NCBI GenBank assembly: GCA_965198235.1
Contig: OZ240248.1
Location: forward strand, 4,640,001 to 4,704,000
Direction of reading: 5' to 3'
DNA from: Candidatus Poribacteria bacterium
GTDB taxonomy: Bacteria; Poribacteria; WGA-4E; WGA-3G
DNA length: 64,000 bases
Below the pieces are notes generated by a model. That model did no database searches, had not been told where the DNA came from, and saw only the letters and a list, made by a program, of their open reading frames with translations. This document shows, in pieces, positions 1 through 64,000 of the stretch; within the stretch, counting starts at the first letter, position 1; the number at the start of each line of letters is the position of its first letter. Position numbers and translations under genes: made by a program.

Positions 1-1
1 C

Positions 2-682
2 GAAAAAGGTATTGCTATACTCTGCGAATACGTCGAAACGGTTCGCGACATTATCGGTTATGAGATTCCGCTCTCGGTCGATCATTTTGGGCATATCGGT
101 ATCGAGGACTGTATCCGTATCGCGAGGGCATTGGAGAAATACAATCTCGCGTGGTTAGAGGATATGGTGCCGTGGCAGTATACCGACCAGTATGTACGTC
201 TCTCAAATTCATGCGCCACCCCTATTTGCACAGGCGAGGACATCTATTGCAAAGAGGACTTTATGCCGCTGTTTGAGAGCCGCGGGATTGCTGTGGCTCA
301 CCCAGATATCGCGACATCGGGTGGGATTTTGGAGACGAAAAAGATTGGTGATTTGGCGGAAGATCACGGCATTGCAATGGCACTCCACATGGCAGGTACC
401 CCTATTTGTGCAATGGCGAGCGTCCACTGTGCCGCAGCGACATCAAATTTCTTGGCGCTGGAAAATCACTCCGTTGACAATCCGTGGTGGGATGAAATGG
501 TGACAGGCTTACCGAATCCGATCATCCAAAACGGTTATATCAATGTGCCAGAGACACCGGGTTTAGGTATTGACCTCAACGAAGAGGTCGTTCGGGAGCA
601 TCTCCATCCAGAGGAGACAGATTACTTCGCACCGACAACAGAATGGGATTCCGAACGTTCGCATGATAGGTTGTGGAGTTAG
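2..682 (+). CDS. Mandelate racemase/muconate lactonizing (enolase superfamily) enzyme, 5'-truncated by the window edge
   Basis: Frame is open from base 2 (EKGIAILCEYVETVRDIIGYEIPLSVDH...). Metal ligands D..., WLED and TGED; C-terminal PETPGLGIDLNEE. Confidence 0.85.
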   Translation, partial: EKGIAILCEYVETVRDIIGYEIPLSVDHFGHIGIEDCIRIARALEKYNLAWLEDMVPWQYTDQYVRLSNSCATPICTGEDIYCKEDFMPLFESRGIAVAHPDIATSGGILETKKIGDLAEDHGIAMALHMAGTPICAMASVHCAAATSNFLALENHSVDNPWWDEMVTGLPNPIIQNGYINVPETPGLGIDLNEEVVREHLHPEETDYFAPTTEWDSERSHDRLWS

Positions 683-794
683 GGATTTTGTTTATAAGGG
701 CGGACCTCCATATCCGCCCTACCTCAAACAAGTTGCAGCGTCCGGCAGATCGTTGAAAACCTGGATGTTACAATAATGCCCCATATCCCATCTA

Positions 795-1568
795 CTACAT
801 TTTCAGATTCGCCCACATTGTTGTGAGCTTACCATCTGCTTCGATAGCAGCAAATTCTTCAACATGGAACAGCAAATTCTCCATGAAAAGTTTTGCCATA
901 TCTTTCGTATTGTCATCGTTACCTGCGATATAGTATTTATCAGGGGCAATTGCCATCATCAGGAACTTACCTTTCCCGAATTCTGCTTCCATAATGACAG
1001 GTTCCCCTAAACTTTCCATCAGCACGTCAAAGCCCTTTTGAGAAGCGATGACTTCCCAGACAGTAGGCCAGCCCTGATGTCCCCAACCTTCAAACGTTTT
1101 TTGATCCATACGGTTTGGTTCGTTAAAGAGCTGATGGTCGGCTTGCAGTATTTCAAAAATTGGACTATCACGGTCACTCCGAACACAACTCAATCCAGGC
1201 GGCAACCAATCCACATTCGCTTCGTTCTGATCAGCTTGGGTCGGTTCCCAGACGATACCACCATTTTCGACGAAATCCTGAATCACCTTTGCATTCTTGT
1301 CGAGATTTTGGTGCAATCCAGCATTGTTAGTCAGCATGCTACCAATTAAAAAAATTTTATTTTCTACTTTGAGAGGTAGTTTTCCACCTTCAAGTGCCTT
1401 TGTCAGATCATCGTACTCAACTTTGAACTCATCCAGGGTCTGACGCAACGCATCAACCTTTGTCCACTCGTCAGCAAAATCAATAACAGCAATTTTAGCA
1501 GCTTCTACAGCCATTACACTCAAAACGAGAGTCAAAATACAGAGCCATGCAAACAAACGGGGATACAT
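795..1568 (-). CDS. Secreted protein (class I GATase-like fold) with Poribacteria-type C-terminal motif
   Basis: Signal peptide ending AVEA; C-terminus AIEADGKLTTMWANLKM; AGGAG RBS. Confidence 0.65.
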   Translation of the reverse strand: MYPRLFAWLCILTLVLSVMAVEAAKIAVIDFADEWTKVDALRQTLDEFKVEYDDLTKALEGGKLPLKVENKIFLIGSMLTNNAGLHQNLDKNAKVIQDFVENGGIVWEPTQADQNEANVDWLPPGLSCVRSDRDSPIFEILQADHQLFNEPNRMDQKTFEGWGHQGWPTVWEVIASQKGFDVLMESLGEPVIMEAEFGKGKFLMMAIAPDKYYIAGNDDNTKDMAKLFMENLLFHVEEFAAIEADGKLTTMWANLKM

Positions 1569-1660
1569 AAGTTAATCTCCTTACGTGTAACACGTGTTTT
1601 CATGATTTGAAGGGTTTTTTGCTCAATTGGTCCTATCAGGCCTCACATAAACATTATAGC

Positions 1661-1785
1661 GTGATAGACCTCACCCTAAAGGACGAGGCTTCTGCTAAAT
1701 AATTGCAGAAGCTTTCGTGCGATCAACGACCGTTGCTTTCTTACGAAAGTCTTACACAGCCTACTGCAACAGACGCTACCCCGAC
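1661..1785 (-). ncRNA. TnpB-type omegaRNA (reRNA) scaffold; guide would be the flank from 1660 downward
   Basis: GCGTCTG...GTAAGAC-TTTCGTAAGAAAG...GTTGA...GCAGAAGCC-hairpin-TCAC. TGAT/ATCA pseudoknot potential. 5' boundary is approximate. Confidence 0.7.
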
Positions 1786-1977
1786 TGCGACACACAAAGT
1801 GTCCTTACGAAATTTATTTTGAGACGTATATTTCAAATGGGATTCAGCATGACCTGTCTTTCCCTACTAACGTCTGTAAGCTACTACTTCTTGACCTTTA
1901 CTTTAGAGCTTTACACTATGGGAGTTTGATCAATAGGCGAGTAACAGCCCTCCATAGCAACCTTACACTCTGAAAGT

Positions 1978-2006
1978 ATTATAGCAGATTCAACAACATA
2001 TTTCAA
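1978..2006 (-). promoter_or_regulatory. Sigma70 promoter inside the ORF-less element
   Basis: TTGAAA-N17-TATAAT with extended TGn (TGCTATAAT). Confidence 0.75.
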
Positions 2007-2268
2007 GGAAAAGCAGCGTCTACATCTCCATGCTAAAGCATGGAGTTTTGACGCTGAAGATTATGATAAATCCAAATTTGGAAAAAAACACACACACAGG
2101 TTGGCGCGCGAAACAGACAGCGATAAACGCCATCAAAAGCAGATGTAACTGCCTGCACTCCGGGTTGCGAATGGACTTCAAAGTCAAAAGCATTAAGTGT
2201 TTGAGTAGCATTGACTTACCATGTGTGATGGCTGAGCCACTTGCTATAGCCGGTCGGCGAAGGAACAT

Positions 2269-2835
2269 TCAAAAAGCGTTTGCCACAGCCACCAAATCCA
2301 AAATATTGACGATCCCATCACCGTTAACGTCTGGTGCATCTGTGCCGAATCCACTGGCAACTGCCACCAAATCCAGAATGTTGACAGTCCCATCACCGTT
2401 GACATCCGCAGGTGTTCCGAGCCGTTTGAGATAGATTTCACCGTCTAAATCCGCGACAGTGTGAAGCGTGTTGCGCAAACCACTTTCTACACCTGTTGCC
2501 TGCTCTGATAGACGAATTTCTTGCGGTTTCCCACTGCGATTATAAATTGCCCAACTGTTGGTGAATTCTCGGATAAAGAGTCCTTCTATATTGCGATAGC
2601 GTTGCGCTTTTTCGCCGATAGGTTGTCCAAGATCGGCACTCCAGAAGTCATAATAGTAATGTTGATGTTGATGGTCGTGGATTTCACCACGGGTATGTTC
2701 GGCTGAATGCCCTTTCCAAATTTCATAGACATGAGTATGTATTGTACTACCGATACCAGACACATACTGGACATAGCCATCGGAATGTGTCAGACTTAAA
2801 GTCGTAAACAGACGCATCCAACGGCGGTTCGTTGT
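2269..2835 (-). pseudogene. C-terminal remnant of a secreted protein with two dockerin-like repeats
   Basis: NRRWMRLFTTLSLTHSDGY...; DVNGDGTVNILDLVAVA and DVNGDGIVNILDLVAVA. No N-terminus or signal peptide. Confidence 0.65.
2279..2406 (-). repeat. Two dockerin/EF-hand-like coding repeats, period 75 nt
   Basis: GCCACCAAATCCA..AT.TTGAC..TCCCATCACCGTT.AC.TC occurs twice. Confidence 0.8.
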
Positions 2836-3388
2836 TAACACATCCCTCCATGGTGATGCCTGATCCAGAGTCGCGCACCTCAACAGACCAGAGGGTTTGA
2901 TCTTTCTCGCGAACGCTCAGTGAAATCTGCATTTCAGCGTCTGAGGTATCGGTGAAACGTATCAGGTCTGAAACGGAGCTGAGATCAAAACAACGAATGA
3001 GTTGATTGCTGAAAATTTCAGGAGCGTTGAGGACAGATTGCAGCTGGGCGCGTATCTTTTGAGGTAAATCTGAGAATTTGTACGGTAACGCATCTTTCCA
3101 TAGTTTTTCGAGAATTGCCCTAATTTCTTCCTCCTTGTCGTAAGCCGGCAACCCACGTCGTGTTAATCTTAAGTCCAAAACATCATGGTGAGACCAAGGA
3201 AATCGTGAGAAACCAGCAAAACTACTGTACAATGCATAGATGAGTGCTGCGAGATAGGTCTTACCGGTATTGCTCTCACCGACGAACACAGTCAGTGGGC
3301 GTAGATCTATCTCTGCCTTCTCTATCGGTCCGAAGTTTTGCACCTCGATGTGGACGTTGGTGGGCTGTATGTCTCTGACTTCGTTCAC
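2747..3388 (-). pseudogene. N-terminal half of an ABC/AAA_15-type ATPase (AbiEii/OLD-like), truncated
   Basis: IEVQNFGPI...LTVFVGESNTGKT (Walker A). No signature or Walker B; it runs out of frame into the dockerin remnant near 2835. Confidence 0.7.
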
Positions 3389-3516
3389 TGTTTTGTCTCC
3401 CGCGAGTGGTGGATTTAAGTCCAATTATACACGTATTTGTAGCCGACTGCAAGGAAAAGGAACTTTGATAACAGGGTCATTCAATTGTAGGTTTTTTGAG
3501 CGTTTTCGCCAAGGCA

Positions 3517-3540
3517 TCGCGAGCTGGAGCTCGCTCCTAC
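3517..3540 (-). repeat. GTAG-family REP-like palindrome (one of about 9 in the window)
   Basis: GTAGGAGCGAGCTCCAGCTCGCGA on the minus strand. Confidence 0.65.
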
Positions 3541-3652
3541 AGAAGAGGGAGTTTCAACGACCGACCGAAAATATGGAGAATTGAATGGCCCTGACTTTGA
3601 TAAGATATAACAGAAGGCGGCCACAAAACCTCGAAACAATCCATAATGATAC

Positions 3653-4780
3653 CTACGGAATAACGGCAACGTAAACCTGCGAATGCCCTGAAACATCTGA
3701 TGTATACACAACAGCTGTCTCATCAGGACTGAATGAAGGATGCGGGTGCGTCCACTGCGGTCCGTAGACCGTGTCCACCTTCATCTCCATCCAACTCAGG
3801 GATTTCTCTCGATCGCCTGCTTGCTGTGCTGCCGCCCAATCCTCAGCGAGTGCATACCGGTCGGTTTTCCACTGACTGCCGCTGGACGAACTCTGCGGAT
3901 AACAGATCGGCGTATGTTCGCCTGTCTCCACGTCAATAAGCCGCAAACCGATATCGGGATGGACGGTGTCGCACAATACTTTCGACCCGTCGCGATTGCT
4001 GGCAATATGCCACGCGTTGAAATCGGCAATCGTCTGCATCTGTAGGGTTTCCAGAGACATACGTCGAAGTGCATAGGGCCAATGTGTCACGATCAGTTCA
4101 TCCAACGCACCAAGGAAGGTTTCGTGGACGAGAAATTCGTTATTATCGTGCTGATAGAGCGATCGGTTTTCTGTGCCGTTCCGCTTAATAGTCCACATCC
4201 GAGGTGCCGGATCCCCGGAATACGCGATGAGATCAGGGTATTTCGGATGAAACTGGGGATGGATAATCGTCTGATCCGGGGAGGTGTAGATGACCTCGCC
4301 GCCGTTGCCATCGGTAGCGGTTACGGCGATGTGCGATTTGTCGTCGCGCTTCATCGCCGTTACGATATACCATTCGTCTGCACTGACGCTACACTCACCG
4401 AGGCTTCCACCGGGGAATTCTGCAAGTACACGTTCCTCAAGGGTATTGAGATGGATCGCTTTTATGGTGTCTGCTTGCGTGTAAAAGAGTTCAGTGCCGT
4501 CTTTGGAAATCACGCCGGAATAGCCGTGAACCTCATCGGCATCTGTCAACTGGACGATGTCGCCATTAGGGAATTCCAACTTGAAAAAATTCGGATTTCC
4601 TGAACGGTAGGAGGTGAAAATGAGATGTTCTTGGTCGGGGGTGAACGAAGATGTTAGGAAGTAGAGGTTATGGTTGATGGAAGTATCGTTTGTGAGTTGA
4701 TAGATGTGTGTGCCTGTTTGATTGTCTTGAAATTCGCGTAGTTCTGAAGGATGAACGGACGCTTTGGCGTAGTTTGGCAT
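3653..4780 (-). CDS. Oligogalacturonate lyase-family beta-propeller protein
   Basis: LYF..SFTPD, HPQF, HE, WH and HPHPSFSPD motifs. Confidence 0.75.
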   Translation of the reverse strand: MPNYAKASVHPSELREFQDNQTGTHIYQLTNDTSINHNLYFLTSSFTPDQEHLIFTSYRSGNPNFFKLEFPNGDIVQLTDADEVHGYSGVISKDGTELFYTQADTIKAIHLNTLEERVLAEFPGGSLGECSVSADEWYIVTAMKRDDKSHIAVTATDGNGGEVIYTSPDQTIIHPQFHPKYPDLIAYSGDPAPRMWTIKRNGTENRSLYQHDNNEFLVHETFLGALDELIVTHWPYALRRMSLETLQMQTIADFNAWHIASNRDGSKVLCDTVHPDIGLRLIDVETGEHTPICYPQSSSSGSQWKTDRYALAEDWAAAQQAGDREKSLSWMEMKVDTVYGPQWTHPHPSFSPDETAVVYTSDVSGHSQVYVAVIP

Positions 4781-4816
4781 ACTTTGCTCCTCGTAAGTCT
4801 GTTGATGAGATAAATT

Positions 4817-5650
4817 TTACGAATTGAATAGGTAGTTTAACAGATGTGCGCTTTCGCGGAAATCGGGGATGATGATGTCTGCACCGGCGCGAATAAGACG
4901 TTCCCGTTTGTCGGCATTCATATTGTACATATTGTCCTCAACAGACGCGACACCGACAGCGATTGCTCCCACTTCTTTGGCGTTTTCGATTTCCACATAG
5001 CCGTCTCCAACGATGAGCAGTTCGCTTCCGCTAAGGTTGAAATCCGTGATGATCTTCTGGATGACCATGGCTTTGGAAAACTTCTTATATTCCCGCAGTG
5101 CGCCGAAAATGCCACCGTTAAGGTATTCCGCAACACCGAGGAGTGCCGCTTCGTTTTTGACGAATTCGACGTCTGTACCGCTGGCGAGATAGCAGCTTAT
5201 CCCTATCTCGCGCAGGCTTTGAAGAAATTCGAGGGACATCGGCACGCGAAGTGGATCAGCAGACAGCGTTCCCGCCGCGAGTCCAGCAATCCGTTCCTTA
5301 ACAACGGGCAGCAGTCGGCGATTATATTCATCTTTATACGCGAGTGGATCCTTCGGTGTCCCGCCACGTTTCTCGATCTCCTCGCTTAACTGGATCATCT
5401 GATAGATAGTTTGCTTACCGGTCAGCCTGTCCACAAATTCAACAACAATTGCCTCAAGTTGTTCCTGCGTTTCTGTGGTATCTGTTTCCGTTTGAAGGCA
5501 TTCAACCATCATCGGGACCATTACATTCTGCCAACCGTCTCGGATGAGGGAGATTGTCCCGTCAAAATCGAAGACAACATGACGAATATTTCCGGTTTGG
5601 ATTTCACGATGGATTTCAATTGCGGTATTATCCAAAAAAATGTTCTGCAT
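4817..5650 (-). CDS. HAD-family hydrolase
   Basis: FDFDGT, ASGT and VGDG motifs. Confidence 0.85.
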   Translation of the reverse strand: MQNIFLDNTAIEIHREIQTGNIRHVVFDFDGTISLIRDGWQNVMVPMMVECLQTETDTTETQEQLEAIVVEFVDRLTGKQTIYQMIQLSEEIEKRGGTPKDPLAYKDEYNRRLLPVVKERIAGLAAGTLSADPLRVPMSLEFLQSLREIGISCYLASGTDVEFVKNEAALLGVAEYLNGGIFGALREYKKFSKAMVIQKIITDFNLSGSELLIVGDGYVEIENAKEVGAIAVGVASVEDNMYNMNADKRERLIRAGADIIIPDFRESAHLLNYLFNS

Positions 5651-5785
5651 ATTTTTAACTATGACGTTTTGCTATGATCTGACCGTTGGCCAGGTCATCG
5701 TTTTCTGATTAAGTCTGTAGGGGCACGTAAAAGACTACATGCCATGCGGGAGTCGCTTACAGTCTCAGAGATATTCAATTCTCCC

Positions 5786-5845
5786 GTAGGAGGGATCTCC
5801 AAATCCCGACTTCGTCTTCTGTAGGGGCGATCTCCTGATCGCGAC
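5786..5845 (+). repeat. Tandem GTAG REP-like palindromes
   Basis: GTAGGAGGGATCTCCAAATCCCGAC and GTAGGGGCGATCTCCTGATCGCGAC. Confidence 0.6.
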
Positions 5846-6128
5846 ATTCTGCACAAAACGGGTAGAGAACCGAAAATTGAATGGCTCTGTTATAGCCTAA
5901 AAAGGCATTGATTTCCCTTCTCTAATCTGATAGTATAATAGCGTTCAGGGTGTTAAGCAAGCATTTTTAATTATACCTTGCGGTTCGGTGAGATGGGTTC
6001 GGAGCATAAATGTGCTTCTCCGTAGACCCGCTCTCCATTACATTACGAGCTACGCGCCTGAGTTTATCAGAGCAGTTTGAAAGGCGTATCGCTCTTAAAA
6101 TTGCCCAAACTTTAATAAAATAAAACTG

Positions 6129-7004
6129 ATGAACGAAAAAGAGATACTTAAAAAAATCCAACGCATTGAAATATTTACCAATCGCCTTGTTAACACTGTC
6201 TTTGCCGGTGAGTATGAAAGCGTCTTCAAAGGACAGGGGATTACCTTCGATGAGGTTCGGGAATATCAGGTAGGTGATGAAATCCGGACGATCGATTGGA
6301 ATGTCACCGCACGCATGGGGCAAGCCTACATCAAGAAGTACGTGGAAGAGCGTGAACTCGTCATGATGTTGGTTGTGGATGTGAGTGCTTCGACCAGTTT
6401 TGGCAGTATCGCTGAGACGAAGGCGGAAATTGCTGCCGAGATTGCAGCACTCCTCGCCTTTTCTGCCATCAAAAACAACGACAAAGTTGGGCTTATCTGT
6501 TTTACGGACACCGTTGAACATTTCGTCGCGCCGCGGAAAGGGAAAAGACACGTTTTACGCGTCGTTCGGGATATTCTCCATTTTCAGCCGAAACAGCCCG
6601 GGACGAACATTGAAACGGCATTGGCGTTCGTCGATCGGGTGCTCAAGCCGCACAGTGTTGTGTTTCTCATCTCAGATTTCAAAGATACGGGGTATGAAAA
6701 GCAGTTACGCTTGAGCAGTAAACAGCACTCACTTATTGCTATTACCTTACAGGACAGGCGCGAGGTGGAATTGCCGGATGTCGGACTCATAGAACTGGAG
6801 GACGCGGAGAGCGGAGAGACGGTTATTGTCGATACACGTTCCGAGGAAGCACGGCAACTCTATACGGAACTTAATCAGCGTGTAGATGCGGAACGCCGAC
6901 AGGTTTTCCGGGCAAATCAAGTGGATTCTATTCATATCAGAACAGATGAACCGTATGTGAAACCGCTTATCCAATTTTTCCGTCAGCGTACCGCCCGACG
7001 CTAA
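6129..7004 (+). CDS. DUF58 (MoxR-associated VWA-like) protein
   Basis: FDEVREYQVGDEIRTIDWNVTAR, VDVSAS and ISDF motifs. Confidence 0.9.
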   Translation: MNEKEILKKIQRIEIFTNRLVNTVFAGEYESVFKGQGITFDEVREYQVGDEIRTIDWNVTARMGQAYIKKYVEERELVMMLVVDVSASTSFGSIAETKAEIAAEIAALLAFSAIKNNDKVGLICFTDTVEHFVAPRKGKRHVLRVVRDILHFQPKQPGTNIETALAFVDRVLKPHSVVFLISDFKDTGYEKQLRLSSKQHSLIAITLQDRREVELPDVGLIELEDAESGETVIVDTRSEEARQLYTELNQRVDAERRQVFRANQVDSIHIRTDEPYVKPLIQFFRQRTARR

Positions 7005-7024
7005 AATAAAATTCTTGTAGGCTT

Positions 7025-7795
7025 ATGAGAAGATTAGAGGTAAAGAATTTAACACAAACCTTTGCTCAAAAAGGCGACCCATTACGAGTCCTGGAGGGTT
7101 TAAACCTCGCTGTTGACGATGGGCAGTTTGTCGCTTTGTTGGGTCCCTCCGGGTGTGGCAAAAGCACGCTTTTTAATATCGTTTCTGGGCTTCTTGTACC
7201 AGACACCGGAGAAATTTACCTCGACAGTGAGCGTATCTACGGCAACACAGGGGATTTCGCCTACATGCAACAGAAGGACCTCCTTTTACCGTGGCGGACG
7301 GTCCTTAGGAACGTACTCGTCGGACCAGAAATTCACAACGAACCGCTTGACACCGCGAAGGTAGAGGCACAACGGCGTTTAGCACAACTCGGATTGAGCG
7401 GATTTGAAAATAGTTATCCGATGCAGCTTTCGGGAGGGATGCGGCAACGCGTCGCGCTCGTCCGGACACTCCTGTTTCGGAAGAGAATTCTGCTATTAGA
7501 TGAACCCTTCGGCGCACTGGATGCAATGACTCGGACCGTCATGCAGTCTATTCTACTCGACATCTGGTCAGAGAGCCGACAGACTGTGCTCCTCATCACC
7601 CACGACGTTGAGGAAGCTCTTATACTTGCTGATAAAATCTACGTGCTGACAGCCAGACCCGCAACGCTAAAAGCAGAAGTCCCTATTCCTCTGTCTCGTC
7701 CGCGGAGCATCACGGATGTCTCCCTCATTCGCCTGAAAAAAGAACTTTTGGCGTTATTACAGGTCGAAATGTCACAGGTTTTCGATGTAGGTTAA
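7025..7795 (+). CDS. ABC transporter ATP-binding protein (NitT/TauB-like)
   Basis: GPSGCGKST, LSGGMRQR, LLLDEPFGALD and ITHD motifs. Confidence 0.92.
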   Translation: MRRLEVKNLTQTFAQKGDPLRVLEGLNLAVDDGQFVALLGPSGCGKSTLFNIVSGLLVPDTGEIYLDSERIYGNTGDFAYMQQKDLLLPWRTVLRNVLVGPEIHNEPLDTAKVEAQRRLAQLGLSGFENSYPMQLSGGMRQRVALVRTLLFRKRILLLDEPFGALDAMTRTVMQSILLDIWSESRQTVLLITHDVEEALILADKIYVLTARPATLKAEVPIPLSRPRSITDVSLIRLKKELLALLQVEMSQVFDVG

Positions 7796-7886
7796 CTCTG
7801 TTTAGGGTCCGAATCCTTTGTCAATGTTCTCTAAAACGAATGTGATGGGCGGTTCATCAAAGTTTACGGATTGGAAACCCCGTGTT

Positions 7887-8912
7887 TTAGTGCGGGGAGG
7901 AAAATCCGCTCCTGTAGTTAAAGTTAAGGCGTGTTAGCACCTTAAAATCCGTAGTTTTTGCTTTTTGAGTGAGGCGTTTACCTTCCAAGGAATATAACGC
8001 TATACCGTGTTTACCGAAGCCACTGATACGTGTAAGACCATATTTGATATGTCTAACCAAAGTATTTTTTACCAATCCATTCCATGTTGTTCCTCCATAA
8101 CGCGGGCGTTTCCCGCCTTTCTGTGGGTTCTGTCTGTGGAGTTCACGTCTCCGTATCGGGATTGGCGATATACAGAAGATTGAAGTATTGTCGACAATAG
8201 GTTTCCCGCCGATTGTCTGATATGCCAAACACCAACTATCGACACAATGTGCGTCAAAATGTTCTGATAGTTTGTTAGACGACTTCTTGAGTCCTAATCC
8301 GTCTCGTATCTCTTTTGTTTCCCACCCTTGAAGTGTCCGTAGTTGCCAACGCTTCTGAACTTCAGAGTAGAACCACTGCTTACCGACTTCCAGAGGACTA
8401 AAGGATTGATTCCACTTTTTCGCATGTTCTATAGTCCGTGCTTTAATATCTTCAACACATACATGCGTGATTGGATACAGTTTGGATAACCAGTCTAATA
8501 TACGCAACTTCCAATCCCATCTTGCGCGTGTGCCTGCGGGGATACGCTCTCTGTTCGTAAGACGATTCGTCCTATTTTTTCGGTTCGGACACTTCCGTGA
8601 ACGCCGTCCTCTACGCAACTCACGTCTCTTTTCAACTTTCTTACTGACTTTGCTATGGGCATCCGCTTGCACATTCAGATAAGTGTGTGATTCACTCTTA
8701 ACCGTAAAGCCTTCTTTCTTACTGCCAGGGTCTATGCCTACAGCAATCTCTTGCTTGTAATAGCGTTCTGCCACTTCTTTGTTAAGCCTGATACAGAAAA
8801 TACCATTATCCCAATAAGGCGTGGCTTCTCCGCTTTTAATCAAATGCCTCGCTACAGGTGGAATCGTAGGCATTAACTGTTCGCCTTCTTTACTCTTTAC
8901 TGATACAAACAT
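7887..8912 (-). CDS. isrB: IsrB OMEGA RNA-guided nickase (RRXRR/PLMP, split RuvC, no HNH), 341 aa
   Basis: QLMPT, RuvC-I GIDPGSK, Arg-rich bridge helix RRELRRGRRSR, RuvC-II CVED, RuvC-III HCVD. No room for an HNH domain. ATG at 8912 follows GGGAG. Confidence 0.88.
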   Translation of the reverse strand: MFVSVKSKEGEQLMPTIPPVARHLIKSGEATPYWDNGIFCIRLNKEVAERYYKQEIAVGIDPGSKKEGFTVKSESHTYLNVQADAHSKVSKKVEKRRELRRGRRSRKCPNRKNRTNRLTNRERIPAGTRARWDWKLRILDWLSKLYPITHVCVEDIKARTIEHAKKWNQSFSPLEVGKQWFYSEVQKRWQLRTLQGWETKEIRDGLGLKKSSNKLSEHFDAHCVDSWCLAYQTIGGKPIVDNTSIFCISPIPIRRRELHRQNPQKGGKRPRYGGTTWNGLVKNTLVRHIKYGLTRISGFGKHGIALYSLEGKRLTQKAKTTDFKVLTRLNFNYRSGFSSPH

Positions 8913-9122
8913 TGTAATCAACTCCCTTTCGGGGTATATGTTGCCCCATCCAGATCACAGGCTCAGAGAGGTATCAGACTTGGGGAGCATCCGATACATT
9001 ACTTTGGCTACCACGCCAAGAGACCGCGATATATTACTGTAGTCAATGCTTTAACTTGTGAAGTGGACGTTTGGTATACGCTTTGCACAAGTTTCCTCCT
9101 CTTTTAGGAGGAGGTCACTGAC
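8913..9122 (-). ncRNA. omegaRNA (HEARO-like) of IsrB element 1
   Basis: Starts GTCAGTG pairing with CATTGAC; TGCTCCCCAAG, CCTCTCTG, GGATGGGGCAACATA and CCCGAAAGGG are shared with 38972-39180. Confidence 0.85.
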
Positions 9123-9143
9123 GTTGTCAAACATCTAGCACGA

Positions 9144-10658
9144 TTATGCTACCGTTGGTGTCATTGTCCATGCGTCTAAACTGTTTAAAATTGCCGCACC
9201 GCCGTGTGCGAAAATTGAGACACCGACGCTGTCCGCTCGCGTCGGGTAGATGCGCTGGGTTAGACATAACCGGCTATTGACAAAAACTTCCAGCACCGAG
9301 CGGTCTAAGAAGATATGAAGTTTCAGGGATTCTCCTTCAACCAGTTTGAAGGGTGCCTCCTGTGAATTTGTATAGCGTTCTCCGCCGTCTTCGTCTTGTG
9401 GTGTCAGACGCGGATATTTTACTTCGTCATCCAAAGTTGATTTCGTGAGATCGATTTTAAGGAATTCGCCAGATGGCGAATGGACAATGGTGGTTTCCTC
9501 CTCGCCATTTGGGGACTTGCGAACCTTCACACCGAATTCTGTAGCACCTCTCGGATCAATTTCCACCTGTAGTTCAAGGCAATCGCCGTTTACATCTTCA
9601 ATATCGATCTCTGTATCTGCATCGAGTCGGGCTGTTTCTTGGTGGTAATGCTTAGCGCGGAGTTTTTCGAGTTCTGGAACGGGTTTGATACAAAGACTTC
9701 CGTCTTCACTCAACGATAGGATCCGCGGCAATGTCATCACGGAAGCCCAGCCGTATTTCTCCCACGGACGAGCTTCGCGAATCCAACCGAAAAAGATACG
9801 TCGTCCGTTATCGTCAAGGAGCGTTTCAGGTCCAGAGAGTTGTCCACCTTGCCAGTTCATACGTCCATGTATTTCAGGATAGAACTGCTCATCTTCGTAA
9901 CGTCCGAGGTAATAATGTGCCATACCGTAAGGGCGGTGCCCATGCATCAGAAGCATATATCTATCGCCGAGCAGAAAGAAATCGGGACAGGCGCAATCTT
10001 CAACCTCATCCGTCCAACGCCGCGAAGACTTGTAGAATGGACCGAGGTATTCCCACTGAATACAGTCGTCCGAACGGAAAAGACTGGTCGTGTCGCCTTC
10101 GTATCCCGGTCGGCTATTTTTGTTGCCTATAAGCGCATAGTAGGTGCCGTTTTCGTACCAGGCACACGGATCAAAAACGTGGTACTCTTGTGGTTCGTCT
10201 GGTATCGGAATGACCGGGTTTGCAGGCGAGGGTGTCCAGTGAATCAAATCGTCATCTTCGCTGGTTGCGATGCAGGTTCCTTGATTCGGCACGTGATAGA
10301 TGAAGGTTGGAAGCGGTGCGTTCTCAATAGCATCTCCGCTATATATGCCGCGTGGCATTGATCCATCAGTGGCAGGTTTTATTGCCGGTGGATGGTGTAT
10401 CCAATGCACCAGATCGCAGCTGGAGGAGTGGTCGAGCACCGGCAGCCATTCATCTGCGTTTGGATTTGGTATTCGCCCAAGATAAAAGACATGGTATCGC
10501 CCATTGAAAAAAATGGTACAGTTTGCATCATTAAAAAACCCATCGGGAGGGAGTAGGTGATAGCGTGGACGGTGGGGGTCGGCCGAGAGATATTCTCGCA
10601 ATTCACGCGCATCCCCGATGCGTTTATGAAGGTTTTCAATTGTAATTGCTGAATTCAT
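9144..10658 (-). CDS. Glycoside hydrolase family 32-like protein
   Basis: HRPRYH, NDAN, DLVHW, FDP, CPDFF, LPRIL and DRSVLEVF motifs. Confidence 0.85.
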   Translation of the reverse strand: MNSAITIENLHKRIGDARELREYLSADPHRPRYHLLPPDGFFNDANCTIFFNGRYHVFYLGRIPNPNADEWLPVLDHSSSCDLVHWIHHPPAIKPATDGSMPRGIYSGDAIENAPLPTFIYHVPNQGTCIATSEDDDLIHWTPSPANPVIPIPDEPQEYHVFDPCAWYENGTYYALIGNKNSRPGYEGDTTSLFRSDDCIQWEYLGPFYKSSRRWTDEVEDCACPDFFLLGDRYMLLMHGHRPYGMAHYYLGRYEDEQFYPEIHGRMNWQGGQLSGPETLLDDNGRRIFFGWIREARPWEKYGWASVMTLPRILSLSEDGSLCIKPVPELEKLRAKHYHQETARLDADTEIDIEDVNGDCLELQVEIDPRGATEFGVKVRKSPNGEEETTIVHSPSGEFLKIDLTKSTLDDEVKYPRLTPQDEDGGERYTNSQEAPFKLVEGESLKLHIFLDRSVLEVFVNSRLCLTQRIYPTRADSVGVSIFAHGGAAILNSLDAWTMTPTVA

Positions 10659-11309
10659 TTGCCGTGAACTCTCCTCAGTCTTCAGTGCTGCTTATGGTTT
10701 TCCGATTTTTTAATTATGGGAATCTGGTCATCGTTCCACGATGGTTCCTGGTTAATTCTAACCGAATTAGGGATATGTACACAATGAACGCCGACAAACC
10801 AAATCACAGTATAGCATATTAAGAGAGAAGTAACAAGAGAAATCGAGACACGTCAAACCTGTTTGGATATATCTATGAAGACGTTTTTCCTTGAGGTTTT
10901 TTATGCGGTTTGGTATACTGCCCCATAGGTGTCAATTTAGTGCTGTAGAGAATGATGCGTAATTTCAGAGTATTCAGAGTAAAATCGGAAAAATGGGGAT
11001 TTGGAAACGGGCTATAAACCTATGCAATGACTGGGTTTTGGACGATTTTCATTCAAAGGTTCTTGAAGGTTTACTCTGAAATTTTATATCAGAGCCGTCA
11101 GTCACCAGCACGACCGAAAGCAGAGCTAATTCTACAGAAGCGGACAGTTGGAACGAGTTATCGGCATTTGTAGATGAATCGGTGTGGTTTCAATACATTC
11201 TGTTAATATAATTTTACTATATTGTTTTTTCACGGAGACAGTGAATTTTCGCTTCCGAGAACCCACGGACCGCCTGACCCGAAAAAATCCTCCGTGAAGC
11301 CTCCGTGAA

Positions 11310-11498
11310 TTGTGCCTCTTGGAACATCGCAAGCCCAGCTCGCTGCATCTGACGATGCTCGTTTTTGGGACGTTTGGTGCAGAAATCTTGTTGCGGGAAG
11401 ATTTTGAGGCAGATGACTTTGAGTTCGGAACGTTTGCTGTTCAACCTGAAGGAAAACTCGCGACAGCATGCGGACATCTGAAGTTAAATAGTTGGTAA
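11310..11498 (+). pseudogene. Internally deleted remnant of a secreted protein with the Poribacteria C-terminal motif
   Basis: ...FGAEILLREDFEADD joined to FAVQPEGKLATACGHLK; the conserved W is replaced by C. Confidence 0.55.
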
Positions 11499-11516
11499 AC
11501 AGAAAGGAATTCAGTT

Positions 11517-12497
11517 ATGCAAAAATGTGCACTTATCAGCGGTAGAGGCATGGGGTTGATGCACGGTGGAAACTTCCACAGCCATCCAAACGCAGAAGTG
11601 GTCGCTGTGTGCGATATGGACCCGGAACTCCTTGCGAAGGTAGAGGAGCAATTTGGGGTCCCCGGGTATTCAACAATTGAGGATCTTTTAGCAAATTGTG
11701 ATGCAGAACTCGTACTTCTCATTGTCAATGAGACCCGGCGCATCCCACCGTTGCGGCAATTGCTTGAAGCCGGGCGAAATGTATTCACAGAGAAACCCCT
11801 CTGTGGATTGGAAGGACAAGATCGGTTGCGTGAAGAAGACCTCCAAATCGCGGCACCTGCTATCGCAACATGGCGCGACTCTAATCTTAAGTTCGGGATC
11901 GATTTCAACTACCGATTTATGCACCATTTCCGTAAACTGCATGATGATGTTGCCGAAAATCGGTTGGGTGAGATCAGAATGGTACACGCGCGGGCACATT
12001 TCAACTGTTGGTCCCATGTTATCGATCAGATTCTCTGGACGGTAGGGAGACCGGAATGGGTGAGTGTTGTCGGAGACCCGAATGAAGCCGGGGGTTGGGG
12101 ACGTTTAATTCATATCGGTTGGGAGAATGGTGTCATCGGTTCCCTGAGTGGCACAAACCTATGGGGTTACGACGATCATCCGCTTCGAGTTAAGGTCCTT
12201 GGCGATGAATTTTATGCGGAGGCAAAAGGATTGGAAGGCTCTTACTCCCGCAGAAAAGCGAATAGCTCTGAAATAGAGGAAGTCTGGGAAGCCGAGGCTG
12301 ACAATCCAGAGATGCCTGAGTCTTTCAAACGGATGGCTGATGGTGTGATTAAGGCAATGCATGCCGACACATCTTTCCCCGCTGATGGTGAAGCGGCATG
12401 GAACGAGCTGCTGTTTGAGGCGGCGGTCCACAGGTCTGCCTTGCAGAACAATGCCCGCGTATTTCTGAAAGATGTTGAAGAAGAAGCAAGTGCCTAA
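11517..12497 (+). CDS. Gfo/Idh/MocA oxidoreductase
   Basis: GRGMG..H, VFTEKP and FNYRF motifs. Confidence 0.85.
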   Translation: MQKCALISGRGMGLMHGGNFHSHPNAEVVAVCDMDPELLAKVEEQFGVPGYSTIEDLLANCDAELVLLIVNETRRIPPLRQLLEAGRNVFTEKPLCGLEGQDRLREEDLQIAAPAIATWRDSNLKFGIDFNYRFMHHFRKLHDDVAENRLGEIRMVHARAHFNCWSHVIDQILWTVGRPEWVSVVGDPNEAGGWGRLIHIGWENGVIGSLSGTNLWGYDDHPLRVKVLGDEFYAEAKGLEGSYSRRKANSSEIEEVWEAEADNPEMPESFKRMADGVIKAMHADTSFPADGEAAWNELLFEAAVHRSALQNNARVFLKDVEEEASA

Positions 12498-12554
12498 GGA
12501 GACTACAGGCGCGGTTTTCAACCGCGCCTATATCTCAGGAAATGGTATCACGTT

Positions 12555-13607
12555 TTAGGCAGCACTGCCTTTGATAGCGATCTTAATCGCGTCCTTTCCA
12601 TCTAAGTGGTAACTGCCGTGAAGTGCGTCGAAACCTTTGGACACATCCTCTAATGGAAGAATGTGGCTGACAAAACCTTCAAAGAGTGAAGCGTGTTTCT
12701 CAAGCATCGGTATGGCGCGGAGGAAATGCTTCCTTTCAAATCCCCATCCGGCTTCCAATCGGAGGTTTTTGCGCATTAGCATCTGGTTCGGATTGCAATC
12801 AAAAGAGCCAACGTCCACGAAATGCCCGTATACGACGTAAGTTCCACCGTACCTGATGTAGTCCAACCCTTCTGGGATAGCGGCGAGGAAACCGGTGCAT
12901 TCGTAAACAACATCCGCACCATTGCCTTGTGACGTATTTTCTCGGACAATCTGCTTGCGCTCTTCGGGATCTGACACTTCGGCGATATCAATAGTAAGAT
13001 CTGCCCCTAATCTTTTTGCCATCTCAAGCCTTCCGGGGGGCCCGCCGACGACGATAAGTCTTCCGGCACCAGAGACCCTTGCCCAATTAAGCGCAAGCAG
13101 ACCGATGGGACCGGTTCCTTGAATTACAACCGTGTCCCCGAATTCGATTTTGCCGCGTGACACACAGTGTGCGGCACAGGAAGCCGGTTCCGCGAGCACA
13201 GCGACTTCCGGTGATAGATCGGTTTTAAGAAACATATTAGTTGACGGGTTTGACAGATAGATGTACTCGCTGAAGCCACCACGCAGATACGGTGCTTCTT
13301 CCGACGGGGAAAAGCCGAGTCCTCCGCTGGGGGACAGCACTATCCTGTCGCCTTCTTTGACTGGGTTGCCGAGGTAGTCTGTTTCAACCCCCTCGCCTAA
13401 AGTCTCAATCACGCCGACGTTCTCGTGTCCGAGGATAATGTCGTGGTTGATACGCTGAAACTCCCAGTTATGAAGGTCGGTACCGCAAATACCCCCTAAC
13501 TCCTGACGTACGAGTACCGTACCGGGTGCGGGATCAGCTATCGGATACTCTCGAACTTCAAAATTTTTGCCACTCATCACGGTGGCGCGTGCGGTTCTGG
13601 TTCCCAT
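12555..13607 (-). CDS. Zn-dependent alcohol dehydrogenase (MDR)
   Basis: GICGTD, GHE, EP and GTGPIG motifs; the structural Zn loop is absent. Confidence 0.85.
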   Translation of the reverse strand: MGTRTARATVMSGKNFEVREYPIADPAPGTVLVRQELGGICGTDLHNWEFQRINHDIILGHENVGVIETLGEGVETDYLGNPVKEGDRIVLSPSGGLGFSPSEEAPYLRGGFSEYIYLSNPSTNMFLKTDLSPEVAVLAEPASCAAHCVSRGKIEFGDTVVIQGTGPIGLLALNWARVSGAGRLIVVGGPPGRLEMAKRLGADLTIDIAEVSDPEERKQIVRENTSQGNGADVVYECTGFLAAIPEGLDYIRYGGTYVVYGHFVDVGSFDCNPNQMLMRKNLRLEAGWGFERKHFLRAIPMLEKHASLFEGFVSHILPLEDVSKGFDALHGSYHLDGKDAIKIAIKGSAA

Positions 13608-13720
13608 TGTAAAACTCCTTTTAGAAACTCAGCCAAGGTGTGTAAGCACAACAACGGCTGTGCTGGATATATGAAATGTGGCATTTTTGCCAAGACATCC
13701 TCAATAATCCGCTAAGAACG

Positions 13721-14710
13721 TTAAGCAACTTTGACGACTATCTTACCGAGTTTTTCACCTGTGAAAAGCGCGATAAACGCCTTTGGCGCATTCTCTAATC
13801 CCTCTATGATCGTCTCTTCCCACTGTATCTTGCCTTCAGATATCCACTGCCGCATATCACGGTAAAACTCAGAGTTACGCTCCATGAAGTCAGTGACGAT
13901 AAACCCTTGTAACCTGATTCGTTTACCGATAGCAGAACTGAGGTTTGTCGGACCTGGGGTAGGTTCAATATCGTTGTATTGGGAGATCATACCACACAGT
14001 GGGATACGTCCGTGCATATTCATCACTGCGAGCGCGGCTTGTAGGTGTCTGCCTCCCACGTTTTCAAAGTAGATGTCAAGTCCATCGGGACAGTGTTCCC
14101 TGAGTTCAGCTTCCAAGTCATCGACATTTTTATAGTTAAAAGCCGCATCAACGCCAGCTGTCTCCAGTAGCCATGCGACCTTCTGATCGGAACCAGCACT
14201 CGCAACGACTCGGCATCCTTTGATTTTTGCGATCTGGCATACGATTGAACCTACCGCACCTGCTGCTGCGGAGACAAAAACTGTTTCTCCTGCTTTGGGC
14301 TGACCGATCTCCAGAAATCCGAAGTAGGCGGTACGTCCGGGCATACCGACAGCACCTAAAAACGACTGGAGCGGTGCAATCGTTAGATCAACAGCGGTCA
14401 CGCTTTCTGCCGGTGCGATGTAATGATCCCGCCATCCCTGCATACCTGTCACATAATCCCCAGCTTGAAACTGGTCGCTGTTCGATGCCACAATCCGACC
14501 GGCGCATCTACCTTCTAAGGGTTTACCGAGTTCAGCGGACCGCATACCGCCGCGCATATACGGGTCTACTGACGTGTAAAGGTTTTCGACTAATACCTCC
14601 CCTGCTGCGGGTGCAGGGAGCGTCGCCTCAACGATTTCAAAATCACTTTCTTTGGGCATACCGACGATTCGGTTTTTAAGGCGAATTTGTCGGCTTATAG
14701 TGTTCGGCAT
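13721..14710 (-). CDS. NADP-dependent alkenal/prostaglandin reductase-like oxidoreductase (CurA-like)
   Basis: SVDPYMR, GMPGRTAY, AAAGAVG and CGMISQYN motifs. Confidence 0.9.
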   Translation of the reverse strand: MPNTISRQIRLKNRIVGMPKESDFEIVEATLPAPAAGEVLVENLYTSVDPYMRGGMRSAELGKPLEGRCAGRIVASNSDQFQAGDYVTGMQGWRDHYIAPAESVTAVDLTIAPLQSFLGAVGMPGRTAYFGFLEIGQPKAGETVFVSAAAGAVGSIVCQIAKIKGCRVVASAGSDQKVAWLLETAGVDAAFNYKNVDDLEAELREHCPDGLDIYFENVGGRHLQAALAVMNMHGRIPLCGMISQYNDIEPTPGPTNLSSAIGKRIRLQGFIVTDFMERNSEFYRDMRQWISEGKIQWEETIIEGLENAPKAFIALFTGEKLGKIVVKVA

Positions 14711-14830
14711 TTTCTTCTCCTATCGGCTTACGATTCGATTGATTTAATTGGTATTGATGCAATGATAGCATATCTGAAAAAAAAGTCAAGATCAGGGATC
14801 TTTGGAATGCTCTGATGCTTTGAAATCCGT

Positions 14831-14859
14831 TTGACATTTGTTTGTAAATATGGTATAAT
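14831..14859 (+). promoter_or_regulatory. Consensus sigma70 promoter
   Basis: TTGACA-N17-TATAAT, with TG upstream of the -10. Confidence 0.75.
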
Positions 14860-15071
14860 TAGTAGGGTGTAAGGATGAACTTGCACAAGTACATTCTCTC
14901 TTCATATCCTTGAATCAAGTCAAACTCAACGGCGCGAAGCGCATATTACACTGATCGCGCTTACCTATCCAATTATCTAACTGAATATCTATAGTTGTTT
15001 ATGGCGGACCCCTCTGCTAAAGTTTCTGATTGAAAGCTTATATTGTCTGCTGCTCATTTTAGGAGGAAAGA

Positions 15072-15645
15072 ATGAACGCTCCCTCTAATGAATTTCTTAG
15101 AACAGATTTCGGACACGAGGTATATGATACGTGGTATCTTGAGCAGGGAAGATACAATTTTGAGACAAGAGATTGAATTTATCTTGGGCGACTATAATGA
15201 AATGAGTTTTGAGGAGAGGTTTTCTGTTATTTTCTTCGAGGGCTCATTTTTTTATCAATCCAAGGAGGGTTTAGTGTCGCTCTTAAACCGAATCCATAAA
15301 GCACTTACGCCTAATGGTAGGGTTTACTTTGTGCACCCAAATCATTCAATACGGAAAAAGCAATTTCCAGTGGTTAATTGGAGTGAAATTAAGAAAAACG
15401 TGTTCGTCCTGCAGAACGGAGAATATGACGAAAGTGAAGATATGGAAAGATGCACTTGGCTTAAGATAGATTTAGAGACACAGAAACATTACAAGTGCGA
15501 CTATTCTGTTATGCACCTCCCCCCGGACGAACTCAAGAACTGTCTTGTGGCGGCGGGATTTTCGGATTTCCATTTCTACAAGAAGCGTAGACTGGAAGAC
15601 TTCCATCTGGGGAATGATGGGTTTTCTGTGGTGGCTGTAAAGTGA
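15072..15645 (+). pseudogene. Class I SAM methyltransferase remnant (frameshift, motif I missing)
   Basis: AGGAGG and ATG at 15072 give MNAPSNEF...ETRD*. A second frame gives QEIEFILGDYNEMSFEERF...ALTPNGR...LVAAGF. No GxGxG motif. Confidence 0.6.
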
Positions 15646-15784
15646 GTGTATGCCTGTCCCCATAAATACTTTTATCCACTTGGGAATATTGCATTTACAT
15701 TTGTCCAAAAGAGTGCTAAAATAGGGAATAGGTCATCAGGTACAGGAGCCCTGCCCATTAGAATTTTGGAGGTTATTTGCAGTT

Positions 15785-16624
15785 ATGAAAGTCGAAAAAC
15801 CGAAAGAAAAATATGATCAATTAATCGCTGATGGTTACTGTGTTGTAGAGAGTGTTTTGAAGGAAGAGATGCTTACTCGACTTCGTTCAGTAACCGATGA
15901 ACTGCTTGACGCACAGACAGAAGATGAACGTGCCGCCCATCGCTCATCCGGTAGTATGATCAGTGTGTATATGCATCCGCTGTTCGCTGAGCTGGTCGCT
16001 TATCCGCGGGCACTGCAGGCTCTTGAAGCTTTAGGTTTCTTGAGACCGAAATGGTCGGCGGGGTATGTCATCAGCAAACCGCCCCAGAGTCCACCCCTAT
16101 TTTGGCATCAGGACTGGTGGGGTTGGAACGATCCGTGTAGCTACACGGCATTGCCTCAACAGTTGTTCCTTATGTACTATTTGGTTGACACAGTGCCTTA
16201 CAACGGATGCCTCCGTGTGATCAAAGGTTCGCATCTGAATCGACATCCGCTGCATGATATATTGCCCAATGCCCACGGCGAAGCACTCCAGCGCGTCAAT
16301 GATGCTAACCATCTCGCCTATCAACACTTTCCGGGTGAAGTTGACATACCGGTGAAAGCAGGGGATTTGGTTATCGGCGATTCTCGGCTGTTACATGCTT
16401 CACACGGTAATCAATCAGATGAACGTCGGACTGTGATTACGCTTTGGTATCATCCATTTTTTGCGCTGTTACCTGCAGAAATGCAAGCACATATCGGGAG
16501 GCTCCGGCAAAGTCTCGCTTGGTCGGACGCGGATTGGGCGCAAATTGCTGAACTCGCGCCGGTCTGTGAAAGCGACGTTGAACCGTTAAAATGGGATCGG
16601 AATCCGGGACCTGAACTGAAATAA
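15785..16624 (+). CDS. Phytanoyl-CoA dioxygenase (PhyH) family protein
   Basis: WHQD, NGCLRVIKGSH and LLHAS..N.S..RR motifs. Confidence 0.9.
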   Translation: MKVEKPKEKYDQLIADGYCVVESVLKEEMLTRLRSVTDELLDAQTEDERAAHRSSGSMISVYMHPLFAELVAYPRALQALEALGFLRPKWSAGYVISKPPQSPPLFWHQDWWGWNDPCSYTALPQQLFLMYYLVDTVPYNGCLRVIKGSHLNRHPLHDILPNAHGEALQRVNDANHLAYQHFPGEVDIPVKAGDLVIGDSRLLHASHGNQSDERRTVITLWYHPFFALLPAEMQAHIGRLRQSLAWSDADWAQIAELAPVCESDVEPLKWDRNPGPELK

Positions 16625-16827
16625 CCAAATTCCGATATAGCAAGATTTAATTTGAAAGAGATTGTATCTCATGATACACTAATATAACAGAAACTTTATT
16701 GTGTGGCACAATGATACAGAGGAAAGCCAGATTATTCTTGCTGCCTCAGTGACCAATACCTATCGGGCGAGACTCATTTTTGAATAATAGCCAGTGGATA
16801 ATTCGCTGACTAAGGAGGTAATAAAAG

Positions 16828-17625
16828 ATGAAAACCACAGTCACAAGATTAAAACTATTATGTGTCAGTTTAACGGTTATTAGCCTGATGTTTGTAGGTA
16901 TCAGCTCTGCTGAAGTTGACTTTGGAGATTGCGTCGGAATGTGGCTCTTTGATGAGGGACGTGGTAACAAAGCCGAAGACTCCTCTGGGACGGGCAATGA
17001 CGGCAAGATTGAGGGTGGTGCTAAATGGGTTGATGGCAAGTTTGGTAAGGGTTTGAGTCTTGACGGCTCGGATGCTTACGTGGAAATTGCTCATGATGAT
17101 TCTTTAAATGTTGGAGGCGAACACACGATTGCCCTTTGGTTTAAATTAGATAAGCCTCCCGGGGGTGGCACGGCTGTTGTGACCAAAGATGATTGGGCTC
17201 CCGGATTTTGGTGGGATGCGGGTAGAATCCGACATCACACGCATGACCCAGGCGGCACGCTTCACTTTATAGATGCACCTTGGAAACCAGACACAGACTG
17301 GCATCATGTTGCCGTTACTTGGGACGGCGAAGCCTTCGGCGTATATATAGACGCTGATCAGATTGGCGAGGGTGTAACGACACCGAACTTAGGAAGGAAC
17401 CCGTTAACCGACAAACCCGTTTTAATAGGTATCTACTTAGCCACCGGACAACATGGTCAGTGGGGCCAGTTTTTCGCTGGAATCATTGACGACGTTGTCA
17501 TCTTCAATGTGGCGTTGACCGATGATGATCTTGAAACCATCATGACTGAAGGATTAGAAAAAGCAGCTGATATTGAACCTTCAGGTAAACTCGCAACGAC
17601 CTGGGCTGCCATTAAAGCCGATTAA
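16828..17625 (+). CDS. Secreted LamG/concanavalin-like protein with Poribacteria C-terminal motif
   Basis: Signal peptide; WLFDEG, GKFGKGL, WHHVAVTWDG, GIIDDV; ends EPSGKLATTWAAIK. Confidence 0.85.
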   Translation: MKTTVTRLKLLCVSLTVISLMFVGISSAEVDFGDCVGMWLFDEGRGNKAEDSSGTGNDGKIEGGAKWVDGKFGKGLSLDGSDAYVEIAHDDSLNVGGEHTIALWFKLDKPPGGGTAVVTKDDWAPGFWWDAGRIRHHTHDPGGTLHFIDAPWKPDTDWHHVAVTWDGEAFGVYIDADQIGEGVTTPNLGRNPLTDKPVLIGIYLATGQHGQWGQFFAGIIDDVVIFNVALTDDDLETIMTEGLEKAADIEPSGKLATTWAAIKAD

Positions 17626-17830
17626 CCTACTCCCAAATCTAAAGATTGCGTTGGTTGGCGATTTTCCGATGTTTGCGGGTAAACCCCGGGCAACCGAGCA
17701 GGGAGTTCTTATTTAGCGGTAGGCGGATTTTTGAAATCCGTCTCTATATTGGTGGTGACAGGACTGAGTGTGGTTCAATACTGAGCCTCCTCGGTCTTGT
17801 CGAAAGTATCACTAAACGGGAGGAGTTTTT

Positions 17831-18589
17831 ATGTCACAACCCCCGATTTTTCATGCCTACACGTTTGGTGAACAGGAGCGAAGAGTGTTGGATAGCGATG
17901 GACATTTCGTTTTCCCTGGCTTGCTCACATCGGATGCACAGGAAAATCTGACCCGCTCACTGTCGTATATTCATGAACTCTCGCGCACACCGAAGGAAGG
18001 ACATGAGCCGAACCGATTTTCCGCAGAATACGACAGTTATCTCGAAAGCCTGATTGCACACCCGCAGATGCTTAAACTCGCACGGCAGGTTTTGGGTGAA
18101 GATATCCGATACGATCACTGTGTCAGTCTCAATCGACCGGGCGGCAATCGTGGCATTGGATGGCACAGCCACGGATACTCCGATGACGACCCGCGTTTGG
18201 GCTTCGTCCGTATCTTTTTCTACGTTAACGGATTTGACCCGGACGATGGTGGTTTGAAGGCTGTTCCCGGAAGTCATCTATATCGGGACACAAATATTCG
18301 TGGGCAGTCCAATGCAGAGCTGCAAGAAAATTGGTTGGCAGGAAAAACGCATCCAGAAACGGGTGAACCGTTAGAGATTGAAGCATTATCTGCACCCCCC
18401 GGCACGGTCGCGTTGATGTGGACGCATGCTGCGCATGCAGTTAATCCGAGAAAACCGAATAGCGATACACGCTGGTGTGTCGTTTATGCCTATCGTAACC
18501 CGGGCAAACCCTCCGGTGCCCGATGGATTACATCCGAATTCGAGCAAAAATCCATCCCCGGCGCAGAAGGATTAATGTCCCTTTACTAA
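17831..18589 (+). CDS. PhyH-family dioxygenase with an atypical HxH motif
   Basis: WHSH, GGLKAVPGSH and AAHAV...R motifs. Confidence 0.75.
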   Translation: MSQPPIFHAYTFGEQERRVLDSDGHFVFPGLLTSDAQENLTRSLSYIHELSRTPKEGHEPNRFSAEYDSYLESLIAHPQMLKLARQVLGEDIRYDHCVSLNRPGGNRGIGWHSHGYSDDDPRLGFVRIFFYVNGFDPDDGGLKAVPGSHLYRDTNIRGQSNAELQENWLAGKTHPETGEPLEIEALSAPPGTVALMWTHAAHAVNPRKPNSDTRWCVVYAYRNPGKPSGARWITSEFEQKSIPGAEGLMSLY

Positions 18590-18624
18590 AGCAGGAGGCA
18601 CATGCCGTCTGCCATAACGTAGCT

Positions 18625-20049
18625 ATGTCACAAGATAAACCGCATATTCTATTCCTCATCAACGACGAACACCGTCCCGATGTCCTGCCGATCGAAGGGG
18701 ACACCGCTATCCGCACGCCGACACTTTCTCGGTTTATGGATGAGGGAATCTACTTCCGCAACGCTTATACCCCCTCACCTATCTGTGTTCCTGCTCGGCA
18801 GAGCTTTCTTTCAGGACTCTATCCGCGTAACTGTGGGAGCCTCAACTTCGGTGATCCGATGCCCACAGAGGTCCGAACGATTCCAGGACAATTGGGAAAC
18901 TATGGGTACTACACCTGTTGTGCAGGCAAAATGCACTTTGTCGGGACTGATGTGATGCACGGGTGGCAGGAACGAGTGGGACGCGATATTGTTGGTAACA
19001 ACGGCTATCCTTACCCACCTGTTAAGGATGAGCACTACGCACGAACCGAATCGGAATCCGGTACGGGTCCGAAGCAGAGCAAGGTGATTCAGGAAGTCCG
19101 CGATGCCCAACCCGGTTTAGGGCGTTGGATGCTCAATGACCAATACAATGTGGACGGTGCGCTGCTGTTCCTTGAGGAATATTTTGTTGATGCTCCTTAT
19201 GACCGTCCGAGATCAAATCCTCTTTGTATGGCGGTAAGCCTTATAGCACCACACTATCCGTATCAATGTCCACTGGATCTGTTTAACTACTACATGCAGC
19301 GAGTGAAGCCGATTGTTGAAGAGCCTAACGAGCAGTTTGGATACGACAATTTTTTCAGGGTCCGAGTCGGTCAAGATGTTACCTACCGTCAGGCGCACCG
19401 GGCGACCGCGGCATACTACGGAATGATTGAGTGGATGGACGCACAATTCGGTCGGGTCATTGAGAAACTGGAACATTTGAACGTCTTAGACGATTTTATT
19501 ATCGTTTTCCTCTCTGACCACGGTGAGATGCTTGGCACGAAAGGGCTTTGGGAGAAACAGAGCTACTTTGAGGCTTCGGCACGGGTGCCGCTTTCTATCT
19601 GGTATCCGAAACGGTTTGGACGAGAACCGAGAATCGTTGAGCAGAATGTTTCGTTGGTCGATCTGTTTCCGACTGTATGTGAATTAGCGGAAATCCCCGC
19701 ACCGGATGAGCTTGATGGACGTTCGTTCCTGCCACTTATTGAAGGAGATACAACAGGATGGCATGATACCGTTTATAGCGAACTTTGGCGCGCCCAGAAT
19801 GGGCCCTCTGTGATGGTCAAAGAGGGAAGTTTGAAGTATTTCAGATTCGACAACGATAAGGGGTGGCCCGAACAACTCTTCGATCTCTCCGAAGACCCGG
19901 ATGAACGGAACAACCTGATTGACACATCTGCCTACGCCGACGCACTCTCGAAACTACGCGCAAAAGCCGACGCATTACCTCCGCCGCGCCGAAAGGATGA
20001 GAATAACAGGTTCATTGACCCATATCGCCCGATTATGTTGTCGAGTTAA
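18625..20049 (+). CDS. Formylglycine sulfatase (choline-sulfatase-like)
   Basis: CVPARQSFLSG, GKMH and SDHGEM motifs. Confidence 0.9.
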   Translation: MSQDKPHILFLINDEHRPDVLPIEGDTAIRTPTLSRFMDEGIYFRNAYTPSPICVPARQSFLSGLYPRNCGSLNFGDPMPTEVRTIPGQLGNYGYYTCCAGKMHFVGTDVMHGWQERVGRDIVGNNGYPYPPVKDEHYARTESESGTGPKQSKVIQEVRDAQPGLGRWMLNDQYNVDGALLFLEEYFVDAPYDRPRSNPLCMAVSLIAPHYPYQCPLDLFNYYMQRVKPIVEEPNEQFGYDNFFRVRVGQDVTYRQAHRATAAYYGMIEWMDAQFGRVIEKLEHLNVLDDFIIVFLSDHGEMLGTKGLWEKQSYFEASARVPLSIWYPKRFGREPRIVEQNVSLVDLFPTVCELAEIPAPDELDGRSFLPLIEGDTTGWHDTVYSELWRAQNGPSVMVKEGSLKYFRFDNDKGWPEQLFDLSEDPDERNNLIDTSAYADALSKLRAKADALPPPRRKDENNRFIDPYRPIMLSS

Positions 20050-20149
20050 GTTCGCATTGTGCTGCAGCCGTCTTGAAAACCATCCAAGCGAATCCAGTTC
20101 TGTTTCACACCACTGAAGTTTGGGGGTTTCCGTTCATTCGATGGACCGA

Positions 20150-21565
20150 TCAAAACAGGTCGTTTACCTCGATGAGAAACACGCCTTCTTTTTCTGCTCT
20201 CTGTTTGAGTGCATCCGTGAAACCATTAGCAGAAAACAGAATATATCGCGGATTACGTTTCCATTTATCGGTGACTTTCATAGCGTTTTCGATGAGATGG
20301 TTTAGGACGTTTTCACCGACTGGAGCGTTCCACCATTTGCACTCACCAAACCAGTGGCTTTTGTCAACATTTTCTGTCAATACATCAATTTCAAAATCTG
20401 ATTCCCAATGTCCCCCAACTTTTTTAGGGGCAATCTTTAGTTTTTCTTCCCAATAGTGGCTGATATATTGGCGGCAAATTCCTTCAAAAATTTCTCCCAT
20501 ATAGTGTGAGAGGTTCGGAGCAATTATCTGCTGGTATACCAAATCAATGTTCCCAGATTCGATGAGACTTCGATTGGGTAGCACAAACCGAAACCAGAAT
20601 TTGACATAGTTATCTTCAATTTTATAAAGTCCCCTTTTGCTTTTTTGAGGTGCGCGTTCGGTTACCCGTGTTTCACGCTTGACTAATCCCAATTCTCGGA
20701 GCACGTTGAGATATTTGTTCACATCTGTCGGATTGAGTCCAACCCGTTGGGCAATTTCATTCAATCGCGTCGCGCCGGCGGCGATTGCCTGTAATATGCT
20801 TGCATACGTTCTGGGTTCCCTGAGTTCCATACGTAACAGAAAATTGACCTCATCAAACAGGTAACCTTGAGGTGTAAGCAATTCATCTTTGATACGTTGT
20901 TGAAATGTCTTTTGGGGTGCATCCGGCGAGCGGTTCAAAGGATACAGCGCAAATCGGTTGAGGTACGCCGGAATACCACCCAGGATACCATAAGCAATTA
21001 GTTTCTGCTTGACAGAATATTCTGAAAAGAAATACCCGCTGTCGCGGTAAGACAGCGGCATTAAGCGAAGTTGACCAGTGCGCCGTCCATATAACGGTGA
21101 CCTTTCCGCCAGTACCTCTCGCTCCATGAAACTCACCTGCGATCCGCACAAAATCAAGAAAAGTTTACTGTTTTTTCCGTGTAGGTCCCAGAAGCGTTGG
21201 ATCAGTGATGGGAGTGCAGCGTTATCTTCACAGAGATATTGAAACTCATCGAGTACCAGAATAAGTCTTTCTTCTTCTGCCTGTTGTGCAAAATAGATGA
21301 ATGCAGATTCCCAATCATTAAAGGCAAGGCTTTGCAGCAGTGGATCATTGATGGTATGCCGTGCGATTTCAGTAAGTTGCCGGAGATGATCTCGTTCTTT
21401 CAACTGACTGGCAAGAAAATAAATGCTTCTTTTTTGTTTACAGAACTGCGACAAGAGTTCAGTTTTCCCAATCCGTCTTCTGCCGTATAATACGAAGAAT
21501 TGTGCCATTTCTGACTGAAACATTTGCTCTAAAGCTGCCAGTTCTTGGTGTCTATTAATAAACAT
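20150..21565 (-). CDS. AAA+ ATPase with wHTH, DUF234 and PD-(D/E)xK-like C-terminus
   Basis: FINR..EL, GRRRIGKT, LDEFQ, SPLYGRRT, FWFRFV and EID...GECKW motifs. Confidence 0.88.
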   Translation of the reverse strand: MFINRHQELAALEQMFQSEMAQFFVLYGRRRIGKTELLSQFCKQKRSIYFLASQLKERDHLRQLTEIARHTINDPLLQSLAFNDWESAFIYFAQQAEEERLILVLDEFQYLCEDNAALPSLIQRFWDLHGKNSKLFLILCGSQVSFMEREVLAERSPLYGRRTGQLRLMPLSYRDSGYFFSEYSVKQKLIAYGILGGIPAYLNRFALYPLNRSPDAPQKTFQQRIKDELLTPQGYLFDEVNFLLRMELREPRTYASILQAIAAGATRLNEIAQRVGLNPTDVNKYLNVLRELGLVKRETRVTERAPQKSKRGLYKIEDNYVKFWFRFVLPNRSLIESGNIDLVYQQIIAPNLSHYMGEIFEGICRQYISHYWEEKLKIAPKKVGGHWESDFEIDVLTENVDKSHWFGECKWWNAPVGENVLNHLIENAMKVTDKWKRNPRYILFSANGFTDALKQRAEKEGVFLIEVNDLF

Positions 21566-21588
21566 AAGGTTTCTCTCCTTAAATGCGA

Positions 21589-21630
21589 TTTAGAGTATTA
21601 TACTCTAAAGTATTATACTCTAAAGTATAA
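21589..21630. promoter_or_regulatory. Palindromic/tandem operator-like repeat upstream of the DUF234 ATPase
   Basis: TTTAGAGTA-TTA-TACTCTAAA inverted repeat; AGTATTATACTCTAA occurs twice (21594-21623). Confidence 0.55.
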
Positions 21631-21911
21631 TTAAAATCTAATAAAATTCTCGCGGTGTCACAATCGTTGAGTTTTTGGTTTCCGGGCTCCGCTCAAGACC
21701 TCTTTCCAGTAGAAGCGATCTCCCGGTCATGACTTCTGACTGATTGCTGACATCCGATAACTGCCTGCTGCTGGATACCGCGAGATTTTCCTTGCACATA
21801 TTTCGCTTTAAATGATATATTATAGTAAACAATCCTTGAGGATAATAGGACTTACATTGATGTAGGGAGCTGACATCGCCCGCACAGAAGAAATGGAGGA
21901 AAGTTTCTATA

Positions 21912-24900
21912 ATGTCCCAGACACAGTTATCACCTTTAGGTACTTTGATATGGTTTCGCACTGGCTGTATGAGTCTTATGGTACTCTTGTTAGGACTCGC
22001 TATTGTACTACAACCTGTCTATGCCGAGAAGCTTCAATTCGACCGTGATATTCTGCCGATCTTGTCAGATAAATGTTTTGCGTGTCACGGTCCCGACCCC
22101 GCGGTTCGGCAAGCCAATCTGCGGCTTGACACAAAGGAAGGTGCGTTCTCCGCACCAAGTGGTTATCCAATTATCGTGCCGGGTGAACCGGAAAACAGCG
22201 AATTGGTCCTACGCATAACACACGAAGACATTGACCAAAGGATGCCGCTACAGATCTCCAATCGGCAACCGACACAAGAACAGATCGATACGCTCATTCA
22301 GTGGATTGCTGAAGGTGCGGAATGGGAAGATCACTGGGTGTACAATCTGCCCGAACGGGTGGATCCGCCAGTTGTCAAGGATACATCTTGGGTCCGCAAT
22401 CCTATCGACGCATTTATACTCGGAAGATTGGAAACGGAAGATCTCATGCCGTCGCCAGAAGCGGACAAACGGACGCTCATTCGCCGCTTATATTTCGATC
22501 TTACCGGACTGCTGCCTACGCCTGCTGAGGTGGCGCGTTTCTTGAGGGATGAAACCCCGGATGCCTATGAATCACTTGTCAATGGACTTCTGTCTGAACC
22601 GCAATACGGTGAACGGATGGCACTGTACTGGCTTGATCTGGTGCGCTATGCGGACACGAGCGGTTACCATGCTGACGAAAACGTGAGCATCTGGCCCTAT
22701 AGGGACTATGTGATCCAAGCATTTAATGATAACATGCCGTTTGATCAGTTTGCAATCGAAAATCTTGCAGGCGATCTCTTACCGAATGCCACAGTTACAC
22801 AGAAGATCGCTGCCGGTTATAACCGTCTGAATCAGACAACCTCAGAAGGAGGTGCACAGGCAAAAGAATATCTCGCGATCTATGCTGCCGACCGGGTGCG
22901 GACGACTGCCTCCGTCTGGTTAGGTGCGACGCTCGGCTGCGCACAGTGCCACGACCACAAGTTTGATCCGTACACCGCAAAGGATTTTTACAGTTTCGCC
23001 GCGTTTTTCGCGGATGTCAAGGGACCTGGCGTATACGGTGGTGGAAGTAAATGGGAACCCGTCGTTATGCTACCGACACCCACACAGAAGTCAACACTCC
23101 AGGATATTGACGATGAATTGACGAAACTGCAACAGGTATTCAAGGCATCATCCCCCGGATTAGAAGCAGAACAGACGGAGTGGGAGAATGAGGTGCTTTC
23201 CCTGCTCGAATCAACAGAGCCGACCGACTTCGCGTGGATAGACGACGCACAAGCAAACGGTGGTAGGACTGAAGGCACATGGGTATTCGTTGACAAAAGT
23301 GAAGCCCCCGTTTTCAGTAAGTTATACTCACGAAAACAAACAGCGGAAGCAGGAAAGACAATCCAGCATGCTTTCCGTGGCGCGAATCGAAAGTTCACCG
23401 TAGCAGAAGGTGACCGACTCTTTGCCTATATCTGGATTGACCCCGAATCACCTCCAGAAACAGTCATGCTCCAGTGGAACGATGGAAATTGGGATCATCG
23501 TGCTTTTTGGGGTGAAGACAAAATTAACTTCGGCGAGATTGGAACTGATACACCTGCTCACAAGCCGATGGGACTGCTGCCAGCAGTCGGCGAATGGATG
23601 CGTCTTGAAGTAGATCCAGCAGACGTTGGATTGGAGCCGGGGAGTGTCCTGAATGGGATAGGTTTCGCACAATTTGGTGGCACCGCCTATTGGGATATGG
23701 CTGGCATCGCAACAACTCTCGGATCGTCAGTAAAACACACGCATACGGAACAGGTTATCGCAGCAATTCGGGTGGATACCTCTGTCAGGACGACAAGTCA
23801 GCGTGAGCAGATCGCAGCGGAGTATCGCCGCATCACACCTGCGCTTGATGGTATCCGGAATCAGATTGCGGATTTACAGAAGCAGAAAGGTGAAATCGAA
23901 GCACAGATTCCTTACTCACTTACCACTGCGTCTACACAACCTCGCACAACACGCGTGCTACCGAGAGGCAACTGGATGGACGATTCGGGTGAGATCGTTG
24001 AACCGATGATACCGGCTTTCCTTGGCGATCTCGGTATCAAAAACCGCCGACCGACCCGTTTAGAGCTTGCACAGTGGATCGCGTCAAAGGACAATCCACT
24101 AACTGCCCGTACGTTTGTAAATCGACTTTGGGCACTCTACTTCGGGACAGGATTATCCCGCGTCTTGGATGACCTTGGCGCACAAGGCGAATCGCCGGTA
24201 CATCCTGAACTGCTTGACTGGCTCGCTGTCGAATTTGTGGAGAGCGGTTGGAACGTTAAGCATCTCGTAAAGCTCCTCGTCACTTCAAATACTTATCGTC
24301 AATCCTCGAAATCAAACGAGGTATTGGAGGAGAAGGATGCTTACAATCGCTTGTTGGCACGTCAATCACGCTGGAGACTCGATGCAGAGGCGGTCCGCGA
24401 CAACGCGTTGATGCTGAGTGGACTTCTTGTTCCCAAAATCGGTGGTCCGAGCGTGAGGCCGTACCAGCCGAAGGGTTATTACTCAAATCTAAACTTCCCG
24501 AAGCGGGTTTATGTGCACGATGCTGGGGAGAATCAATATCGCCGTGGGCTTTATACGCATTGGCAGCGCACCTTCTTGCATCCGAGCATGATGGCGTTCG
24601 ATGCACCGAGTCGTCAGGAATGTACTGCTGAGCGTGCAACCTCTAATACCCCAATGCAAGCTTTGACGCTACTCAACGACCCAAGCTACGTTGAGGCGGC
24701 GCGCGTCTTCGCATCACGGATCGTCCAAGAGGGTGGTGAATCCGTCGCTGAGCGTATCAGCTGGGCGTACCAATGGACATTGTCTCGGATGCCACAGCCA
24801 AAGGAATTAGAGATTATGACTTCTCTCTATGAGAAGCACCAAGCCGAATATACTGCTAATCTTGATGCTGCCAGTACTCTCGTCGCAACGGGTGAAACAC

Positions 24901-24995
24901 CTATGACAGAAGGCGTTGAACCTGACGAATTGGCGGCGTGGACTTCTGTGGCACGGGTAATATTGAATTTGCATGAAACGATTATGCGATATTAG
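21912..24995 (+). CDS. Planctomycete cytochrome c / DUF1549 / DUF1553 protein
   Basis: CFACH, WLDLVRYADT, CAQCHDHKFDP, HPELLDWLA and QALTLLN motifs. Confidence 0.92.
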   Translation: MSQTQLSPLGTLIWFRTGCMSLMVLLLGLAIVLQPVYAEKLQFDRDILPILSDKCFACHGPDPAVRQANLRLDTKEGAFSAPSGYPIIVPGEPENSELVLRITHEDIDQRMPLQISNRQPTQEQIDTLIQWIAEGAEWEDHWVYNLPERVDPPVVKDTSWVRNPIDAFILGRLETEDLMPSPEADKRTLIRRLYFDLTGLLPTPAEVARFLRDETPDAYESLVNGLLSEPQYGERMALYWLDLVRYADTSGYHADENVSIWPYRDYVIQAFNDNMPFDQFAIENLAGDLLPNATVTQKIAAGYNRLNQTTSEGGAQAKEYLAIYAADRVRTTASVWLGATLGCAQCHDHKFDPYTAKDFYSFAAFFADVKGPGVYGGGSKWEPVVMLPTPTQKSTLQDIDDELTKLQQVFKASSPGLEAEQTEWENEVLSLLESTEPTDFAWIDDAQANGGRTEGTWVFVDKSEAPVFSKLYSRKQTAEAGKTIQHAFRGANRKFTVAEGDRLFAYIWIDPESPPETVMLQWNDGNWDHRAFWGEDKINFGEIGTDTPAHKPMGLLPAVGEWMRLEVDPADVGLEPGSVLNGIGFAQFGGTAYWDMAGIATTLGSSVKHTHTEQVIAAIRVDTSVRTTSQREQIAAEYRRITPALDGIRNQIADLQKQKGEIEAQIPYSLTTASTQPRTTRVLPRGNWMDDSGEIVEPMIPAFLGDLGIKNRRPTRLELAQWIASKDNPLTARTFVNRLWALYFGTGLSRVLDDLGAQGESPVHPELLDWLAVEFVESGWNVKHLVKLLVTSNTYRQSSKSNEVLEEKDAYNRLLARQSRWRLDAEAVRDNALMLSGLLVPKIGGPSVRPYQPKGYYSNLNFPKRVYVHDAGENQYRRGLYTHWQRTFLHPSMMAFDAPSRQECTAERATSNTPMQALTLLNDPSYVEAARVFASRIVQEGGESVAERISWAYQWTLSRMPQPKELEIMTSLYEKHQAEYTANLDAASTLVATGETPMTEGVEPDELAAWTSVARVILNLHETIMRY

Positions 24996-24997
24996 GG

Positions 24998-25108
24998 GTG
25001 AATGGCGTTACCGCAACGTTTCACCGTCCCCATAATCAAAAAGAAGCACGTTCCTACCAAGTGAAGGATGCCCGGCGTTTTCTGGAGGAGGCAGGAATAA
25101 TTCCATGA
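24998..25108 (+). pseudogene. hicA: HicA toxin C-terminal fragment
   Basis: VNGVTATFHRPHNQKEARSYQVKDARRFLEEAGIIP*; ATGA overlap with the hicB start. Confidence 0.7.
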
Positions 25109-25599
25109 AGTACAAGGGTTATAGTGCACATATTGAGTACAGCGAAGAAGATAGATGTCTTGTCGGTCATATTGCAGGAATTACTGACATCGTCGGGTTT
25201 CACGCGGACACTGTTCCTGAACTTCAAGAGGCTGCAGTTAGATTAGGCGTTATGGACCCCGAAGACGTACGGCGACTGACCGTCGAAGACGCACTTGTTG
25301 ATACCGGCGCAACCGGGCTCTGCTTATCGATTCCGCTTATCGAACAACTCGGACTTACCCCACTGAGAGAGACTCGCGCGCAAACCGCCAACGGTATTGT
25401 GACGCGTACCATTTATTCAGAGGTGGAATACACTGTCTTGGAACGAAGCGACTCTATCCGGGTAACAGATCTTCCTCCGGACATGCCTATCCTCTTGGGA
25501 CACATGATTTTGGAAACTCTCGATCTCTGTGTTGACATGAAAGAAGGATTAATTCATAATCCAGCACATGGTGGGGCATAGATGATAAAGATCCTCTGA
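25105..25599 (+). pseudogene. Chimera of the HicB N-terminus and a clan AA aspartic protease fragment
   Basis: MKYKGYSAHIEYSEED...GFHADTVPELQEA fused to ...ALVDTGAT...ILLG; ends HGGA*MIKIL*. Confidence 0.65.
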
Positions 25600-25659
25600 G
25601 AACGAAAGGCACCCATACCCTTTCCAAACAGGAGAAATTATTGACGGGAGATATCAAAT

Positions 25660-27099
25660 ATGGTTATGGATATTCATGAAGAAACCAATCGTCGCCTCAC
25701 GAGGCGCACTTTTTTGGGTAAAAGCGTGCGTGGTATCGGATCGCTTGCGCTTGGCTCCCTGCTTGCACCATCGCTGCTAAATGCCGCACCGGAAATTGAG
25801 CGGTGGCAGGGAATTGTTACCACACCACATGTACCGCCGAAAGCGAAATGCATTATTCATCTCTGTATGGCGGGTGGTCCTTCGCACTTAGAGACTTTGG
25901 ACTACAAGCCGCAACTGGCGGAACTCCATGGACAATCGATGCCGAAGTCTTTCACTGAAGGGCAGCCGATTGCGCAACTCCAAGGACAAGCGGATTCACT
26001 CAAATGCCTCGGTCCAACACATGAATTCAAAAAGTATGGAGAATCGGGGCAGGAGATGAGTACGGCGTTTCCACATATTGGAAGCCTCGCCGATGATATT
26101 TGCATCGTGCGTTCCCTGCGCACTGAGCAAATCAACCACGATCCAGCGCACACTTTCATGAACACCGGTACTGCAATCGCTGGTAGACCGAGCATGGGTT
26201 CGTGGCTGCTTTATGGGCTTGGCAGTGAGAATGAAAACCTGCCGGGTTACGTCGTCCTCACCTCTTCTGGCGGCGGACAGGACCAGCCGATTGCGACGCG
26301 GCAATGGCATAGCGGGTTTCTCCCAGGTCAGTTTCAAGGAGTCCAGTTCCATCCGACCGGCGATCCCGTTCACTATGTCACCAACCCTGACGGTGTCAAC
26401 ACTGAACAACAACGGGACGTTGTAGATGCTGTACAAACCCTAAACGGTATGTTCAACGAGACCGTAGACGATCCAGCAATCGCGACGCGGATTAGTCAGT
26501 ACGAGATGGCGTTCCGAATGCAGACGAGTGTCCCTGAGTTGACGGACATCTCGGAAGAACCGCAGCACGTTCTGGATGCGTACGGTGCAAAGCCTGGTGA
26601 CGGATCCTATGCTTCAAACTGTCTCCTCGCGCGACGGTTAGCCGAACGCGGGGTGCGATTTATTCAACTCTACCACCGGGGTTGGGATCATCATGGCGGC
26701 ATTGAGAACGCCATTAAGACAACCGCTGGCTATGTTGATAAGGCGACCGCTGCTCTTGTCAACGATTTGAAACAGCGCGGCATGTTAGACGACACTTTGG
26801 TCATCTGGGGTGGCGAATTCGGTCGGACACCGATGGCACAAGGCACTGGGCGCGATCATCACATCAAAGGATTCTCGATGTGGATGGCGGGTGGTGGCAT
26901 CAAAGGTGGTATTAGTTACGGAAACACCGATGAGTTGGGGTATAATGCTGTTGAAAATATCGTGCATGTCCACGATTTCCACGCTACGATGCTTCACCTG
27001 TTCGGAATTAATCACGAAAAACTCGTCTACCGCTTCCAAGGACGAGACTTCCGTCTCACAGATGTCCACGGGCATGTCGTCCGTGACATTTTGGCTTAA
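25660..27099 (+). CDS. DUF1501 protein with Tat signal
   Basis: TRRTFLG, GGPSHLE, GWDHH, GEFGRTP and GRDH motifs. Confidence 0.92.
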   Translation: MVMDIHEETNRRLTRRTFLGKSVRGIGSLALGSLLAPSLLNAAPEIERWQGIVTTPHVPPKAKCIIHLCMAGGPSHLETLDYKPQLAELHGQSMPKSFTEGQPIAQLQGQADSLKCLGPTHEFKKYGESGQEMSTAFPHIGSLADDICIVRSLRTEQINHDPAHTFMNTGTAIAGRPSMGSWLLYGLGSENENLPGYVVLTSSGGGQDQPIATRQWHSGFLPGQFQGVQFHPTGDPVHYVTNPDGVNTEQQRDVVDAVQTLNGMFNETVDDPAIATRISQYEMAFRMQTSVPELTDISEEPQHVLDAYGAKPGDGSYASNCLLARRLAERGVRFIQLYHRGWDHHGGIENAIKTTAGYVDKATAALVNDLKQRGMLDDTLVIWGGEFGRTPMAQGTGRDHHIKGFSMWMAGGGIKGGISYGNTDELGYNAVENIVHVHDFHATMLHLFGINHEKLVYRFQGRDFRLTDVHGHVVRDILA

Positions 27100-27230
27100 C
27101 GGTAGTAGGCACACGCTGTGTGATGTCTTTGCCGCAAATTGTCTCAATTGACTGACAAACAGAGGGTCAGATACGGAAGCACTGGAATCTGAGAGAAGAA
27201 ACTGCCCTACAGAAATGGTGAGGTTGCAGA

Positions 27231-28523
27231 GTGACTTATATGAAAAAAGCGGACAGGATTTTAGTACACATCTCGTTCTTGTTAGTTCTAACAGTATCTG
27301 CCTTCAGTCACGAGCTCCCTATGGTGGAGCCTGAAGCGGTTGGACTTTCTACCGAAAGGCTCTCAAGAATTGATAAAGTAATGGAACGGCACATCGCTCA
27401 GCAGAAAATCGCTGGCGGCGTTACATTGCTTGCTCGGCACGGAAAGGTCGCACATCTGGGCACTTACGGTATGATGGATGTCGAAACGGGAAAGCCAATG
27501 ACACCCGACACCATTTTCCGTATTGCATCAATGACGAAGCCGATCACGAGCATCGCTGTAATGATGCTCTATGAAGAGGGGCATTTTCGGTTGCATGAGC
27601 CGGTCTCAAAGTTCATTCCCGCTTTCAAAGAGATGCTTGTGCTGCCACAGGAAGATGCTGAAGATTCGGCATCACCTGTACCCGCGACACAACAGATTAC
27701 CACTTGGAACCTGCTCACCCACACGTCTGGTCTAACGTATCACTGGAATGAGCGACTCGGTCCGCAATACAACGATGCGGGTATCACCCACGGGCTTCTT
27801 CAGGATGAGAGCACCCTTGAAGAGAAGATGAAAGTGTTGGCGACTATTCCCTTGTTGCATCAACCGAGTGCCGATGTTGAGTACGGTCTATCAATAGATG
27901 TACTCGGTTATCTCGTCGAAGTCGTGTCGGGGATGTCCCTTGATGCATTTTTCTCTGAGCGTATCTTCAAACCGCTTGGCATGGAAGACACACATTTTTT
28001 TATCCCTGAATCGAAACGCGAACGGATCGCAACAGTGTACGAGCGAACCAAAGATGGACCCATAGTGCGAAAGTCCCAAGAACCGACAGTGGAGGGTTCG
28101 CTGACCTACTCAACTGACTATCCTTACAATGGTCCGCGAACCTATTTCTCTGGCGGAGGTGGGTTAGTATCCACCGTCTCTGATTACGCCCGCTTTGCGC
28201 AAATGATGCTCAACAGTGGAGAACTTGACGGTGTCCGATTGTTGAGCCGAAAAACCGTTGAATTGATGACTACGGATCAGCTCGCCGATATGGATGTCGA
28301 CTACGGATTCGGTTTGGGCTTTGGCGTTGTCCGAGACGAATCGGATCTTAAGGAGGTCGGATCAGTTGGGAGGTATGGTTGGAGCGGTTTCTTCTTTACC
28401 AGTTTCTTCATTGACCCTCAAGAACAGATGATTGGCATCTTCATGTGCCAATTGCATCCGAGCGGCGGTTTGGATCTCGGAGAGAAAATTCGCATCCTCT
28501 GCTACCAAGCAATTGCCGACTGA
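27231..28523 (+). CDS. Serine hydrolase, beta-lactamase/esterase family VIII
   Basis: FRIASMTK, LLTHTSG, YGLS and GWSG motifs. Confidence 0.88.
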   Translation: MTYMKKADRILVHISFLLVLTVSAFSHELPMVEPEAVGLSTERLSRIDKVMERHIAQQKIAGGVTLLARHGKVAHLGTYGMMDVETGKPMTPDTIFRIASMTKPITSIAVMMLYEEGHFRLHEPVSKFIPAFKEMLVLPQEDAEDSASPVPATQQITTWNLLTHTSGLTYHWNERLGPQYNDAGITHGLLQDESTLEEKMKVLATIPLLHQPSADVEYGLSIDVLGYLVEVVSGMSLDAFFSERIFKPLGMEDTHFFIPESKRERIATVYERTKDGPIVRKSQEPTVEGSLTYSTDYPYNGPRTYFSGGGGLVSTVSDYARFAQMMLNSGELDGVRLLSRKTVELMTTDQLADMDVDYGFGLGFGVVRDESDLKEVGSVGRYGWSGFFFTSFFIDPQEQMIGIFMCQLHPSGGLDLGEKIRILCYQAIAD

Positions 28524-28748
28524 AATTTTTTAATTTATGAGCACCTGGGCTGCCCTCCACTGCGTTACGGGCAGGTTTCCGATTAATTCACAACTGGTTT
28601 TGAGAAGACAGTCCGTTATTTAAGAGTGCTTTAATAGAAACGTTATTACCGGACTATAGTAAAATCTACGATTACTGAACAAGCAGGGAACTACTACGCG
28701 TTCATGCGGCTTTAAGCTACAAATAACATAGGAAGGAAATTAACCAAT

Positions 28749-29780
28749 ATGCTAAGAGAACTCATTGCACCGGCACAAGAGCAGGTCGCTTTCCGAGAAT
28801 ATGAAAGCCAACCGTTGCAAGCGAATGAAATTCGGGTCAAGAGCCAGTTTGGTGCAGCCAAACACGGTTCAGAGATGGCATCATATAAGGGTTATGCAGG
28901 CCCACGCGGTGGCTACGATTCAGAATATAAGGTCTTTCAAGCGAACACCTCCGGCATGGTGAGCTATCCTTCAGGACTTGGGAACATGTGTGTTGGCGAG
29001 GTAACTGAGATTGGCGCGGACGTTACCGAATTTGAGGTCGGAGATCGCGTTTTTCGGCACAGCTCCTTTCGCGAGGAAAATGTTTGGGGTGCAGCAGGTG
29101 TCCGGAAACTTCCTGATGGTGTTCCTTGGCAGGCAGCCGTCTGTTTGGATCCGACAGATTTCGCCTTGGGAGCAGTGCGCGACGGTCATGTCCGTATTGG
29201 TGATGCCGTGGCAGTCTTTGGAATGGGTGGAATCGGACTGATGGCACTGCAGCTTGCCAAGTTGGCGGGTGCCTATCCTGTAATTGGTATTGATCCACTT
29301 GAGTTGCGCCGCAACGCTGCCCTTAAATGTGGTGCTGATATTGTTATTGATCCTACAACAGATGATGCCGGTTTGGAAATTAAAAAGGCTACCAACAAAC
29401 GTGGTGCCGATGTTTGCATTGAATATAGCGGTCATCATACGGCACTACAAGCGGCTATCCGCGGCGTGACGTATTTAGGAACAGTTGTTGCTGGTGCATG
29501 GCCCGGTATCTATCCAACGGGATTAGACCTCGGTGCCGAAGCGCATTTCAACCGACCGACTATTATCTTCTCACGCGCTTGCAGTGAACCGAATCCCGAA
29601 TATCCAAATTGGAATGAAGGTAGACTCTTTGAAATCAGCTGGCGGCTACTTTGCGACGGCAGTCTGAAATCTGAACCGGTTATCCATCCTGTTGTTGATT
29701 TTGAGGACCTGTTGGACGAGTATCCGAAGATCGCGACGCATCCGGGTGAGAATGTAAAATTAGGTGTCCGGTTCGCGTAA
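28749..29780 (+). CDS. MDR-family dehydrogenase
   Basis: KHGSE, VGEVTEIG and GMGGIG motifs. Confidence 0.8.
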   Translation: MLRELIAPAQEQVAFREYESQPLQANEIRVKSQFGAAKHGSEMASYKGYAGPRGGYDSEYKVFQANTSGMVSYPSGLGNMCVGEVTEIGADVTEFEVGDRVFRHSSFREENVWGAAGVRKLPDGVPWQAAVCLDPTDFALGAVRDGHVRIGDAVAVFGMGGIGLMALQLAKLAGAYPVIGIDPLELRRNAALKCGADIVIDPTTDDAGLEIKKATNKRGADVCIEYSGHHTALQAAIRGVTYLGTVVAGAWPGIYPTGLDLGAEAHFNRPTIIFSRACSEPNPEYPNWNEGRLFEISWRLLCDGSLKSEPVIHPVVDFEDLLDEYPKIATHPGENVKLGVRFA

Positions 29781-29888
29781 CCGCGATTTTCAAATGATTG
29801 CCTATTTCTTTTTGGAGAGGAATCCCCTTGACACGATACTGCCTCAATTTTTGGAGGTTGTCGCGTCAAGGAGGGTGCTTTTCTTAAG

Positions 29889-30878
29889 TTATTTCAGTCC
29901 CGCTGCCCGCAATACCGTTTCTTGAACTGTGAACTCGTGGTCGAGGGAACGATCAGGGGATTTCTCACCACGGATATCAGCGACAAACGCTCGAAGGCTT
30001 TCGACGTAACGCGGTCGCCGTTCCACAGGCACTGTCTGCCAGCCTTTCGCATATCCGTCCCGCGCCTCGTCAAGACACAACCGCAACTCTGGGGGTTCAA
30101 GCGGCTCAAGAATTGCGCTACCGCGTGTCCCATAAACTTCCAATCGTCTTGATTTCCCCGAATCAACTTCCAACGCCGTTGACTCAAGAATCGCCAATGC
30201 GCTCGGATATTCAAGGACAGCCGCTGTATTGTTCCGATACCATGGCACATCATGTCCATCGTGTCTCGAAAAGGGTGTTACCCGTGTGGGTCGTCCTAAC
30301 AATGCCACGATAATATCGGTGAGATGACAGGCGAGAATAAACATAATGCCGCCCGAATGTTCACCGAGCGAATCCCAGCGTTGCCAATGGGCATCGCTTG
30401 AAGGTCCTGATGAGATTCTTGCCCGAACAGAAAAAATTTCACCGAGTTTGCCTGAGTTCACCCAATCAAGGATAAACTGAAAGCCGGCATTGTATCGGAA
30501 CATATAACCGAGTTGAACGAGCAGCCTCCTGTCTCGTGCAATGTCCAAAACCTCTCGAAATTCATCAAGATTATCACCCGCAGGTTTATCAAACCAAACA
30601 TGCTTGTTGTGTTCAAGAATCTCCCGTGCAAAGGTGAGATTCTGCGACACACGTCCCTGCGCCGCGACCCCAACGATTGTTTCGTCCTCGAGTATTTCTT
30701 CTTTGGACGTAAACCAGTGAACGCCTTCGTAGACCGGGCTTTGACCAAGGGTCTCTCGGACTTCTAATGATGGCTCAAAGACACCGGCGAAGTCAATGTC
30801 GTCACTTTCCTTCATCACGCTGGCTTTTCCCGAAGCGTGGTCGTGGGAAATACCGTATTGTGCGAGTCTCATTTTCAC
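29889..30878 (-). CDS. Gfo/Idh/MocA oxidoreductase
   Basis: HVWFDKP, GYMFRY and GG....ACHLTD motifs. Confidence 0.85.
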   Translation of the reverse strand: MKMRLAQYGISHDHASGKASVMKESDDIDFAGVFEPSLEVRETLGQSPVYEGVHWFTSKEEILEDETIVGVAAQGRVSQNLTFAREILEHNKHVWFDKPAGDNLDEFREVLDIARDRRLLVQLGYMFRYNAGFQFILDWVNSGKLGEIFSVRARISSGPSSDAHWQRWDSLGEHSGGIMFILACHLTDIIVALLGRPTRVTPFSRHDGHDVPWYRNNTAAVLEYPSALAILESTALEVDSGKSRRLEVYGTRGSAILEPLEPPELRLCLDEARDGYAKGWQTVPVERRPRYVESLRAFVADIRGEKSPDRSLDHEFTVQETVLRAAGLK

Positions 30879-31175
30879 GTCTTTTCTCCTTAGATAGTAT
30901 CATGCTTGAAACCTATGATTGCCAAAAACATCGGGTAAGGTCTAAGATAATTCTATCATATAATCCATATTGGCACATGTAAAAAGTGAGTGCGATTTTT
31001 GGGGACTTGTGCTAAACTCTAAAGTATGGAAGCTTTTTTTGATAAACGTCACAGTCCTCAATACCAGCGTACTTAACTGGAAACCTGCCCGAAATGAAAT
31101 TATGTTTCCTTAAATGGCATAATTTGTCTTTGCTTTATATTTGGAGGGCAGATCAGAGGCACATAATTAAAAAAG

Positions 31176-31454
31176 TTGAAAACCGAACCGATACAACTCC
31201 AGTTCTACACGAAACCGGATTGTCCGCTCTGCGACGAGGCAAAAACAGTGCTGCAGAGTATCGGAGAGAAGACATCATTTATTGCGGTAGAAGAGATTGA
31301 CATCACGAAGAATCTCGGACTATTCACGAAATATAAGCATCTGATTCCTGTGCTTGAGTTGGATGGACACAGGCTTTTTGTGCATCGCACCACCCGCTGG
31401 AAGTTAATCTGGCAGTTGCGATGGCATCGGTTTTGGAGGATTTTAGCGAATTAA
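31176..31454 (+). CDS. Glutaredoxin-like (DUF836) protein
   Basis: YTKPDCPLCD and IPVL motifs. Confidence 0.8.
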   Translation: MKTEPIQLQFYTKPDCPLCDEAKTVLQSIGEKTSFIAVEEIDITKNLGLFTKYKHLIPVLELDGHRLFVHRTTRWKLIWQLRWHRFWRILAN

Positions 31455-31486
31455 AACTTGCTGTAGGAAATAACAAGGAGGTAAGT

Positions 31487-33106
31487 ATGGCTTTTCCATC
31501 ATACGGTACAACACACCGATCCACTGTAACGGGTACACGCGGAATGGCGACAAGTGCGCATCCGCTTGCAAGCCTTGCTGGTGCACGCATGTTGCTCGCT
31601 GGCGGTAATGCGTTTGATGCAGCAGTCGCAGTGGCTTCGACACTCAATGTCGTTGAGCCTTATATGTCGGGTATCGCTGGCAACGGGTATATGTTGCTCT
31701 ATAGTGCGAAGGAAAAAACACACCGCGTGATAGACTATTTGGGCACCGCACCTTACGCCGCGACGCTGGATGTCTATCCAACACTCGAAAGCCAGCAGGT
31801 TGGCATTCGTGCGGGTATGGTCCCCGGTGGATGCGGTGGCTGGCTGGCACTCTTAGAGCACTATGGGAGTATGGATCACGCAGATGTCTTTACTCCGGCG
31901 ATTGAATTGGCAGAAAATGGATACGCCGTCACCGTCAAGAATGCGGAATTCATCGCAGGCGCGCTGCCTTATTTCTCTAAAAGGGCTGAAGAGGTTATCG
32001 CTTCGCGAGGGAGAACACCACACCCCGGCGAAGTTTTAGTGCAAAAGGATTTAGCCAACACATTCCGTCAAGTCGCTGAAGGCGGTGCGGAGACATTTTA
32101 TCGCGGCGACATCGCCAAAGAAATTGTCCGTTTTTCCGAAGAAACCGATGGACTGATTACCGAAAAGGATTTAGCTGACTTTGAGGTGGAATGGCAGGAA
32201 CCTATCTCCGTTACCTACAAAGATTATGAAGTCTACTGTCCACCGCCGCCGTGTTCAGGCTTTCAGTACTTAGAGACACTGAATATTTTGGAAAACGATG
32301 CCCTCGGTGAACTCGGACACAATACCCCGGAATACCTGCATCTGCTGATTGAAGCAATTAAGTTAGCGAGTACGGATAGAGCCGAGTATGCTCCACGCCC
32401 GAACCCGCCGATTGAACGCTTGTTATCTAAAGACTACGCACGTGCACAACGCGAACGCATTGGCGAACAAGCCGCAGTCAGCGGTGGTGAACGTTGGTCA
32501 AAGGACAAACTCCCCGGTGAAATTATCGCTGATGACTGGACAACCGAATGCACAACCCATTTTGACACCGCTGATGCAGAGGGCAATATTGTCGCCGTGA
32601 CACAGAGCCTTGGACAACCTTTTGGCTCAGGGGTGATTCTCGGTTCAACGGGGATGTTTCTCAACAATTTCATGAACTGGTTCGACAGAATTCCAGAGAG
32701 CCCGAACGCCGTTGGACCGCATAAACGGATAGAGATGTGCATGTCGCCGTGCCAAGTTTGGAAGGATGGAAATCCGTTCGCTGCGATTGGCACACCGGGC
32801 AGCCACGGCATCCTTCAAACGACACTACAGATGGTGTTGAATCTGATTGAACACGGGATGAATGTTCAGGCGGCGATTGAAGCACCGCGCGTTCGCGTGG
32901 TAAATCCGGGAACGCATGTCAGTATGGAGGGACGTATTCCTGCTGCTGTCCGTGCAGCGTTAGAGGCGCGCGGACATGAGGTAGAGGTGTTGCCTGACTG
33001 GACAGCCGCCGTGGGTGGAGGTCAAGGTATTGCCTTTGATTCCGAAGAAGGCAGTTTCATGGGGGGTGCTGATCCGCGGCGCGATGGGTATGCAATAGGT
33101 GTGTAA
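31487..33106 (+). CDS. ggt: Gamma-glutamyltransferase family protein
   Basis: GGNAFDAAVA, TTH, GTPG and ADPRRDG motifs; AAGGAGG RBS before ATG 31487. Confidence 0.9.
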   Translation: MAFPSYGTTHRSTVTGTRGMATSAHPLASLAGARMLLAGGNAFDAAVAVASTLNVVEPYMSGIAGNGYMLLYSAKEKTHRVIDYLGTAPYAATLDVYPTLESQQVGIRAGMVPGGCGGWLALLEHYGSMDHADVFTPAIELAENGYAVTVKNAEFIAGALPYFSKRAEEVIASRGRTPHPGEVLVQKDLANTFRQVAEGGAETFYRGDIAKEIVRFSEETDGLITEKDLADFEVEWQEPISVTYKDYEVYCPPPPCSGFQYLETLNILENDALGELGHNTPEYLHLLIEAIKLASTDRAEYAPRPNPPIERLLSKDYARAQRERIGEQAAVSGGERWSKDKLPGEIIADDWTTECTTHFDTADAEGNIVAVTQSLGQPFGSGVILGSTGMFLNNFMNWFDRIPESPNAVGPHKRIEMCMSPCQVWKDGNPFAAIGTPGSHGILQTTLQMVLNLIEHGMNVQAAIEAPRVRVVNPGTHVSMEGRIPAAVRAALEARGHEVEVLPDWTAAVGGGQGIAFDSEEGSFMGGADPRRDGYAIGV

Positions 33107-33175
33107 CCTGTAGCAATGCTACTTTCGTTTGGGAAATGTAAATTATTATGGATCTGCGCAAAAGTGAGGGTTTAA

Positions 33176-33625
33176 GTGGCTCATCCGAAACACATTGTTG
33201 CTGCCTCTGGATTGATAAGCCATCCCGACGGTAAAATTTTGGTCATACGGGGTCCGCGCCGTGGATGGGAATTTCCGGGTGGTCAGGTCGAAGAAGGTGA
33301 AAACCTTATTGAGGCGTTACAACGCGAAGTTCAAGAAGAGACCGGAGTCACTGCATCAATTGGACCGTTGGCTGGTGTCTACTCAAACATCAAGTCTCCT
33401 ACTAAAGTGGCGTTTGGTTTCTTAGGAAATTACGTCTGTGGTGAATTAAGTACGAGCGATGAAAGTTTAGAAACCGAGTGGGTTGCACGTGGTTCAGTTT
33501 TGCGACGTATATCACATCCTGTTATTTATGACAGAATGAAAGATATGCTCGATTTTTCGGGACGTGTCATTTATCGCGTTTACACCAATGACCCTTATCA
33601 GATTTGTGAGCAGTGTTTCCTGTGA
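33176..33625 (+). CDS. NUDIX hydrolase
   Basis: Nudix box GGQVEEGENLIEALQREVQEETG. Confidence 0.9.
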   Translation: MAHPKHIVAASGLISHPDGKILVIRGPRRGWEFPGGQVEEGENLIEALQREVQEETGVTASIGPLAGVYSNIKSPTKVAFGFLGNYVCGELSTSDESLETEWVARGSVLRRISHPVIYDRMKDMLDFSGRVIYRVYTNDPYQICEQCFL

Positions 33626-33712
33626 AATCAAGGCAGATTGGCTACTGAAATGTCCTTAACAAAATAATTTTTTGAATTTCATACCCATGATAAAGTTCTT
33701 TAAGGAGGAATT

Positions 33713-34762
33713 GTGAAAAGTTTTAATACCTTGAACAAATCCGTTTTTTTGGCATTGGGACTACTTGTAATCTGTGGTTGTGACGCGATTCAGGACGTAA
33801 TCCTTTCTGACCCATCAACTGAAACAGAGGTTACACCACTTCGCGTAACCATGATATACCCAAGCGATTGCATTGGCTCCGCGGCTTACTGTGATGCCTT
33901 CCATATTGGTGTAAAGGCTGCAGCGGAAGAACTTGGAATTGCGCTGACTGAAGTAAGCGGTATGGAAAACGATCCCGTAGCCACAGAGATGCTCCTAAGA
34001 GATGCAGCACAAAATTCAGAACTTGTTTTGACAGCAGGTTATCAAATGGGAGATGTGCTTGCTCGTGTAGCACCAGAATTTCCTGATGTCAAATTTGCGA
34101 TCTTTGATGTTGTGCTTGATATTCCAAACGTGGCTTCTGTGAACTATAAATCCAACGAAGGATCGTTTCTGGTCGGGGCAATTGCGGCTTTAAAATCGGA
34201 AAGTAACAAAATCGGCTATATCGGAGGTGCGGATGTCCCTCTATTACAAGAATTTGAAGCAGGCTATGTTGCTGGGGTTCACGCAGTCAATCCAGACGCG
34301 GAAGTTACTGTAGAATATATTAGCAAAGATGCAACAGGTTTCGGTCAACCTGAAAAAGCAAAAGAATTGGCTTTAGCACAATATGAACGCGGAATAGATG
34401 TGATTTACGTTGCTGCTGGCGGATCCGGCCAAGGAGTGCTCGAAGCCGCTCAAGAACAACAAAAGTTCATCATTTGGGTTGATTCCAATGGTAACCATCT
34501 TGCCCCTGGAATTGTCTTGACGAGTATGACAAAAGAGATTCCGGCTTCTGTGCAGCGCATCATCCGAGAAACCGCTGGGGGCAATTTTATGGCAGGTGTC
34601 CGATACTTCGGACTCGAAGATGGCGGTGTCAGTTATGCCATTGATGAACATAACCAATCCTTGCTTGCAGACAACCTCATAATGACCGTTGAATCGTTGA
34701 AGGCAAAGATCATTGCTGGCGAGATTGTCGTTCCCAACACAGTTTCGCTTCCGCGTGAATAG
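33713..34762 (+). CDS. BMP-family ABC substrate-binding lipoprotein
   Basis: Lipobox-like ICGC; EGSFLVGAIAA, IGYIGG and AAGGSG motifs. Confidence 0.88.
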   Translation: MKSFNTLNKSVFLALGLLVICGCDAIQDVILSDPSTETEVTPLRVTMIYPSDCIGSAAYCDAFHIGVKAAAEELGIALTEVSGMENDPVATEMLLRDAAQNSELVLTAGYQMGDVLARVAPEFPDVKFAIFDVVLDIPNVASVNYKSNEGSFLVGAIAALKSESNKIGYIGGADVPLLQEFEAGYVAGVHAVNPDAEVTVEYISKDATGFGQPEKAKELALAQYERGIDVIYVAAGGSGQGVLEAAQEQQKFIIWVDSNGNHLAPGIVLTSMTKEIPASVQRIIRETAGGNFMAGVRYFGLEDGGVSYAIDEHNQSLLADNLIMTVESLKAKIIAGEIVVPNTVSLPRE

Positions 34763-34812
34763 TCCTTGTGGTGACATTCTGTCTTTGTATTCCTACAAAA
34801 TTGGAGAATTTT

Positions 34813-35193
34813 ATGCTTAATCAATACCCGTACCCGGAGTCCGAAGGTAGACGGGGTATCGTGATTGGAATTTTGGTCAGCTTGATTACTTGTGGTATCT
34901 ATGGACTTTACTGGCAATACAAGCAGATGGCAACACTTAATGCTTGGTTGAAGCGGGATGAGTACTCTTTTTGGCTCTGGTTTTTTCTTTCGATTATTAC
35001 TTTCGGCATCTTCGGTATCTATTATGAGTACAAGATGGCAAATGGTATCAATAAAGTTCAGGCTGATAATGATTTGGTATTTGATTCAAACTTGCCTATC
35101 ATCTGTGTTGTGTTAGCAATTGTCGGTATTGGTGTTGCTTCACTCGCTATTCAACAGCACCAGATTAACAGACTCTACGGACGAACTCCTTAA
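34813..35193 (+). CDS. DUF4234 membrane protein
   Basis: SLITCGIYGLYW and SIITFGIFGIYY motifs. Confidence 0.75.
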   Translation: MLNQYPYPESEGRRGIVIGILVSLITCGIYGLYWQYKQMATLNAWLKRDEYSFWLWFFLSIITFGIFGIYYEYKMANGINKVQADNDLVFDSNLPIICVVLAIVGIGVASLAIQQHQINRLYGRTP

Positions 35194-35567
35194 TGTTTAA
35201 CCATGTATTTCTCGCCCGTCTCTTTCTTATCGGATTGGGTGTAGTAGGGGTTTACACTACAATTTCAGAAATACCACCAGCAGAGGTTTCATTGATTCCG
35301 TGTATACTTCATTTAGTAACCGATATTCCATGTCCTGGGTGTGGAATGACGCGGGCGTGCCTTGCTTTAACACACGGACATTTCGCAGACGCTTGGCGTT
35401 ACCATCCGTTTTCTTATTTAATTATTGGATTGGCTATCGGGTCGGCATTCTTTCCGATGTGGTTAAAAAACGCTTGGACCCGTTATTCACCGGTCACTCA
35501 AAATACGATTGCCATCGGTGGAATTGCGCTATGTCTCTCCATTTGGGTTTATAAATTGTGGGCATAA
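35193..35567 (+). CDS. DUF2752 membrane protein
   Basis: PCPGCGMTRA...GHF..AW.YHP motif. Confidence 0.85.
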   Translation: MFNHVFLARLFLIGLGVVGVYTTISEIPPAEVSLIPCILHLVTDIPCPGCGMTRACLALTHGHFADAWRYHPFSYLIIGLAIGSAFFPMWLKNAWTRYSPVTQNTIAIGGIALCLSIWVYKLWA

Positions 35568-35698
35568 AAGCGAAGTCCCTCCACTACCAGTCACAAGCGG
35601 TTCTGTAGTAGCAGATGAATCTCTTCAGTTCCGCAAATGTACATAGCGACGAAGGTCTATGGAAAACTGTGGTAGATCGAATTATAAAGAGCGAAGTC

Positions 35699-36640
35699 TT
35701 AGTGCCCCCTCAGGATAGTCCCCTTCGCACCGACAATCCACCCCGCATTTTTCTGGAGATAGATATCCTGCAAGTTGTGTTGAGCCGGGGTAGGATAACG
35801 GTTCCATGTGTTGCCACTATCGGTTGTGTGAAGGATTAACCCTTTTTCGCCGACTGCCCACCCGCGTTTTTCGTCACGAAATGCCACGTCCCGTAGGTTT
35901 AGATTTACAGGCGTTTTTTGCCGAATCCACGTTATTCCACCATCAGTGGTATGGAGAATCAAGCCGTTTGTCCCGACAATCCATCCATACGTCAGATTTG
36001 CGAAATGGACAGCGAATAAAGGCTGCTCGGCGTTACTTCTCTGTTGAACCCACCGTTTTCCGCCATCTTGGGTATGCAGGACTTCACCCTCTTCCCCAAC
36101 AATCCATCCGTGTGCTGGATCGACAAAATACACACCCCATAAATGTTTATCTGACAGACCTCTTTGGCTCTCCCAACGACCCCCACCATTCTCTGTTTTG
36201 AGCACTGTCCCTTTTCCGCCAACTGCCCAGCCTTCTGTCGTACTAACGAAATGCAGGTCCAAGATTCCTGGTGATGTCTTGCTCTCACCGCGTGCTTGGT
36301 GTTGCAAGTTCCATGAAGCACCACCGCTGCCCGTATAGTGCACCTGTCCAATGCTGACGGTCCAGCCGTTGTTTGGGGTCGCGAAATTAACTTGCGTCAG
36401 TGTGTCTTTCGAGATCAAAGTCGCTTTCCAAGAGGCTCCACTGTCAACCGTAGATAGTACTGTTCCACCCGTACCGACTGCCCATCCGCGTTTCGTATCT
36501 ATAAAATGGATGCCGTAAAGATGTTCACCCGTCCCGCTTTCAAGTTGTCGCCACTCAAATTGCACCGTATCTTGGGAGCAACCGAGGCACACAAGACTTC
36601 CACACAAAATCATGAGCGCGATGTAGTTTTTATTCTGCAT
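35699..36640 (-). CDS. YCF48/BNR-repeat beta-propeller lipoprotein
   Basis: LGC lipobox; repeated GW.VG..G.ILHTTDGG..W. Confidence 0.85.
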   Translation of the reverse strand: MQNKNYIALMILCGSLVCLGCSQDTVQFEWRQLESGTGEHLYGIHFIDTKRGWAVGTGGTVLSTVDSGASWKATLISKDTLTQVNFATPNNGWTVSIGQVHYTGSGGASWNLQHQARGESKTSPGILDLHFVSTTEGWAVGGKGTVLKTENGGGRWESQRGLSDKHLWGVYFVDPAHGWIVGEEGEVLHTQDGGKRWVQQRSNAEQPLFAVHFANLTYGWIVGTNGLILHTTDGGITWIRQKTPVNLNLRDVAFRDEKRGWAVGEKGLILHTTDSGNTWNRYPTPAQHNLQDIYLQKNAGWIVGAKGTILRGH

Positions 36641-36923
36641 TTCAGGTCCCCTTTTCCGAACAAAATTTTATTGCATCTGTTTTTTGAATCGTGGTAGACT
36701 ATACTATTATAAGGAATCTGTGGCGAGTTGTCAAGCTCTTACAGAAGTACCACTTTTAGACTTGAACCCATGATTTGACAAAAAGTAAAAAATATATAAT
36801 GACTCTGGCAGTTATGGAGGTTCGACTTAGCACCCGCGACACCTTGTCGCAGTACCACACTATTCTCTGTGACAAACGAATCAAGACTGGCATAACTGGC
36901 AAACAACTAAAGGAAATACGAAA

Positions 36924-37118
36924 ATGAATCAAGACAAATTTGAAGAAATGGTGGTGTCCACATTAGAGAGCGTACGCGCCGACCTTTCCAATATCAAGTC
37001 CGACATCTCATGGGTCAAAGGGAAGCTAGAGGGCCGAGCGGAGACACGTCATGTTATCCTAACAGCGATTTCTATTATCGTTGCTATCTGCGCTGTTGTC
37101 ATCGCTATTTTGAAATAA
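36924..37118 (+). CDS. Small coiled-coil protein with a C-terminal TM helix
   Basis: AAGGA RBS; heptad region followed by a hydrophobic tail. Confidence 0.6.
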   Translation: MNQDKFEEMVVSTLESVRADLSNIKSDISWVKGKLEGRAETRHVILTAISIIVAICAVVIAILK

Positions 37119-37161
37119 GAGCGAAGGCGGCAAGTGGAGATCCGAAAGACCTTAGCATATT

Positions 37162-38067
37162 ATGTACATCATCGGAATTGATGGCGGCGGAACGAAAACA
37201 ATTGGTATTCTGGCAACAGGAACGGGGCAACACCTTGCACAAGTGCAATCGGGACCCGCAAACTACCACGTCGTTGGCGAGGCAAGAACGCAGGCAGTTT
37301 TAGAAGACATCGTCGGGGAGCTCTATGAAAAAGCAGGCGTTCCATCAGGAAATTCTGTCCGGTTCTGCTTGGGTATGGCTGGTTTGGGACGCTCCGCAGA
37401 CCGAGAAGTGATTGGACGAATTTGTGATGAACTCGGCATCTGCCAAAATCGGGTCTTGACCCACGATGCACATATCGCTCTCGTTGGTGGCACGGAGAAA
37501 CAGGAAGGTGTAATTGTCATCTCTGGAACCGGTGCGATTGTCTACGGCATCAATGCCGATGGCAGAGAAGCACGCGCGAGCGGATGGGGATACCTACTTG
37601 GAGACGAAGGGAGCGGTTACGATATTGCTATAAAAGGACTCCAAGCCGTTACTCGTGCTGCTGATGGCAGAGGCGATCGAACCGAATTGACAGATCGAAT
37701 CCTCAATAGACTTGAACTCAACGAACCACCTGAACTGATTCGCTGGGCGCACGCCGCGAGTCGAGATACGATTGCCCAGTTGACAGAGGTAGTGTTTGAT
37801 ACTGCCCGAACAACAGACGCGGTCGCAGGATGCATTGTTGATGAGGCGACTGATGAACTCGCTTGTGCCGCAGTCAGCGTAATTGAACAGTTGAAATTCA
37901 CAGAGCCGTTTGATATTGTTCTCAGTGGTGGCAATCTCATCCATCAAACGATGTTCGCCGACAAACTCCGCCACCGGTTTGCAAGGATTCAACCAGAGGC
38001 ATCGGTGCAACTTCCAAAACATGAGCCCGCGTATGGTGCTGTGTTGTTAGCACAAGCGAGTTTGTAG
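37162..38067 (+). CDS. BadF/BadG-type N-acetylglucosamine/MurNAc kinase
   Basis: GIDGGGTKT, ISGTG and GWGYLLGDEGSG motifs; adjacent to murQ. Confidence 0.88.
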   Translation: MYIIGIDGGGTKTIGILATGTGQHLAQVQSGPANYHVVGEARTQAVLEDIVGELYEKAGVPSGNSVRFCLGMAGLGRSADREVIGRICDELGICQNRVLTHDAHIALVGGTEKQEGVIVISGTGAIVYGINADGREARASGWGYLLGDEGSGYDIAIKGLQAVTRAADGRGDRTELTDRILNRLELNEPPELIRWAHAASRDTIAQLTEVVFDTARTTDAVAGCIVDEATDELACAAVSVIEQLKFTEPFDIVLSGGNLIHQTMFADKLRHRFARIQPEASVQLPKHEPAYGAVLLAQASL

Positions 38068-38073
38068 ACGGAA

Positions 38074-38979
38074 ATGATCACCAGCAAAGGATGCATGCAG
38101 TCCACAACGGAACAGCAAAATCTGACTTCTGTTGACATCGATCTGAAGTCAACATCAGAAATCGTCCGGATTTTTCACGAAGAAGATCGGAAAGCGATTA
38201 AGGCAGTAGAAGCAGAATCCGAAGCGATTGCACACGCTATTGAATTATGCGTTGCTGCATTTCGCGCCGGTGGCAGACTGTTTTATGTCGGCGCGGGTAC
38301 GAGTGGTAGACTTGGGGTGTTGGATGCCTCCGAATGTCCACCGACTTTTAGTACGTCCCCAGAGATGGTCCAAGGGATAATTGCTGGTGGGGACGTTGCC
38401 TTACGTCGCTCGGTGGAAGGTGAAGAGGATAAGCTTGAAAGTGGTGCGCTCGCTGTCCGGGAGCGACAACTCACATCACAAGATGTGCTCGTCGGCATCG
38501 CAAGCAGTGGACGGACGCCTTATGTTATAGGGGCTTTGAGGGAGGCGCGTGCTATTGGTGCGACAACAATATTTCTCTGCTGCGTTCCACCTCCTGAGCA
38601 ATTAAAAGGATGGGTGACGCATTTCATCACACCCATTGTCGGACCGGAGATTATCACCGGCTCAACCCGATTGAAAGCGGGAACAGCCACAAAGTTGGTT
38701 CTGAACATGTTGACGACTGCTTCTATGATCAAACTGGGTAAGGTCTACAATAATCTGATGGTAGACGTACACGCCTCTAACACGAAACTGGTCGCGCGGA
38801 GCATCCGAATTGTCCAAGCCGTCACTGGGGTTGATGCTGTGGTGGCTGAGGAAGCGTTAGCACGGGCAGGCGGTCGTGCTAAACTCGCTATTGTAATGCT
38901 CGCGAAAGGACTGAATCCGACGGACGCGAATACACTATTAGATGAACATGAGGGATTTCTAAGGCAAATTCTTCAGTAA
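38074..38979 (+). CDS. murQ: N-acetylmuramic acid 6-phosphate etherase
   Basis: GAGTSGRLGVLDASECPPTF, GSTRLKAGTATK and NLMVD motifs. Confidence 0.95.
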   Translation: MITSKGCMQSTTEQQNLTSVDIDLKSTSEIVRIFHEEDRKAIKAVEAESEAIAHAIELCVAAFRAGGRLFYVGAGTSGRLGVLDASECPPTFSTSPEMVQGIIAGGDVALRRSVEGEEDKLESGALAVRERQLTSQDVLVGIASSGRTPYVIGALREARAIGATTIFLCCVPPPEQLKGWVTHFITPIVGPEIITGSTRLKAGTATKLVLNMLTTASMIKLGKVYNNLMVDVHASNTKLVARSIRIVQAVTGVDAVVAEEALARAGGRAKLAIVMLAKGLNPTDANTLLDEHEGFLRQILQ

Positions 38980-39180
38980 CTCCACGCTAAAGCGTGGAGA
39001 TTGTAGAATATCCCGAGCCAACGGGGGACCCTGCAACGCGAGATGCTGAATACACGCACATATCGCGGACCTTGTGGTGGCACACAACAAGACGGTACTA
39101 GGTGCTCCCCAAGCCTGTATCCTCTCTGGTTCCGTGATGTGGATGGGGCAACATACAACCCGAAAGGGGATTTACTAACT
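38972..39180 (+). ncRNA. omegaRNA (HEARO-like) of IsrB element 2
   Basis: TTCAGTA pairs with TGCTGAA; CTCCACGC-TAAA-GCGTGGAG end hairpin; conserved blocks shared with 8913-9122. Confidence 0.85.
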
Positions 39181-40245
39181 ATGTTAGTTCCAGTAAAAAC
39201 GAAAGACAGTGAAAAGTTAATGCCAACCACTCCTGAAAGGGCGGCTATGATGATTAAGTGTGGCGATGCTACGCCTTACTGGAGTAATGGTATATTTTGT
39301 ATAAGACTCAATGTAGAACCCTCTGGAAGATACAAACAGGATATAGCAGTAGGCGTAGATCCTGGCAGTAAGAAGGAAGGTTTTACAGTTAAGAGTGAGT
39401 CTCATACTTACCTGAATGTGCAAGTAGATGCCCACAACAAAATCGGTAAGAAAATCAAGAATAGGCGGGAACTACGCAGAGGTAGAAGGGCGCGTAAGTG
39501 TCCTAATAGAAAGAACCGCATGAACCGCTTAGCCAACAAGCATCGTATACCAGCAGGCACACGCGCAAGATGGGATTGGAAACTACGCATATTAGATTGG
39601 TTGGCTAAGATATATCCAGTCACGCATGTATGTGTAGAAAATATCAAGGCACACACTAAGCAGTATCAAAAGCGTTGGAATCAATCGTTTAGCCCGCTAG
39701 AAGTCGGTAAAGAGTGGTTCTATAGCGAAATCTGCAAAAAGTGGAAATTGTTCACGCTGCAAGGGCACGAGACCAAAGAACTGCGCGATAGATTAGGTCT
39801 CAAAAAGTCATCTAACAAAGTCGCAGAGACGTTTGACGCACATTGTGTAGATAGTTGGGTGTTGGCATATCATACTATTGGCGGTGATCCTATAGTAGAC
39901 AACACCGATATATTTTGTATTTTACCATTCCAAGTAAAGCGTCGTACGTTGCATAGACAACTGCCACAGAAAGGTGGTAAGAGACCAAGATTTGGTGGAA
40001 CAAGATGCCTTGGACTGAGTAAAAACACATTGGTTAAACATCTTAAACACGGATTAGCAGTGATATGCGGACACCAACAAGGTGGATTTTCCTTGCAACC
40101 TATTCAAGGTGGAAAACGTGTTGCATTAACAGCAAAACGCACTGATTTTAAGGTATTAAAGAAACTGAATTTCCGATACAAAACTGTAAGTCAAGTAATA
40201 TCTATACAACAGAAAGATATTGCGTTACAGCTAACATTATTTTAG
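39181..40245 (+). CDS. isrB: IsrB OMEGA nickase, 354 aa
   Basis: KLMPT, GVDPGSK, RRELRRGRRAR, CVEN, HCVD; no HNH. Clear paralogue of 7887-8912. The longer ORF from 39043 reads through the omegaRNA. Confidence 0.88.
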   Translation: MLVPVKTKDSEKLMPTTPERAAMMIKCGDATPYWSNGIFCIRLNVEPSGRYKQDIAVGVDPGSKKEGFTVKSESHTYLNVQVDAHNKIGKKIKNRRELRRGRRARKCPNRKNRMNRLANKHRIPAGTRARWDWKLRILDWLAKIYPVTHVCVENIKAHTKQYQKRWNQSFSPLEVGKEWFYSEICKKWKLFTLQGHETKELRDRLGLKKSSNKVAETFDAHCVDSWVLAYHTIGGDPIVDNTDIFCILPFQVKRRTLHRQLPQKGGKRPRFGGTRCLGLSKNTLVKHLKHGLAVICGHQQGGFSLQPIQGGKRVALTAKRTDFKVLKKLNFRYKTVSQVISIQQKDIALQLTLF

Positions 40246-40383
40246 AGGAAAAACTAAAGAACGTGTTGATTTTCTTTAACAATTGGGTTTCCGTCCCGAT
40301 TTTTCCGTTGTCAAAATTGGGTTTTCGATTTGGTGAAGAACATCGGGGGATTAGGGCACTAACAATAAGGTCAGGAGGAACCG

Positions 40384-41334
40384 ATGGGTACAAAAGTTGG
40401 GCTTGCCAAGACCGGCAGGCGACGTTCTAACGTTTTTGAAGCGTTGGACAACATACGCGAGGATCTCACACCGAAAGTCCGTGAGCAGGTACTGTTAAAA
40501 CCGAATTTTCTCTCCAGTACGAATCAACTCGCTTCGTCGCACGTCGATGCGATGCGAGGCGCGCTTGATTTTCTGCTGAGTACACCACATCCGCCGAAAG
40601 AGGTGATTATTGCCGAAGGCGCAAATGAAGCGTTCTCCGGTGAGGCATTCCAAGTTTTTGGTTATGAGGCACTTCAAGCCGAGTACGATCTCCCGATCCG
40701 GCTCGTGGATTTGCATCAGGAAACCGAATGGGTGAAAACCACGGTCTTTCTTGCTGAGCGCAATGAAGATACCGTGCGGATGCCGAAGATAGTATTGGAT
40801 TGCCCCTGCACTATTTCTGTTGCTATCGCTAAAACACATGATGCCGGGGTCGTAACACTCGCAATGAAGAATATGATTATGGGTACTCTGCACAAGGAAG
40901 ACCGGATTAAAATGCACGGCTATCACAGTCACGCAGACCGGGTACTCCCGCGCGAAGCGCAGACGCTCAATATCAACTTGCTTCGTCTCTCACGCCACCT
41001 TAAGCCCGACATCGCTATTGTTGATGGCACCGTTGGGTTACAAGGCAACGGACCTGGTGGCACCGACTCTGTTCCACTCGGGATCGCGATTGCGAGCGGA
41101 GATGTGTTCGCAGCTGATGCAGTCACGACAAAAGCGATGGGATTTGAGCCATTAGAGATTGGGCTTTTTCATTACGCCAATGCGTTAGGATACGGCACCG
41201 CAGATCTTGACAAGATTGGCATCGTCGGGCCCGCCGTAGAGACAATCGTGACATCGTTTAAGCCCCATGAAACCGCTGAACTCCAGTTCCAGTGGCAAGA
41301 AGCGAGTCCGGCAGAATATCTGGCAGCAGACTAA
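40384..41334 (+). CDS. DUF362 protein
   Basis: VLLKPN, KTH...VTLAMKN and IVDG...QGNGP motifs. Confidence 0.85.
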   Translation: MGTKVGLAKTGRRRSNVFEALDNIREDLTPKVREQVLLKPNFLSSTNQLASSHVDAMRGALDFLLSTPHPPKEVIIAEGANEAFSGEAFQVFGYEALQAEYDLPIRLVDLHQETEWVKTTVFLAERNEDTVRMPKIVLDCPCTISVAIAKTHDAGVVTLAMKNMIMGTLHKEDRIKMHGYHSHADRVLPREAQTLNINLLRLSRHLKPDIAIVDGTVGLQGNGPGGTDSVPLGIAIASGDVFAADAVTTKAMGFEPLEIGLFHYANALGYGTADLDKIGIVGPAVETIVTSFKPHETAELQFQWQEASPAEYLAAD

Positions 41335-41347
41335 CAAAAGGAGCATT

Positions 41348-42244
41348 ATGAAACGTTTCTGTAATACGTTGATTCTATTTTCGATACTCCTCACCACGCC
41401 GGCGTGGGCATGGTGGGGAGGTGGACATGATATCCTCACGCAGGCAGCCGTCAAAGCACTTCCCGAAGAGATGCCTGAATTTTTTCGATCCGCCGAAAAA
41501 ATGGTCGCTCACTGTGCCTACGATCCAGACATATCGAAGGAGCGTGGCACACCGCACGCACGACAGGCTGAATACGGTGAACATTACATTGATGTAGAAT
41601 TGCTAAAAGGTCATCCGATCCCAGAGGGGCGCGACGCACACATTAAGTTGTGTGCAGAGTTAGGGCTTGCACCGCGAGCCGTCGGCACACTGCCCTATGC
41701 GCTCGCGGAGTGGACAGAACGGCTCGCTGTTGCTTTCGCAGAGCATCGCAAATGGCCCGATAATCCGATGATTCAGAACAAATGCTTTCTCTACGCGGGC
41801 TTCCTTGCACACTACGCACAGGATATGTGTCAACCTTTACACCTAACCATCAATTTTGATGGGATTAAGCAAGAGGACGGAACACGCCTGCATGCCGGTA
41901 TCCATGAGAAAGTCGATTCGGCAATTGAGATGTTGAAGCTGAATCCAGCAGAACTCGCGAAGGCACAACAGATTGAACCCGTTGGCGATTTAATGCCAGC
42001 AATAGTGAAACAGGTTAAAGTGGGGTTCAGTTTGGTTGATAGTGTTTACGCACTCGCGGAAGATTGGAAAAACCTGAAAGATCCAACACCTGCTTTGGTT
42101 GTTTTTACAAATGATCGGGCGCGTGAATCCGTGCGTTGGACGGCTTCACTCTATTTGACTGCATGGAAGTTATCTGAGGGCATCAGGTTGCCCGGTTGGC
42201 TTGACCGCGCACAAAACGATGCAGACGCATCGCACTCACACTAA
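41348..42244 (+). CDS. Secreted S1/P1 nuclease / Zn phospholipase C-like protein
   Basis: Signal peptide ending AWA, then W..GGH; HYID, HYAQD..QPLH and IHE motifs. Confidence 0.8.
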   Translation: MKRFCNTLILFSILLTTPAWAWWGGGHDILTQAAVKALPEEMPEFFRSAEKMVAHCAYDPDISKERGTPHARQAEYGEHYIDVELLKGHPIPEGRDAHIKLCAELGLAPRAVGTLPYALAEWTERLAVAFAEHRKWPDNPMIQNKCFLYAGFLAHYAQDMCQPLHLTINFDGIKQEDGTRLHAGIHEKVDSAIEMLKLNPAELAKAQQIEPVGDLMPAIVKQVKVGFSLVDSVYALAEDWKNLKDPTPALVVFTNDRARESVRWTASLYLTAWKLSEGIRLPGWLDRAQNDADASHSH

Positions 42245-42257
42245 AAGGAGAATAAAC

Positions 42258-43646
42258 TTGTTACAACAGTGGAAACCTGACCCAACTTTTTATCCGTCCC
42301 CAAAGATGGCGATTGAGGCTCCTATTGAAGATGTCGCTTATGTCGCTGCACCGAGAGATGACGGCAACCCCGACACTATGTGTGTGGTTGACCTCAACAA
42401 AGCATCTGACACCTACGGCGAGATTGTTCATAGGTTGGAACTCGGCGTTCGTGACGAGATCCACCACTTCGGCTGGAACGCTTGTAGTGCAGCACTCTGC
42501 CCCTATGCCCCACACCCTTATGTAGAACGGCGTTACCTCGTTGTGCCAGCACTGCGGGGTTCTAGTATCTATATCCTTGATGTGAAGGAGAACCCGAAGG
42601 CACCAAAACTCATTAAAACTTTGAATGTCAATGAAGTTGAAGAGCGTTCGGGATATACCCGTCCGCATACAGTGCATTGTGGTCCTGAAGGCATCTATGT
42701 CAGTGCTTTGGCTTCAGCAGGTTCGGAAGAAGGACCTGGTGGTATTTTCCTCATGGATCACTACAACTTCAATATTCTGGGGCAATGGGAAGTTGAACGT
42801 GGCTCTCAATCCCTCTCTTACGATTTCTGGTGGCACTTGGGCTACGATATCGCCGTCACCAGTGAATGGGGCACCCCGGCAATGATTGAAAACGGCGTGA
42901 GCCTTGAAGATTTAGGCGAGCGCAAATTTGGGCATAAAATCCATATTTGGGACATCCGACACCGTAAGAACATCCAGACCTTGGATTTGGGCGATGACTA
43001 TCAGATGATTTTGGAGTTGCGTCCAGCACATGACCCCACCAAGGCGTATGGGTTCGTCAATGCCGTGCTTAATATGAACGATTTGTCGAGTTCCATTTGG
43101 ACGTGGTATAAAGACGGAGACGATTGGGGAATTCAAAAGATTATTGATATTCCCGCACAGGCACCTGAAAATCCAGATGACTTGCCGCCGGCATTGAAGG
43201 ATATCGGAATGATACCGCCGCTCGTTACCGATCACATCCTCTCGTTGGATGACCGATTCCTGTATGTTTCTTGTTGGGGAACTGGGGAGATGCTGCAATA
43301 CGATGTATCTGACCCGTTTAATCCCAAGCATACTGGGACTCTTGAAATAGGTGGAATTACAAAATCGCATCCACACCCGGGTGCCGGTCCTGTAGGTGGC
43401 GGTCCTCAGATGGTTGAATTGAGTCGAGATGGCAAACGCCTCTACTTTACCAACTCCCTCTACGTCGCGTGGGATAACCAGTTCTATCCGGATAGCGCAA
43501 ACGGATGGATGGTGAAGGCTGATGTGAACCCTGATGGCGGTGTCGAATTGGATCCTGACTTCTTCGTGGACTTTGGTGATAGCCGTGCCCATCAGATTCG
43601 GTTGCAAGGTGGCGATAGTTCTTCCGATACTTTTTGCTACCCATAG
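42258..43646 (+). CDS. Selenium-binding protein SBP56 / methanethiol oxidase-like
   Basis: DPTFYPSP, HHFGWNACS, PHTVHC, YDFWWH, GGPQM.ELS.DG and GGDSSSD motifs; TTG start after AAGGAG. Confidence 0.9.
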   Translation: MLQQWKPDPTFYPSPKMAIEAPIEDVAYVAAPRDDGNPDTMCVVDLNKASDTYGEIVHRLELGVRDEIHHFGWNACSAALCPYAPHPYVERRYLVVPALRGSSIYILDVKENPKAPKLIKTLNVNEVEERSGYTRPHTVHCGPEGIYVSALASAGSEEGPGGIFLMDHYNFNILGQWEVERGSQSLSYDFWWHLGYDIAVTSEWGTPAMIENGVSLEDLGERKFGHKIHIWDIRHRKNIQTLDLGDDYQMILELRPAHDPTKAYGFVNAVLNMNDLSSSIWTWYKDGDDWGIQKIIDIPAQAPENPDDLPPALKDIGMIPPLVTDHILSLDDRFLYVSCWGTGEMLQYDVSDPFNPKHTGTLEIGGITKSHPHPGAGPVGGGPQMVELSRDGKRLYFTNSLYVAWDNQFYPDSANGWMVKADVNPDGGVELDPDFFVDFGDSRAHQIRLQGGDSSSDTFCYP

Positions 43647-43856
43647 GAATACAAGTGGCGCGCAGTTGGCGAGGTTCTTAGGGAAATCCACAGGGAAACA
43701 CCCTATCAAAAACCCCAAGCAAAGACCCCAAGCAAAAACACCTCGCTTTTTAAGCCCATATATCATTACAACGTGGTTTAAATCACAACTTTTTTAGAAG
43801 AGGGTGTGCAAGTTCTCTTGCAGCACCCTCATACTATCAGTAGAAAGATATTTTTT

Positions 43857-44498
43857 ATGGATACTGTCTCATGGTTAAGCTATACCCTCCTCGGTGTATT
43901 TCACGGAATTAATCCGGGGATGGGATGGCTTTTTGCGGTCGCGTTGGGGATGCAGGAAAAACGGAGACGCGCGGTTATTGGTGCCCTTTTTCCAATGGCA
44001 CTTGGACACGCGCTATCCATCGCAGTCGTGGTTTTCGTCATCGCCTTGGCGCAGCAACAGTTACCGGACGGAGTACTTCGTATCGCCTGTGCAACTGTGT
44101 TGTTCGGTTTTGGCGCGTACAAGTTTTTCCGAGCGCGACATCCGAAGTGGGTCGGGATGCGTGTTAACTTCAAAGACTTAACGATTTGGTCATTCCTGAT
44201 GGCATCCGCACACGGGGCAGGTTTGATGCTGGCACCCCTTCTGTTACGAATGCCCGCTGCTGAGGCATCAGCACACATGCACCACGCTCCCGCAAGCATG
44301 GCACATAACGCGACGATGTTATTATCCGCAGTTGGGGTGCACACTCTCAGCTTTTTCGTCGTGACAGGGATCGTGGCAGTTATCGTTTACGAGGTCGTAG
44401 GGCTTGCGTTGCTTCGCAAGGCGTGGTTTAATTTGGATCTGTTGTGGTCTATTGCTTTGATGATTGCCGGTGTTGTCACTCTTTTCTGGAAGCATTAG
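43857..44498 (+). CDS. His-rich membrane protein commonly paired with SBP56
   Basis: GVFHGINPGMGWLFAVALG, HGAGLM and WFNLD motifs. Confidence 0.75.
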   Translation: MDTVSWLSYTLLGVFHGINPGMGWLFAVALGMQEKRRRAVIGALFPMALGHALSIAVVVFVIALAQQQLPDGVLRIACATVLFGFGAYKFFRARHPKWVGMRVNFKDLTIWSFLMASAHGAGLMLAPLLLRMPAAEASAHMHHAPASMAHNATMLLSAVGVHTLSFFVVTGIVAVIVYEVVGLALLRKAWFNLDLLWSIALMIAGVVTLFWKH

Positions 44499-44690
44499 AA
44501 AAGAGTGAGTCTCCTACCTTAAAACTCTGAACGTTTCAGCTCCTGTGGGCGAAGTTTCTAACCCCAATTTCTCTTACGAAGATCCTCTACCCCGGTAGGC
44601 GAGGTTTCCTAACCTCGTCTCTTCCAGTAACCCCTGTCTACCAACAGATGTGGACCCTACACGTACTAATTTAAGTCGAACTCACGTGTG

Positions 44691-45322
<632 letters not shown>

Positions 45323-45339
<17 letters not shown>

Positions 45340-45538
45340 CAGCAACCTCTAACGTCATCTTCAAGTATGCGACAGCTTGTTCTTGAGATACCGTTGGAAA
45401 GTCATCAAGGAACTTGTTGAGTGAGTCACCTGCCGTTAGATGCTGAATTAATATCTCTACTGGCACACGGGTCCCGGTGAAAACTAATGCACCATTCATC
45501 ACTTTTGGGTTGCGCGAAACAATCTGTTCTTTTTTCAT
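45323..45538 (-). CDS. DUF433 antitoxin
   Basis: P.VMNG..VFTGTRVPV...FLDDFPTVS motif. Confidence 0.88.
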
Positions 45539-45577
45539 GGGTGAAACCTCCTTGAAAAGGGTTATCTGAGATCTACG

Positions 45578-46141
45578 TCAGAGGATTCTCAACGCGGCTT
45601 CGTATGTATCTCTGACTAAGTCTTGAATGTCCTTGCGCAGTTTCCGCCAACTCCGTTGTAGTTTTTCTTTGACCCATAGCCTACCTTCATCGATTCCCAT
45701 TCCGTGATGAACGTAGGCTAAGTATAAAAGCGAGGGTACTTGTTTAATATGAGACATCGCATCGGCATTAGCCAGACATTCTCCTTCTGCGCTCCGATGT
45801 TCCATTATTACACTTGCTCGATGTGTTGCGATAGCATCTTTAACAGCTTCCGTTTTTTCTTCTGGATAGTCGAAACGCTTCAGGAGTTTCTCCGCTTCAA
45901 TTGGACCATGAATATGATGATCCGCATAGAGTGCTTTGTCCTTTATGCTGGCATAATCATGGAGTAATGCCGCAAGATCCACAATTTCGGGGTCAGCATC
46001 AAAGCGTGGGGCGAGTTGTTTTGCGTTTTGAATGACTTGTAGGATGTGATGGGTCCAAATATCATAACCGAAGATGTTGGTATCCGCTGCACAAGCTTGT
46101 TCGACAATCTGCTCAATTTCGTTTCTCGTAGTTTCAATCAT
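45578..46141 (-). CDS. HD-domain phosphohydrolase
   Basis: H...AALLHD...H...ADA motifs. Confidence 0.85.
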   Translation of the reverse strand: MIETTRNEIEQIVEQACAADTNIFGYDIWTHHILQVIQNAKQLAPRFDADPEIVDLAALLHDYASIKDKALYADHHIHGPIEAEKLLKRFDYPEEKTEAVKDAIATHRASVIMEHRSAEGECLANADAMSHIKQVPSLLYLAYVHHGMGIDEGRLWVKEKLQRSWRKLRKDIQDLVRDTYEAALRIL

Positions 46142-46168
46142 GGAAAGATTTCTTTCTAAGATATGGGT

Positions 46169-46387
46169 TCACAACTCGTCAATTCCCATTTTCTTGATAC
46201 GACCAGCTTTGATGTCGTTCCGGACTTTGTGGGCAAGTTGGGCGAGTTTATCTTGCGATTCGGCAAAAGCCTTGTCCCATAGCCGCTCATCTTCTAATTC
46301 TTCAAGAATTACTGTAGCAATGGCATCCTGTTTTTCTGGAGGTAGTTTATAAACCTCGGTGCGTACTTTCTCAAGAAGCCGTGTCAT
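46169..46387 (-). CDS. Small putative antitoxin
   Basis: LP..KQDAIA..ILEELEDE..WD..FA.SQ..L..LA pattern typical of RelE/ParE-associated antitoxins. Confidence 0.6.
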   Translation of the reverse strand: MTRLLEKVRTEVYKLPPEKQDAIATVILEELEDERLWDKAFAESQDKLAQLAHKVRNDIKAGRIKKMGIDEL

Positions 46388-46756
46388 AATTGTTCCTTTC
46401 TTTGTGAATTCCCGCGCTTAAATTACGCGCAGATCGACATCAACATTGCGCGAGAGCGTATTCGTCACAGGTGAAGCAGCCAGCATCTCGTCCCAAGGCA
46501 GGAGTTTCGTTCATTAGCATTAAGAGTATCACAAAACTGGCTTCAGGACAATTAAAAATGGCAGTGAACAGAGGTCAACATCGTGTGATTGCTCGTCCTG
46601 ATGCTGAAACGAAAAACTTGTTTTTTTTCCCCGTGCATGCTACAATTTCTTTTCAGTAACGGAATACAGAAATTTGATCCATCTTCTTAATATAGGCTTG
46701 AAGGCAACGCCCTTGAATCGAAACTATCAAGCTGCACCAAAAAGGGGAACCTTAAT

Positions 46757-47845
46757 TTGATAAACTTATATGGAGCAACGTATGATAGAATGCAACTGCT
46801 TCGCCACGTCGGAGATGTATCGCAAATTGCCCATGCCAAGATGTACCAACTAATGGACGGCAACGAAAAGGGCGTTGACGCTATTGACTTCCGAACCGGT
46901 AGTGGTCTTAATTTTACCGTGCTGCCCAGTCGTGGTTTGGATGTCTCTTATGCAGAATATCAGGGTATCCCTCTTTGCTGGCGTTCGAGTACGGGCGATG
47001 TTAGCCCTGCGCATTATGAACCCGATGGTCTCGGCTGGTTACGGGGCTTCTACGGGGGCTTGCTGACAACCTGCGGTATGCGACAAGTCGGCGTACCGGG
47101 CGAAGATGCCGATGAGGCATTAGGGCTTCACGGCAGAGTCTCGTATATCCCCGCCAAAAACGTTTGGGTCGACAGTCGGTGGGAAGGGCAGCGCTATATG
47201 CTATGGGCACAGGGCAAGGTGAAAGAAACCGCCGCTTTGGGCGAAAACCTCTCTCGGACCCGTAGAATTTGGACCGAGTTAGGCTCACGTACGTTGCACG
47301 TTGAGGATATTGTCGAAAACTTGGGATACCAAGATTCACCACACATGTACCTCTTCCATATTAATGTTGGATTTCCAATCCTTACCCAAGACAGCGAATT
47401 GATTGCCCCTTCCTCACAGGTCACCCCGCGTGACGAACAGGCTGCCGCAAACTTGAACAATTATAATCTCTGCGAACCGCCAACCATCGATTTCCAAGAA
47501 GAGGTTTTCTATCACGAAATGGAGCCAGATGTTGATAATCACATCCACGTTGCACTTGTAAACCGCAATTTTAACGGTGGACAAGGTATAGGCGTATCGG
47601 TGCGTTACCACAAAACGCAATTTCCGCACTTTGTTCAGTGGAAAATGTGTGGTGAAGGAAGCTATGTATTCGGTTTAGAACCATCGAATTGCGGAGTAGA
47701 AGGCAGGGCAAAGGAACGTGAACGTGGTGCCCTACAATATATTGAATCCGGCGGTCGTAGGCATTATGAGGTCGAAATCGGTGTGTTGTCCTCCAATGCA
47801 GAGATTGACACCCTGCAAGAAAAAATATCAAAAACCCAAAATTAA
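46757..47845 (+). CDS. Aldose 1-epimerase-like DUF4432 protein
   Basis: RGLD, GGLLTTCG, LHGR, HINVGFP and GLEP motifs. Confidence 0.85.
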   Translation: MINLYGATYDRMQLLRHVGDVSQIAHAKMYQLMDGNEKGVDAIDFRTGSGLNFTVLPSRGLDVSYAEYQGIPLCWRSSTGDVSPAHYEPDGLGWLRGFYGGLLTTCGMRQVGVPGEDADEALGLHGRVSYIPAKNVWVDSRWEGQRYMLWAQGKVKETAALGENLSRTRRIWTELGSRTLHVEDIVENLGYQDSPHMYLFHINVGFPILTQDSELIAPSSQVTPRDEQAAANLNNYNLCEPPTIDFQEEVFYHEMEPDVDNHIHVALVNRNFNGGQGIGVSVRYHKTQFPHFVQWKMCGEGSYVFGLEPSNCGVEGRAKERERGALQYIESGGRRHYEVEIGVLSSNAEIDTLQEKISKTQN

Positions 47846-47899
47846 TACTATAAATCTAGTGAGGATACGCCGATAGGCTGTCCTACACCTCAGGAGAAA

Positions 47900-49933
47900 T
47901 TGATGATGAAGAGATGTTTGTCTTTACCCCTTATCGCCTTAGCATTACTGGCAACGTTTATATTCACTGGTTGCAGCGCGAAAGAGACCCCTCCAGTTCC
48001 AATTACCACTGACGCACCTATAGCACAACAAGAATCAGAGGAAAAACATGAAGAATCACAGGCAATAGAGCGCGATCTTGATGAACACCACGAATCGTCG
48101 GAGGAAGCACACGAAGAACCACACGCGGCTGAAGAGGAAACGCATCATGAAGTTGAATCTGAAGAAGCAATGCCAATGGTGGAGCTCCCGGGCAGCAGTG
48201 TGCTACATCTGATACCGCAACAAACAGCCGGGATTATTTATTGTCCGAGTTTGAATGAGTTAAACAATCGAGTTGACATGTTAGCGATGGACTTGATGCC
48301 GACCGCTGAAAATCCGGAGATAATCGCCAAAATTTTAGCAAATACTTTTGGTGCTGGTTTTGAGAGTCTTAGTGAATTGGAGGAAATTGGGCTGGATTTG
48401 AATCAAGATTTTGCAATCTTTATGACCTCTTTGAAGCCACCAGATCTCTCCGCAACCGTACATCTCATAAACCCTGCAGCTATGAAACAGGTGATTGCAG
48501 CCGAAAGTGAGGGGAGTGCTCCGATAGAATATAACGGCGTAACCTATTGGAACGCGGCTGGAGGGGGCGGTAGTTTCGCTATCATAGATAACACCCTCGT
48601 TTTTTCTCAGTCCGCTGAAGTCTGCGAAAGCGTCATCGACACCTATAACAAAACCAAACCGGCTGTCACAACCAATCCAGATTATGGGACCTTCCTTGCC
48701 GATGTTTCAGCTGGGACTTCACAGCTCGCTGTACACTTTGACCTTGAATCAATCGCCCCTATCTTGAGTGCATCCCTCGAAGCAGAATCGGAGTCAATGC
48801 AAGACAGCCTTGAAAGCGATCCTGCAGCTATGGCAGCAGCACCTCTCTTTAAAAGTATATTTGTTGGCGTGATAGATTTGCTTGAGCAGCTAAAATCTCT
48901 GAGCGCGACACTTGAAGTGGAAGGAACCGATGTGAAACTCTCTCCATTTCTGAGGTTCAAGAGCAATGGCGGAATTCAGAACGCTTTAAAAGGGATGGCT
49001 CCCGACGAGTTGACCCTTCTTGGCGAACTCCCAAGTCCGGCGTTTATGAATGGTGCTTTTCAGGGTAAACCCGAATTGATGATTGAGATGAACCTGTTCT
49101 GGCTGAAGTTGCTTTCACAGGACTCTAACCCGGAACAGACTGAACTACTCGCGTCCCTTAGCAAACAAATGGAAGACTTTTATGGAGCCCTTGCCGAAGA
49201 ATGGTCTTTCTCTGCCAATTTTAAGGATAGCGTCCTTCCAGATTATTTGGTTGTCTATGGACTGAAAGATGAACAAAAGGCGAAGACCTATATGGAAGAG
49301 GCGTTGATTAAACAGCTCCAAGATTCGATGAAAGTTGCTCAAAACATGATGGGCGGTGCTGTTCCCAACCTTGATATGTACCGAGATGCGCATCACGGTG
49401 AATCCACAATGTACAACGGTGTTGAGATTAAGAGTTACGTCTTTCCTAATTTTAGTGCCGCTTTCGGAGAGATGCCACCTCAAGCTGCTGGGTTGATGCC
49501 CAGCGAATGGCACTGGTACTATGCTTTTACCGACGGTTATTTGCTTATGGCGATAGGCAGTCAAGAATTGATGAAAACAGCTTTGGACAACAGAGCGGGA
49601 GTCGGTACCGCGCATGGTTTCTCTGGGGAACCGAGTTATGAAAAATTGGTCACGACTTTAGGCGTGGAAAGTAACCTGTTTTTTGCTATTTCTCCAATGA
49701 CCATGGTTAAAAGTCTCTTACCGATTATTGCGAAGGCGGCGGATCCGAATGGTGCTGCCGCATTGCAAATGATGTCAGGAATGTTTATGAATTTGCCAGA
49801 GAACTATAGCATCGGTTTTTCCGCGAAAGTCCAAGACCATGGAATCGGCGCGAAACTTCTGCTGACCCTCGGTGATTTCAGGCAGCTTATCCAAACTTTT
49901 GCAATGATGCAGAGTATGGGACAGATGCAATAA
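47900..49933 (+). CDS. Hypothetical lipoprotein with a His/Glu-rich N-terminal linker
   Basis: FTGC lipobox; EEKHEE...DEHHE...ETHHE segment. Confidence 0.65.
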   Translation: MMMKRCLSLPLIALALLATFIFTGCSAKETPPVPITTDAPIAQQESEEKHEESQAIERDLDEHHESSEEAHEEPHAAEEETHHEVESEEAMPMVELPGSSVLHLIPQQTAGIIYCPSLNELNNRVDMLAMDLMPTAENPEIIAKILANTFGAGFESLSELEEIGLDLNQDFAIFMTSLKPPDLSATVHLINPAAMKQVIAAESEGSAPIEYNGVTYWNAAGGGGSFAIIDNTLVFSQSAEVCESVIDTYNKTKPAVTTNPDYGTFLADVSAGTSQLAVHFDLESIAPILSASLEAESESMQDSLESDPAAMAAAPLFKSIFVGVIDLLEQLKSLSATLEVEGTDVKLSPFLRFKSNGGIQNALKGMAPDELTLLGELPSPAFMNGAFQGKPELMIEMNLFWLKLLSQDSNPEQTELLASLSKQMEDFYGALAEEWSFSANFKDSVLPDYLVVYGLKDEQKAKTYMEEALIKQLQDSMKVAQNMMGGAVPNLDMYRDAHHGESTMYNGVEIKSYVFPNFSAAFGEMPPQAAGLMPSEWHWYYAFTDGYLLMAIGSQELMKTALDNRAGVGTAHGFSGEPSYEKLVTTLGVESNLFFAISPMTMVKSLLPIIAKAADPNGAAALQMMSGMFMNLPENYSIGFSAKVQDHGIGAKLLLTLGDFRQLIQTFAMMQSMGQMQ

Positions 49934-49942
49934 GTGTTTTCT

Positions 49943-49977
49943 AACTCGCCCACAATCAAATTGTGGGCGAGTTTTTT
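49943..49977 (+). terminator. Rho-independent terminator
   Basis: AACTCGCCCACAAT-CAA-ATTGTGGGCGAGTT followed by TTTT. Confidence 0.85.
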
Positions 49978-50488
49978 GTCCTTTATCACAGTTAGATGCT
50001 ATTACCTAACTGACGGATCATAAATCAGAGTTTCAATTCAAAACTGCACCTATACACCAAAGTTCTTAAAAAGCATAAAATGTGTAGTATGGTGCATTTT
50101 TTGCATGTTTGGCTTGCCTAATTAATTAAATATGCATACAATCATATAGAATATGCATATGAAAGTCTTTATGGTTAAGATTAACCGTATTAGTTATGAC
50201 TTACGCAAATCCCATATTTGCTAGTGCGGTTCCAAACCTTTCCAGCGATACATCGGTGAACATCGTAATTTTTCGCAATTTCTGTTAATATTGTTTTATA
50301 TTATTGTTAATGGTTTAATAACGGAGGTTCATAAATCGAAGTTTTGAGATATAAGAGGCGCAGGAATGGCAATCAGCTGTTGGTTGACGACCAGTAAGAG
50401 AGTTTCAGATTTCCGAAAAGTCCGATGGACCTACGGTGTCACGCCAAACGATTATATCCCACCCTCACCTAACTAAGGAGGAGAGCAG

Positions 50489-51805
50489 GTGTATAACTAT
50501 AGAAATTTCATGAATTCCTTTTTTCTGAAAAATCGGAAATATCAATACTTCTTCGGTGTCGGTATTGCCTTCTTGCTAATCGCTACTTCTTTCGCGATGG
50601 CTGATACAACCGAAGAGACGACGGAAACCGTTGAGGCTCCAGCACCGAAGAAGAGTCCGATTAAGATCGGCGGAGCAATGCGTGTAAATTACGTCTATGG
50701 TGGCTATGGCGATGAGGAGAATCCACATCCCCGAGGCGAAAAAATCGGGGATGTTGACCTTGAGATATTCCGCCTCAATGCTGACTTGGACTATAACAAT
50801 ATCATTAGTAGACTTGAATACCGATGGTATGATGGCTACAGCATGATACACACCGCATGGTTAGGGTATAAGCTTGGTGATTCTGGCACAGTTAAAGCGG
50901 GTATTGTGCGGGTGCCCTTCGGTCCGACCGCCTACGGCGTTTCTACGAGTTGGTTTTTTGACCAACATTTTTATGTCGGACTCGCCGACGATATGGATTT
51001 AGGGGTCACATGGAATGATACCTTCGACAAGCTGACGCTTGATGTAGGCTACTACCCTATGAGCGATCCTCAACTGGTAAAGTATAGCAGTCTGGCGAGT
51101 TCGCGATACAGCTATGACGTTGTCAAATGGGAAGAAAAAGCCGATGCGAAGGGAAAGGTCGAATGGGGTGCCGGTGAAAACGGATTTGATGAGCAACATC
51201 AATTTAACGTCCGTGCAATCTATGCAATTGAGAACATCGCAGATCTCGGTGTATCCCTTCAATACGGATTGCTGAAGGGAACGAATGTGGGGAAAGATGA
51301 TAGTGGTAACCACTATGCCCTTTCCGCACATGCGAAAAACACCTTCGCCGACTTCACCCTCTTTTCGCAATTCTCTTATTACGCACATAATATCACGGAG
51401 AAAACCCCTTGGGGCACCGGCGACCTAATTCCAATGGGTGCTTACAATTTCGCATGGCCCATCGCATCTAAAGGATTAATCCCCGCACTATCGCTGCGAT
51501 ACGGTGGCATAGATACCGCAGGTATTTCGTGGATTGACAGCGTTACGCCCTATGCGGAGTGGAGTACTATCCTCAAAACTGTAGATGACTACAACGCCAG
51601 CACGCTCGTGACGATCGGCGCAAGTTGGACAGTCCTGGGCGCACTGTATGTCTATACTGATATTGCACTTTCCGACGGCAACTTTTTTGTCGGTAACACG
51701 GGAGATGACTACGGAAATATCCTTACAGGGGTTAATCACGTTGGTGCTAACGGCAATAACGTATGGCATTGGCGACTTAACTTTAATTTTGGTTATTATT
51801 TCTAA
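50489..51805 (+). CDS. Outer-membrane beta-barrel porin
   Basis: Signal peptide; IGGAMRVNY; C-terminal RLNFNFGYYF. Confidence 0.75.
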   Translation: MYNYRNFMNSFFLKNRKYQYFFGVGIAFLLIATSFAMADTTEETTETVEAPAPKKSPIKIGGAMRVNYVYGGYGDEENPHPRGEKIGDVDLEIFRLNADLDYNNIISRLEYRWYDGYSMIHTAWLGYKLGDSGTVKAGIVRVPFGPTAYGVSTSWFFDQHFYVGLADDMDLGVTWNDTFDKLTLDVGYYPMSDPQLVKYSSLASSRYSYDVVKWEEKADAKGKVEWGAGENGFDEQHQFNVRAIYAIENIADLGVSLQYGLLKGTNVGKDDSGNHYALSAHAKNTFADFTLFSQFSYYAHNITEKTPWGTGDLIPMGAYNFAWPIASKGLIPALSLRYGGIDTAGISWIDSVTPYAEWSTILKTVDDYNASTLVTIGASWTVLGALYVYTDIALSDGNFFVGNTGDDYGNILTGVNHVGANGNNVWHWRLNFNFGYYF

Positions 51806-51900
51806 TCGGTTACGTGACCTTCCACCGTAGGCGCGTTTTGTAAGTGCGTCTCGCTCCGTGCGCGGTTCAAAACCGCTGAATCAATTCTAAAAGGAGAATT

Positions 51901-53520
51901 TTGAAAATGCACGAAGAAGGAAAACAACCACAGTATATGCAGGAAAGGGAGTACAAGAAGTTATTCGGTTTAGAGATTTACTTGACCCCTGTATTCGTGA
52001 TTTCCAGTATCGCCATCGTCGTCTTTATCATCGGATCGCTCATTTTCCAGGAGGGTGCGACAAAACTCTTTGGAGATCTCCGCGTCTGGCTCACTACAAA
52101 CCTCGACTGGCTGTTCATGATCTCTACCAACCTTGTCTTTCTTTTTTGCCTGTTTGCTGCATTCTCTCCACTTGGAAAGGTGCGTCTCGGGGGAGCGGAT
52201 GCGAAGCCTGAATATTCATACATAACATGGCTTGCTATGATCTTTTCGGCAGGCGTAGGCATTGGGCTTTTATTTTTTGGTGTGTTGGAACCGGTTACCT
52301 ACTTTCAGAGTCCGCCGCTCGGAGTAGAAACGGCTTATAACACGGAGACGGTCTACACCGCTGAAAATGTTCCCAATATTTCAGATGCCAAGGTTCAAGC
52401 GGCGGGTAATTTGGGTATAGCTGCGACGGTTTTTCATTGGGGACTACAAGGATGGGCAATCTACGGTGTCGTTGGGCTTGCCCTCGCATTTTTCGCCTAC
52501 AATCGGGGTTTGCCTTTGCTCATCCGATCCGCCTTTTACCCCATACTTGGTGATCGGATATGGGGCTGGCCCGGACACATCATCGATACCTTCGCCATAT
52601 TTGCAGGTATCTTTGGACTTGCTACCTCCCTCGGTTTGGGGGTGCAACAGGTAACCTCCGGGCTTGACTACCTGTTTGGGATTCCGGCGAACGGTCTCAC
52701 TATGGTGGTGCTGATTGTAATAATTACGGCGATCGCTTTGGCATCGGTAATGACAGGGATTAATGTCGGTATTAAGCGTCTCAGCCAATTCAATATAATT
52801 CTCGCGTTTTTGCTATTGTTGGCTGTTATTGTCCTCGGCCCAACGCTCTACATTTTCCGCAGCATTTTTACTAGCCTTGGCACCTATGTTATGAAAATTG
52901 TCCCACTCAGTAACTGGATCGGGCGCGAGGACACCGCCTTCTTTCACGGGTGGACGACGTTCTACTGGGCGTGGTGGATCGCTTGGGCACCGTTCATCGG
53001 CACGTTTATCGCTCGCATTTCAAAAGGACGCACGGTGCGCGAGTTCATAATTTTTGTGCTTCTTCTACCGACGCTGGTGTGTTTGCTCTGGTTTAATGCC
53101 TTTGGCGGCACTGCCCTCCACCAATTTCTCACTGGGGGTTACACCGGTGTCACCGAGATCGTTGAGGCATATAAGCCGGAACTCGCACTTTTCAAAATGT
53201 TTGAAGGACTCCCGTGGACAACGCTGCTCTCCTGTGTCGGTATGACGCTGACAATCATCTTTTTCGTTACCTCATCTGACTCCGGATCCCTGATTATTGA
53301 CATCATCGCGGCAGGCGGTAAGGTTGACGCACCGATACCACAACGTGTATTCTGGTGTACTGCGGAAGGCTTAGTTGCCATTGCCCTGCTACTTGGCGGA
53401 GGCCTAAAGTCACTACAGGCTGCCTCCCTCGCGACGGGTTTTCCGTTCGCGATTGTGCTATTAGGCATGGGTGCCTGTGTCTGGATTGGGCTTCATAAGG
53501 AAGTACGTCAATCTCAATAG
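51901..53520 (+). CDS. BCCT (betaine/carnitine/choline) transporter
   Basis: FSAGVGIG, FHWG, WTTFYWAWWIAW.PF.G.FIARISKGRT and FFVTSSDSG motifs. Confidence 0.93.
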   Translation: MKMHEEGKQPQYMQEREYKKLFGLEIYLTPVFVISSIAIVVFIIGSLIFQEGATKLFGDLRVWLTTNLDWLFMISTNLVFLFCLFAAFSPLGKVRLGGADAKPEYSYITWLAMIFSAGVGIGLLFFGVLEPVTYFQSPPLGVETAYNTETVYTAENVPNISDAKVQAAGNLGIAATVFHWGLQGWAIYGVVGLALAFFAYNRGLPLLIRSAFYPILGDRIWGWPGHIIDTFAIFAGIFGLATSLGLGVQQVTSGLDYLFGIPANGLTMVVLIVIITAIALASVMTGINVGIKRLSQFNIILAFLLLLAVIVLGPTLYIFRSIFTSLGTYVMKIVPLSNWIGREDTAFFHGWTTFYWAWWIAWAPFIGTFIARISKGRTVREFIIFVLLLPTLVCLLWFNAFGGTALHQFLTGGYTGVTEIVEAYKPELALFKMFEGLPWTTLLSCVGMTLTIIFFVTSSDSGSLIIDIIAAGGKVDAPIPQRVFWCTAEGLVAIALLLGGGLKSLQAASLATGFPFAIVLLGMGACVWIGLHKEVRQSQ

Positions 53521-53660
53521 TAATTGGCTGTCAGCAGTTGGCTTTCGGTATCCTGTTGACGACGTTGATTCTTCCTATACGGAGAGGATTCACGACTCGA
53601 TAGTTTCCTGATTGCTGACTGCTGATAACCGATAGCCAATAATGTAATGGAATCAAAAAT

Positions 53661-54632
53661 ATGAACGCAACAGAGCTGGAATTTGAAAAGCCATTCATTG
53701 AATTGGAACGTCATCTCGCCCAACTGAATGCCTTCTCGGAAACGCATCCTGAATTAGATCTCACGGAGGGTATTGCGGCTCTAAAGCAGAATGCAAATAC
53801 CCTCACAAAACAGACATTCCAGAATTTAAGTCGCTGGGATAAAGTCCGGTTAGCGCGGCATGCGCAACGTCCGCAAGCCCCATTCTATATTAGTTCACTT
53901 TTCGATGAACATGTTGAACTCCACAGCGATAAATTATACGGCGATGACCGTGCACTCGTTGGTGGTTTCGCTTGGTTCGATGGACAACCGCTTGTTTACC
54001 TGGCACAACAGAAAGGCACGAACCTCGAAGAACGACAGGAGATGAATTTCGGTTACACGCATCCAGAGGGCTACCGCAAGGCAAGACGATTGATGCAGTT
54101 AGCAGATAAATTCAACCGTCCCTTAATCTGTTTTGTTGATACGCCAGGGGCGCACTTTGATCTTCGTTCCGAGGAGTATGGACAAGCAATGGCGATCGCT
54201 GAGAACCTCGCAGAGATGATGACCCTGCGTGTTCCGATCCTTGTTGTTATTATCGGCGAAGGTGGAAGTGGCGGTGCTTTGGCAATCGCAGTTGGAAATC
54301 GCGTTTTGATGATGGAGTACGCCATTTACTGTGTCGCACCCCCTGAAGCCTGCAGCGGCATCGTGTGGAAGGATAAAGGCGAACACGCACCTGAAGCAAC
54401 CGAAGGCTATAAACCGACTGCTCCCGATCTGCTTAAGTTGGAGATCATTGACCAAGTTATCCGTGAACCGCTTGGCGGTGCCCACAGAGATGCGGAAGCC
54501 GCCGCACGCAACGTCAAACGTGCAGTCCGTAAGCACCTCACTGAATTAATGCAGATGACACCGCAACAACTGATTCAACAAAGATATGAACGTTATCGGC
54601 ACATCGGCCTTTATGGCGAAGATCTTGCGTGA
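53661..54632 (+). CDS. accA: Acetyl-CoA carboxylase carboxyltransferase alpha subunit
   Basis: LEFEKP, PEGYRKA.RLM, DTPGA, IGEGGSGGALA and EPLGGAHRD motifs. Confidence 0.93.
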   Translation: MNATELEFEKPFIELERHLAQLNAFSETHPELDLTEGIAALKQNANTLTKQTFQNLSRWDKVRLARHAQRPQAPFYISSLFDEHVELHSDKLYGDDRALVGGFAWFDGQPLVYLAQQKGTNLEERQEMNFGYTHPEGYRKARRLMQLADKFNRPLICFVDTPGAHFDLRSEEYGQAMAIAENLAEMMTLRVPILVVIIGEGGSGGALAIAVGNRVLMMEYAIYCVAPPEACSGIVWKDKGEHAPEATEGYKPTAPDLLKLEIIDQVIREPLGGAHRDAEAAARNVKRAVRKHLTELMQMTPQQLIQQRYERYRHIGLYGEDLA

Positions 54633-54650
54633 TAGGTTAATACGAGCGAC

Positions 54651-55781
54651 ATGAAAATCCGAACGATTACCACAGGCATTCCGCTCCCTTTTTCGCCATA
54701 CCAACTTCAGCGTGCGGCAAAATTTAACGATGCCTGTCAAACCTATTTTGAGGCGAACGGTTACGACGTACAAACAACACGTGTAAGTTGTCAAATTTGG
54801 GACGAGAATCGGGATATAGATACAATCCTAAGGTTGGAATCCGATGCACGAGCATTAGGAATTGAGTTTCTTAACTTAGGAACGATTCTACCCGGAAAAC
54901 GGCATACCCAAGCTCATATTGCTCGCATCGCTGATGTAATTATTCAGAGTGAGATAATTTTCGCTACTGCCACCCTTACGACGCAGTCTGGACGTGTAGC
55001 ATCGGAGATAGCGGAAAGCACTGCTAAGGTCATTCAGCAGATAGCGCATCGAACTGATGCTGGTTACGGGAACCTTCGTTTTGCAGCGTTGATGAACTGT
55101 CCGTCAAATACGCCCTTTTTCCCAGCTGCATTCTGGCACGACACCAGAACTAACTTTGGTATCGGATGGCAAGCGGCAGATCTTGTGCAACAGGCTTTCA
55201 CAGATGCCCCTAATTTGGAAATTGCATTGCAAAATCTGAAGACCATCATGGAAGCGGAAGGACAGAAGATTGTCGCGCTCGCAGAAACCTTTGCGCAGAA
55301 GTGGGGGGTGAAGTTTGTCGGCATAGATGTGTCACCCGCACCAATGGGTGATGAGAGCATCGCTTATGCGATGGAACAGCAACTGCCCGGTCTTTTTGGT
55401 GAGCGCGGGACGCTAACAGTTGCCGCTGGTTTGACACAGACGCTTCGAACACTCGCACTCCCTTTATGTGGGTATTCAGGGTTAATGCTCCCTGTACTCG
55501 AAGATGTTGGGCTGGGAAAGCGCAGTGAAGCCGGCTATTTTAACCTTGATAGCCTTCTCCTCTATTCCTCTGTCTGTGGAACAGGTTTAGACACAATTCC
55601 CCTACCCGGCGATGTTTCCACGTCTCAACTTGCCGCTATTCTTATTGACGTTGCTGCTCTCTCCATCCGGCTCACGAAGCCGTTATCTGTGCGTCTTTTT
55701 CCCGTCCCCGGAGGCAGTGCAGGCGACATGACTCAGTTTGATTCACCGTATTTGACAAATACCAAAGTGATGCACGTATAA
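54651..55781 (+). CDS. DUF711 (UPF0210-like) protein
   Basis: GYSGLMLPVLED and SSVCGTGLDTIPLPGD motifs. Confidence 0.85.
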   Translation: MKIRTITTGIPLPFSPYQLQRAAKFNDACQTYFEANGYDVQTTRVSCQIWDENRDIDTILRLESDARALGIEFLNLGTILPGKRHTQAHIARIADVIIQSEIIFATATLTTQSGRVASEIAESTAKVIQQIAHRTDAGYGNLRFAALMNCPSNTPFFPAAFWHDTRTNFGIGWQAADLVQQAFTDAPNLEIALQNLKTIMEAEGQKIVALAETFAQKWGVKFVGIDVSPAPMGDESIAYAMEQQLPGLFGERGTLTVAAGLTQTLRTLALPLCGYSGLMLPVLEDVGLGKRSEAGYFNLDSLLLYSSVCGTGLDTIPLPGDVSTSQLAAILIDVAALSIRLTKPLSVRLFPVPGGSAGDMTQFDSPYLTNTKVMHV

Positions 55782-55866
55782 TCGAGGAATTTTCAGATCG
55801 AGGTTGATTGTGAACTTTTTCACTTGTCAATTGTCATAACTTCTGATAAGATGATGCGAGTGAAAT

Positions 55867-56643
55867 TTGACGAGCAGTGTTTACCCAATTGATATACATC
55901 GGAGGCATTTCACAATGTATATGCGACATTGGTTACAGAGCCCTTCAAGTCTAACGCACGGCAACATCATTAAACGCGAGATCTTTAGCAAAAAGACAGA
56001 GGATTCCACAGATAAAGAGGGGGCAATTCTAAGGTACGTTGACAGTTTCTCCCGATGTTACCTCGAACCGAAGATCGCTTCAGTTCCCACAGCACTGGAC
56101 GATCGGCAGCTTATTTTTTACATCGTTGACGGTTCCGGTATATTTGAGGCAGGAAATTTGAAACAGCAGGTTGGGGAAGGAGATGCAATTTTAGTGCCTC
56201 CCGGACTCACCCACGTCTTGGAAAATCCGGATGGTGCACCATTGGAATTCCTGATGTTGGAAGAGGTGCTTTCTGATGGTGTGAAGGCACCCCGGAAGGA
56301 TGCACTCATAAGAAACTACCGCGAACGACCGTTAGGACAGGGGCATTGGACGCATCTGGTACATGCGATTTTCAGTCCGGAAGATGGTTTGGTGACGCTG
56401 CATTCAGTACTCGTGGTGCGGATTGAAGCGATGCAAACACCTGATACACACGGCCACGGTCCCGATATGGACGAGGTTTGGTATATGCTTGAAGGCAACG
56501 GTATCCACGTTGTTAGCAGGAATGTTTATCGGCAGATGCCGGGTGATGCTGTTTCTGTGGCTTCGTCAAATCCAGGACATAGCCTCATCAATGACACAAA
56601 TGAACCGCTCATAACCTTTTACTTTGCGCGCTATGACCGGTAA
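55867..56643 (+). CDS. Bicupin protein
   Basis: FYIVDGSG...PPG..H and HGH...EVWY...H motifs. Confidence 0.75.
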   Translation: MTSSVYPIDIHRRHFTMYMRHWLQSPSSLTHGNIIKREIFSKKTEDSTDKEGAILRYVDSFSRCYLEPKIASVPTALDDRQLIFYIVDGSGIFEAGNLKQQVGEGDAILVPPGLTHVLENPDGAPLEFLMLEEVLSDGVKAPRKDALIRNYRERPLGQGHWTHLVHAIFSPEDGLVTLHSVLVVRIEAMQTPDTHGHGPDMDEVWYMLEGNGIHVVSRNVYRQMPGDAVSVASSNPGHSLINDTNEPLITFYFARYDR

Positions 56644-56655
56644 AAAAGGATAACC

Positions 56656-58113
56656 ATGAGTGACAAACCGCATGTTCTTTTGATTTCGACAGATCATTGG
56701 CCCAACTCGTTATTAGGAGTCAACGGGCATCCTGCTATCCAAACACCGACACTGGATACACTCGCTCGTGCCGGCACCCGTTTCACGCGAGGTTACAGCG
56801 AATGTCCTGTCTGTGTTCCGGCGCGAAAAACGTTGATGACCGGTACAACAACACGAACCCACAAAGATAGGGTTTTCAACGATCGGCAAGGATTAAATGG
56901 GCTCCCAACAATCGCACAGACCTTTCGGAATGCGGGGTATCAAGCCTATGCGGTCGGCAAATTGCATATCCATCCCCAGCGTGACCGCATCGGTTTCGAT
57001 GATGTGCTGTTGGGTGAGGAAGGCAGACTCCAGCACGGCGTGGTTGATGACTATGAGCTTTTCCTCGGCGATAGAGGCTATGCAGGTCAACAATTCGCGC
57101 ACGGGATGTGCAACAACGATTATCTCAACCGTCCTTGGCATCTTCCTGAAGACTGTCATGTCACAAACTGGAGCTCGCAGCAGATGGTACGGATGATTAA
57201 ACGCCGCGACCCAACTCGTCCCGGATTCTGGTATCTCTCCTATTGCCATCCACATCCACCCTTGGCACCCCTTCAGTGCTACATGGACATGTATCGCGAT
57301 ATTGACGTGGACATGCCATACTGTGGTGACTGGGCGAAACAAAACGAACGGCTACCGTTACCGCTAAAAGCGCGACAGAAACAGGACGAGCATTTTACAG
57401 AAGATCAGATTCGTTCGGCACGCCAAGCATTTTATGCCCTCTGCACGCATATCGATCATCAATTGCGGGTTGTTATCGGTACTTTACGGGAGGAAGGGTT
57501 ACTGAACAATACGATTTTGTTGTTTACCTCGGACCACGGCGACATGCTCGGAAATCATCAGATGTGGGCGAAACGGCTCTATTATGAGGATTCTACCAAC
57601 GTTCCTATGCTTCTCGTCGGCACCGCAGACGATGAACGGGTAGGACATCACAGAGTAGACGACCGACTCGTCGGATGGCAGGATGTAATGCCTACACTCC
57701 TTCATCTCGCAGGAATTGACATTCCAGATACGGTAGATGGGATACCGATGGTGGGCGACGAAAAGCGCGATTGGTTGTACGGCGAAATTGGTGAAGGCGG
57801 CAGTGCGACTCGGATGATTCATGAAGGACGCTTCAAGCTTATTTACTACGCCACTGGAAACTACCGTCAACTCTTTGATCTGGAAGAGGATCCGAGGGAA
57901 TTGAACGACCTCGCCGATTCACCGGCGCATGCTGATATACTTGAACGACTGACGAACCACCTCATAGGTGAACTGTACGGAGATGATGAAGACTGGGTAC
58001 AAGATGGTAAACTTGTCGGTCTGCCTGATCGAGCGTATCGTCCGTCTCCCAACCGCGCCTTATCAGGTCAACGCGGACTTCACTGGCCACCGTCACCATC
58101 CGCCGGGCGTTGA
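56656..58113 (+). CDS. Formylglycine sulfatase
   Basis: CVPARKTLMTG, GKLH, PHPP and SDHGDM motifs. Confidence 0.9.
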   Translation: MSDKPHVLLISTDHWPNSLLGVNGHPAIQTPTLDTLARAGTRFTRGYSECPVCVPARKTLMTGTTTRTHKDRVFNDRQGLNGLPTIAQTFRNAGYQAYAVGKLHIHPQRDRIGFDDVLLGEEGRLQHGVVDDYELFLGDRGYAGQQFAHGMCNNDYLNRPWHLPEDCHVTNWSSQQMVRMIKRRDPTRPGFWYLSYCHPHPPLAPLQCYMDMYRDIDVDMPYCGDWAKQNERLPLPLKARQKQDEHFTEDQIRSARQAFYALCTHIDHQLRVVIGTLREEGLLNNTILLFTSDHGDMLGNHQMWAKRLYYEDSTNVPMLLVGTADDERVGHHRVDDRLVGWQDVMPTLLHLAGIDIPDTVDGIPMVGDEKRDWLYGEIGEGGSATRMIHEGRFKLIYYATGNYRQLFDLEEDPRELNDLADSPAHADILERLTNHLIGELYGDDEDWVQDGKLVGLPDRAYRPSPNRALSGQRGLHWPPSPSAGR

Positions 58114-58131
58114 ATGACATCTCCAAATGTG

Positions 58132-58155
58132 GTAGGTGCGGTTTCCAACCGCACC
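58132..58155 (+). repeat. GTAG REP-like palindrome
   Basis: GTAGGTGCGGTTTCCAACCGCACC. Confidence 0.65.
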
Positions 58156-58411
58156 ACTCGATCCACTTTCTCTCCGCCATCCGCGCAAATCCATAATTCA
58201 GACAATCAACGCCTATATTCCTCAATTAAAACCGTTGAATTTCTATGCCAAATGTAGTATTATCTTAACAACCATCGATTACCGAGTGGACGTAGGGTGG
58301 GTTGAGTGGTTAATGACCGAGGTCCCTCAATTTATACGGAGAACACCGGCTTCCGATGATGCATTCGTATAGATATATATAACGAAACCCAACAATCCAA
58401 TTAAAAAAGTT

Positions 58412-60022
58412 ATGGCAAAAAAGAAATCAGGCACAAACACCAATAAAAGCGGTGCAACGCTCGGCTTTGAAGCGACTTTATACCAAGCAGCCGATAAGCT
58501 CCGCAACAACATGGATGCTGCTGAATACAAGCATGTGGTGTTAGGGTTAATTTTTCTCAAATACATATCAGATTCTTTTGAGGAAAAGTACAATTTTCTG
58601 CTTCAAGAATTTGCGAATTCCGACAGTGAATTCTATATTAAAGAGGAAATCGACCGTTTCGAGTATGCAGAGGATAGGGACGAATACTTGGCAGAAAATA
58701 TCTTTTATGTCCCAGAGGAAGCGCGCTGGTCATATTTACAGGCAAACGCCAAGCAACCAGAAATTGGCACCCTGATTGATAACGCAATGCTTGCAATTGA
58801 GCAGGAAAACCCACGGCTCAAAGGTGTTCTGCCCAAAAACTACGCACGCCCAGGACTTGACAAGCAACGCCTCGGTGAACTTGTTGATCTCATCGGCACA
58901 ATCGGTTTAGGTGAAGAAGAGAATCGCTCAAAGGATATACTGGGCAGGGTTTACGAATACTTCCTTGCACAATTTGCCAGTGCCGAAGGCAAAAGAGGCG
59001 GGCAATTCTACACACCTCGCTGTGTTGTGCAGCTCCTCGTTGAGATGCTCGCGCCATATCAAGGACGGATTTACGACCCGTGCTGCGGTTCAGGCGGGAT
59101 GTTTGTTCAGAGCGAAGCGTTCGTCGAAGCACACGGTGGGCAGCGCGATGATATCTCTATCTATGGGCAGGAGTCTAACCCAACCACGCGGCAATTAGCA
59201 CTGATGAACCTCGCTATTCGAGGCATTGAGGCAAATCTCGGACAGGAACACGCCGACAGTTTCCATGACGATATGCACCCAGACTTGAAAGTCGATTACA
59301 TTCTCGCCAATCCGCCCTTCAACAGTAGCGATTGGGGCGGTGACAGGTTACGTGAAGATAGACGTTGGGTTTACGGCACTCCGCCACCCGGCAACGCTAA
59401 CTTTGCGTGGGTGCAACACTTTATCTATCACCTTGTTCCAAACGGCATCGCTGGATTCGTGTTAGCAAACGGTTCAATGAGCAGCAATACTGCTAACGAA
59501 GGCGAAATTCGCAAGAAAATTATCGAAGCCGACTTGGTGGACTGTATGGTTGCATTGCCCGGTCAGCTTTTCTATTCTACATCAATTCCTGTCTGTCTCT
59601 GGTTTATTGCAAAGAGCAAACAACACCATCATTTTCGCACGCGAACCGGCGAAACGCTATTCATAGACGCTCGCAGCTTAGGAACCATGATTGATCGGAG
59701 GCACCGAGAGCTCACTAATGCAGAGATCACGCGCATTGCCGAAACCTATCACACATGGCGAGGCGATGTGGATGCAAGCGAATATACCGACGTGCCCGGT
59801 TTCTGCAAAAGCACAACCCTCGCAGAGGTAAAAGAGCAGGGTAACGTCCTAACTCCTGGACGTTACGTCGGTGCAGAAGTGCAAGAAGAAAATAGCGAAC
59901 CCTTTGAGGACACGATAGCACACTTGACTAAGAAATTGACCGAGCAGATGACAGAGGCAAGGCGATTGGATGATGCTATTGCTAAAAATTTGGATATACT
60001 CGGATTTGGAGAGGATTCATGA
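58412..60022 (+). CDS. hsdM: Type I R-M methyltransferase subunit (m6A)
   Basis: [20 protein letters not shown] and ANPPF motifs. Confidence 0.95.
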
Positions 60023-61812
60023 ATTTCAGTGATGAGAAAATCAAACGCCAAATGCGCTTAGGCGAGGACAGTCACTGGGAATTCAAGGAAATCGTGTTCG
60101 CAGGAGACGTTCCGAAAAGTCCCAGTCGTCACGATCTGGCGGATGAACTCGCCGCTTTTGCTAACACGGATGGCGGGGTGGTCTTGTGTGGTGTAACCGA
60201 CGGCGGCGATGCCCATGGCATGTCACGCAAGCAGATGGATGCGCTCGAGCAACTCTTGACCGAAATTTGCACCGATATGGTTAAACCGCCAATTCGACCT
60301 ACCATCCTTCGTAAGGAAATAGAGGAGGATAAGTCGTTCCTCTTGGTTGAGGTCGGTCAGGGACATACGCAGCATGATAGTCCCGGTGGCAGTTATCACC
60401 GAGTTGGTAGCTCAAAACGCAAAATGACGAGTGATGAACGATTGCGTCTGGCACAGCGGCGTGGGCAGGCACGCTTCCTATGGTTTGACAAACAGCCGGT
60501 CCCGGGAACAGGTTTTGGAGCGTTGGATGAATCCCTTTGGAAACCTTTGTTGAGTGCTGAAGGTGCCGCTGCGCCTGAATTGGCATTGGAGAAGATGGGA
60601 CTCCTGACCAGTGACGAGAACGGGACTCTGCGCGCTACCGTGGCAGGTGTTCTATTGGGCACCCGTTCCCCCGAGGAGTGGCTCCCCAACGCCTGCATCT
60701 CTGCAACCTGTTACCGTGGCAAAGACCGCGCCTCTGGACAAATAGACACTCAGACAATTACCGGTCCCTTGAACCGACAAATTGCTGAGGCGGTTGCCTT
60801 TGCTGTACGTAACATGCGTGTCGGTGCCTACAAAAACCCTGCGCGCACCGACTTGCCCCAATACAGCGAAAAAGCACTGTTTGAAGCGATTGTCAACGCT
60901 GTTGTCCACCGCGATTATGCAATTCGCAGCAGTCAGATTCGGATATCAATGTTCGCTGACCGGATTGAAATAAACTCCCCCGGTGGTTTACCAAACAACC
61001 TTACGATTGATAGCATGGATGTCCGACAATCAACGCGGAACGAAGCACTTGCTTCGAGACTCAGACAAATACCTGTTGGAGATATCCATGGCTCCGGCGA
61101 GCGGCAATTCTTCATGGAGCAGCGTGGGGACGGTGTGCCAACGATCTTTCGTGAAACGAGGGGTTTGAGTGGGAAATCCCCCAAGTACCGCCTCATTGAT
61201 AATTCAGATCTGTTTCTTACTATTCCAGCCGCTGAAACAGAATCTACACCTGCAACCACTGGTATTCTTGTCCATTACAATAGCAGTCCGCTGCCCGGAG
61301 TTGAACTATTGGTCTTGTTTCCGAATAAGACATGGAAACGCGCAACCACCGACGAAAATGGCAAAGCACAAGTCGATTTGCACATGACGCACCTTCCGAT
61401 GACGGTGTTCGCGTCCGCCCCCGGTTTTGCTGCACACCTTGAACACGATTGGGTGCCAGAACAGGCGGAACTTGAAATTAAAATACAAAGCCTCCCAGAT
61501 GGCGGGTCGGTAATTTTCCCCGAAGCAACAGGTAACATTCCAGGGTTATCTGGACGTTTGAATCCTACTCGCGATACCCAGGACCGGACCTATCTCTACG
61601 CCTCAAATATCGCTATTAACGAAGGACAACAGCAGCCTGTTACTTTTATTCCTGGAGACGATTTACACCTAACGGATGCCAATGGAAGAGAATTGATGGT
61701 GCGCATCGTTGCTATCATCGGCAGGTCGGCATTGGTCGAATATCGTGCTGATACCAAAGGAGATGAAAATGACAGTGAAAGAATTAGTAAAATTTCTCGA
61801 AAAATATCCTGA
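60019..61812 (+). CDS. AlbA_2/Schlafen-like domain plus HATPase_c_4 domain plus an extra C-terminal beta domain
   Basis: [18 protein letters not shown]...[21 protein letters not shown] and RGDG motifs. Confidence 0.8.
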
Positions 61813-62011
61813 TGATTTGCGCGTTGTTGTCAACGGTTATGAGGACGGTTTCGACGACATCTCACCGGAACGGATTTCCACCACAAAACTACAGTTAGAT
61901 GTTGGAGCCCACGATTGGGAAGGCCAACACAACGTTCCACCCAATGTTGGCAAATCAACGGATGATGCCAAGATTGTAGAGGCATTGGTTTTCCGCCGCG
62001 CGTCCTACTAA
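61763..62011 (+). CDS. Small hypothetical protein
   Basis: AAGGAG RBS; [27 protein letters not shown]. Confidence 0.6.
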   Translation: MKMTVKELVKFLEKYPDDLRVVVNGYEDGFDDISPERISTTKLQLDVGAHDWEGQHNVPPNVGKSTDDAKIVEALVFRRASY

Positions 62012-62039
62012 TGCAGTAGTTTGAAAACAATTCACAGAG

Positions 62040-63347
62040 ATGGTTATGATGTTTGATTTTCCCGATGGATGGCAGCTTGGATCTGTTGAGGATAGCATGA
62101 AAGCAATTATTGACTATCGCGGTAAAACACCGCGCAAAACACTCTCTGGTATTCCGTTAATTACGGCAAGAATTGTCAAAGATGGTCGGATAATGACTCC
62201 TACTGAATTCATCGCTTCCGAGGGTTATGATTCATGGATGAATCGGGGTCTACCGGAACCAGGTGATGTCGTCATGACGACGGAAGCTCCTTTGGGCGAA
62301 ATTGCACAGATTAATAGTTGTAAAGTTGCTCTTGGTCAACGCCTTATCACTTTGAGAGGCAAACCAGATTTGTTAAACAATACTTATCTCAAGTTTGCAA
62401 TGCAGACAACGTTTGTGCAAAACCAGTTGAAGGCAAGAGCCACAGGCACAACGGTTCTGGGCATTTCTCAGCGCGAACTTAGAAAGGTTGAAATACCTCT
62501 CCCGCCTCTTCAAGAACAACACCGCATTGCTCACATCCTCGGCACGCTTGACGACAAAATTGAACTCAACCGACAGGTGAATGAAACCCTGGAAGCAACA
62601 GCACGGGCAATTTTCAAATCGTGGTTTATAGACTTTGACCCTGTGAAAGCAAAGATAGAGGGACACAAACCCGTAGGTATGGACACTAAAACAGCCTCTT
62701 TATTTTCATCTGCGTTCCAAGATTCTCCACTGGGGAAGATCCCGAAGGGATGGCAGGTTGGAACGATTGATGAAGATTTCAATCTTACAATGGGACAATC
62801 GCCGCCTGGATCCACGTACAACGAAGATGAAAAAGGGTTGCCATTTTATCAAGGTCGAAAGGATTTTAGTTTTCGGTACCCAACGCGGAGGGTTTATTGC
62901 ACCTCACCAAAACGATTTGCTAAAAAAGGCGATACGCTTGTCAGTGTTCGTGCGCCTGTAGGCGATGTTAATATGGCGAATGAAAAGTGCTGTGTCGGTC
63001 GCGGTTTAGCATCGCTACGACATAAAACTGGGAGTCGATCTTATACCTACTACGCCATGCAATTTTTGCAGGAAATTTTTTCTCGTTACGAAGCAGAGGG
63101 AACAGTTTTTGGATCAATCAACAAGACAGACTTTCAAACACTTTCTCAACTCAGACCATTCAATGAAATCATTGAAGTATTTGAGCGTCTCATTCATCCT
63201 TTGGATCAATCTATTGAGAATAACGAACATGAATCCGACACCCTTTCCCAAATCCGAGACATGCTGCTGCCGAAGTTGTTGTCTGGAGAAATTCGTGTGG
63301 ATGATGCCAATGAGATATTGGAGGTAAAAGATGGCGGAAAATCCTAA
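62040..63347 (+). CDS. hsdS: Type I R-M specificity subunit
   Basis: PPLQEQHRIAHILGTLDDKIELN, IPKGW and RDMLLPKLLSGEI motifs; two TRDs. Confidence 0.95.
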   Translation: MVMMFDFPDGWQLGSVEDSMKAIIDYRGKTPRKTLSGIPLITARIVKDGRIMTPTEFIASEGYDSWMNRGLPEPGDVVMTTEAPLGEIAQINSCKVALGQRLITLRGKPDLLNNTYLKFAMQTTFVQNQLKARATGTTVLGISQRELRKVEIPLPPLQEQHRIAHILGTLDDKIELNRQVNETLEATARAIFKSWFIDFDPVKAKIEGHKPVGMDTKTASLFSSAFQDSPLGKIPKGWQVGTIDEDFNLTMGQSPPGSTYNEDEKGLPFYQGRKDFSFRYPTRRVYCTSPKRFAKKGDTLVSVRAPVGDVNMANEKCCVGRGLASLRHKTGSRSYTYYAMQFLQEIFSRYEAEGTVFGSINKTDFQTLSQLRPFNEIIEVFERLIHPLDQSIENNEHESDTLSQIRDMLLPKLLSGEIRVDDANEILEVKDGGKS

Positions 63348-64000
63348 AGTGTTCATCTCATATTCTCACGATTCCCCAGAGCATAAACGGTGGGTATCTG
63401 AACTTGCTGCGCGACTTCGCCACAACGGAATTGATGCAATACTCGATCAATGGGACCTCGGACTGGGCGATGATATAACGCGATTCATGGAACGCGGCAT
63501 CGTGGACGCTGATAGGGTGCTGGTCATTTGCACGGATCAGTACGTAAAAAAAGCGAACGCTGACGAAGGCGGGGTCGGCTATGAACGGATGATCGTAAAC
63601 GCCGAACTTGTTCAGAATTTAGGAACAGACAAATTTATTCCTATCATCCGTCAGGCATCAGGAAGGAAAAAAACACCGATATTCTTAGGAACCCGATTCT
63701 ATGCTGACTTTAGAAATGACAATCAATTTAATGCGGAATGTGAAAAATTAATTCGTGAGCTTCACGAAATGCCTATTGTAGAGAAACCACCTTTAGGAAA
63801 AAGTCCATTCCGTTCTGTGGAACCTGACACACAACCGACTGAGATACCAGAGGAGGTTAAATCTGCATCAGTAGCTTACAAAACAGCGTCTAAACTCGTT
63901 CGTGCTGGCGATACACTTGGATGGCGGCAACTCATCAAGAAAATTCGAGAACCTATATTCAAATCTTTGGTCCAATGGCGACAAGATGAATTAGATGGAC
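63331..64000 (+). CDS. TIR/SEFIR-domain protein, 3'-truncated by the window edge (not in the ORF track)
   Basis: MAENPKVFISYSHDSPEHKRWV..LA..LR..GID..LDQWDL..G...FME...GGVGYE; GGAGG RBS; overlaps the end of hsdS. Confidence 0.88.
   Translation, partial: MAENPKVFISYSHDSPEHKRWVSELAARLRHNGIDAILDQWDLGLGDDITRFMERGIVDADRVLVICTDQYVKKANADEGGVGYERMIVNAELVQNLGTDKFIPIIRQASGRKKTPIFLGTRFYADFRNDNQFNAECEKLIRELHEMPIVEKPPLGKSPFRSVEPDTQPTEIPEEVKSASVAYKTASKLVRAGDTLGWRQLIKKIREPIFKSLVQWRQDELDG

What the first reader, a model, noticed from the sequence alone, without database searches (positions are those of the whole stretch)
1641..2069. ORF-less 405-bp element expressing an orphan TnpB-type guide RNA
Seen: both IS200/IS605 end hairpins with matching guide/cleavage tetramers (AAAA/TTAT, GAAG/TCAC), an internal TTGAAA-N17-TATAAT promoter, a TnpB-type omegaRNA ending in TCAC, and no transposase or nuclease ORF. 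Known: TnpB uses the flank 3' of the right end as guide, and the TAM precedes the left end. Inference: an RNA-only parasite that borrows TnpA and TnpB in trans, with guide GCTATAATGTTTATGTGAGG and TAM (T)TTAT.
Basis: partly seen in the sequence, partly recalled or inferred. Interest (0 to 1): 0.85.

Follow-up and report, generated by a model that had tools for sequence, protein, structure and literature searches.

The report
Guide-RNA-only mini transposon in Poribacteria
A 405-bp gene-less IS200/IS605-type mobile element in a sponge-symbiont genome carries its own promoter and a shortened copy of the guide-RNA scaffold used by TnpB nucleases encoded elsewhere in the same genome; stand-alone guide-RNA elements of this sort are already described, so this is a well-supported new example, not a new kind.

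Summary
On the minus strand, window 1661-2065 is a 405-bp ORF-less element. It is inserted directly 3' of TTAT and ends in TCTATCAC. It has IS200/IS605-type subterminal hairpins, the tetramers AAAA and GAAG 5' of them, and a TTGAAA-N17-TATAAT promoter. Two same-genus genomes hold the exact empty site ...GGATTTAT|GCTATAATG.... The genome holds two further full copies, and 20 of 61 genus genomes hold copies. In 30 extracted copies, 30 start after TTAT and there are 25 distinct right flanks.

A covariance model built only from 14 tnpB-linked 3' ends of this genome hits window 1807-1661 at 60.6 bits, E 1.4e-14. The whole ~311-nt predicted RNA covaries. Sponge RNA-library contigs bridge the scaffold/guide junction.

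This is a non-autonomous element (PATE) with a stand-alone TnpB guide RNA that depends on TnpA and TnpB in trans. Binding, cleavage and strand-specific expression are not shown.

The concept is in print: passages read in PMC10055086 and PMC10691335. Specific to this case are a scaffold about 38 nt shorter and a covarying 5' RNA domain found only in these elements. Novelty: new member of a known kind. Interest is moderate to low.

The parts
2066..2069 (-). TTAT: the insertion target and left cleavage tetramer, and the inferred TnpB TAM
   Evidence: 30 of 30 related copies start directly after TTAT. The empty sites in G004 and G018 read ...GGATTTAT|GCTATAATG. 403-aa-family tnpB elements have the same left flank in 6 of 7 shown, and TTAC in 1.
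1661..2065 (-). 405-bp ORF-less IS200/IS605-type mini element (PATE)
   Evidence: The boundaries are fixed by the 3-copy alignment, the empty alleles and 30 copies from relatives. No ORF is conserved.
2026..2054 (-). Left-end structure: outer stem start GCGTC, tetramer AAAA (2049-2046), hairpin CTCCATGC-TTTA-GCATGGAG (2045-2026)
   Evidence: ssDNA fold z -5.6. A left-end HMM built from mini copies hits the left ends of tnpB elements, including three that carry tnpA.
1978..2006 (-). Sigma-70-type promoter TTGAAA-N17-TATAAT with TG upstream; predicted transcription start near 1971
   Evidence: 11 of 12 match. Found in 25 of 25 copies with a variable spacer sequence. The start site is inferred, not measured.
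1808..1971 (-). 5' RNA domain (~165 nt) with covarying stems, including a possible pseudoknot; function unknown
   Evidence: Helices 1-7. An HMM of this domain hits only the three subfamily-A copies in the own genome. No Rfam match.
1661..1807 (-). omegaRNA-type scaffold (147 nt), a shortened homologue of the 185-nt 3' end of the 403-aa tnpB family
   Evidence: Model R1, built only from tnpB-linked 3' ends, scores 60.6 bits, E 1.4e-14, over the full model. The reciprocal mini-only HMM hits 14 tnpB 3' ends, 10 of them at about 4e-9. Covariation is in helices 8-15.
1661..1713 (-). Right-end module: stem GCTTCTGC/GCAGAAGC (1713-1689), tetramer GAAG (1692-1689), imperfect hairpin (1688-1669), TCTATCAC with cleavage tetramer TCAC (1664-1661)
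   Evidence: 25 of 30 copies end in TCTATCAC. Both stems show compensatory changes (helices 14 and 15).
1641..1660 (-). Inferred guide, GCTATAATGTTTATGTGAGG (flank 3' of the right end)
   Evidence: Its position follows the TnpB rule (established knowledge). RNA-library contigs span 1493-1786 across this junction. No second TTAT-flanked match in the genome.
795..1568 (-). Context: co-oriented downstream ORF (257 aa); its start lies 92 nt after the right end
   Evidence: The RNA-library contig 1493-1786 runs from the scaffold into this ORF.
2091..2110 (-). Context: terminator-like hairpin plus T run of the upstream gene, just 5' of the insertion site

Best explanation
Window 1661-2065 (minus strand) is a non-autonomous IS200/IS605-family element (a PATE). 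It encodes no protein. It carries a promoter and a stand-alone TnpB-type guide RNA.

Steps supported here:
- It inserts as a unit directly 3' of TTAT with no target duplication, and it has spread to many sites in Candidatus Poribacteria genomes.
- Its last 147 nt are a shortened homologue of the omegaRNA-encoding 3' end of the 403-aa tnpB elements of the same genome.
- The predicted RNA is constrained by base pairing.

Steps inferred:
- A Y1 TnpA encoded elsewhere recognises the two subterminal hairpins. It uses the cis tetramers AAAA and GAAG to cut after TTAT and TCAC, and so mobilises the element.
- The internal promoter transcribes about 311 nt plus flank.
- TnpB of the 403-aa family binds the 3' scaffold and trims the RNA to scaffold plus a guide of about 16-20 nt (GCTATAATGTTTATGT...).
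- When TnpA excises the element, the rejoined site TTAT|GCTATAATG... becomes TAM plus target. TnpB cuts it, and recombination with a sister copy restores the element.
- While the element is in place, the target follows TCAC rather than TTAT and is spared.
For: Mobility:
- There are 3 full copies in the genome with unrelated flanks.
- The empty site is exact in G004 and G018.
- 20 of 61 same-genus genomes have a match at E<=1e-20.
- 30 of 30 extracted copies begin after TTAT, 25 of 30 end TCTATCAC, and there are 25 distinct right flanks.

Scaffold homology:
- R1 was built from 14 tnpB-linked 3' ends only. It hits window 1807-1661 at 60.6 bits, E 1.4e-14. The two other copies score 56.3 and 54.3. 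The next unrelated window hit has E 0.54.
- The reciprocal HMM from mini copies hits 14 tnpB 3' ends: 10 at about 4e-9, the other 4 at 5.8e-7 to 5.3e-6, two of those over only the last ~60 positions.

Structure:
- 68 pairs are 87.3% paired, against 36-47% when slid.
- 38 pairs carry double changes, against a shuffle mean of 21 (0 of 500) and 6-10 when slid.
- Several pairs are G-U in nearly all copies (18 of 18, 16 of 18, 15 of 18). This fits this strand as RNA.

Promoter: present in 25 of 25 copies.

Partners:
- There are 35 TnpB-domain hits over the Pfam cut-off and 6 Y1 TnpA hits in the genome.
- The 403-aa TnpB matches ISDra2 TnpB structures at E 2.6e-44. It keeps the GFDFG, FFEDLN and DRDENAALN motifs.
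- It carries PF07282 and PF01385.
- tnpB elements share the TTAT flank and the left-end hairpin.
- Full-score R1 hits occur in 19 of the 20 genomes that hold the mini element.

RNA: contigs from RNA libraries of one study span 1493-1786 in X1 and X2. In X1, contigs also cover 1765-1868 and 1839-1983 with 0 differences.

Guides: they match only their own flank.
Against: - No direct evidence shows that TnpB binds or uses this RNA.
- The scaffold lacks one hairpin of the tnpB-linked version and has another cut down (147 nt against 185 nt). This might abolish binding.
- The RNA evidence consists of assembled contigs. They give no strand, no ends and no level, and DNA carry-over is not excluded. 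The low-depth upstream flank is covered too.
- None of the 403-aa-family elements in this genome carries tnpA. The nearest tnpA-bearing element has a different left tetramer pair, AAAT with a TTAA-type flank.
- Full-score R1 hits also occur in 24 of 41 genomes without the mini element, and one genome (G069) has the mini without such a hit. The genomes are kin, so no test was made.
- Part of the conservation at the extreme ends is needed for TnpA alone.
Confidence: 0.7

Rival explanations
1. It is a TnpA-only PATE. On this view, the element is a deletion derivative mobilised by TnpA, and its omegaRNA-like region is a relic that TnpB no longer uses.
For: - The scaffold is shortened relative to the tnpB-linked version: one hairpin is absent and one is truncated.
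- The extreme ends must be kept for TnpA anyway.
- No binding data exist.
Against: - Copies only 70-87% identical to the window copy keep the scaffold stems through compensatory changes well inside the element, beyond the terminal hairpin (helices 8-13).
- A promoter reading into the scaffold is kept in 25 of 25 copies.
- 19 of 20 genomes with the element also hold the full tnpB-linked scaffold type.
Confidence: 0.15
2. It is a mobile promoter or leader. On this view, the element's main effect is to transcribe the adjacent host gene, and the structured RNA is a leader rather than a guide.
For: - An RNA-library contig runs from the scaffold into the downstream ORF (1493-1786).
- The insertion separates T and G of a TGnTATAAT-like motif upstream of that ORF.
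- 2 of the 3 own-genome copies have a co-oriented ORF just downstream.
Against: - The third copy faces a convergent ORF.
- There are 25 different flanks.
- The 3' part is homologous to tnpB-linked scaffolds, which a leader function does not explain.
Confidence: 0.06
3. It is a TnpB decoy or competitor. On this view, the RNA binds TnpB but mainly titrates it away from full-length elements, or redirects it, rather than protecting its own site.
For: - It has its own strong consensus promoter.
- The scaffold is homologous to the tnpB-linked one.
- The extra 5' domain has no counterpart in tnpB elements.
Against: - The guide lies in the canonical position, and the flank matches only its own site.
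- Nothing observed requires more than the homing model.
Confidence: 0.05

Closest known systems
Stand-alone omegaRNAs of OMEGA systems (Altae-Tran et al. 2021, as summarised in the introduction of PMC10691335; passages read)
   Same: Both are mobilised guide-RNA loci that lack an effector and a transposase. Both sit in genomes that also hold effector-containing loci. The published ones are stated to work in trans with compatible effectors.
   Different: - The 2021 paper itself was not read here.
- This case is TnpB-type, in Poribacteria.
- It has a defined internal promoter, a scaffold about 38 nt shorter than the cognate tnpB-linked one, and an extra covarying 5' domain.
- No functional test has been done.
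PATE-like elements of Geobacillus stearothermophilus IS605-family transposons (Meers et al., preprint PMC10055086; passages read)
   Same: Both are protein-less elements with IS200/IS605 left and right ends. [quoted passage not shown]
   Different: - The host phylum and sequence family differ.
- Their Extended Data and supplements were not seen, so the anatomy could not be compared in detail.
ISDra2 TnpB and its omegaRNA/reRNA (PDB 8exa, 8bf8, 8h1j; Karvelis et al. PMC8612924, search listing only)
   Same: - The partner 403-aa TnpB aligns to ISDra2 TnpB at E 2.6e-44 over residues 21-372.
- The guide lies 3' of the right end.
- The scaffold overlaps the 3' end of tnpB in the full-length elements.
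   Different: - The TAM here is TTAT. The ISDra2 TAM TTGAT is recalled, not checked.
- Here the scaffold stands without the gene.
- No sequence comparison with the ISDra2 omegaRNA was made.
IS608 TnpA end recognition (guide/cleavage tetramers AAAG/TTAC and GAAT/TCAA; recalled from Barabas et al. 2008 and He et al. 2015, not read here)
   Same: A tetramer lies directly 5' of each hairpin foot, and position 4 covaries with the cleavage tetramer. Here the pairs are AAAA/TTAT and GAAG/TCAC. A tnpA-bearing element in this genome has AAAT with a TTAA-type flank.
   Different: - The tetramers differ.
- The pairing rule is applied from memory, and no TnpA assay was done.
Haloarchaeal PATEs (Haloquadratum walsbyi, PMC3119063; search listing only)
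   Same: They are the original description of palindrome-associated, protein-less IS200/IS605 derivatives.
   Different: They are archaeal. Whether they hold guide RNAs was not checked here.

Membership tests
IS200/IS605-family non-autonomous element (PATE) | Subterminal imperfect hairpins at both ends on the same strand, with no terminal inverted repeats | tested here: met
   The left-end hairpin is at 2045-2026 and the right-end hairpin at 1688-1669. Both have TTTA(G) loops on the minus strand. Both stems show compensatory changes in relatives (helix 15; alignment).
IS200/IS605-family non-autonomous element (PATE) | Insertion 3' of a fixed tetranucleotide without target-site duplication | tested here: met
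   The empty sites read ...TTTAT|GCTATAATG in G004 and G018. 30 of 30 copies follow TTAT.
IS200/IS605-family non-autonomous element (PATE) | Cis guide tetramers 5' of the hairpins that match the cleavage tetramers | tested here: met
   AAAA pairs with TTAT and GAAG with TCAC. A tnpA-bearing element has AAAT with a TTAA-type flank. The pairing rule itself is recalled, not tested.
IS200/IS605-family non-autonomous element (PATE) | No protein-coding gene | tested here: met
   No ORF is conserved. 4 of 25 copies have none of 40 aa or more.
IS200/IS605-family non-autonomous element (PATE) | A Y1 (HUH) TnpA in the same genome with compatible ends | tested here: inconclusive
   There are 6 PF01797 hits. 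Three lie in IS605-like elements whose left ends are hit by the mini left-end HMM at E 3e-7 to 8e-5. Compatibility is inferred from similarity only.
IS200/IS605-family non-autonomous element (PATE) | Mobility | tested here: met
   There are 25 distinct right flanks among 30 copies, and filled and empty alleles both exist. This is comparative evidence, not experimental.
TnpB omegaRNA | The scaffold abuts the right end, and the guide is the flanking DNA | tested here: met
   The R1 match ends exactly at 1661, the last element base.
TnpB omegaRNA | Sequence and structure homology to the scaffold encoded at the 3' end of a tnpB gene | tested here: met
   R1 scores 60.6 bits, E 1.4e-14, over the full model. 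The reciprocal HMM hits 14 tnpB 3' ends, 10 at about 4e-9 and 4 at 5.8e-7 to 5.3e-6. The match lacks one hairpin and shortens another.
TnpB omegaRNA | Same TAM as the cognate tnpB elements | tested here: met
   TTAT flanks the left end of 6 of the 7 403/404-aa-family elements shown. One has TTAC.
TnpB omegaRNA | Transcribed, with scaffold and guide on one RNA | tested here: inconclusive
   RNA-library contigs span 1493-1786 in 2 runs of one study. They give no strand or ends, and DNA carry-over is not excluded.
TnpB omegaRNA | Binds TnpB and directs TAM-dependent DNA cleavage | not testable with these tools
   This needs biochemistry or an interference assay.
Any Rfam family | A match to a curated covariance model | tested here: not met
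   cmscan of window 1-8000 at E<=10 gave 4 weak matches, none within 1641-2069.

The most novel reading that the evidence does not exclude
The element may be an adapted guide-RNA-only selfish lineage rather than a decaying IS remnant. Three things point that way:
- It keeps its own consensus promoter.
- It carries a naturally minimised TnpB scaffold (147 nt against 185 nt).
- It carries a ~165-nt covarying 5' RNA domain with a possible pseudoknot. That domain has no detectable counterpart in any tnpB element or in the other mini family of this genome.

This 5' domain could be a new functional RNA module, for example for stability, processing, or loading onto or competing for TnpB.

Relatives also hold minis whose core matches this family but whose right end is of another tnpB family's type (AGTATGTC). 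This hints at exchange of end modules.
Probability: 0.3. Interest if true: 0.55.

Novelty: new member of a known kind. Interest (0 to 1): 0.35.

Why it matters
- It is a clean, boundary-defined natural case of a protein-less element that carries only a TnpB guide RNA. It comes with empty alleles, many independent insertions and identifiable partner nucleases in the same genome.
- It adds a sponge-symbiont phylum (Candidatus Poribacteria) to the hosts of such elements.
- The naturally shortened scaffold shows which stems of this omegaRNA type evolution tolerates losing. This is a lead for trimming TnpB guide RNAs in genome editing.
- The extra conserved 5' domain is unexplained and could be tested.
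- It does not change the current picture of IS200/IS605 biology, in which stand-alone omegaRNAs and omegaRNA-bearing PATEs are already described.

Tried and rejected
- **Rfam.** No family matches the element at E<=10.
- **Origin of the 5' domain from the tnpB 5' leader.** An HMM of the tnpB 5' leaders extracted gave no hit at E<=10 on 25 mini copies. The idea is dropped.
- **A shared 5' chassis between the two mini families.** An HMM of the 5' domain hits only the three subfamily-A copies in the own genome at E<=0.01. It does not hit C1:2520612-2520977 or C1:400852-401227. The idea is dropped.
- **Second-site targets.** No TTAT-flanked match with 3 or fewer mismatches that would suggest a domesticated guide was found. 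The guides of 4 copies match only their own flank well.
- **A parent full-length element.** The left-end-only match in G010 (L098) is a left end plus promoter fragment followed by a small ORF and a recJ-like ORF. It is not a tnpB element.
- **Depth figures from laid contigs.** The element and the downstream gene read roughly 100-2700, and the upstream flank reads about 3-9. These figures are per contig, sum over copies and organisms, and cannot rank expression. Parts without cover are not used either.
- **Loose ends in the same call.** They resemble the other mini copies and a tnpB-linked right end. I take this only as a sign that those sequences are also in the libraries.
- **Promoter count in the single sequence.** 1 was found against 1.2 expected in shuffles. 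It is not significant alone, so the weight rests on conservation.
- **RNAalifold.** It missed several stems seen by eye. I drew the structure by hand from the window copy, so the counts lean towards it. Helix 5 reaches only 56.5% paired in that MAFFT alignment.
- **Possible pseudoknot** between the G(G/A)UAG loop and CUAUC at the 3' end. One side never varies, so it cannot be tested.
- **Supplements** of the papers are closed. The Extended Data of Meers et al. and the 2021 Science paper may hold closer parallels.
- **Not used:** Complex prediction, structure prediction and the large protein searches. The question is about DNA and RNA.

Full report
**What is there.** Read on the minus strand, the sequence runs in this order:
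- ...GGATTTAT, with TTAT at 2069-2066.
- The element, from C at 2065 to TCTATCAC ending at 1661.
- The flank GCTATAATGTTTATGTGAGG (1660-1641).

The left end has GCGTC, then AAAA (2049-2046), then the hairpin CTCCATGC-TTTA-GCATGGAG (2045-2026). As single-stranded DNA it folds at -12.3 kcal/mol, z -5.6.

The promoter TTGAAA-N17-TATAAT (2006-1978, 11 of 12 match, TG upstream) is the only promoter-like site in 1400-2300. The lenient scan expects 1.2 per shuffle, so the single match is not significant on its own.

The right end has the stem GCTTCTGC/GCAGAAGC (1713-1689). GAAG (1692-1689) lies directly 5' of the imperfect hairpin CCTCGTCC-TTTA-GGGTGAGG (1688-1669), and TCTATCAC follows.

**It is a mobile unit.**
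- BLAST of the stretch against the own genome (5.17 Mb, 2 contigs) gave three full-length places at 100, 78 and 77% identity.
- Their alignment loses all similarity exactly at TTAT| and |after TCAC.
- nhmmer added a right-end fragment or diverged copy at C1:1567560-1567677. It also added a second, more distant ORF-less family at C1:2520612-2520977 and C1:400852-401227.
- A search with the element plus both flanks in 41 related genomes found two same-genus genomes (G004, G018) in which the flanks abut.
- The junction there reads ...CAAATTTGGATTTAT|GCTATAATGT....
- With the element alone, 20 of 61 same-genus genomes, the own one included, have a match at E<=1e-20, with 1 to 8 places each.
- From 32 nhmmer hits in the fetched loci I dropped L104 (a second fetch of L002) and L098 (left end only). 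In the remaining 30 copies, 30 start right after TTAT, 25 end TCTATCAC and there are 25 distinct right flanks.
- An exact core pattern scanned over one genome for each of 185,579 species found 16 stretches. All are in Candidatus Poribacteria or uncultured Poribacteria MAGs.
- The runs that hold the stretch are sponge metagenomes and metatranscriptomes.

**No gene.** ORFs of 40 aa or more are absent from 4 of 25 copies. In the rest they differ in frame, strand and length.

**Partners in the genome.**
- PF07282 (the TnpB zinc-ribbon domain) has 36 matches at E<=0.01, 35 of them over the cut-off. PF01797 (Y1 transposase) has 6.
- Fourteen tnpB loci form one 3'-end type: 10 with ORFs of 403-404 aa, one of 391 aa, two broken and one at a contig end.
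- That 3'-end type reads ...GCTTCTGC-loop-GCAGAAGCC-hairpin-GGTCTATCAC. It has the same stem, the same GAAG and the same terminal octamer as the mini element.
- Their left ends carry the same kind of hairpin after AAAA. They follow TTAT in 6 of the 7 shown.
- One such protein (P0001) matches ISDra2 TnpB structures at E 2.6e-44. It keeps the GFDFG, FFEDLN and DRDENAALN motifs and two CxxC pairs. It has PF07282 and PF01385.
- No element of this type carries tnpA here. Three IS605-like elements with tnpA have left ends that an HMM of the mini left end hits at E 3e-7 to 8e-5.
- One of these has AAAT and a TTAA-type flank. Another has AAAA and TTAT.

**Is the 3' part a TnpB guide-RNA scaffold?**
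- I built covariance model R1 from the last 185 nt of the 14 tnpB-linked ends only.
- With filters off, it hits window 1807-1661 at 60.6 bits, E 1.4e-14, over the whole model.
- The two other copies score 56.3 and 54.3, and the fragment scores 35.2.
- An 18.7-bit, E 0.0018 match lies on the opposite strand of the same region (window 1637-1757). The next unrelated window hit has E 0.54.
- The alignment keeps the stem-loop with the GGGGUAGC loop, the GUAAGAC motif and its enclosing stem, the GCUUCUGC stem and the terminal hairpin. It shortens one hairpin and lacks another, giving 147 nt against 185 nt.
- The reverse test agrees. An HMM built from mini copies only hits all 14 tnpB 3' ends. Ten hits are at about 4e-9 over about 157 nt. 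The other four are at 5.8e-7 to 5.3e-6, and two of those cover only the last ~60 positions.
- In the genus, full-score R1 hits occur in 19 of the 20 genomes with the mini element. The exception is G069. They also occur in 24 of the 41 genomes without it. The genomes are kin, so I give counts only.

**RNA structure.**
- Eighteen copies less than 95% identical to each other were aligned from the predicted start to the right end.
- RNAalifold gave 50 pairs, 25 of them with double changes.
- A hand-drawn structure of 68 pairs in 15 helices is 87.3% paired, against 36-47% when slid.
- It has 38 pairs with changes on both sides. The shuffle mean is 21 (0 of 500), and slid versions give 6-10.
- I derived the structure from the window copy, which favours it somewhat.
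- Pairs that are G-U in 15-18 of 18 copies fit this strand, not its complement.
- Covariation extends through a ~165-nt 5' domain (1971-1808), including a possible pseudoknot. In the own genome, this domain is hit only in the three subfamily-A copies. It has no Rfam match. It is not detectably related to the tnpB 5' leaders.

**Expression.**
- Four RNA-library runs from 2 studies were laid, as contigs only.
- Contigs of 294 nt span 1493-1786 in X1 and X2, with 4 and 1 differences. They bridge the scaffold/guide junction and reach the downstream ORF.
- In X1, contigs cover 1765-1868 and 1839-1983 with no differences.
- This is consistent with transcription through scaffold and guide. It gives no strand, ends or level, and it does not exclude DNA.

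**Mechanism.**
- Shown: precise TTAT-targeted insertion, spread, homology of the scaffold to tnpB-linked scaffolds, structural constraint on the RNA, a conserved promoter (25 of 25), and presence of intact TnpB and TnpA genes.
- Inferred from established IS200/IS605 and TnpB biology: TnpA in trans excises and inserts the single-stranded element. TnpB in trans loads the scaffold with the flank as guide. After excision, the rejoined TTAT|GCTATAATG... site is cut and repaired from a sister copy. The filled site is protected because TCAC, not TTAT, precedes the target.
- The guides of four copies have no other good TTAT-flanked match in the genome. This fits homing rather than a domesticated function.

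**Comparison with what is known.**
[quoted passage not shown] - A search for PATEs with TnpB, guide RNA and trans from 2023 on returned 3 papers, of which 1 was listed, the same preprint.
- The IStron preprint mentions a PATE with IStron ends.
- The kind is therefore known.
- What is particular here is the own promoter, the naturally shortened scaffold, the private 5' domain and the Poribacteria host.

**Verdict.** It is a new member of a known kind, with interest 0.35.

Noticed in passing
own genome, e.g. L043:2587-2682 (-), upstream of the tnpB start; not in the window: The tnpB elements of this genome share a ~95-nt leader between a consensus promoter and the ATG. By eye, it has nested stems that covary between copies: GGCAGACA...TGTCTGCC, an inner GTNACC...GGTNAC, and the 5' end pairing with the stretch just before the start codon. 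It may control tnpB translation.
   Followed up: partly
own genome C1:2520612-2520977 (+) and C1:400852-401227 (+): This is a second ORF-less mini family with the same layout: left-end hairpin, then TTGACA-N17-TAGAAT. Its right end finishes in CTATGAC. The last ~100 nt are 88% identical to the 3' end of a 367-aa tnpB element (C1:2530990-2532093). At least two TnpB lineages therefore have guide-only satellites here.
   Followed up: partly
L099, L100, L109 (same-genus genomes G042, G050, G005): These minis of 433-441 bp match the core of this family (query 191-352) but end in AGTATGTC. That is the right-end type of the 410-aa tnpB elements that carry tnpA in the own genome. It is possible exchange of end modules.
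   Followed up: no
window 1652-1669 and the empty sites in L068 and L075: In the empty allele, the insertion point lies inside TATGCTATAAT, a TGnTATAAT-like extended -10 upstream of the 257-aa ORF 795-1568. Insertion replaces the T before G with ...TCAC. The element's own promoter reads towards that ORF.
   Followed up: no
L098:1497-1602 (-), genome G010: This is a solitary left end plus promoter, 93% identical to the window copy over 102 nt. It breaks off a few bases after the predicted start. A small ORF of about 80 aa and a recJ-like ORF follow.
   Followed up: partly
own genome C1:1567560-1567677 (+), C1:3435089-3435166 (-), C1:572826-572928 (-): These are scaffold-only fragments or diverged copies of the mini's 3' part, with no recognisable left end of this family.
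   Followed up: no
window 7822-7921 (+): A weak match to Rfam HgcC (22.3 bits against a gathering score of 50, E 0.077) with a GC-rich terminal hairpin. It is probably chance.
   Followed up: no
window 38965-39007: A left-end-like hairpin matches the mini HMM and R1 only weakly (E 3-4 and 7.6 bits). It is possibly a solitary end.
   Followed up: no
window 2269-2883 (-): The upstream ORF ends in two tandem DVNGDG(T/I)VNILDLVAVA repeats. By recall these are dockerin-like, and they were not searched.
   Followed up: no

Follow-up and report, generated by a model that had tools for sequence, protein, structure and literature searches.

The window is a stretch of 64,000 nucleotides from the genome of Candidatus Poribacteria bacterium (contig OZ240248.1, positions 4,640,001 to 4,704,000), and its minus strand carries a short transposon of the IS200/IS605 type. 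Read on that strand from 2070 to 1661, the order is TTAT, a left hairpin, a promoter, a region (1972–1785) flagged in an original prediction as structured RNA, and a 3′ part of about 128 nt, which terminates with a second hairpin and TCTATCAC at 1661. This copy is located in intergenic DNA. Compared across its copies, the flagged stretch proves to be a conserved RNA domain with pseudoknots, situated 5′ of a TnpB guide RNA on a protein-less transposon of a sponge symbiont. The main features are the following:

1661–2065, minus strand: ORF-less IS200/IS605-type element, PATE-like, 405 bp (boundaries from empty sites)
2066–2069, minus strand: TTAT target/transposon-adjacent motif, directly 5′ of the element (empty sites and junctions)
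2026–2045, minus strand: left-end subterminal hairpin CTCCATG-CTTTAG-CATGGAG (conserved; common to full-length tnpB/tnpA elements)
1978–2006, minus strand: sigma-70-type promoter TTGAAA-17 nt-TATAAT with upstream TG (11/12 matches, conserved in copies)
1661–1788, minus strand: omegaRNA-like scaffold, ending in the right-end hairpin and TCTATCAC (nhmmer homology, covarying helices)
1641–1660, minus strand: putative guide, i.e., the flank, about 16–20 nt past the right end (assigned from its position)

The boundaries of the element are given by its empty sites. The site is uninterrupted in three related genomes (L138, L139, and L140), where window position 2066 is joined straight to 1660 and the right-flank sequence (1641–1660) comes directly after TTAT. 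The element therefore comprises 1661–2065, or 405 bp, without target duplication. TTATC is present at the left junction of all 36 distinct insertion sites when the printed junctions are read by eye; a scripted tally gave 35 TTATC and one TAATT, the latter being a pattern artefact caused by an earlier match in L091. The right flanks are unrelated and different at all 36 sites. Element size at these sites ranges from 403 to 493 bp, including six loci of a second genus, and every extracted copy is short. The own genome (5.17 Mb) contains two further full-length copies with 77–78% identity, and matches were obtained in 34 of the 36 same-genus relatives sampled, often as full-length copies of 400–420 nt. 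Subterminal imperfect palindromes occur at both ends, namely the left hairpin and the right hairpin before TCTATCAC; both are conserved, and the right one covaries.

No conserved ORF was found within the element. The only ORFs overlapping the flagged region are of 31–70 aa, and the ATG within GCTATGG of the window is ATA in all other same-subfamily copies shown in the alignment of 39 copies (A3). Genes predicted to encode TnpB and the Y1 transposase TnpA are present intact in the same genome. The TnpB zinc-ribbon domain PF07282 has 35 matches, and a 403-aa ORF comprises both PF01385 and PF07282. The Y1 transposase domain PF01797 has six matches, one of which adjoins a left end like those seen in short elements; an ORF of 139 aa contains the domain. 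Large ORFs (≥200 aa) near the 36 insertion sites are co-oriented with the element in 12 cases and convergent in 12 (a hand count on crude ORF calls). The idea of a mobile promoter was dropped on this count, which gives no orientation bias towards downstream genes.

The original prediction had located the flagged region between a promoter and an omegaRNA, on an ORF-less IS605-family derivative and in the position held by tnpB in full-length relatives. All of this is borne out, with TTGAAA-17-TATAAT upstream at 2006–1978 and the omegaRNA-like 3′ part downstream. From the promoter, transcription is predicted to start at about 1970–1971. A terminator-like hairpin is present at 2089–2110, ahead of the element, and no terminator-like site was found on the minus strand within or after it. 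The stretch is represented in four metatranscriptome runs from a single sponge study. In one of them, X1, mismatch-free contigs cover 1765–1868 at a depth of 411 and 1839–1983 at a depth of 204.5, the depths at conserved parts being sums over related copies, while the depth upstream of the promoter (2093–2400) is about 9. A further contig, 1493–1786 (four differences, depth 146), leads from the scaffold through into the downstream gene; like the other RNA contigs, it carries no strand, start, or end. RNA-library contigs thus cover the flagged region far more deeply than its upstream flank.

The flagged region and its immediate surroundings consist of two sub-domains, D1 and D2, whose parts are listed below from 5′ to 3′ on the minus strand:

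1880–1975, minus strand: sub-domain D1, with P0, GGTTG, P1, GTAAA, PK-a, and PK-b (P1 from covariation; P0 and the PK helices from the energies of cognate arms)
1968–1975 with 1901–1908, minus strand: closing helix P0 (cognate versus non-cognate arm energies)
1958–1962, minus strand: invariant GGTTG of D1
1952–1958 with 1915–1921, minus strand: hairpin P1, GCTATGG/CCATAGT (covariation)
1941–1948 with 1880–1887, minus strand: pseudoknot PK-b (cognate versus permuted duplex energies)
1928–1933 with 1891–1896, minus strand: pseudoknot PK-a (cognate versus permuted duplex energies)
1910–1914, minus strand: invariant GTAAA of D1
1789–1875, minus strand: sub-domain D2, with P4 enclosing P5 and P6, then TTTCGTAAGG and P7 (covariation)
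1870–1875 with 1822–1827, minus strand: P4, AGACGT/ACGTCT (covariation)
1861–1864 with 1839–1842, minus strand: P5, GGGA/TCCC (covariation)
1854–1856 with 1845–1847, minus strand: P6, CAG/CTG (covariation)
1839–1864, minus strand: P5/P6 hairpin, with nucleotide similarity to tnpB codons P-K-T-G-Q-A-E-G just upstream of the RuvC-I aspartate (covariance-model and local alignments)
1803–1812, minus strand: conserved single strand TTTCGTAAGG of D2
1799–1803 with 1789–1793, minus strand: hairpin P7, GACAC/GTGTC (covariation)

Folding of the single sequence gives a minimum free energy of −37.5 kcal/mol versus −39.5 ± 3.9 kcal/mol for shuffled sequences (z +0.52), and 138 of 200 shuffles fold as well or better; the plus strand gives a z of +0.04. 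The comparison of copies indicates that the structure is nevertheless real, and that it is visible through comparison only and not by single-sequence folding energy. All six stems quoted in the original prediction are present on the minus strand where it had put them, and its view that they form a maintained structure is upheld for P1 and P4–P7, which covary at a level that none of 500 shuffles attains, and is extended by two pseudoknots that covary among 11 subfamilies. The check for covariation among homologues that it had proposed thus gives a strong signal in P1 and P4–P7.

In alignment A3, 98.5% of the P1 cells are paired versus 77.3% after shuffling, changes on both sides occur in six of the seven pairs, and 0/500 shuffles match the covariation score. 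One P1 pair is GU in 25 of the 39 copies, which is G-T on the sense strand. For P4–P7, alignment A5 (50 matches, 34 distinct) has 93.8% of cells paired versus 73.1% shuffled, with both-side changes in 15 of 18 pairs; A5 was built from the covariance model R1 and is fitted to that model, which favours structure. The covariation score is 0.482 versus 0.162 shuffled (0/500 as high), and slid controls remain at or below 0.111. RNAalifold predicts 50 pairs on A3, and 36 of these have compensatory changes. The RNAalifold pairs between columns 80–83 and 114–117 were discarded, as their seeming covariation is an alignment shift of the invariant AAGC/GCTT.

The 5′ end of D1 pairs with the segment following the invariant GTAAA to form P0. 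The sequences of the P0 arms vary among subfamilies while their complementarity is kept, and cognate arms average −8.1 kcal/mol versus −5.9 kcal/mol for non-cognate arms. Two further pairings, PK-a and PK-b, join the inside of the P1 hairpin to an A-rich linker past P0, and at least eight complementary versions of PK-a and at least six of PK-b were counted. Since P0 and P1 covary too, PK-a and PK-b are either pseudoknots or alternative states. MAFFT splits the strands of different subfamilies into different columns, and the pseudoknots were therefore tested by comparing cognate with permuted duplex energies. Over 11 subfamily representatives, the cognate sum for both blocks is −167.1 kcal/mol versus −121.7 ± 10.7 kcal/mol when permuted, with 0/20000 permutations as low. 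PK-a alone is likewise never equalled (0/20000), and PK-b alone is equalled in 108 of 20000. Between domains, the permutations reaching as low are 210/5000 for D2 with the scaffold, 578/5000 for D1 with the scaffold, and 2767/5000 for D1 with D2, none of which is convincing as covarying pairing. The unpaired motifs GGTTG, GTAAA, GGGAAAGA, and TTCGTAAGG are invariant across two genera.

Two of the pairings in the original prediction are not supported. The helix CTTAC/GTAAG (1876–1880 with 1804–1808) is paired in 83.3% of the A5 cells versus 81.8% when shuffled, with 30/500 shuffles as high. The alternative pairing of ACAGACG with CGTCTGT, offered as a switch involving the omegaRNA, is present in this copy, but its conservation on A3 is not above that of shuffled alignments (66.3% versus 67.4%; 434/500 as high). 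A K-turn where P5 meets P6 was also considered, as was a hammerhead-like core, and both were rejected by eye against the consensus, as key positions vary among copies.

The 3′ part identifies the RNA to which this domain belongs. An nhmmer profile of the last 128 positions matches more than 12 full-length tnpB elements, directly past PF07282 to their right ends, with E of about 1e-6. The original prediction of a fusion 5′ to a TnpB-type guide RNA is thus supported by the homology of the 3′ part to the 3′ and right ends of these tnpB elements. A divergent short element of the own genome, e2520, has 88% identity over 104 nt with the right end of IS_2531k. In contrast to the scaffold, profiles of the flagged region (nhmmer, filters off, E up to 10) match nothing in the own genome beyond its three short copies. 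Model R1 is likewise significant in short copies only, with one extra truncated remnant at E 0.134. Among the copies examined, the module is restricted to short elements as far as these profiles detect it. Relative to full-length elements, hairpin P7 has been inserted immediately ahead of the scaffold that both share.

A tblastn search of 25 TnpB ORFs against 40 short elements has a best E of 0.19 and gives no sense-strand match collinear with tnpB. The scaffold is homologous to the tnpB 3′ end, the module is unmatched in full-length elements, and this search is empty; the flagged region therefore occupies the place of tnpB and is not a decayed tnpB frame. The claim that the region does not consist of degraded tnpB codons stands in that no frame survives, but it needs an exception for a patch of about 20–30 nt in P5/P6 that resembles tnpB. 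Rfam, the first check that had been suggested, yields no family, with 0 matches at E ≤ 1 among 4227 families for window positions 1–6000 and nine related loci.

The patch in P5/P6 was recovered in two ways. With filters off, R1 has weak matches (E 0.15–0.28) in eight tnpB ORFs, all at the codons E-P-K-T-G-Q-A-E-G-F-D-F-G before the RuvC-I aspartate. The similarity extends over about 20–30 nt; the centre of P5/P6 is nearly identical, and the flanking stem is present with its G and C strands swapped. In local alignments against 25 tnpB ORFs, the window type is best at the RuvC-I-adjacent site of its cognate family with a score of 26, which 12 of 300 shuffles equal. The e2520 type is best at the same site in its cognate tnpB family, with which it shares the right end at 88%, and its score of 30 is reached by 0/300 shuffles. 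A third subfamily, g9_L130, also aligns best at this site in its cognate gene (5/100 shuffles as good), whereas the L088 type and g9_L132 do not, so that three of the five tested subfamilies have this trace. It maps about 600 nt upstream of the scaffold-adjacent position in tnpB. These alignments lend moderate support to a reading in which a fragment of the tnpB coding region survived and was afterwards maintained as a hairpin in RNA.

The distribution of the elements is narrow in taxonomic terms. Of 151 genomes sampled across the phylum, 37 contain the D2 module according to R1, and all of these belong to one family: 24/56 genomes of the own genus and 12/38 of a second genus, compared with 0/51 in the other sampled families. 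One genome of the second genus has 18 matches. The seven loci fetched from that genus are all built like the window element, and their helices add further compensatory variants. Six of the loci are complete short elements without an ORF; in the seventh, the left end looks degenerate. In the own genome, e2520 and e400 are divergent short elements with shared architecture and a different right end. R1 is not significant on either (E 0.83 and 5.6), and their kinship is based on reading of the sequences, cognate-pairing tests, and blastn of the ends. A motif scan of the genomes of 185,579 species returned 17 stretches, 16 from Poribacteria and one from Bacteroidia, the latter being about the number expected by chance. 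The similarity to cyanobacterial IS605 derivatives mentioned in the original prediction was not confirmed: none of the 17 stretches returned by this narrow pattern is cyanobacterial. Such elements are present in many copies in two sponge-symbiont genera, where they form a lineage of long standing.

Related systems have been described in part. According to Meers et al. (2023, bioRxiv 10.1101/2023.03.14.532601), PATEs "often encode omegaRNAs", which must be acted on in trans. Since omegaRNA-bearing PATEs are mentioned there, the element class is already known. The present element resembles a PATE in its minimal IS605-type ends, its lack of a protein gene, its right-end omegaRNA used in trans by TnpB, and its movement in trans by TnpA, the last two being presumed here. 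It differs in what lies between the ends: instead of a bare spacer, there are a promoter and a pseudoknotted domain of about 190 nt that is conserved across two genera. Nety et al. (2023, PMC10278001) report processed omegaRNAs of 79–466 nt, 5′ processing by TnpB, and an inhibitory cis-regulatory region in tnpB mRNA. The RNA of the window resembles such a full-length IS605/IS1341-type TnpB omegaRNA, as its 3′ 128 nt are homologous to tnpB 3′/right ends of the same genome and end at the boundary beside the guide, and its total length is within the reported range. In contrast, it is predicted to arise from its own promoter and not to be cut from tnpB mRNA, and nothing comparable to its 5′ domain was detected immediately upstream of the scaffold in full-length elements.

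The inhibitory region of AmaTnpB mRNA (Nety et al. 2023) is an internal piece of tnpB with a role at the RNA level, and such a piece has apparently been retained here in an ORF-less element. The AmaTnpB region, however, adjoins RuvC-II and is presumed to pair with the omegaRNA, whereas the piece found here adjoins RuvC-I, and its pairing with the scaffold is weak at best. IStrons (Zedaveinyte et al. 2023, bioRxiv 10.1101/2023.11.20.567912) are IS605/IS607 elements with a group I intron and an omegaRNA. They share with the present element a structured 5′ RNA, a 3′ omegaRNA, and ORF-less derivatives; the present element differs by having neither a group I intron nor another Rfam family, by its own promoter, and by the intergenic location of this copy. 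No module of this kind was seen in the cited passages of Meers et al. or Nety et al., whose figures or extended data may show similar 5′ domains, and no literature linking Poribacteria with TnpB was found. Set against these reports, the novelty lies in the conserved pseudoknotted 5′ domain, which has its own promoter and, as read from the alignments, derives in part from tnpB; the class of omegaRNA-bearing PATEs is known.

The explanation that we favour, with a likelihood slightly above even, is that the flagged 188 nt make up the conserved, structured 5′ two-thirds of a promoter-driven RNA of about 310 nt, the 3′ third of which is a TnpB omegaRNA scaffold, and that they would serve as an accessory 5′ domain of a stand-alone omegaRNA used in trans. 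The promoter of the 405-bp element would drive this RNA, with the DNA flanking the right end acting as guide. TnpA would move the element in trans, and TnpB of full-length relatives would bind the 3′ scaffold, also in trans. Cutting by TnpB of the vacated site, made up of TTAT and flank, would keep the element in place. The 5′ domain would replace the body of the tnpB mRNA as an accessory module and may shield the guide RNA and help it to fold correctly, or may gate its maturation or loading. Part of D2 would have been taken from tnpB coding sequence and afterwards kept as structure. A role of the 5′ domain in stability, maturation, or regulation may thus be proposed from its position and conservation. 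The omegaRNA lengths, the 5′ processing, and the inhibitory tnpB mRNA region reported by Nety et al. make accessory roles plausible. Full-length cognates have no detectable module upstream of the scaffold, so that TnpB is not obviously dependent on it, which argues for another role.

Two other readings also take the region as RNA. The 5′ domain could be an autonomous functional RNA, either a self-processing ribozyme or a switch that senses a ligand or protein and controls guide RNA release, guide RNA activity, or read-through. The double-pseudoknot architecture with invariant unpaired motifs across two genera, the contig that extends from the scaffold into the downstream gene, and the different pseudoknotted leader of full-length relatives in the same position are in line with this. 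The empty Rfam search, the lack of any minus-strand site resembling a terminator within or beyond the element, the unconserved switch pairing, the absence of covarying pairing between D1 and the scaffold (578/5000), and the even orientation of neighbouring ORFs speak against it, and we regard it as unlikely. In its boldest form, which we hold to be equally doubtful, the 190-nt double-pseudoknot domain would be a new functional RNA class of guide-RNA-only transposons, self-processing or sensing, which decides the release of the omegaRNA or its loading onto the TnpB of other elements. A somewhat lower chance is given to a reading in which TnpB binds, in its entirety, one long scaffold of the canonical omegaRNA kind, with the region simply as its upstream part. 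The lengths of processed omegaRNAs reported by Nety et al. would accommodate this, the region abuts the scaffold with no gap, and TTCGTAAGG resembles, by eye, TTCTTAAGG at equal distance from the scaffold in full-length family A. Full-length cognates, however, have tnpB coding sequence upstream of the scaffold with no detectable similarity to the module, the sole trace of the module in tnpB lies about 600 nt further upstream, and P7 is an insertion relative to these elements.

Elements of the IS200/IS605 type transpose as single strands, and the stems could act in single-stranded DNA during TnpA-mediated transposition and not in RNA. Covariation cannot separate RNA from top-strand DNA, and the G-T pairs on the sense strand (the P1 pair that is GU in 25/39 copies) also speak for this reading. 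It is nonetheless very improbable, as full-length relatives have the same ends without the module, and the region is abundant in RNA libraries and lies downstream of a conserved strong promoter. The smallest chance, a slim one, is assigned to a neutral remnant of an internally deleted tnpB gene. The local similarity of P5/P6 to tnpB upstream of RuvC-I in three of the five subfamilies is what would be cited for it; against it are the tblastn result without a collinear sense-strand match, the strong compensatory change in P1, P4–P7, and both pseudoknots, and the architecture kept in two genera and in divergent subfamilies.

ORF-less IS605 elements carrying a guide RNA have previously been noted only in passing. 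The present element adds a strong promoter of its own and a covarying pseudoknotted domain without counterpart in protein-coding relatives, which together make a concrete and testable RNA motif that is absent from Rfam. If the accessory 5′ domain controls stability, maturation, or loading of the guide, this would suggest that a guide RNA can evolve independently of the nuclease gene and that coding sequence can be recycled into RNA structure, and natural 5′ modules of this type might be used to tune TnpB guide RNAs in genome editing. If the domain is instead a new RNA class, an RNA parasite of an RNA-guided nuclease would have built its own regulatory domain, partly from exapted tnpB.

A relation of D1 to the tnpB 5′ UTR was considered because of GGTTG-like and GTAAAG-like motifs and a closing helix recognized by eye, and it is unsupported by nhmmer --max or by the leader model R2. 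With filters off, R2 gives best E values of 0.12–8 on 33 short-element loci; the three alignments inspected fall on the opposite strand or elsewhere, and no sense-strand leader was identified among them. The full-length relatives, for their part, have a leader that is missing from Rfam and precedes tnpB in the position corresponding to that of the module, and this leader is separate, different, and likewise pseudoknotted.

A 5′UTR leader of ~100 nt is common to the full-length, tnpB-carrying relatives of the short ORF-less elements in the window's own genome (alignment A6, 13 sequences). The alignment comprises the leaders of the four loci listed here and of 9 further loci.

L009, 518-621: tnpB leader, member of A6
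L012, 2659-2762, minus strand: tnpB leader, member of A6
L018, 464-567: tnpB leader, member of A6
L021, 2581-2684, minus strand: tnpB leader, member of A6

The leader is closed by a helix and contains the invariant stem GGCAGACA/TGTCTGCC, a hairpin at its apex, and a pseudoknot of 7 bp. Pairing holds in 96.8% of cells across the aligned leaders, and the pseudoknot has both-sided changes in 6 of its 7 pairs, a level reached in 0 of 500 shuffles. An Rfam search with the leader gave no match, and the leader appears to be a tnpB motif that has not been described.

Within the coding sequence, the tnpB P-x-T-G codons form a hairpin a short way 5′ of the RuvC-I aspartate in several TnpB families.

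Around G000:C1 366338-366487 (own genome), and homologous sites in other tnpB genes: P-x-T-G codon hairpin

Examples of its arms are GAACCC/GGGTTC, CACT/AGTG changed to CATT/AATG, and CAAC/GTTG. In some cases, the arm changes are compensatory despite amino-acid alteration, and the hairpin possibly represents structure at the RNA or DNA level within the tnpB gene.

The window element is flanked by two ORFs, and a terminator-like hairpin lies close upstream of the insertion site.

2272-2883, minus strand: upstream ORF with a terminal dockerin type I domain (PF00404, E 2.3e-7)
2089-2110, minus strand: terminator-like hairpin with T-run, 3′ of the upstream gene
798-1568: downstream ORF of 257 aa, without a match in a Pfam search

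Other short elements of the same genome are divergent or reduced.

L112, G000:C1:2520570-2521010: divergent ORF-less element
L113, G000:C1:400820-401300: divergent ORF-less element
L114, G000:C1:1567300-1567720: truncated or degenerate copy

L112 and L113 have the same plan of leader, D2 (the sub-domain with stems P4-P7), and omegaRNA-like scaffold as the window element, and their right end (..GCTATGAC) has 88% identity over 104 nt to another tnpB family, IS_2531k. L114 keeps part of D2 and the scaffold, and its left end is not recognisable. At G006:C1:361979-362105, in another genome, a left-end match (query 1-45) directly adjoins a right-end match (query 334-411), which suggests a still smaller, ends-only element of ~127 bp. 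Genome G084, from a second genus, has 18 matches to the D2 covariance model (including L130 and L131); because 14 of these score the same, a recent copy burst is suggested there.

Follow-up and report, generated by a model that had tools for sequence, protein, structure and literature searches.

The 1265-bp element at 9122 to 7858, on the minus strand of the window (the whole stretch of 64,000 nucleotides that was analysed, from a Candidatus Poribacteria genome), is almost certainly an intact non-autonomous member of the IS200/IS605 family, of the IsrB type. This IsrB locus in Poribacteria is a good specimen of a kind of element that is already known and does not represent a new type of system. 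The original prediction, made from the letters of the DNA, had announced a complete IsrB system at this place, and an intact protein, a covarying RNA upstream of its gene, both ends and an empty site are indeed found.

The boundaries of the element were drawn from empty sites in relatives, and 9 of 80 Poribacteria loci retrieved by BLAST align over element bases 1 to 1265. When occupied sites are compared with empty ones for three copies (A, B and C), no base is duplicated at either junction. The insertions thus lie beside a specific tetranucleotide and have no target-site duplication, as is typical of the IS200/IS605 family. The insertion point is immediately 5' of ATGA (in the sense of isrB), following codon 277 in a dehydrogenase gene of 296 codons with which the element is co-oriented. 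The features of the locus are collected in Table 1.

Table 1. Features of the IsrB locus, in window positions
Feature	Position	Strand	Basis and remarks
Whole IsrB element	7858..9122	-	Empty sites in relatives and agreeing multi-copy alignments; no target duplication
isrB coding sequence	7887..8912	-	341 aa and stop; ATG at 8912 is the start conserved across copies
omegaRNA scaffold	8913..9122	-	210 nt up to the start codon; covariation, start of conservation
Guide position of the omegaRNA	9123..9142	-	20 nt if as in DtIsrB
TAM ATGA	7854..7857	-	TCAT on the plus strand; target sequence, outside the element; present once in empty sites
Guide-side subterminal hairpin	9095..9114	-	CCTCCTC/GAGGAGG, loop CTAAAA; first omegaRNA stem-loop
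TAM-side subterminal hairpin	7878..7897	-	5 G-C and 2 G-T pairs; isrB stop in the loop
3' remnant of a 3-hydroxyisobutyrate-dehydrogenase-like gene	7797..7857	-	Last ~19 codons; insertion target, decayed
Deletion scar	9135..9137	-	Comparison with related loci; junction ambiguous by one A
Sigma-70-like match TGGACA-16-CATAAT	9143..9170	-	10 of 12; overlaps the GH32 stop; lead only

The IsrB protein

The open reading frame that contains isrB spans 7887 to 8921 on the minus strand. The sole Pfam family recognised in the protein is RRXRR (PF14239, E 4.3e-30, residues 6-160); a Pfam scan extended to E<=1 gives no family of the HNH type. The NCBIfam model guided_IscB covers the first half only (residues 8-160), with 93.9 bits against a cut-off of 175. 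Searched against the PDB with phmmer, the protein has as its top match the IsrB of Desulfovirgula thermocuniculi (DtIsrB, 8DMB; E 4.9e-35, residues 7-284), and a profile built from 51 sequences reaches the same structure at E 7.8e-87 over profile positions 4-340. An AlphaFold2 model based on the alignment of these 51 diverse sequences has a pLDDT of 88.3 and a pTM of 0.85, while the model obtained from a shallow alignment of 16 close relatives (pLDDT 53.2) was left unused. Foldseek also ranks 8DMB first (E 1.2e-28, TMq 0.80, TMt 0.83, alignment of 351 columns); IscB structures come after it, with TMt <=0.62 among full-size entries, and RuvC resolvases and CjCas9 (E about 0.02) are distant matches.

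The alignment with 8DMB takes in RuvC I, the bridge helix and RuvC II/III, that is a split RuvC, and the linker between RuvC II and III aligns with the short linker of DtIsrB. Residues D61, E154, H222 and D225, which we take to be catalytic from established knowledge of RuvC, IscB and Cas9, all fall on DtIsrB motifs in the phmmer alignment; across the 51 aligned sequences E154 never varies, and conservation of D61, H222 and D225 is at least 90%. At the N-terminus, where residues 3-43 of the model form a beta-sheet and a helix (the PLMP domain), QLMP at residues 12-15 aligns with the PLMP of DtIsrB; L13, M14 and P15 are invariant in the 16 close relatives, and P15 is so across the 51 sequences. 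An arginine-rich stretch at residues ~90-118 aligns with the bridge helix of DtIsrB. At the other end, the profile alignment reaches position 340 in the C-terminal TAM-interacting domain, and residues 284-335 of the model are beta-strands with pLDDT around 90, inside the Foldseek alignment. The IsrB identity first proposed for this gene is therefore upheld by both profile and structure comparison, together with the features read from the letters: the D/E/H-D RuvC residues, the PLMP-like N-terminus, the bridge helix, the lack of HNH and, from the conserved ATG, the length of 341 aa.

Against its three closest relatives (L029, L030 and L039) isrB has a dN/dS of 0.07-0.12; for copy A against copies B, C, D and E and against L034, dS is saturated, so that no ratio is given for these pairs. 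By homology, the protein of the window would be a reprogrammable nickase.

Ends and mobility

Hairpins conserved in the family lie beneath both termini, as expected from the prediction that both IS ends were present. Read on the plus strand, hairpin 7878-7897 is 20 nt inside the left terminus and hairpin 9095-9114 is 8 nt inside the right one; the two lie on one strand at different distances from their termini, as in IS200/IS605 elements, and both have a TTTTAG loop. The guide-side hairpin, which is helix 1 of the omegaRNA, shows changes on both sides in all 7 pairs. The TAM-side hairpin is conserved with stem changes among 76 aligned 3' ends. A weak Rfam match to HgcC RNA (plus strand, 7822-7921), the sole match in 7000-10000 at E<=1, is read as this 3' end hairpin. 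The hairpins at 9095..9114 and 7878..7897 are presumed to be the right end and the left end (the latter about 20 nt from the element terminus) recognised by TnpA, and TCAT on the plus strand at 7854..7857 is presumed to be its target tetranucleotide. According to the available text of PMC9581776, the analogous stem-loop SL1 of DtIsrB is dispensable for nicking and tied to transposon mobility.

A search for tnpA within or next to the IsrB copies found none, and no tnpA position adjoins any of the 16 guide-side ends located by motif in the genome. The genome has 6 matches to Y1_Tnp (PF01797), all outside the IsrB element, three of which adjoin tnpB-sized ORFs (370 and 410 aa). Two resident IS605 elements with tnpA and tnpB (in L024 and L025) share 99% identity and have ends that read TTAT, junction, CAAA...hairpin (CTTTAG loop) and hairpin...GTCAG, junction; those of the IsrB element, on the plus strand, read TCAT, junction, CAAA...hairpin (TTTTAG) and hairpin...CTGAC, junction. 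The guide-side hairpin shares its loop and geometry with the resident right end, and the geometry of the resident left end matches that of the TAM-side hairpin. This similarity of ends suggests that a resident TnpA could mobilise the IsrB element in trans.

Guide, TAM and remodelling of the flank

The guide of DtIsrB is 20 nt long and its published TAM is NTGA, according to the part of PMC9581776 at hand. In the Poribacteria family 74 of the 76 aligned members have ATGA directly after the element (GTGA and ATGG in the remaining two), and ATGA belongs to the uninterrupted target at three independent insertions. The empty site corresponding to the window is uninterrupted in 9 of 11 same-genus loci, as ...GATGTTTGACAA(C/T) joined directly to ATGAAC..., inside a 296-aa dehydrogenase gene. 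Copies B and C belong to the same genome as the window; the empty site of copy B is represented in relatives by one locus with both flanks abutting and three more with the right flank, and that of copy C has ATGA at the junction in 7 of 7. ATGA as the putative TAM of IsrB, a reading drawn from genomic comparison, fits the published NTGA. The proposal of an ATGA TAM is thus borne out at this genomic level, and the empty-site junction forecast for this locus, TTTGACAAC / ATGAACCGCCC, proves right to the base, as it stands uninterrupted in related genomes.

The guide itself, placed beforehand at 9142 to 9123, is indeed encoded in the DNA, but it is only partly the sequence of the original target. 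Comparison with uninterrupted loci (L012-L021) shows that the 3' 13-14 nt of the guide position (9136 or 9135 to 9123; A/GATGTTTGACAAC) are original target, whereas the 5' 6-7 nt (CGTGCT) are the sequence just downstream of the GH32 gene and arrived with a later deletion. The encoded 20-nt guide is therefore chimeric, and its match to the ancestral target is limited to 13-14 contiguous nt. Among 69 family members the flanks at the guide position are unrelated, with 68 unique 20-mers.

At the scar, about 850 bp are gone in comparison with 10 of 11 related loci, namely the body of the dehydrogenase gene and the spacer between it and the GH32 gene; the stretch that lies in L012 between ...GTGCTA and GATGTTTGACAA... 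is missing from the window. This deletion postdates the insertion of the element. The scar was checked for signs of a deletion made by the transposase or by IsrB: it has no TCAT/ATGA motif, and microhomology there is <=1 nt. The remnant on the other side of the element carries an in-frame stop (TTTTAG here, TTTTGG in relatives), whereas the intact gene of L012 encodes 296 aa with the Pfam domains NAD_binding_2 (E 1.5e-42) and NAD_binding_11. Independent loss of the same gene in another genome (G008, L022) suggests ordinary gene decay.

Since the target gene is gone, this genome has no cognate empty site, unless alleles persist in the population. The element could then be structurally intact and functionally stranded, a decaying fossil whose guide has no existing site and whose RNA is perhaps not made; this reading deserves serious weight, although on balance we doubt it. 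It draws on the deletion of the target gene, of which 13-14 nt of the original flank remain, on the in-frame TGA at isrB codon 166 of another copy (F), on the 10 of 16 omegaRNA-profile matches in the genome that lack a full isrB, and on the depth of RNA library X1, which over the locus is flat (21-28) like that of the neighbours. However, the isrB frame of the window is full length with all its catalytic residues, every helix of its omegaRNA is intact, and the dN/dS values given above indicate a lineage under selection until recently. Furthermore, both ends are intact, and therefore TnpA could still move the element to a new site, where a new guide would be acquired. The preferred reading remains that of an intact element, whose guide-supplying flank was remodelled after insertion.

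Proposed transcription of the guide RNA

In the case of IscB, the start of transcription has to lie beyond the element, as stated in the available part of the preprint by Meers et al. (10.1101/2023.03.14.532601). Read-through from the co-oriented GH32 gene into the omegaRNA would fit that description. RNA data from one study (libraries X1, X5 and X6) and a run of unknown kind (X2) were examined as contigs. The X1 contigs cover the exact locus at the flat depth mentioned above, and X1 record 6 covers 8950-9900, bridging the GH32 gene, the guide and the scaffold, although a contig is no proof of a transcript and may stem from carried-over DNA. Positions 8923-8949 are bridged by none among the contigs listed. 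The 10- to 50-fold peak in summed depth over 8866-9126 reflects other copies, because X2 shows it too.

As an alternative to GH32 read-through, the omegaRNA could be made from a promoter of its own, the match TGGACA-16-CATAAT (9170..9143) put in place at the junction by the deletion. This match, which agrees with the consensus at 10 of 12 positions, ends 7-8 nt upstream of 9136; its -10 region is a poorer match in relatives (GGTAGT or GGTAAT). As a lead only, a start from it would give an RNA from near 9136 with a guide of about 14 nt, that is, the part which still matches the original target. The scan is not significant, however, because the region holds 6 sites of this kind when shuffled sequences already give 4.0 +/- 2.1; moreover, the sigma-70 consensus may not be that of Poribacteria, and the contigs give no 5' ends. 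We consider this origin improbable and retain read-through from the GH32 gene as the preferred source.

The omegaRNA scaffold

The 210-nt region upstream of isrB encodes a structured RNA, very probably a guide RNA that starts from the element end, with its guide 5' to it, outside the element. Homology across 68 Poribacteria loci and the window begins exactly at 9122, the sequences upstream being unrelated; all 69 aligned 5' regions are conserved from GTCA..AC onwards, and the first base of the RNA is the first base of the element. Of the 39 pairs predicted by RNAalifold, 30 show compensatory changes. When the structure is extended to 50 pairs, including one pseudoknot, 94.8% of cells pair in 48 non-redundant sequences and 32 of the 50 pairs show double (compensatory) changes, values reached by 0 of 500 shuffles; slid controls are 29-45% paired. 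One pair of the pseudoknot occurs as A-U in 30 sequences and as U-A in 14. Covariation so far above the controls supports the 210-nt upstream omegaRNA first proposed from the letters, which spans 9122..8913. A further hairpin beyond the scaffold spans the AUG and runs down to about 8901.

The Rfam family HEARO (RF02033), the sole curated model of an IscB guide RNA, matches the whole length weakly (8914-9122, minus strand; 17.6 bits, E 0.11, well under the gathering score of 83), and two other loci match in the exact register, also weakly (L126 27.7 bits, L128 23.3 bits). On the plus strand, an Rfam search of 8880-9150 gave a match to snoR110 (22 bits, E 0.17), which is taken as chance.

It is very improbable that the region is mainly a DNA-level transposon end joined to a 5' UTR for translational control of isrB, with no guide RNA: helix 1 does coincide with a transposase-type end hairpin, two 3' hairpins (helices 10 and 11) span both the AUG and the Shine-Dalgarno-like GGGAG, much as in a translational regulator, and the HEARO match is weak. 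However, an end or a UTR would need far less than the 11 helices found in these 210 nt, with their compensatory changes and a pseudoknot that covaries; the same RNA is kept in protein-less derivatives, where there is no ORF to be regulated, and the solved DtIsrB uses such an RNA, beginning at the transposon end (available text of PMC9581776).

The IsrB family and its protein-less derivatives

Candidatus Poribacteria hold a very large number of members of this family. At E<=1e-5 the family counts 4441 proteins in one database, and 1124 representatives (50% identity) at E<=0.001. The genome also holds protein-less derivatives. One class of ~440 bp has a near-complete omegaRNA, an extra conserved segment of ~170 nt and both transposon ends; in another, of ~250 bp, the omegaRNA is reduced to its first 83 nt. 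It can be imagined that Poribacteria IsrB has a distinct compact type of omegaRNA and that the ~440-bp satellites are expressed and loaded in trans by IsrB from other copies, giving a network of several guides within one sponge-symbiont genome; we find this speculative and rather unlikely. If such expression and loading are true, the conserved ~170-nt segment would be an undescribed RNA module.

A full-text literature search for Poribacteria together with IscB found no paper. Lists of IsrB loci in print, such as those of Altae-Tran et al. (2021), may already contain Poribacteria members.

Proposed mechanism and significance

By analogy with the family, flank and scaffold would be transcribed together by an RNA polymerase that enters from beyond the element, the simplest source being the co-oriented GH32 gene. 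The flank-derived 5' segment of this RNA would serve as the guide, as in DtIsrB and in the homing model of TnpB and IscB. The complex of IsrB and omegaRNA would recognise the element-free allele, by the guide match and then ATGA, and nick its non-target strand, which would favour copying of the element back from the sister chromosome. The occupied site is proposed to be immune because GTCA, not ATGA, comes after the guide match. A Y1 TnpA encoded at another place in the genome would act in trans to excise and insert the element.

Of the known relatives on the Cas9 line, IsrB is the smallest, and it has been studied in only a few members. The structure and activity of the family are already published, and this locus leaves the known mechanism unchanged. 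Its value lies elsewhere: boundaries, TAM and original target are readable from empty alleles of sister species, and the three independent insertions supply a ready set of guides, TAMs and targets for a nicking assay. The compact scaffold (210 nt of RNA, 341 aa of protein) and a large family with many natural variants are of interest for engineering. The locus also documents heavy activity of IS200/IS605-IsrB elements in Candidatus Poribacteria, an uncultured sponge symbiont, and it is a case in which the flank that supplies the guide was remodelled afterwards by deletion.

Comparison with known systems

The closest known system is the DtIsrB-omegaRNA complex (PDB 8DMB; Hirano et al. 2022, PMC9581776), which in the available text has the same domain order, no HNH and about 350 aa. 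The order common to both proteins is PLMP, RuvC I, bridge helix, RuvC II/III and TI domain, at about 30% identity. As described in the same source, the DtIsrB guide RNA is likewise encoded upstream from the transposon end, its first stem-loop is the transposon-end hairpin, and its TAM is NTGA, for ATGA here. The scaffolds differ in size, with 210 nt in the window and 262 nt reported for DtIsrB, and the window RNA has 11 predicted helices and one supported pseudoknot, whereas the solved RNA has 12 helices and two named pseudoknots.

IscB/HEARO systems (such as OgeuIscB 7XHT/7UTN; RF02033) share, as NCBIfam and PDB matches show, the N-terminal part with PLMP, RuvC and bridge helix and the upstream omegaRNA with a 5' guide; however, they have an HNH inserted in RuvC and cut both strands, whereas the window IsrB has no HNH. 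The non-autonomous IS200/IS605 elements with IscB or TnpB and the PATEs of Geobacillus stearothermophilus, in the available part of Meers et al. (10.1101/2023.03.14.532601), likewise have no tnpA within the element. According to that part, their ends resemble the ends of a resident element that carries tnpA, the TAM is the target motif of the transposase, the guide lies outside the element with the right end supplying the scaffold, genes upstream tend to share the orientation of the element, and protein-less derivatives retain the guide RNA and ends. The differences are the effector, here an HNH-less IsrB, and the host, an uncultured sponge symbiont; homing would proceed by a nick in the window element instead of the double-strand break of the G. 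stearothermophilus elements.

With Cas9, the window IsrB shares descent from the same RuvC/bridge-helix scaffold and, as far as the available text of PMC9581776 describes for IsrB, a motif 3' of the guide match on the non-target strand. Unlike Cas9, it has no REC lobe, HNH or CRISPR array, and its guide is fixed by the insertion site.

The IsrB Element, Its Protein and Its Family

The element located between a GH32 hydrolase gene and an ABC ATPase gene is confirmed, from its sequence, as an intact IsrB-type OMEGA element whose guide position, TAM and target can be read. The interpretation given in the original prediction was essentially right.

Coordinates of the IsrB element and of associated features (window positions, unless prefixed C1 or G000:C1, the contig of the host genome, or L, individual loci)
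Feature	Coordinates	Strand	Remarks
IsrB element (copy A)	9122..7858	-	
Guide position	9142..9123	-	just outside the element
ATGA	7857..7854	-	
Long ORF	7887..8921	-	one long ORF
GH32 hydrolase gene	9144..10658	-	flanks the element
ABC ATPase gene	7025..7795	+	flanks the element
Helix 1 of the omegaRNA	9114..9095		end hairpin
Two 3' hairpins of the omegaRNA	8901-8925	-	columns 202-240 of the upstream-region alignment (A1)
IsrB element copy D	~38972-40245 (G000:C1:4678972-4680245)	+	second IsrB element in the window
Internal-deletion derivative	C1:2377106		~355 bp
~440-bp elements	C1:1070729, 4416412, 4757287 (+); L125:80-530, L126:83-530, L127:87-540		three elements
~250-bp elements	C1:1012452, 1866635, 3046388 (+), 3157919 (-)		four elements
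IS605-type elements	G000:C1:4381488-4381841 and 4792784-4793137		tnpA 137 aa, neighbouring tnpB-sized ORF 410 aa
Other Y1 genes (L026-L028)	G000:C1:606918, 1898775, 3853757		159-163 aa

The start codon, an ATG at 8912 common to all copies, leads to a protein of 341 aa. Pfam recognizes RRXRR alone (PF14239; E 4.3e-30; residues 6-160), with no HNH family at E<=1, and the NCBIfam IscB model covers the N-terminal half of the protein only, with a score below the cut-off (93.9 bits vs 175). The top PDB sequence match is 8DMB, the IsrB of Desulfovirgula thermocuniculi (DtIsrB), with E 4.9e-35 over residues 7-284 for the single sequence and E 7.8e-87 over positions 4-340, C-terminal domain included, for a profile built from 51 diverse family members. 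AlphaFold2 with a shallow alignment gave an unusable model (pLDDT 53); the 51-sequence alignment gave a good one (pLDDT 88.3, pTM 0.85), for which the top Foldseek match is 8DMB (E 1.2e-28; TMq 0.80, TMt 0.83), then IscB structures, with RuvC resolvases far lower. Sequence, profile and structure all bear out the HNH-less IsrB that had been predicted. Residues D61, E154, H222 and D225, which fall on the RuvC I/II/III motifs in the alignment to DtIsrB, are invariant or at least 90% conserved in the 51-sequence alignment. Likewise, QLMP (residues 12-15) falls on the PLMP motif and an Arg-rich stretch (residues ~90-118) on the bridge helix. The dN/dS of isrB against its three nearest relatives is 0.07-0.12.

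The family is very large: 4441 proteins reach E<=1e-5, and among representatives clustered at 50% identity 1124 reach E<=0.001. Relatives are encoded in 382 of 500 candidate stretches from a public genome collection, the best 80 all being from Candidatus Poribacteria MAGs (73-85% amino-acid identity). The 5.17 Mb host genome itself harbours five further near full-length copies, B to F (69-73% nucleotide identity), and many fragments. The frames of copies A to E are open (341-355 aa) and that of copy F contains an in-frame TGA at codon 166. Copy D belongs to a more divergent subfamily: its omegaRNA starts with TTCAGTAAC, its ORF (354 aa) has a C-terminal extension, its protein shares ~70% identity with that of copy A and its 3' end is not as well defined as those of copies A to C.

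BLAST of the element against the best 80 loci aligned bases 1 to 1265 in nine of them. Its 5' boundary was examined in the window and 68 of these loci, 12 being omitted for a BLAST match starting past base 70 or a short flank. Conservation begins in 69/69 rows at GTCA(G/A)(T/C)NAC, i.e., the first base of the element, and the 20 bases preceding it are unrelated (68 unique 20-mers). At the 3' end, 76 regions were aligned, 73 of them from the loci and the others from the window and from copies B and C (seven loci with a short match or flank were omitted); conservation stops at ...G|ATGA, beyond which sequences are unrelated. ATGA follows the element in 74 of these rows, in the same alignment columns for 56 and shifted by one to three columns, as judged by eye, for 18; the two others carry GTGA (L082) and ATGG (L095).

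Insertion Target and Guide

Empty sites were sought by comparing the 3' part of the GH32 gene with 40 relatives, and the 11 best same-genus loci (L012-L022) were examined. In ten of them, a gene of 296 codons separates the GH32 and ABC genes; its product, matching Pfam NAD_binding_2 (E 1.5e-42) and NAD_binding_11, is a predicted 3-hydroxyisobutyrate-dehydrogenase-like protein. The uninterrupted target ...TTACGAGATGTTTGA(C/T)AA(C/T)|ATGAA(C/T)CG... is found in nine loci, with the same junction as predicted from the occupied site; in L016 the junction lies outside the stretch read, and L022, from the relative genome G008, has no dehydrogenase gene. The occupied site shows no duplicated base compared with the empty sites, so that the element ends before ATGA, which belongs to the target. 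The proposal of ATGA as TAM also agrees with its conservation in the family. The insertion point lies after codon 277 of the dehydrogenase gene, in sense orientation.

The insertions of copies B and C give the same picture. Both flanks of copy B abut in another genome, G005, where the motif position reads ACGA, and its right flank begins with ATGA in three other genomes. For copy C, ATGA stands at the junction in all seven loci, the flanks being adjacent by BLAST in three.

Beyond the GH32 stop, the window has TCGTGCTA, then GATGTTTGACAAC with nothing in between, and next the element. In relatives, TCGTGCTA and GATGTTTGACAAC are separated by ~850 bp, corresponding to a spacer and the first ~273 dehydrogenase codons. 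Because these ~850 bp were lost from the flank after the insertion, the 20 bases of the guide position are chimeric: the guide can be read where it had been predicted, but only its 3' 13-14 bases retain the original target. Its cognate target gene is absent from this genome. The dehydrogenase remnant located 3' of ATGA has gained an in-frame stop. The gene was lost twice with different junctions, in this genome (9135-9137) and in G008, and therefore appears dispensable. Neither a transposase motif nor microhomology beyond 1 nt was found at the deletion scar. The deletion presumably reflects the decay of a gene already truncated by the insertion.

OmegaRNA Structure and Expression

The RNA alignment includes 48 non-redundant upstream regions (<95% identity) from the window, the five other copies of the genome and 42 loci; L045 and L047 were excluded for an insertion ahead of the ATG. 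RNAalifold proposes 39 pairs, 30 with compensatory changes, to which were added a pseudoknot spotted by eye (CCCCA/UGGGG) and a hairpin over the start codon. In this extended fold, 94.8% of 2358 cells are paired and 32 of 50 pairs show changes in both partners. For each of five measures, the observed value was not equalled in any of 500 shuffles, and pairing is 29-45% when the partners are slid by 1-3 columns. At the pair that closes the pseudoknot, 30 sequences have A-U and 14 have U-A. The two small 3' hairpins, which covary, cover the GGGAG preceding the ATG and the AUG itself. This suggests that folding of the guide-RNA 3' end may compete with isrB translation.

The upstream RNA has no Rfam match at curated thresholds. 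HEARO, the IscB guide-RNA family, gives weak matches that are full-length and in exact register, to the window (8914-9122; 17.6 bits; E 0.11 in a 271-nt search) and to two protein-less derivatives (27.7 and 23.3 bits), all below its gathering score of 83.

Twelve sequencing runs were found, of which four were compared, all as contigs: three RNA libraries that belong to a single metatranscriptome study of sponges, and a run of unknown type. Those of run X1 match the exact locus (0-2 differences) at a flat depth of 21-28, and one of 1834 nt covers 8950-9900 and beyond, taking in the end of GH32 along with the guide and the greater part of the scaffold. Summed depth peaks at ~1150 over 8953-9039, and likewise in run X2 (~6700 vs a few hundred), as expected from a conserved multi-copy segment. 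The contigs show that the locus is present in the RNA library; transcripts, their ends and read-through are not readable from them. A sigma-70-like match (9170..9143; 10 of 12) overlaps the GH32 stop, such matches being no more numerous in the region than in shuffles.

Protein-Less Derivatives

The RNA profile matches the genome at 16 places: the six full copies, an internal-deletion derivative, two degenerate sites, and the elements of ~440 bp (three) and ~250 bp (four). In the ~440-bp elements the omegaRNA is nearly complete and has an additional insertion in one of its hairpins. These elements also share a non-coding segment of ~170 nt, conserved at a mean column identity of 79%, and the canonical 3' hairpin, after which ATGA or ATGG is read. 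The ~170-nt segment has only chance-level Rfam matches at E<=1. It is possible that these elements are standalone guide RNAs; protein-less elements with guide RNAs are described from related families by Meers et al. (preprint 10.1101/2023.03.14.532601). The four ~250-bp elements retain only positions 1-83 of the omegaRNA profile; after these come a different short stretch, also conserved, and the canonical 3' end. They form a family of miniature derivatives with both transposon ends.

Ends, Mobility and Comparison with Known Systems

On the + strand, the left end of the IsrB element reads TCAT|CAAAG, with a hairpin (TTTTAG loop) 20 nt inside the terminus, and the right end has a hairpin with the same loop, then TCACTGAC|. 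Six Y1 transposase matches were found in the genome. Three of these genes adjoin tnpB-sized ORFs of 370 and 410 aa, and two of the resulting tnpA+tnpB elements (L024 and L025) are 99% identical, which suggests recent activity. One of their ends reads TTAT|CAAAC, then ~20 nt and a hairpin (CTTTAG loop); the other has a hairpin, then AGTATGTCAG|. This end design, with its hairpin loop and geometry, is common to the IsrB element, making it plausible that the latter would be mobilized in trans by a resident TnpA, which we infer to be its partner. The three other Y1 genes are flanked by inverted and tandem repeats (in L027, four repeats of a 121-bp unit) and presumably encode REP-associated tyrosine transposases.

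As a kind, IsrB systems already have a solved structure and biochemistry; this element is of practical value as a candidate that is compact and has well-defined limits, within a very large family of natural members. Hirano et al. (PMC9581776) describe IsrB as a protein of ~350 aa that nicks the non-target strand beside 5'-NTGA-3', with an omegaRNA of ~300 nt (20-nt guide and 262-nt scaffold) whose first stem-loop is unneeded for nicking and tied to transposon mobility. The scaffold is shorter here, at 210 nt. In the IscB elements described by Meers et al. (preprint 10.1101/2023.03.14.532601), the scaffold is supplied by the right end and the guide by sequence beyond the element, with transcription necessarily coming from outside; tnpA is absent in most copies, and cutting of the empty donor joint by the nuclease leads to the element being copied back. 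The upstream gene is mostly co-oriented in these IscB elements, as it is here, both at insertion (dehydrogenase) and now (GH32).

What the first reader, a model, noticed from the sequence alone, without database searches (positions are those of the whole stretch)
8913..39180. The two omegaRNAs show compensatory changes that define the scaffold
Seen: GTCAGTG/CATTGAC versus TTCAGTA/TGCTGAA; ATCGCGG/CTGTGAT versus ATCGCGG/CCGTGAT; GTATCGGA/TCTGATAC versus GTACTAGG/CCTGTAT; invariant TGCTCCCCA/TGGGGCA and CCC-GAAA-GGG. The TnpA guide co-varies with the end as well (CAAG/TGAC versus CAAT/TGAA), so a single base change is matched in both the RNA stem and the DNA recognition code.
Basis: seen in the sequence. 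Interest (0 to 1): 0.7.

Follow-up and report, generated by a model that had tools for sequence, protein, structure and literature searches.

The report
Two IsrB guide RNAs, covariation confirmed

Summary
Every quoted motif pair is present, upstream of two IsrB genes: A on the minus strand (7887-8912) and B on the plus strand (39181-40245). The proteins are 71% identical.

On 75 homologous upstream regions, 84.7% of cells in a 60-pair structure form pairs, against 34-44% for slid controls. 47 of 60 pairs change on both sides. Two pseudoknots are also supported. The layout matches, as far as the text describes it, the published "group A" IsrB omegaRNA (PMC9581776).

The TnpA claim also holds:
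- The first scaffold base is complementary both to its RNA partner (75 of 75) and to the base after the first hairpin (74 of 75, one G/T).
- This fits the IS608 guide/cleavage-site rule (PMC3201880).
- It traces to only about one or two evolutionary events.

Empty sites in relatives fix the element ends. The other transposon end shows the same DNA code against the flanking ATGA/ATGG/ATAA motif. No TnpA gene lies in these elements, so they are non-autonomous.

Verdict: new members of a known kind, from Poribacteria-like sponge symbionts. Rfam's HEARO model misses them. Interest is modest.

The parts
7858..9122 (-). Element A: non-autonomous IS200/IS605-type element (omegaRNA scaffold + isrB + far-end hairpin), 1265 bp
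   Evidence: The 5' limit is column 1 of the 75-sequence alignment. The 3' limit is by analogy with copies E and F, whose empty sites in relatives show that the terminal TTG belongs to the element. A's own empty site could not be recovered.
8913..9122 (-). omegaRNA scaffold A (S1, SL1, SL2, nexus stems, SL4, SL5, SL7, two pseudoknots), ending at the isrB start codon
   Evidence: Own covariance model R1 scores 202.4 bits, E 6.6e-60. Rfam HEARO scores only 17.6 bits against a gathering score of 83.
9123..9142 (-). Presumed guide segment of omegaRNA A: flank just outside the element, 3' of a GH32-like ORF (9144-10658) on the same strand
   Evidence: Inferred. The published rule is that the guide lies 5' of the scaffold, outside the transposon end (passages of 10.1101/2023.03.14.532601). 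The length of 20 nt is taken from DtIsrB and was not measured here.
7887..8912 (-). isrB A, 341 aa, open
   Evidence: Translation. Pfam RRXRR 105.3 bits. 71% identical to B.
9095..9114 (.). SL1 of omegaRNA A, which is also the right-end hairpin of the transposon. It is flanked on the plus strand by the DNA guide CAAG (9088-9091) and the end motif TGAC (9119-9122).
   Evidence: Sequence. Covariation of columns 1/37, 3/40 and 4/39. IS608 rule.
7854..7897 (.). Far (left) end of element A on the plus strand: flanking motif TCAT (7854-7857; ATGA in isrB sense), 20-nt spacer, DNA guide GAAA (7874-7877), weakened 5-bp hairpin (7878-7897)
   Evidence: Sequence. nhmmer hit to the left-end model, E 8.1e-9. 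Guide/flank classes.
38972..40268 (+). Element B. The 3' limit is uncertain (40265-40268) because its far-end hairpin is lost.
   Evidence: The 5' junction is directly after ...CAAATTC of murQ. 14 relatives carry an unoccupied site there, as does one contig of run X4. The 3' end compared with copy D lacks the hairpin arms.
38972..39180 (+). omegaRNA scaffold B. Its first bases TTCAGTAA supply the stop codon of murQ.
   Evidence: R1 scores 186.2 bits, E 5e-55. Helix coordinates. No Rfam hit even at E<=10. murQ is TIGR00274 at 400 bits.
38952..38971 (+). Presumed guide segment of omegaRNA B (the last codons of murQ)
   Evidence: Inferred as for A. The upstream gene is on the same strand, as in the orientation bias reported for IscB elements.
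39181..40245 (+). isrB B, 354 aa, open
   Evidence: Translation. Pfam RRXRR 104.1 bits. 8DMB IsrB at E 4.1e-36.
1662..2067 (+). Third, gene-less small element of the same family: right-end-like start (GTGATAGA + hairpin + CTTC) and a left-end hairpin followed by ...TATG|ATAA
   Evidence: R1 partial hit at 1662-1725, 15.2 bits, E 0.0033. nhmmer left-end hit at 2020-2070, E 1.2e-12. The 5' limit was not verified.

Best explanation
The two stretches are the scaffolds of two IsrB omegaRNAs. Each lies at the right end of a non-autonomous IS200/IS605-type element, and isrB is antisense to the strand the transposase would act on.

How it most likely works (inferred):
1. Transcription enters from the upstream host gene. 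That gene is murQ for B and a GH32-like gene for A.
2. The last ~20 flanking bases become the guide. The next ~210 nt fold into S1, SL1, SL2, nexus stems, SL4, SL5 and SL7 (which holds the Shine-Dalgarno sequence), plus an adaptor pseudoknot (GCCA with UGGC) and a nexus pseudoknot (CCCCA with UGGGG).
3. If a TnpA supplied in trans excises the element, the IsrB-omegaRNA complex would nick the rejoined donor site. That site is the guide match followed by the flanking motif ATGA/ATGG/ATAA. The nick would favour copying the element back.

The same DNA also carries the transposase's own code.
- SL1 is the right-end hairpin.
- The 4 nt before it on the active strand (CAAG, CAAT, AAAG) pair with the last 4 nt of the element (TGAC, TGAA, TTAC), as in IS608.
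- So the first scaffold base is constrained twice: by the closing pair of S1 in the RNA and by guide/end pairing in single-stranded DNA.

What is shown: the structure by covariation, the element limits, the DNA code and the IsrB family placement. What is inferred: transcription, guide use, nicking, and mobilisation by a particular TnpA.
For: Protein:
- Pfam RRXRR at 104-105 bits and no HNH hit at E<=0.1.
- Best solved relative is IsrB 8DMB, E 4.1e-36, or 1.8e-42 with a profile.
- D60, E153, H221 and D224 are invariant in 5 of 5 own copies.

RNA:
- On 75 sequences RNAalifold finds 32 pairs, 28 of them with compensatory change.
- My 60-pair structure has 84.7% of cells paired against 33.9-44.2% when slid.
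- Its covariation score is 0.403 against 0.047-0.081, and 0 of 500 shuffles reach it.
- Adaptor pseudoknot: 94% of cells paired. Pair 55:128 is GC 41, AU 21, GU 6, other 7.
- Nexus pseudoknot: pair 159:201 is AU 49, UA 19, other 7.
- The layout agrees with the text description of group A IsrB omegaRNAs and of SL7 holding the Shine-Dalgarno sequence.

Element limits:
- F: 11 of 11 fetched relatives read ...AAAGA[T/C]|ATGA... with no TTG.
- E: one relative gives the same junction.
- B: 14 of 14 fetched relatives are unoccupied.

DNA code:
- Right end: columns 1/37, 3/40 and 4/39.
- Left end: both rule positions complementary in 33 of 38 unique parsed ends (strict parser). The lenient parser gives 58 of 72, with a shuffle mean of 28.9 and 0 of 2000 shuffles reaching 58.

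Genome context:
- 16 model hits, 6 of them next to isrB.
- 6 Y1 transposase genes elsewhere in the genome.
Against: - Rfam's HEARO model does not reach its gathering score (17.6 against 83 bits for A, nothing for B).
- Transcription is not shown. The stretch is in contigs of four sponge metatranscriptome runs of one study. Contigs give no strand or ends, and DNA carry-over is possible.
- Helix P4 is paired in only 40.9% of cells and the outer part of P7 in under 40%, at least partly from alignment register.
- No TnpA lies within 1.5 kb of isrB in the 91 loci scanned. blastn-short found no significant similarity between element ends and the six TnpA loci.
- B has lost its far-end hairpin and sits beside ATTT, not a canonical motif. 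It is probably immobile.
- A's far-end hairpin is reduced to 5 bp, and 3 nt separate its right-end guide from the hairpin.
- The two right-end switches need only 2 changes each on the protein tree.
- Copies E, F and L076 break the 3/40 pair, and L069 has G/T at 1/37.
Confidence: 0.88

Rival explanations
1. The link between column 1 and column 37 (and column 3 with column 40) is shared ancestry or module exchange, not selection for guide/end pairing by a transposase. The T-type and GTAA-type 5' modules arose once each and simply travel as blocks.
For: On the IsrB tree each switch needs only 2 changes. The misplaced rows (L052/L053, L037) carry 5' modules identical to the main clade of their type. 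Columns 10 and 31 of SL1 track the same split.
Against: - The changed positions are exactly the ones that pair in IS608 (guide 1 with end -3, guide 4 with end -1), and the unpaired -2 is A throughout.
- A gene-less element in the window shows a third state, G with C, at 3/40.
- The other transposon end shows the same rule, with guide classes ending TC, TT and CC against ATGA, ATAA and ATGG.
Confidence: 0.2
2. The conserved upstream region is only a transposon end plus a structured 5' leader that controls isrB translation. It is not a guide RNA.
For: SL1 doubles as the transposase hairpin, and DtIsrB does not need it for nicking. SL7 sequesters the Shine-Dalgarno sequence. Rfam HEARO is not reached.
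Against: About 170 nt beyond the transposase signals covary as RNA, including two pseudoknots whose loops are nearly invariant. The architecture follows published IsrB omegaRNAs. Four full scaffolds in the genome persist without any isrB ORF, so they cannot be leaders of one.
Confidence: 0.04
3. Copies A and B are decaying relics. Their RNAs keep an ancestral fold, but neither element nor nuclease is active in this genome any more.
For: B lacks the far-end hairpin and A's is weakened. Copy D has two stops. The copies are 63-73% identical rather than near-identical, so there is no sign of recent bursts. No cognate TnpA is in the elements.
Against: Both ORFs are open with the invariant acidic and His residues. 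Compensatory rather than random change between A and B (13 double changes) implies selection on the RNA after they diverged. Occupied and unoccupied alleles of B's site coexist in sponge samples.
Confidence: 0.3

Closest known systems
IsrB omegaRNA as solved for Desulfovirgula thermocuniculi IsrB and modelled for five orthologues (Hirano et al. 2022, PMC9581776; passages read)
   Same: - The scaffold sits directly 5' of isrB and ends at the start codon.
- It has S1, SL1 and SL2 as a guide-adaptor region, nexus stems, and two pseudoknots.
- SL7 carries the Shine-Dalgarno sequence.
- The order of pseudoknot partners (SL2 with the first inner hairpin, the second inner hairpin with the strand before SL7) is the one described for group A.
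- The flanking motifs ATGA/ATGG fit the reported NTGA, NTG and NTGG TAMs.
   Different: - The scaffold is about 210 nt, against 262 nt in DtIsrB, and no SL3, SL6 or SL8 was found.
- The proteins are distant (E 4e-36, aligned over about 280 of 354 residues).
- An ATAA class of flank is not among the TAMs in the passages I read.
- I saw no figures or supplements, so the match is to the text description only.
HEARO RNA, Rfam RF02033 (IscB-associated omegaRNA)
   Same: Same genomic position and the same role are assumed. The weak full-length alignment of copy A (model 1-211) places the outer stem, the first hairpin and the GAUGCUCCCCAAGUC loop correctly.
   Different: The score is far below gathering (17.6 against 83 bits). 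Copy B is not found at E<=10. The associated protein lacks HNH.
IS608 / IS200-IS605 TnpA recognition code (He et al. 2011, PMC3201880; passages read)
   Same: - Subterminal hairpins at both ends.
- A 4-nt guide 5' of each hairpin.
- The end motif is 8 nt (10 in IS608) 3' of the right hairpin. The flank motif is about 20 nt (19 in IS608) 5' of the left hairpin.
- Guide 1 pairs with -3 and guide 2 with -4. Guide 4 with -1 is my reading. The -2 base is an unpaired A.
- Insertion leaves no duplication.
   Different: - Different motifs: TCAT/CCAT/TTAT flank and TGAC/TGAA/TTAC end.
- The cargo is isrB, antisense to the active strand.
- The element carries no tnpA.
ISGst IscB/TnpB elements and their gene-less derivatives (PATEs) in Geobacillus stearothermophilus (Meers et al., preprint 10.1101/2023.03.14.532601; passages read)
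   Same: - The scaffold derives from the transposon right end and the guide lies outside it.
- The upstream gene is in the same orientation.
- Transposase and nuclease share the flanking motif.
- DNA guides covary with TAM and TEM.
- Gene-less small relatives sit in the same genome.
   Different: The nuclease here is IsrB rather than IscB, and the phylum is different. Nothing here is tested experimentally.

Membership tests
IsrB (OMEGA nickase) | N-terminal PLMP/RRXRR region | tested here: met
   PF14239 at 104.1 and 105.3 bits, cut-off 25.
IsrB (OMEGA nickase) | Split RuvC with its acidic and His residues | tested here: met
   D60, E153, H221 and D224 are invariant in 5 of 5 copies. They align to VDPG, TED and H..D of the 8DMB chain. 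The assignment of catalytic roles is recalled, not tested.
IsrB (OMEGA nickase) | No HNH domain (this separates it from IscB) | tested here: met
   No HNH family at E<=0.1 in Pfam. Length is 341-354 aa. NCBIfam guided_IscB matches only residues 5-164 at 84.5 bits, below its cut-off of 175.
IsrB (OMEGA nickase) | RNA-guided nicking of the non-target strand next to a TAM | not testable with these tools
   Needs biochemistry.
IsrB omegaRNA | Conserved structured RNA directly 5' of isrB on the same strand | tested here: met
IsrB omegaRNA | S1/SL1/SL2 region, nexus stems, adaptor and nexus pseudoknots | tested here: met
   Covariation counts, compared with text passages only.
IsrB omegaRNA | Guide encoded outside the transposon end | tested here: met
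   Homology among copies starts at column 1. Empty sites for E and F place the junction there. Use of the flank as a guide is inferred.
Rfam HEARO (RF02033) | Score at or above the curated gathering score | tested here: not met
   0 hits at gathering. 17.6 against 83 bits for A. None for B.
IS200/IS605 element | Subterminal hairpins at both ends, similar within an element | tested here: met
   In D the two hairpins are CTCCACGC..GCGTGGAG and CTCCATGC..GCATGGAG. E and F are likewise similar. B and C have lost the far one.
IS200/IS605 element | Insertion next to a specific tetranucleotide without target duplication | tested here: met
   F against 11 unoccupied relatives and E against 1. Flank 4-mers are ATGA, ATAA and ATGG. 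B and D show loss of 7-19 native bases at the other junction.
IS200/IS605 element | DNA guide complementary to the cleavage-site motif (IS608 rule) | tested here: met
   Right end. Left end 33 of 38 and 58 of 72.
IS200/IS605 element | Y1 transposase TnpA encoded in the element | tested here: not met
   No tblastn hit in the 91 isrB loci with 1.5-kb flanks. Six tnpA genes lie elsewhere in the genome. The elements are therefore non-autonomous.

The most novel reading that the evidence does not exclude
In this family one recognition problem is solved three times in linked sequence, and the three solutions switch together.

- The flanking motif (ATGA, ATGG or ATAA) matches the left-end DNA guide that a TnpA would use.
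- It also tracks two residues three apart in the IsrB C-terminal domain. KR..Q or KR..T goes with ATGA. KR..R goes with ATGG. KQ..L or KQ..M goes with ATAA.
- This mirrors the published effect of changing DtIsrB Gln326 to Arg.
- At the other end, the first omegaRNA base is held both by an RNA pair and by a DNA guide pair.

These would be natural TAM-switch variants of IsrB with their transposase code co-switched. Swapping the gene's 3' end plus the left end as one module would make such switching possible.
Probability: 0.5. Interest if true: 0.5.

Novelty: new member of a known kind. Interest (0 to 1): 0.3.

Why it matters
- The result gives a covariation-backed secondary structure and a working covariance model for a compact (about 210 nt) IsrB omegaRNA lineage. 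The curated Rfam model misses this lineage. It is abundant in Poribacteria-like sponge symbionts: 334 relatives in one scan and 16 model hits in this genome.
- One sequence serves two readers: the RNA fold used by the nuclease and the single-strand DNA code used by the transposase. The natural variants mark which bases can be changed together.
- If the flank-motif classes really correspond to different IsrB TAMs, the family offers ready-made specificity variants of a small nickase.
- None of this changes the accepted picture of OMEGA systems.

Tried and rejected
1. I first read the conserved TTGAT after the elements as the target. This was rejected. Empty sites for F (11 relatives) and E show that TTG is the element's own end and that the flank starts at ATGA. 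B's unoccupied relatives happen to read TTGAT at that place, which misled me. B's far end is damaged.

2. The empty site for A could not be recovered. The intergenic sequence in 11 fetched relatives diverges before the junction, so it is uninformative.

3. blastn-short of element ends against the six TnpA loci gave only chance-level matches, E 0.008 or worse. A profile of the left end later did hit the left ends of the two tnpA-tnpB elements at 4381977 and 4793273.

4. Mapping the C-terminal residues onto DtIsrB Arg323 and Gln326 by sequence failed. Alignments stop at chain residue 464 or 434. The equivalence rests on spacing and chemistry only.

5. Expression was not established. Four sponge metatranscriptome runs of one study hold the stretch, but only as contigs, so transcription, strand and ends are unknown.

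6. MAFFT on six sequences misaligned copy A's first 30 columns. That alignment was replaced by the 75-sequence one.

7. Earlier notes of this scan held nothing on this genome.

8. A literature search for Poribacteria together with IsrB, IscB, TnpB or IS605 listed ten papers, none containing the word Poribacteria. I did not look beyond those ten.

Full report
**What is there**

The finding's span brackets two homologous loci. Copy A is on the minus strand: an ORF at 7887-8912 (341 aa) preceded by about 210 conserved non-coding bases at 8913-9122. Copy B is on the plus strand: conserved bases at 38972-39180, then an ORF at 39181-40245 (354 aa).

- The proteins are 71% identical, 237 of 336 residues.
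- Both match Pfam RRXRR (PF14239) at 104-105 bits and no HNH family at E<=0.1.
- Their best solved relative is the IsrB of entry 8DMB, E 4.1e-36, or 1.8e-42 with a five-sequence profile.
- NCBIfam's guided_IscB model matches only the N-terminal half, below its cut-off.

They are therefore IsrB-type proteins, that is, IscB without HNH. The upstream regions are where an omegaRNA is expected.

**The observation**

One pair of arms in B (GTACTAGG/CCTGTAT) needs a one-base bulge. Over 64 pairs, A and B compare as follows:

| Class | Pairs |
|---|---|
| Identical | 32 |
| Changed on one side, still paired | 6 |
| Changed on both sides, still paired | 13 |
| Unpaired in one copy | 12 |
| Gap | 1 |

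The window's genome holds six near-full-length isrB copies at 63-73% identity, one of them with two stops. A scan of one genome per species found 334 relatives and returned the best 80 loci. All are titled Candidatus or uncultured Poribacteria.

I aligned 75 upstream regions with MAFFT: the 6 own copies plus 69 of the 80 loci. Eleven loci were dropped.
- L029, L031, L038, L054, L066, L071, L079 and L082 were dropped for lack of a clear start codon or end, or for odd length.
- L064, L065 and L084 were dropped as exact duplicates.

RNAalifold on this alignment predicts 32 pairs, 28 with compensatory change. A fuller structure that I wrote from the six own copies has 60 pairs including the nexus pseudoknot. 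Its counts are below.

| Measure | Structure | Partners slid by 1-3 columns |
|---|---|---|
| Cells paired | 84.7% | 33.9-44.2% |
| Pairs changed on both sides | 47 of 60 | 19-28 |
| Covariation score | 0.403 | 0.047-0.081 |

None of 500 shuffles reached any of the five measures.

Weak spots are the small hairpin P4 (40.9% paired, a register problem between subfamilies) and the two outer pairs of P7.

94% of its cells are paired, and pair 55:128 is GC 41, AU 21, GU 6, other 7.

**Comparison with what is known**

Rfam's HEARO model does not reach its gathering score anywhere in the window. At a loose threshold it aligns copy A end to end at 17.6 bits against 83. It does not find B.

Passages of Hirano et al. 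2022 (PMC9581776) describe IsrB omegaRNAs as follows.
- S1, SL1 and SL2 form a guide-adaptor region.
- Nexus stems carry inner hairpins.
- There is an adaptor and a nexus pseudoknot.
- SL7 holds the Shine-Dalgarno sequence.
- In "group A", SL2 pairs with the first inner hairpin, and the second inner hairpin pairs with the strand before SL7.

That is the arrangement found here, in a shorter scaffold (about 210 nt against 262). The same paper reports that SL1 is dispensable for nicking and probably serves transposition. I read text passages only. Figures and supplements, which may list this RNA type, were not available.

**The transposon**

Homology among copies begins exactly at column 1, [G/T]TCA. 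Downstream of isrB there is a second hairpin resembling SL1 of the same element. It is followed about 20 nt later by ...TTG and a flank beginning AT[GA][AG].

Empty sites settle the limits.
- **Copy F:** 11 of 11 fetched relatives read ...AAAGA[T/C]|ATGAAAAAAACACGG, with nothing between.
- **Copy E:** it interrupts a PIN-domain gene, and one relative restores the frame ...CCAGACA|A[C/T]GATATT.

So the element runs from column 1 to the terminal TTG. It duplicates nothing and lies 5' of ATGA on the isrB strand, which is 3' of TCAT on the other strand. This is the IS200/IS605 pattern with isrB antisense to the active strand. Passages of Meers et al. describe the same for IscB: the scaffold derives from the right end and the guide lies outside it.

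Applied to the window:
- A spans 7858-9122.
- B starts at 38972 directly after ...CAAATTC of murQ (TIGR00274, 400 bits). Its first bases supply murQ's stop codon.
- B has lost its far hairpin.
- B lacks 7-10 native bases that are present in 14 unoccupied relatives and in one contig of a sponge sample.
- Copy D likewise lacks 19 native bases at that junction. I have no explanation for these losses.

**The TnpA-guide claim**

He et al. 2011 (PMC3201880, passages) state the IS608 arrangement.
- A 4-nt guide lies 5' of each hairpin and pairs with the cleavage-site tetranucleotide.
- C-3 pairs with guide base 1 and T-4 with guide base 2.
- A-2 is unpaired.

Pairing of -1 with guide base 4 is my reading of TTAC/AAAG and TCAA/GAAT.

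On the strand antisense to isrB, the right end here reads guide, hairpin (SL1), then 8 nt ending in the end motif. The variants are CAAG...TGAC (A and most copies), CAAT...TGAA (B and 17 others) and AAAG...TTAC (5 loci). In alignment columns:

| Column pair | Counts |
|---|---|
| 1 / 37 | G/C 56, T/A 18, G/T 1 |
| 3 / 40 | C/G 67, A/T 5, not complementary 3 (copies E, F, L076) |
| 4 / 39 | A/T 75 |

Column 1 is also the closing pair of S1 in the RNA, with column 92: G:C 57, U:A 18, none unpaired.

The caveat is depth of evidence. On a quick maximum-likelihood tree of the 75 proteins, each switch needs only two changes. The rows that force the second change carry 5' modules identical to the main clade of their type, which suggests module exchange rather than repeated mutation.

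Support from elsewhere:
- A gene-less relative in the window (about 1662-2067) has G with C at 3/40.
- Ten further model hits in the genome were read by eye. All eight in which the three positions (1, 37, 92) are present keep them matched.

**The other end obeys the same rule**

A profile of the left end found 89 sites in the 80 loci and the own genome.
- A strict parser resolved 42 sites, 38 of them unique. The four bases after the hairpin against the flank were TTTC/ATGA 14, TTTT/ATAA 9, TCTC/ATGA 5, TCCC/ATGG 5, TTCC/ATGA 3, and other 2. Both rule positions were complementary in 33 of 38.
- A lenient parser resolved 73 sites, 72 of them unique, with both positions complementary in 58 of 72. 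The shuffle mean was 28.9 and 0 of 2000 shuffles reached 58.

These counts are not corrected for relatedness. Some misses are register errors of the parser.

**Who moves them**

No Y1 transposase lies within 1.5 kb of isrB in the 91 loci scanned. The genome has six such genes.
- Three sit in tnpA-tnpB elements.
- The left ends of two of these (near 4381977 and 4793273) are hits of the same left-end profile, in the TTTT/ATAA class.
- Their right end reads GAAC, hairpin...TCAG, which also fits the rule.

That transposase is a candidate helper. This is inference only.

**Function**

By analogy with the published systems, the flank 5' of column 1 would be the guide. After excision, the rejoined site (guide match followed by ATGA, ATGG or ATAA) would be nicked by IsrB.
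- The motifs agree with the reported IsrB TAMs NTGA, NTG and NTGG.
- Both A and B sit behind a gene on the same strand, as needed for read-through transcription.
- The stretch is present in contigs of four sponge metatranscriptome runs of one study, but that does not show transcription.

**Seen in passing**

In 43 loci with both a parsed flank and a protein, two C-terminal residues three apart follow the flank motif.
- KR..Q (21) or KR..T (10) with ATGA.
- KR..R with ATGG (4 of 4, plus one ATGA exception).
- KQ..L or KQ..M with ATAA (4 of 5).

Hirano et al. report that Arg323 reads the third and Gln326 the fourth TAM base, and that Q326R admits G. I could not align these residues to the solved chain, so the equivalence is inferred. 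The two regions are adjacent on the DNA, so linkage may carry the association.

**Verdict**

The observation and both parts of the interpretation stand. The object is an ordinary, well-preserved example of a known system in a phylum where I found no listed paper describing it: the ten papers listed by the one search did not contain the word Poribacteria. It is a new member of a known kind.

Noticed in passing
window 1662-2067 (+): A gene-less small element of the same family. Its start resembles a right end (GTGATAGA, hairpin, CTTC), and it has a clean left-end hairpin followed by ...TATG|ATAA. Its 3/40 positions are G and C, a third complementary state.
   Followed up: partly
own genome C1: 2377106, 4757286, 4416412, 1070729 (outside the window): Four full omegaRNA scaffolds (119-185 bits) have no isrB ORF. 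One is an internal deletion that keeps the gene's last ~60 nt. The other three carry an insertion in SL5 and share a conserved ~170-nt non-coding stretch before the left-end hairpin.
   Followed up: partly
own genome C1: 1866635, 3157754, 3046388, 1012452 (outside the window): Small elements of about 260 bp keep only the first ~97 nt of the scaffold (S1, SL1, SL2). This is joined to an unrelated conserved ~90-nt segment and a left-end hairpin. It is not explained why the whole S1 domain is kept, rather than just the transposase signals.
   Followed up: no
loci L018-L097, IsrB C-terminal region (alignment column 320): Residues in a K[RQ]xx[QTRL] motif track the flanking motif ATGA, ATGG or ATAA. 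This parallels the published Arg323 and Gln326 TAM contacts of DtIsrB. Sister proteins L052 (R..R, ATGG) and L053 (Q..L, ATAA) differ here.
   Followed up: partly
window 38972 junction; L003 (copy D) junction: Copies B and D, both T-type, lack 7-10 and 19 native bases respectively next to their right end, compared with unoccupied relatives. Copies E and F, both G-type, are inserted cleanly. The cause is unknown.
   Followed up: partly
own genome copies C, D, F, S1, S3, S4, p1, p2, p5: Many copies end immediately before an ATG that looks like the start codon of the next gene on the same strand. For D and F, alignment with relatives confirms this. The flank motif ATG[AG] thus often coincides with a start codon.
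   Followed up: no
own genome C1: 4381488 and 4792784: Two near-identical tnpA-tnpB (IS605-type) elements. My reading of the sequence is a TTAT flank, an AAAA left guide 19 nt before the hairpin, and GAAC...TCAG at the right end. They are candidate helpers for the isrB elements.
   Followed up: partly
L005 (copy E), own genome C1 about 1584100-1585400: Copy E interrupts a PIN-domain (VapC-like) gene. The remnant also carries TGA where a relative has TGG.
   Followed up: no
window 38972-40271, run X4: A contig from a sponge RNA library joins the two flanks of element B with 7 other letters between. An unoccupied allele therefore coexists with the occupied one in that study's samples.
   Followed up: no
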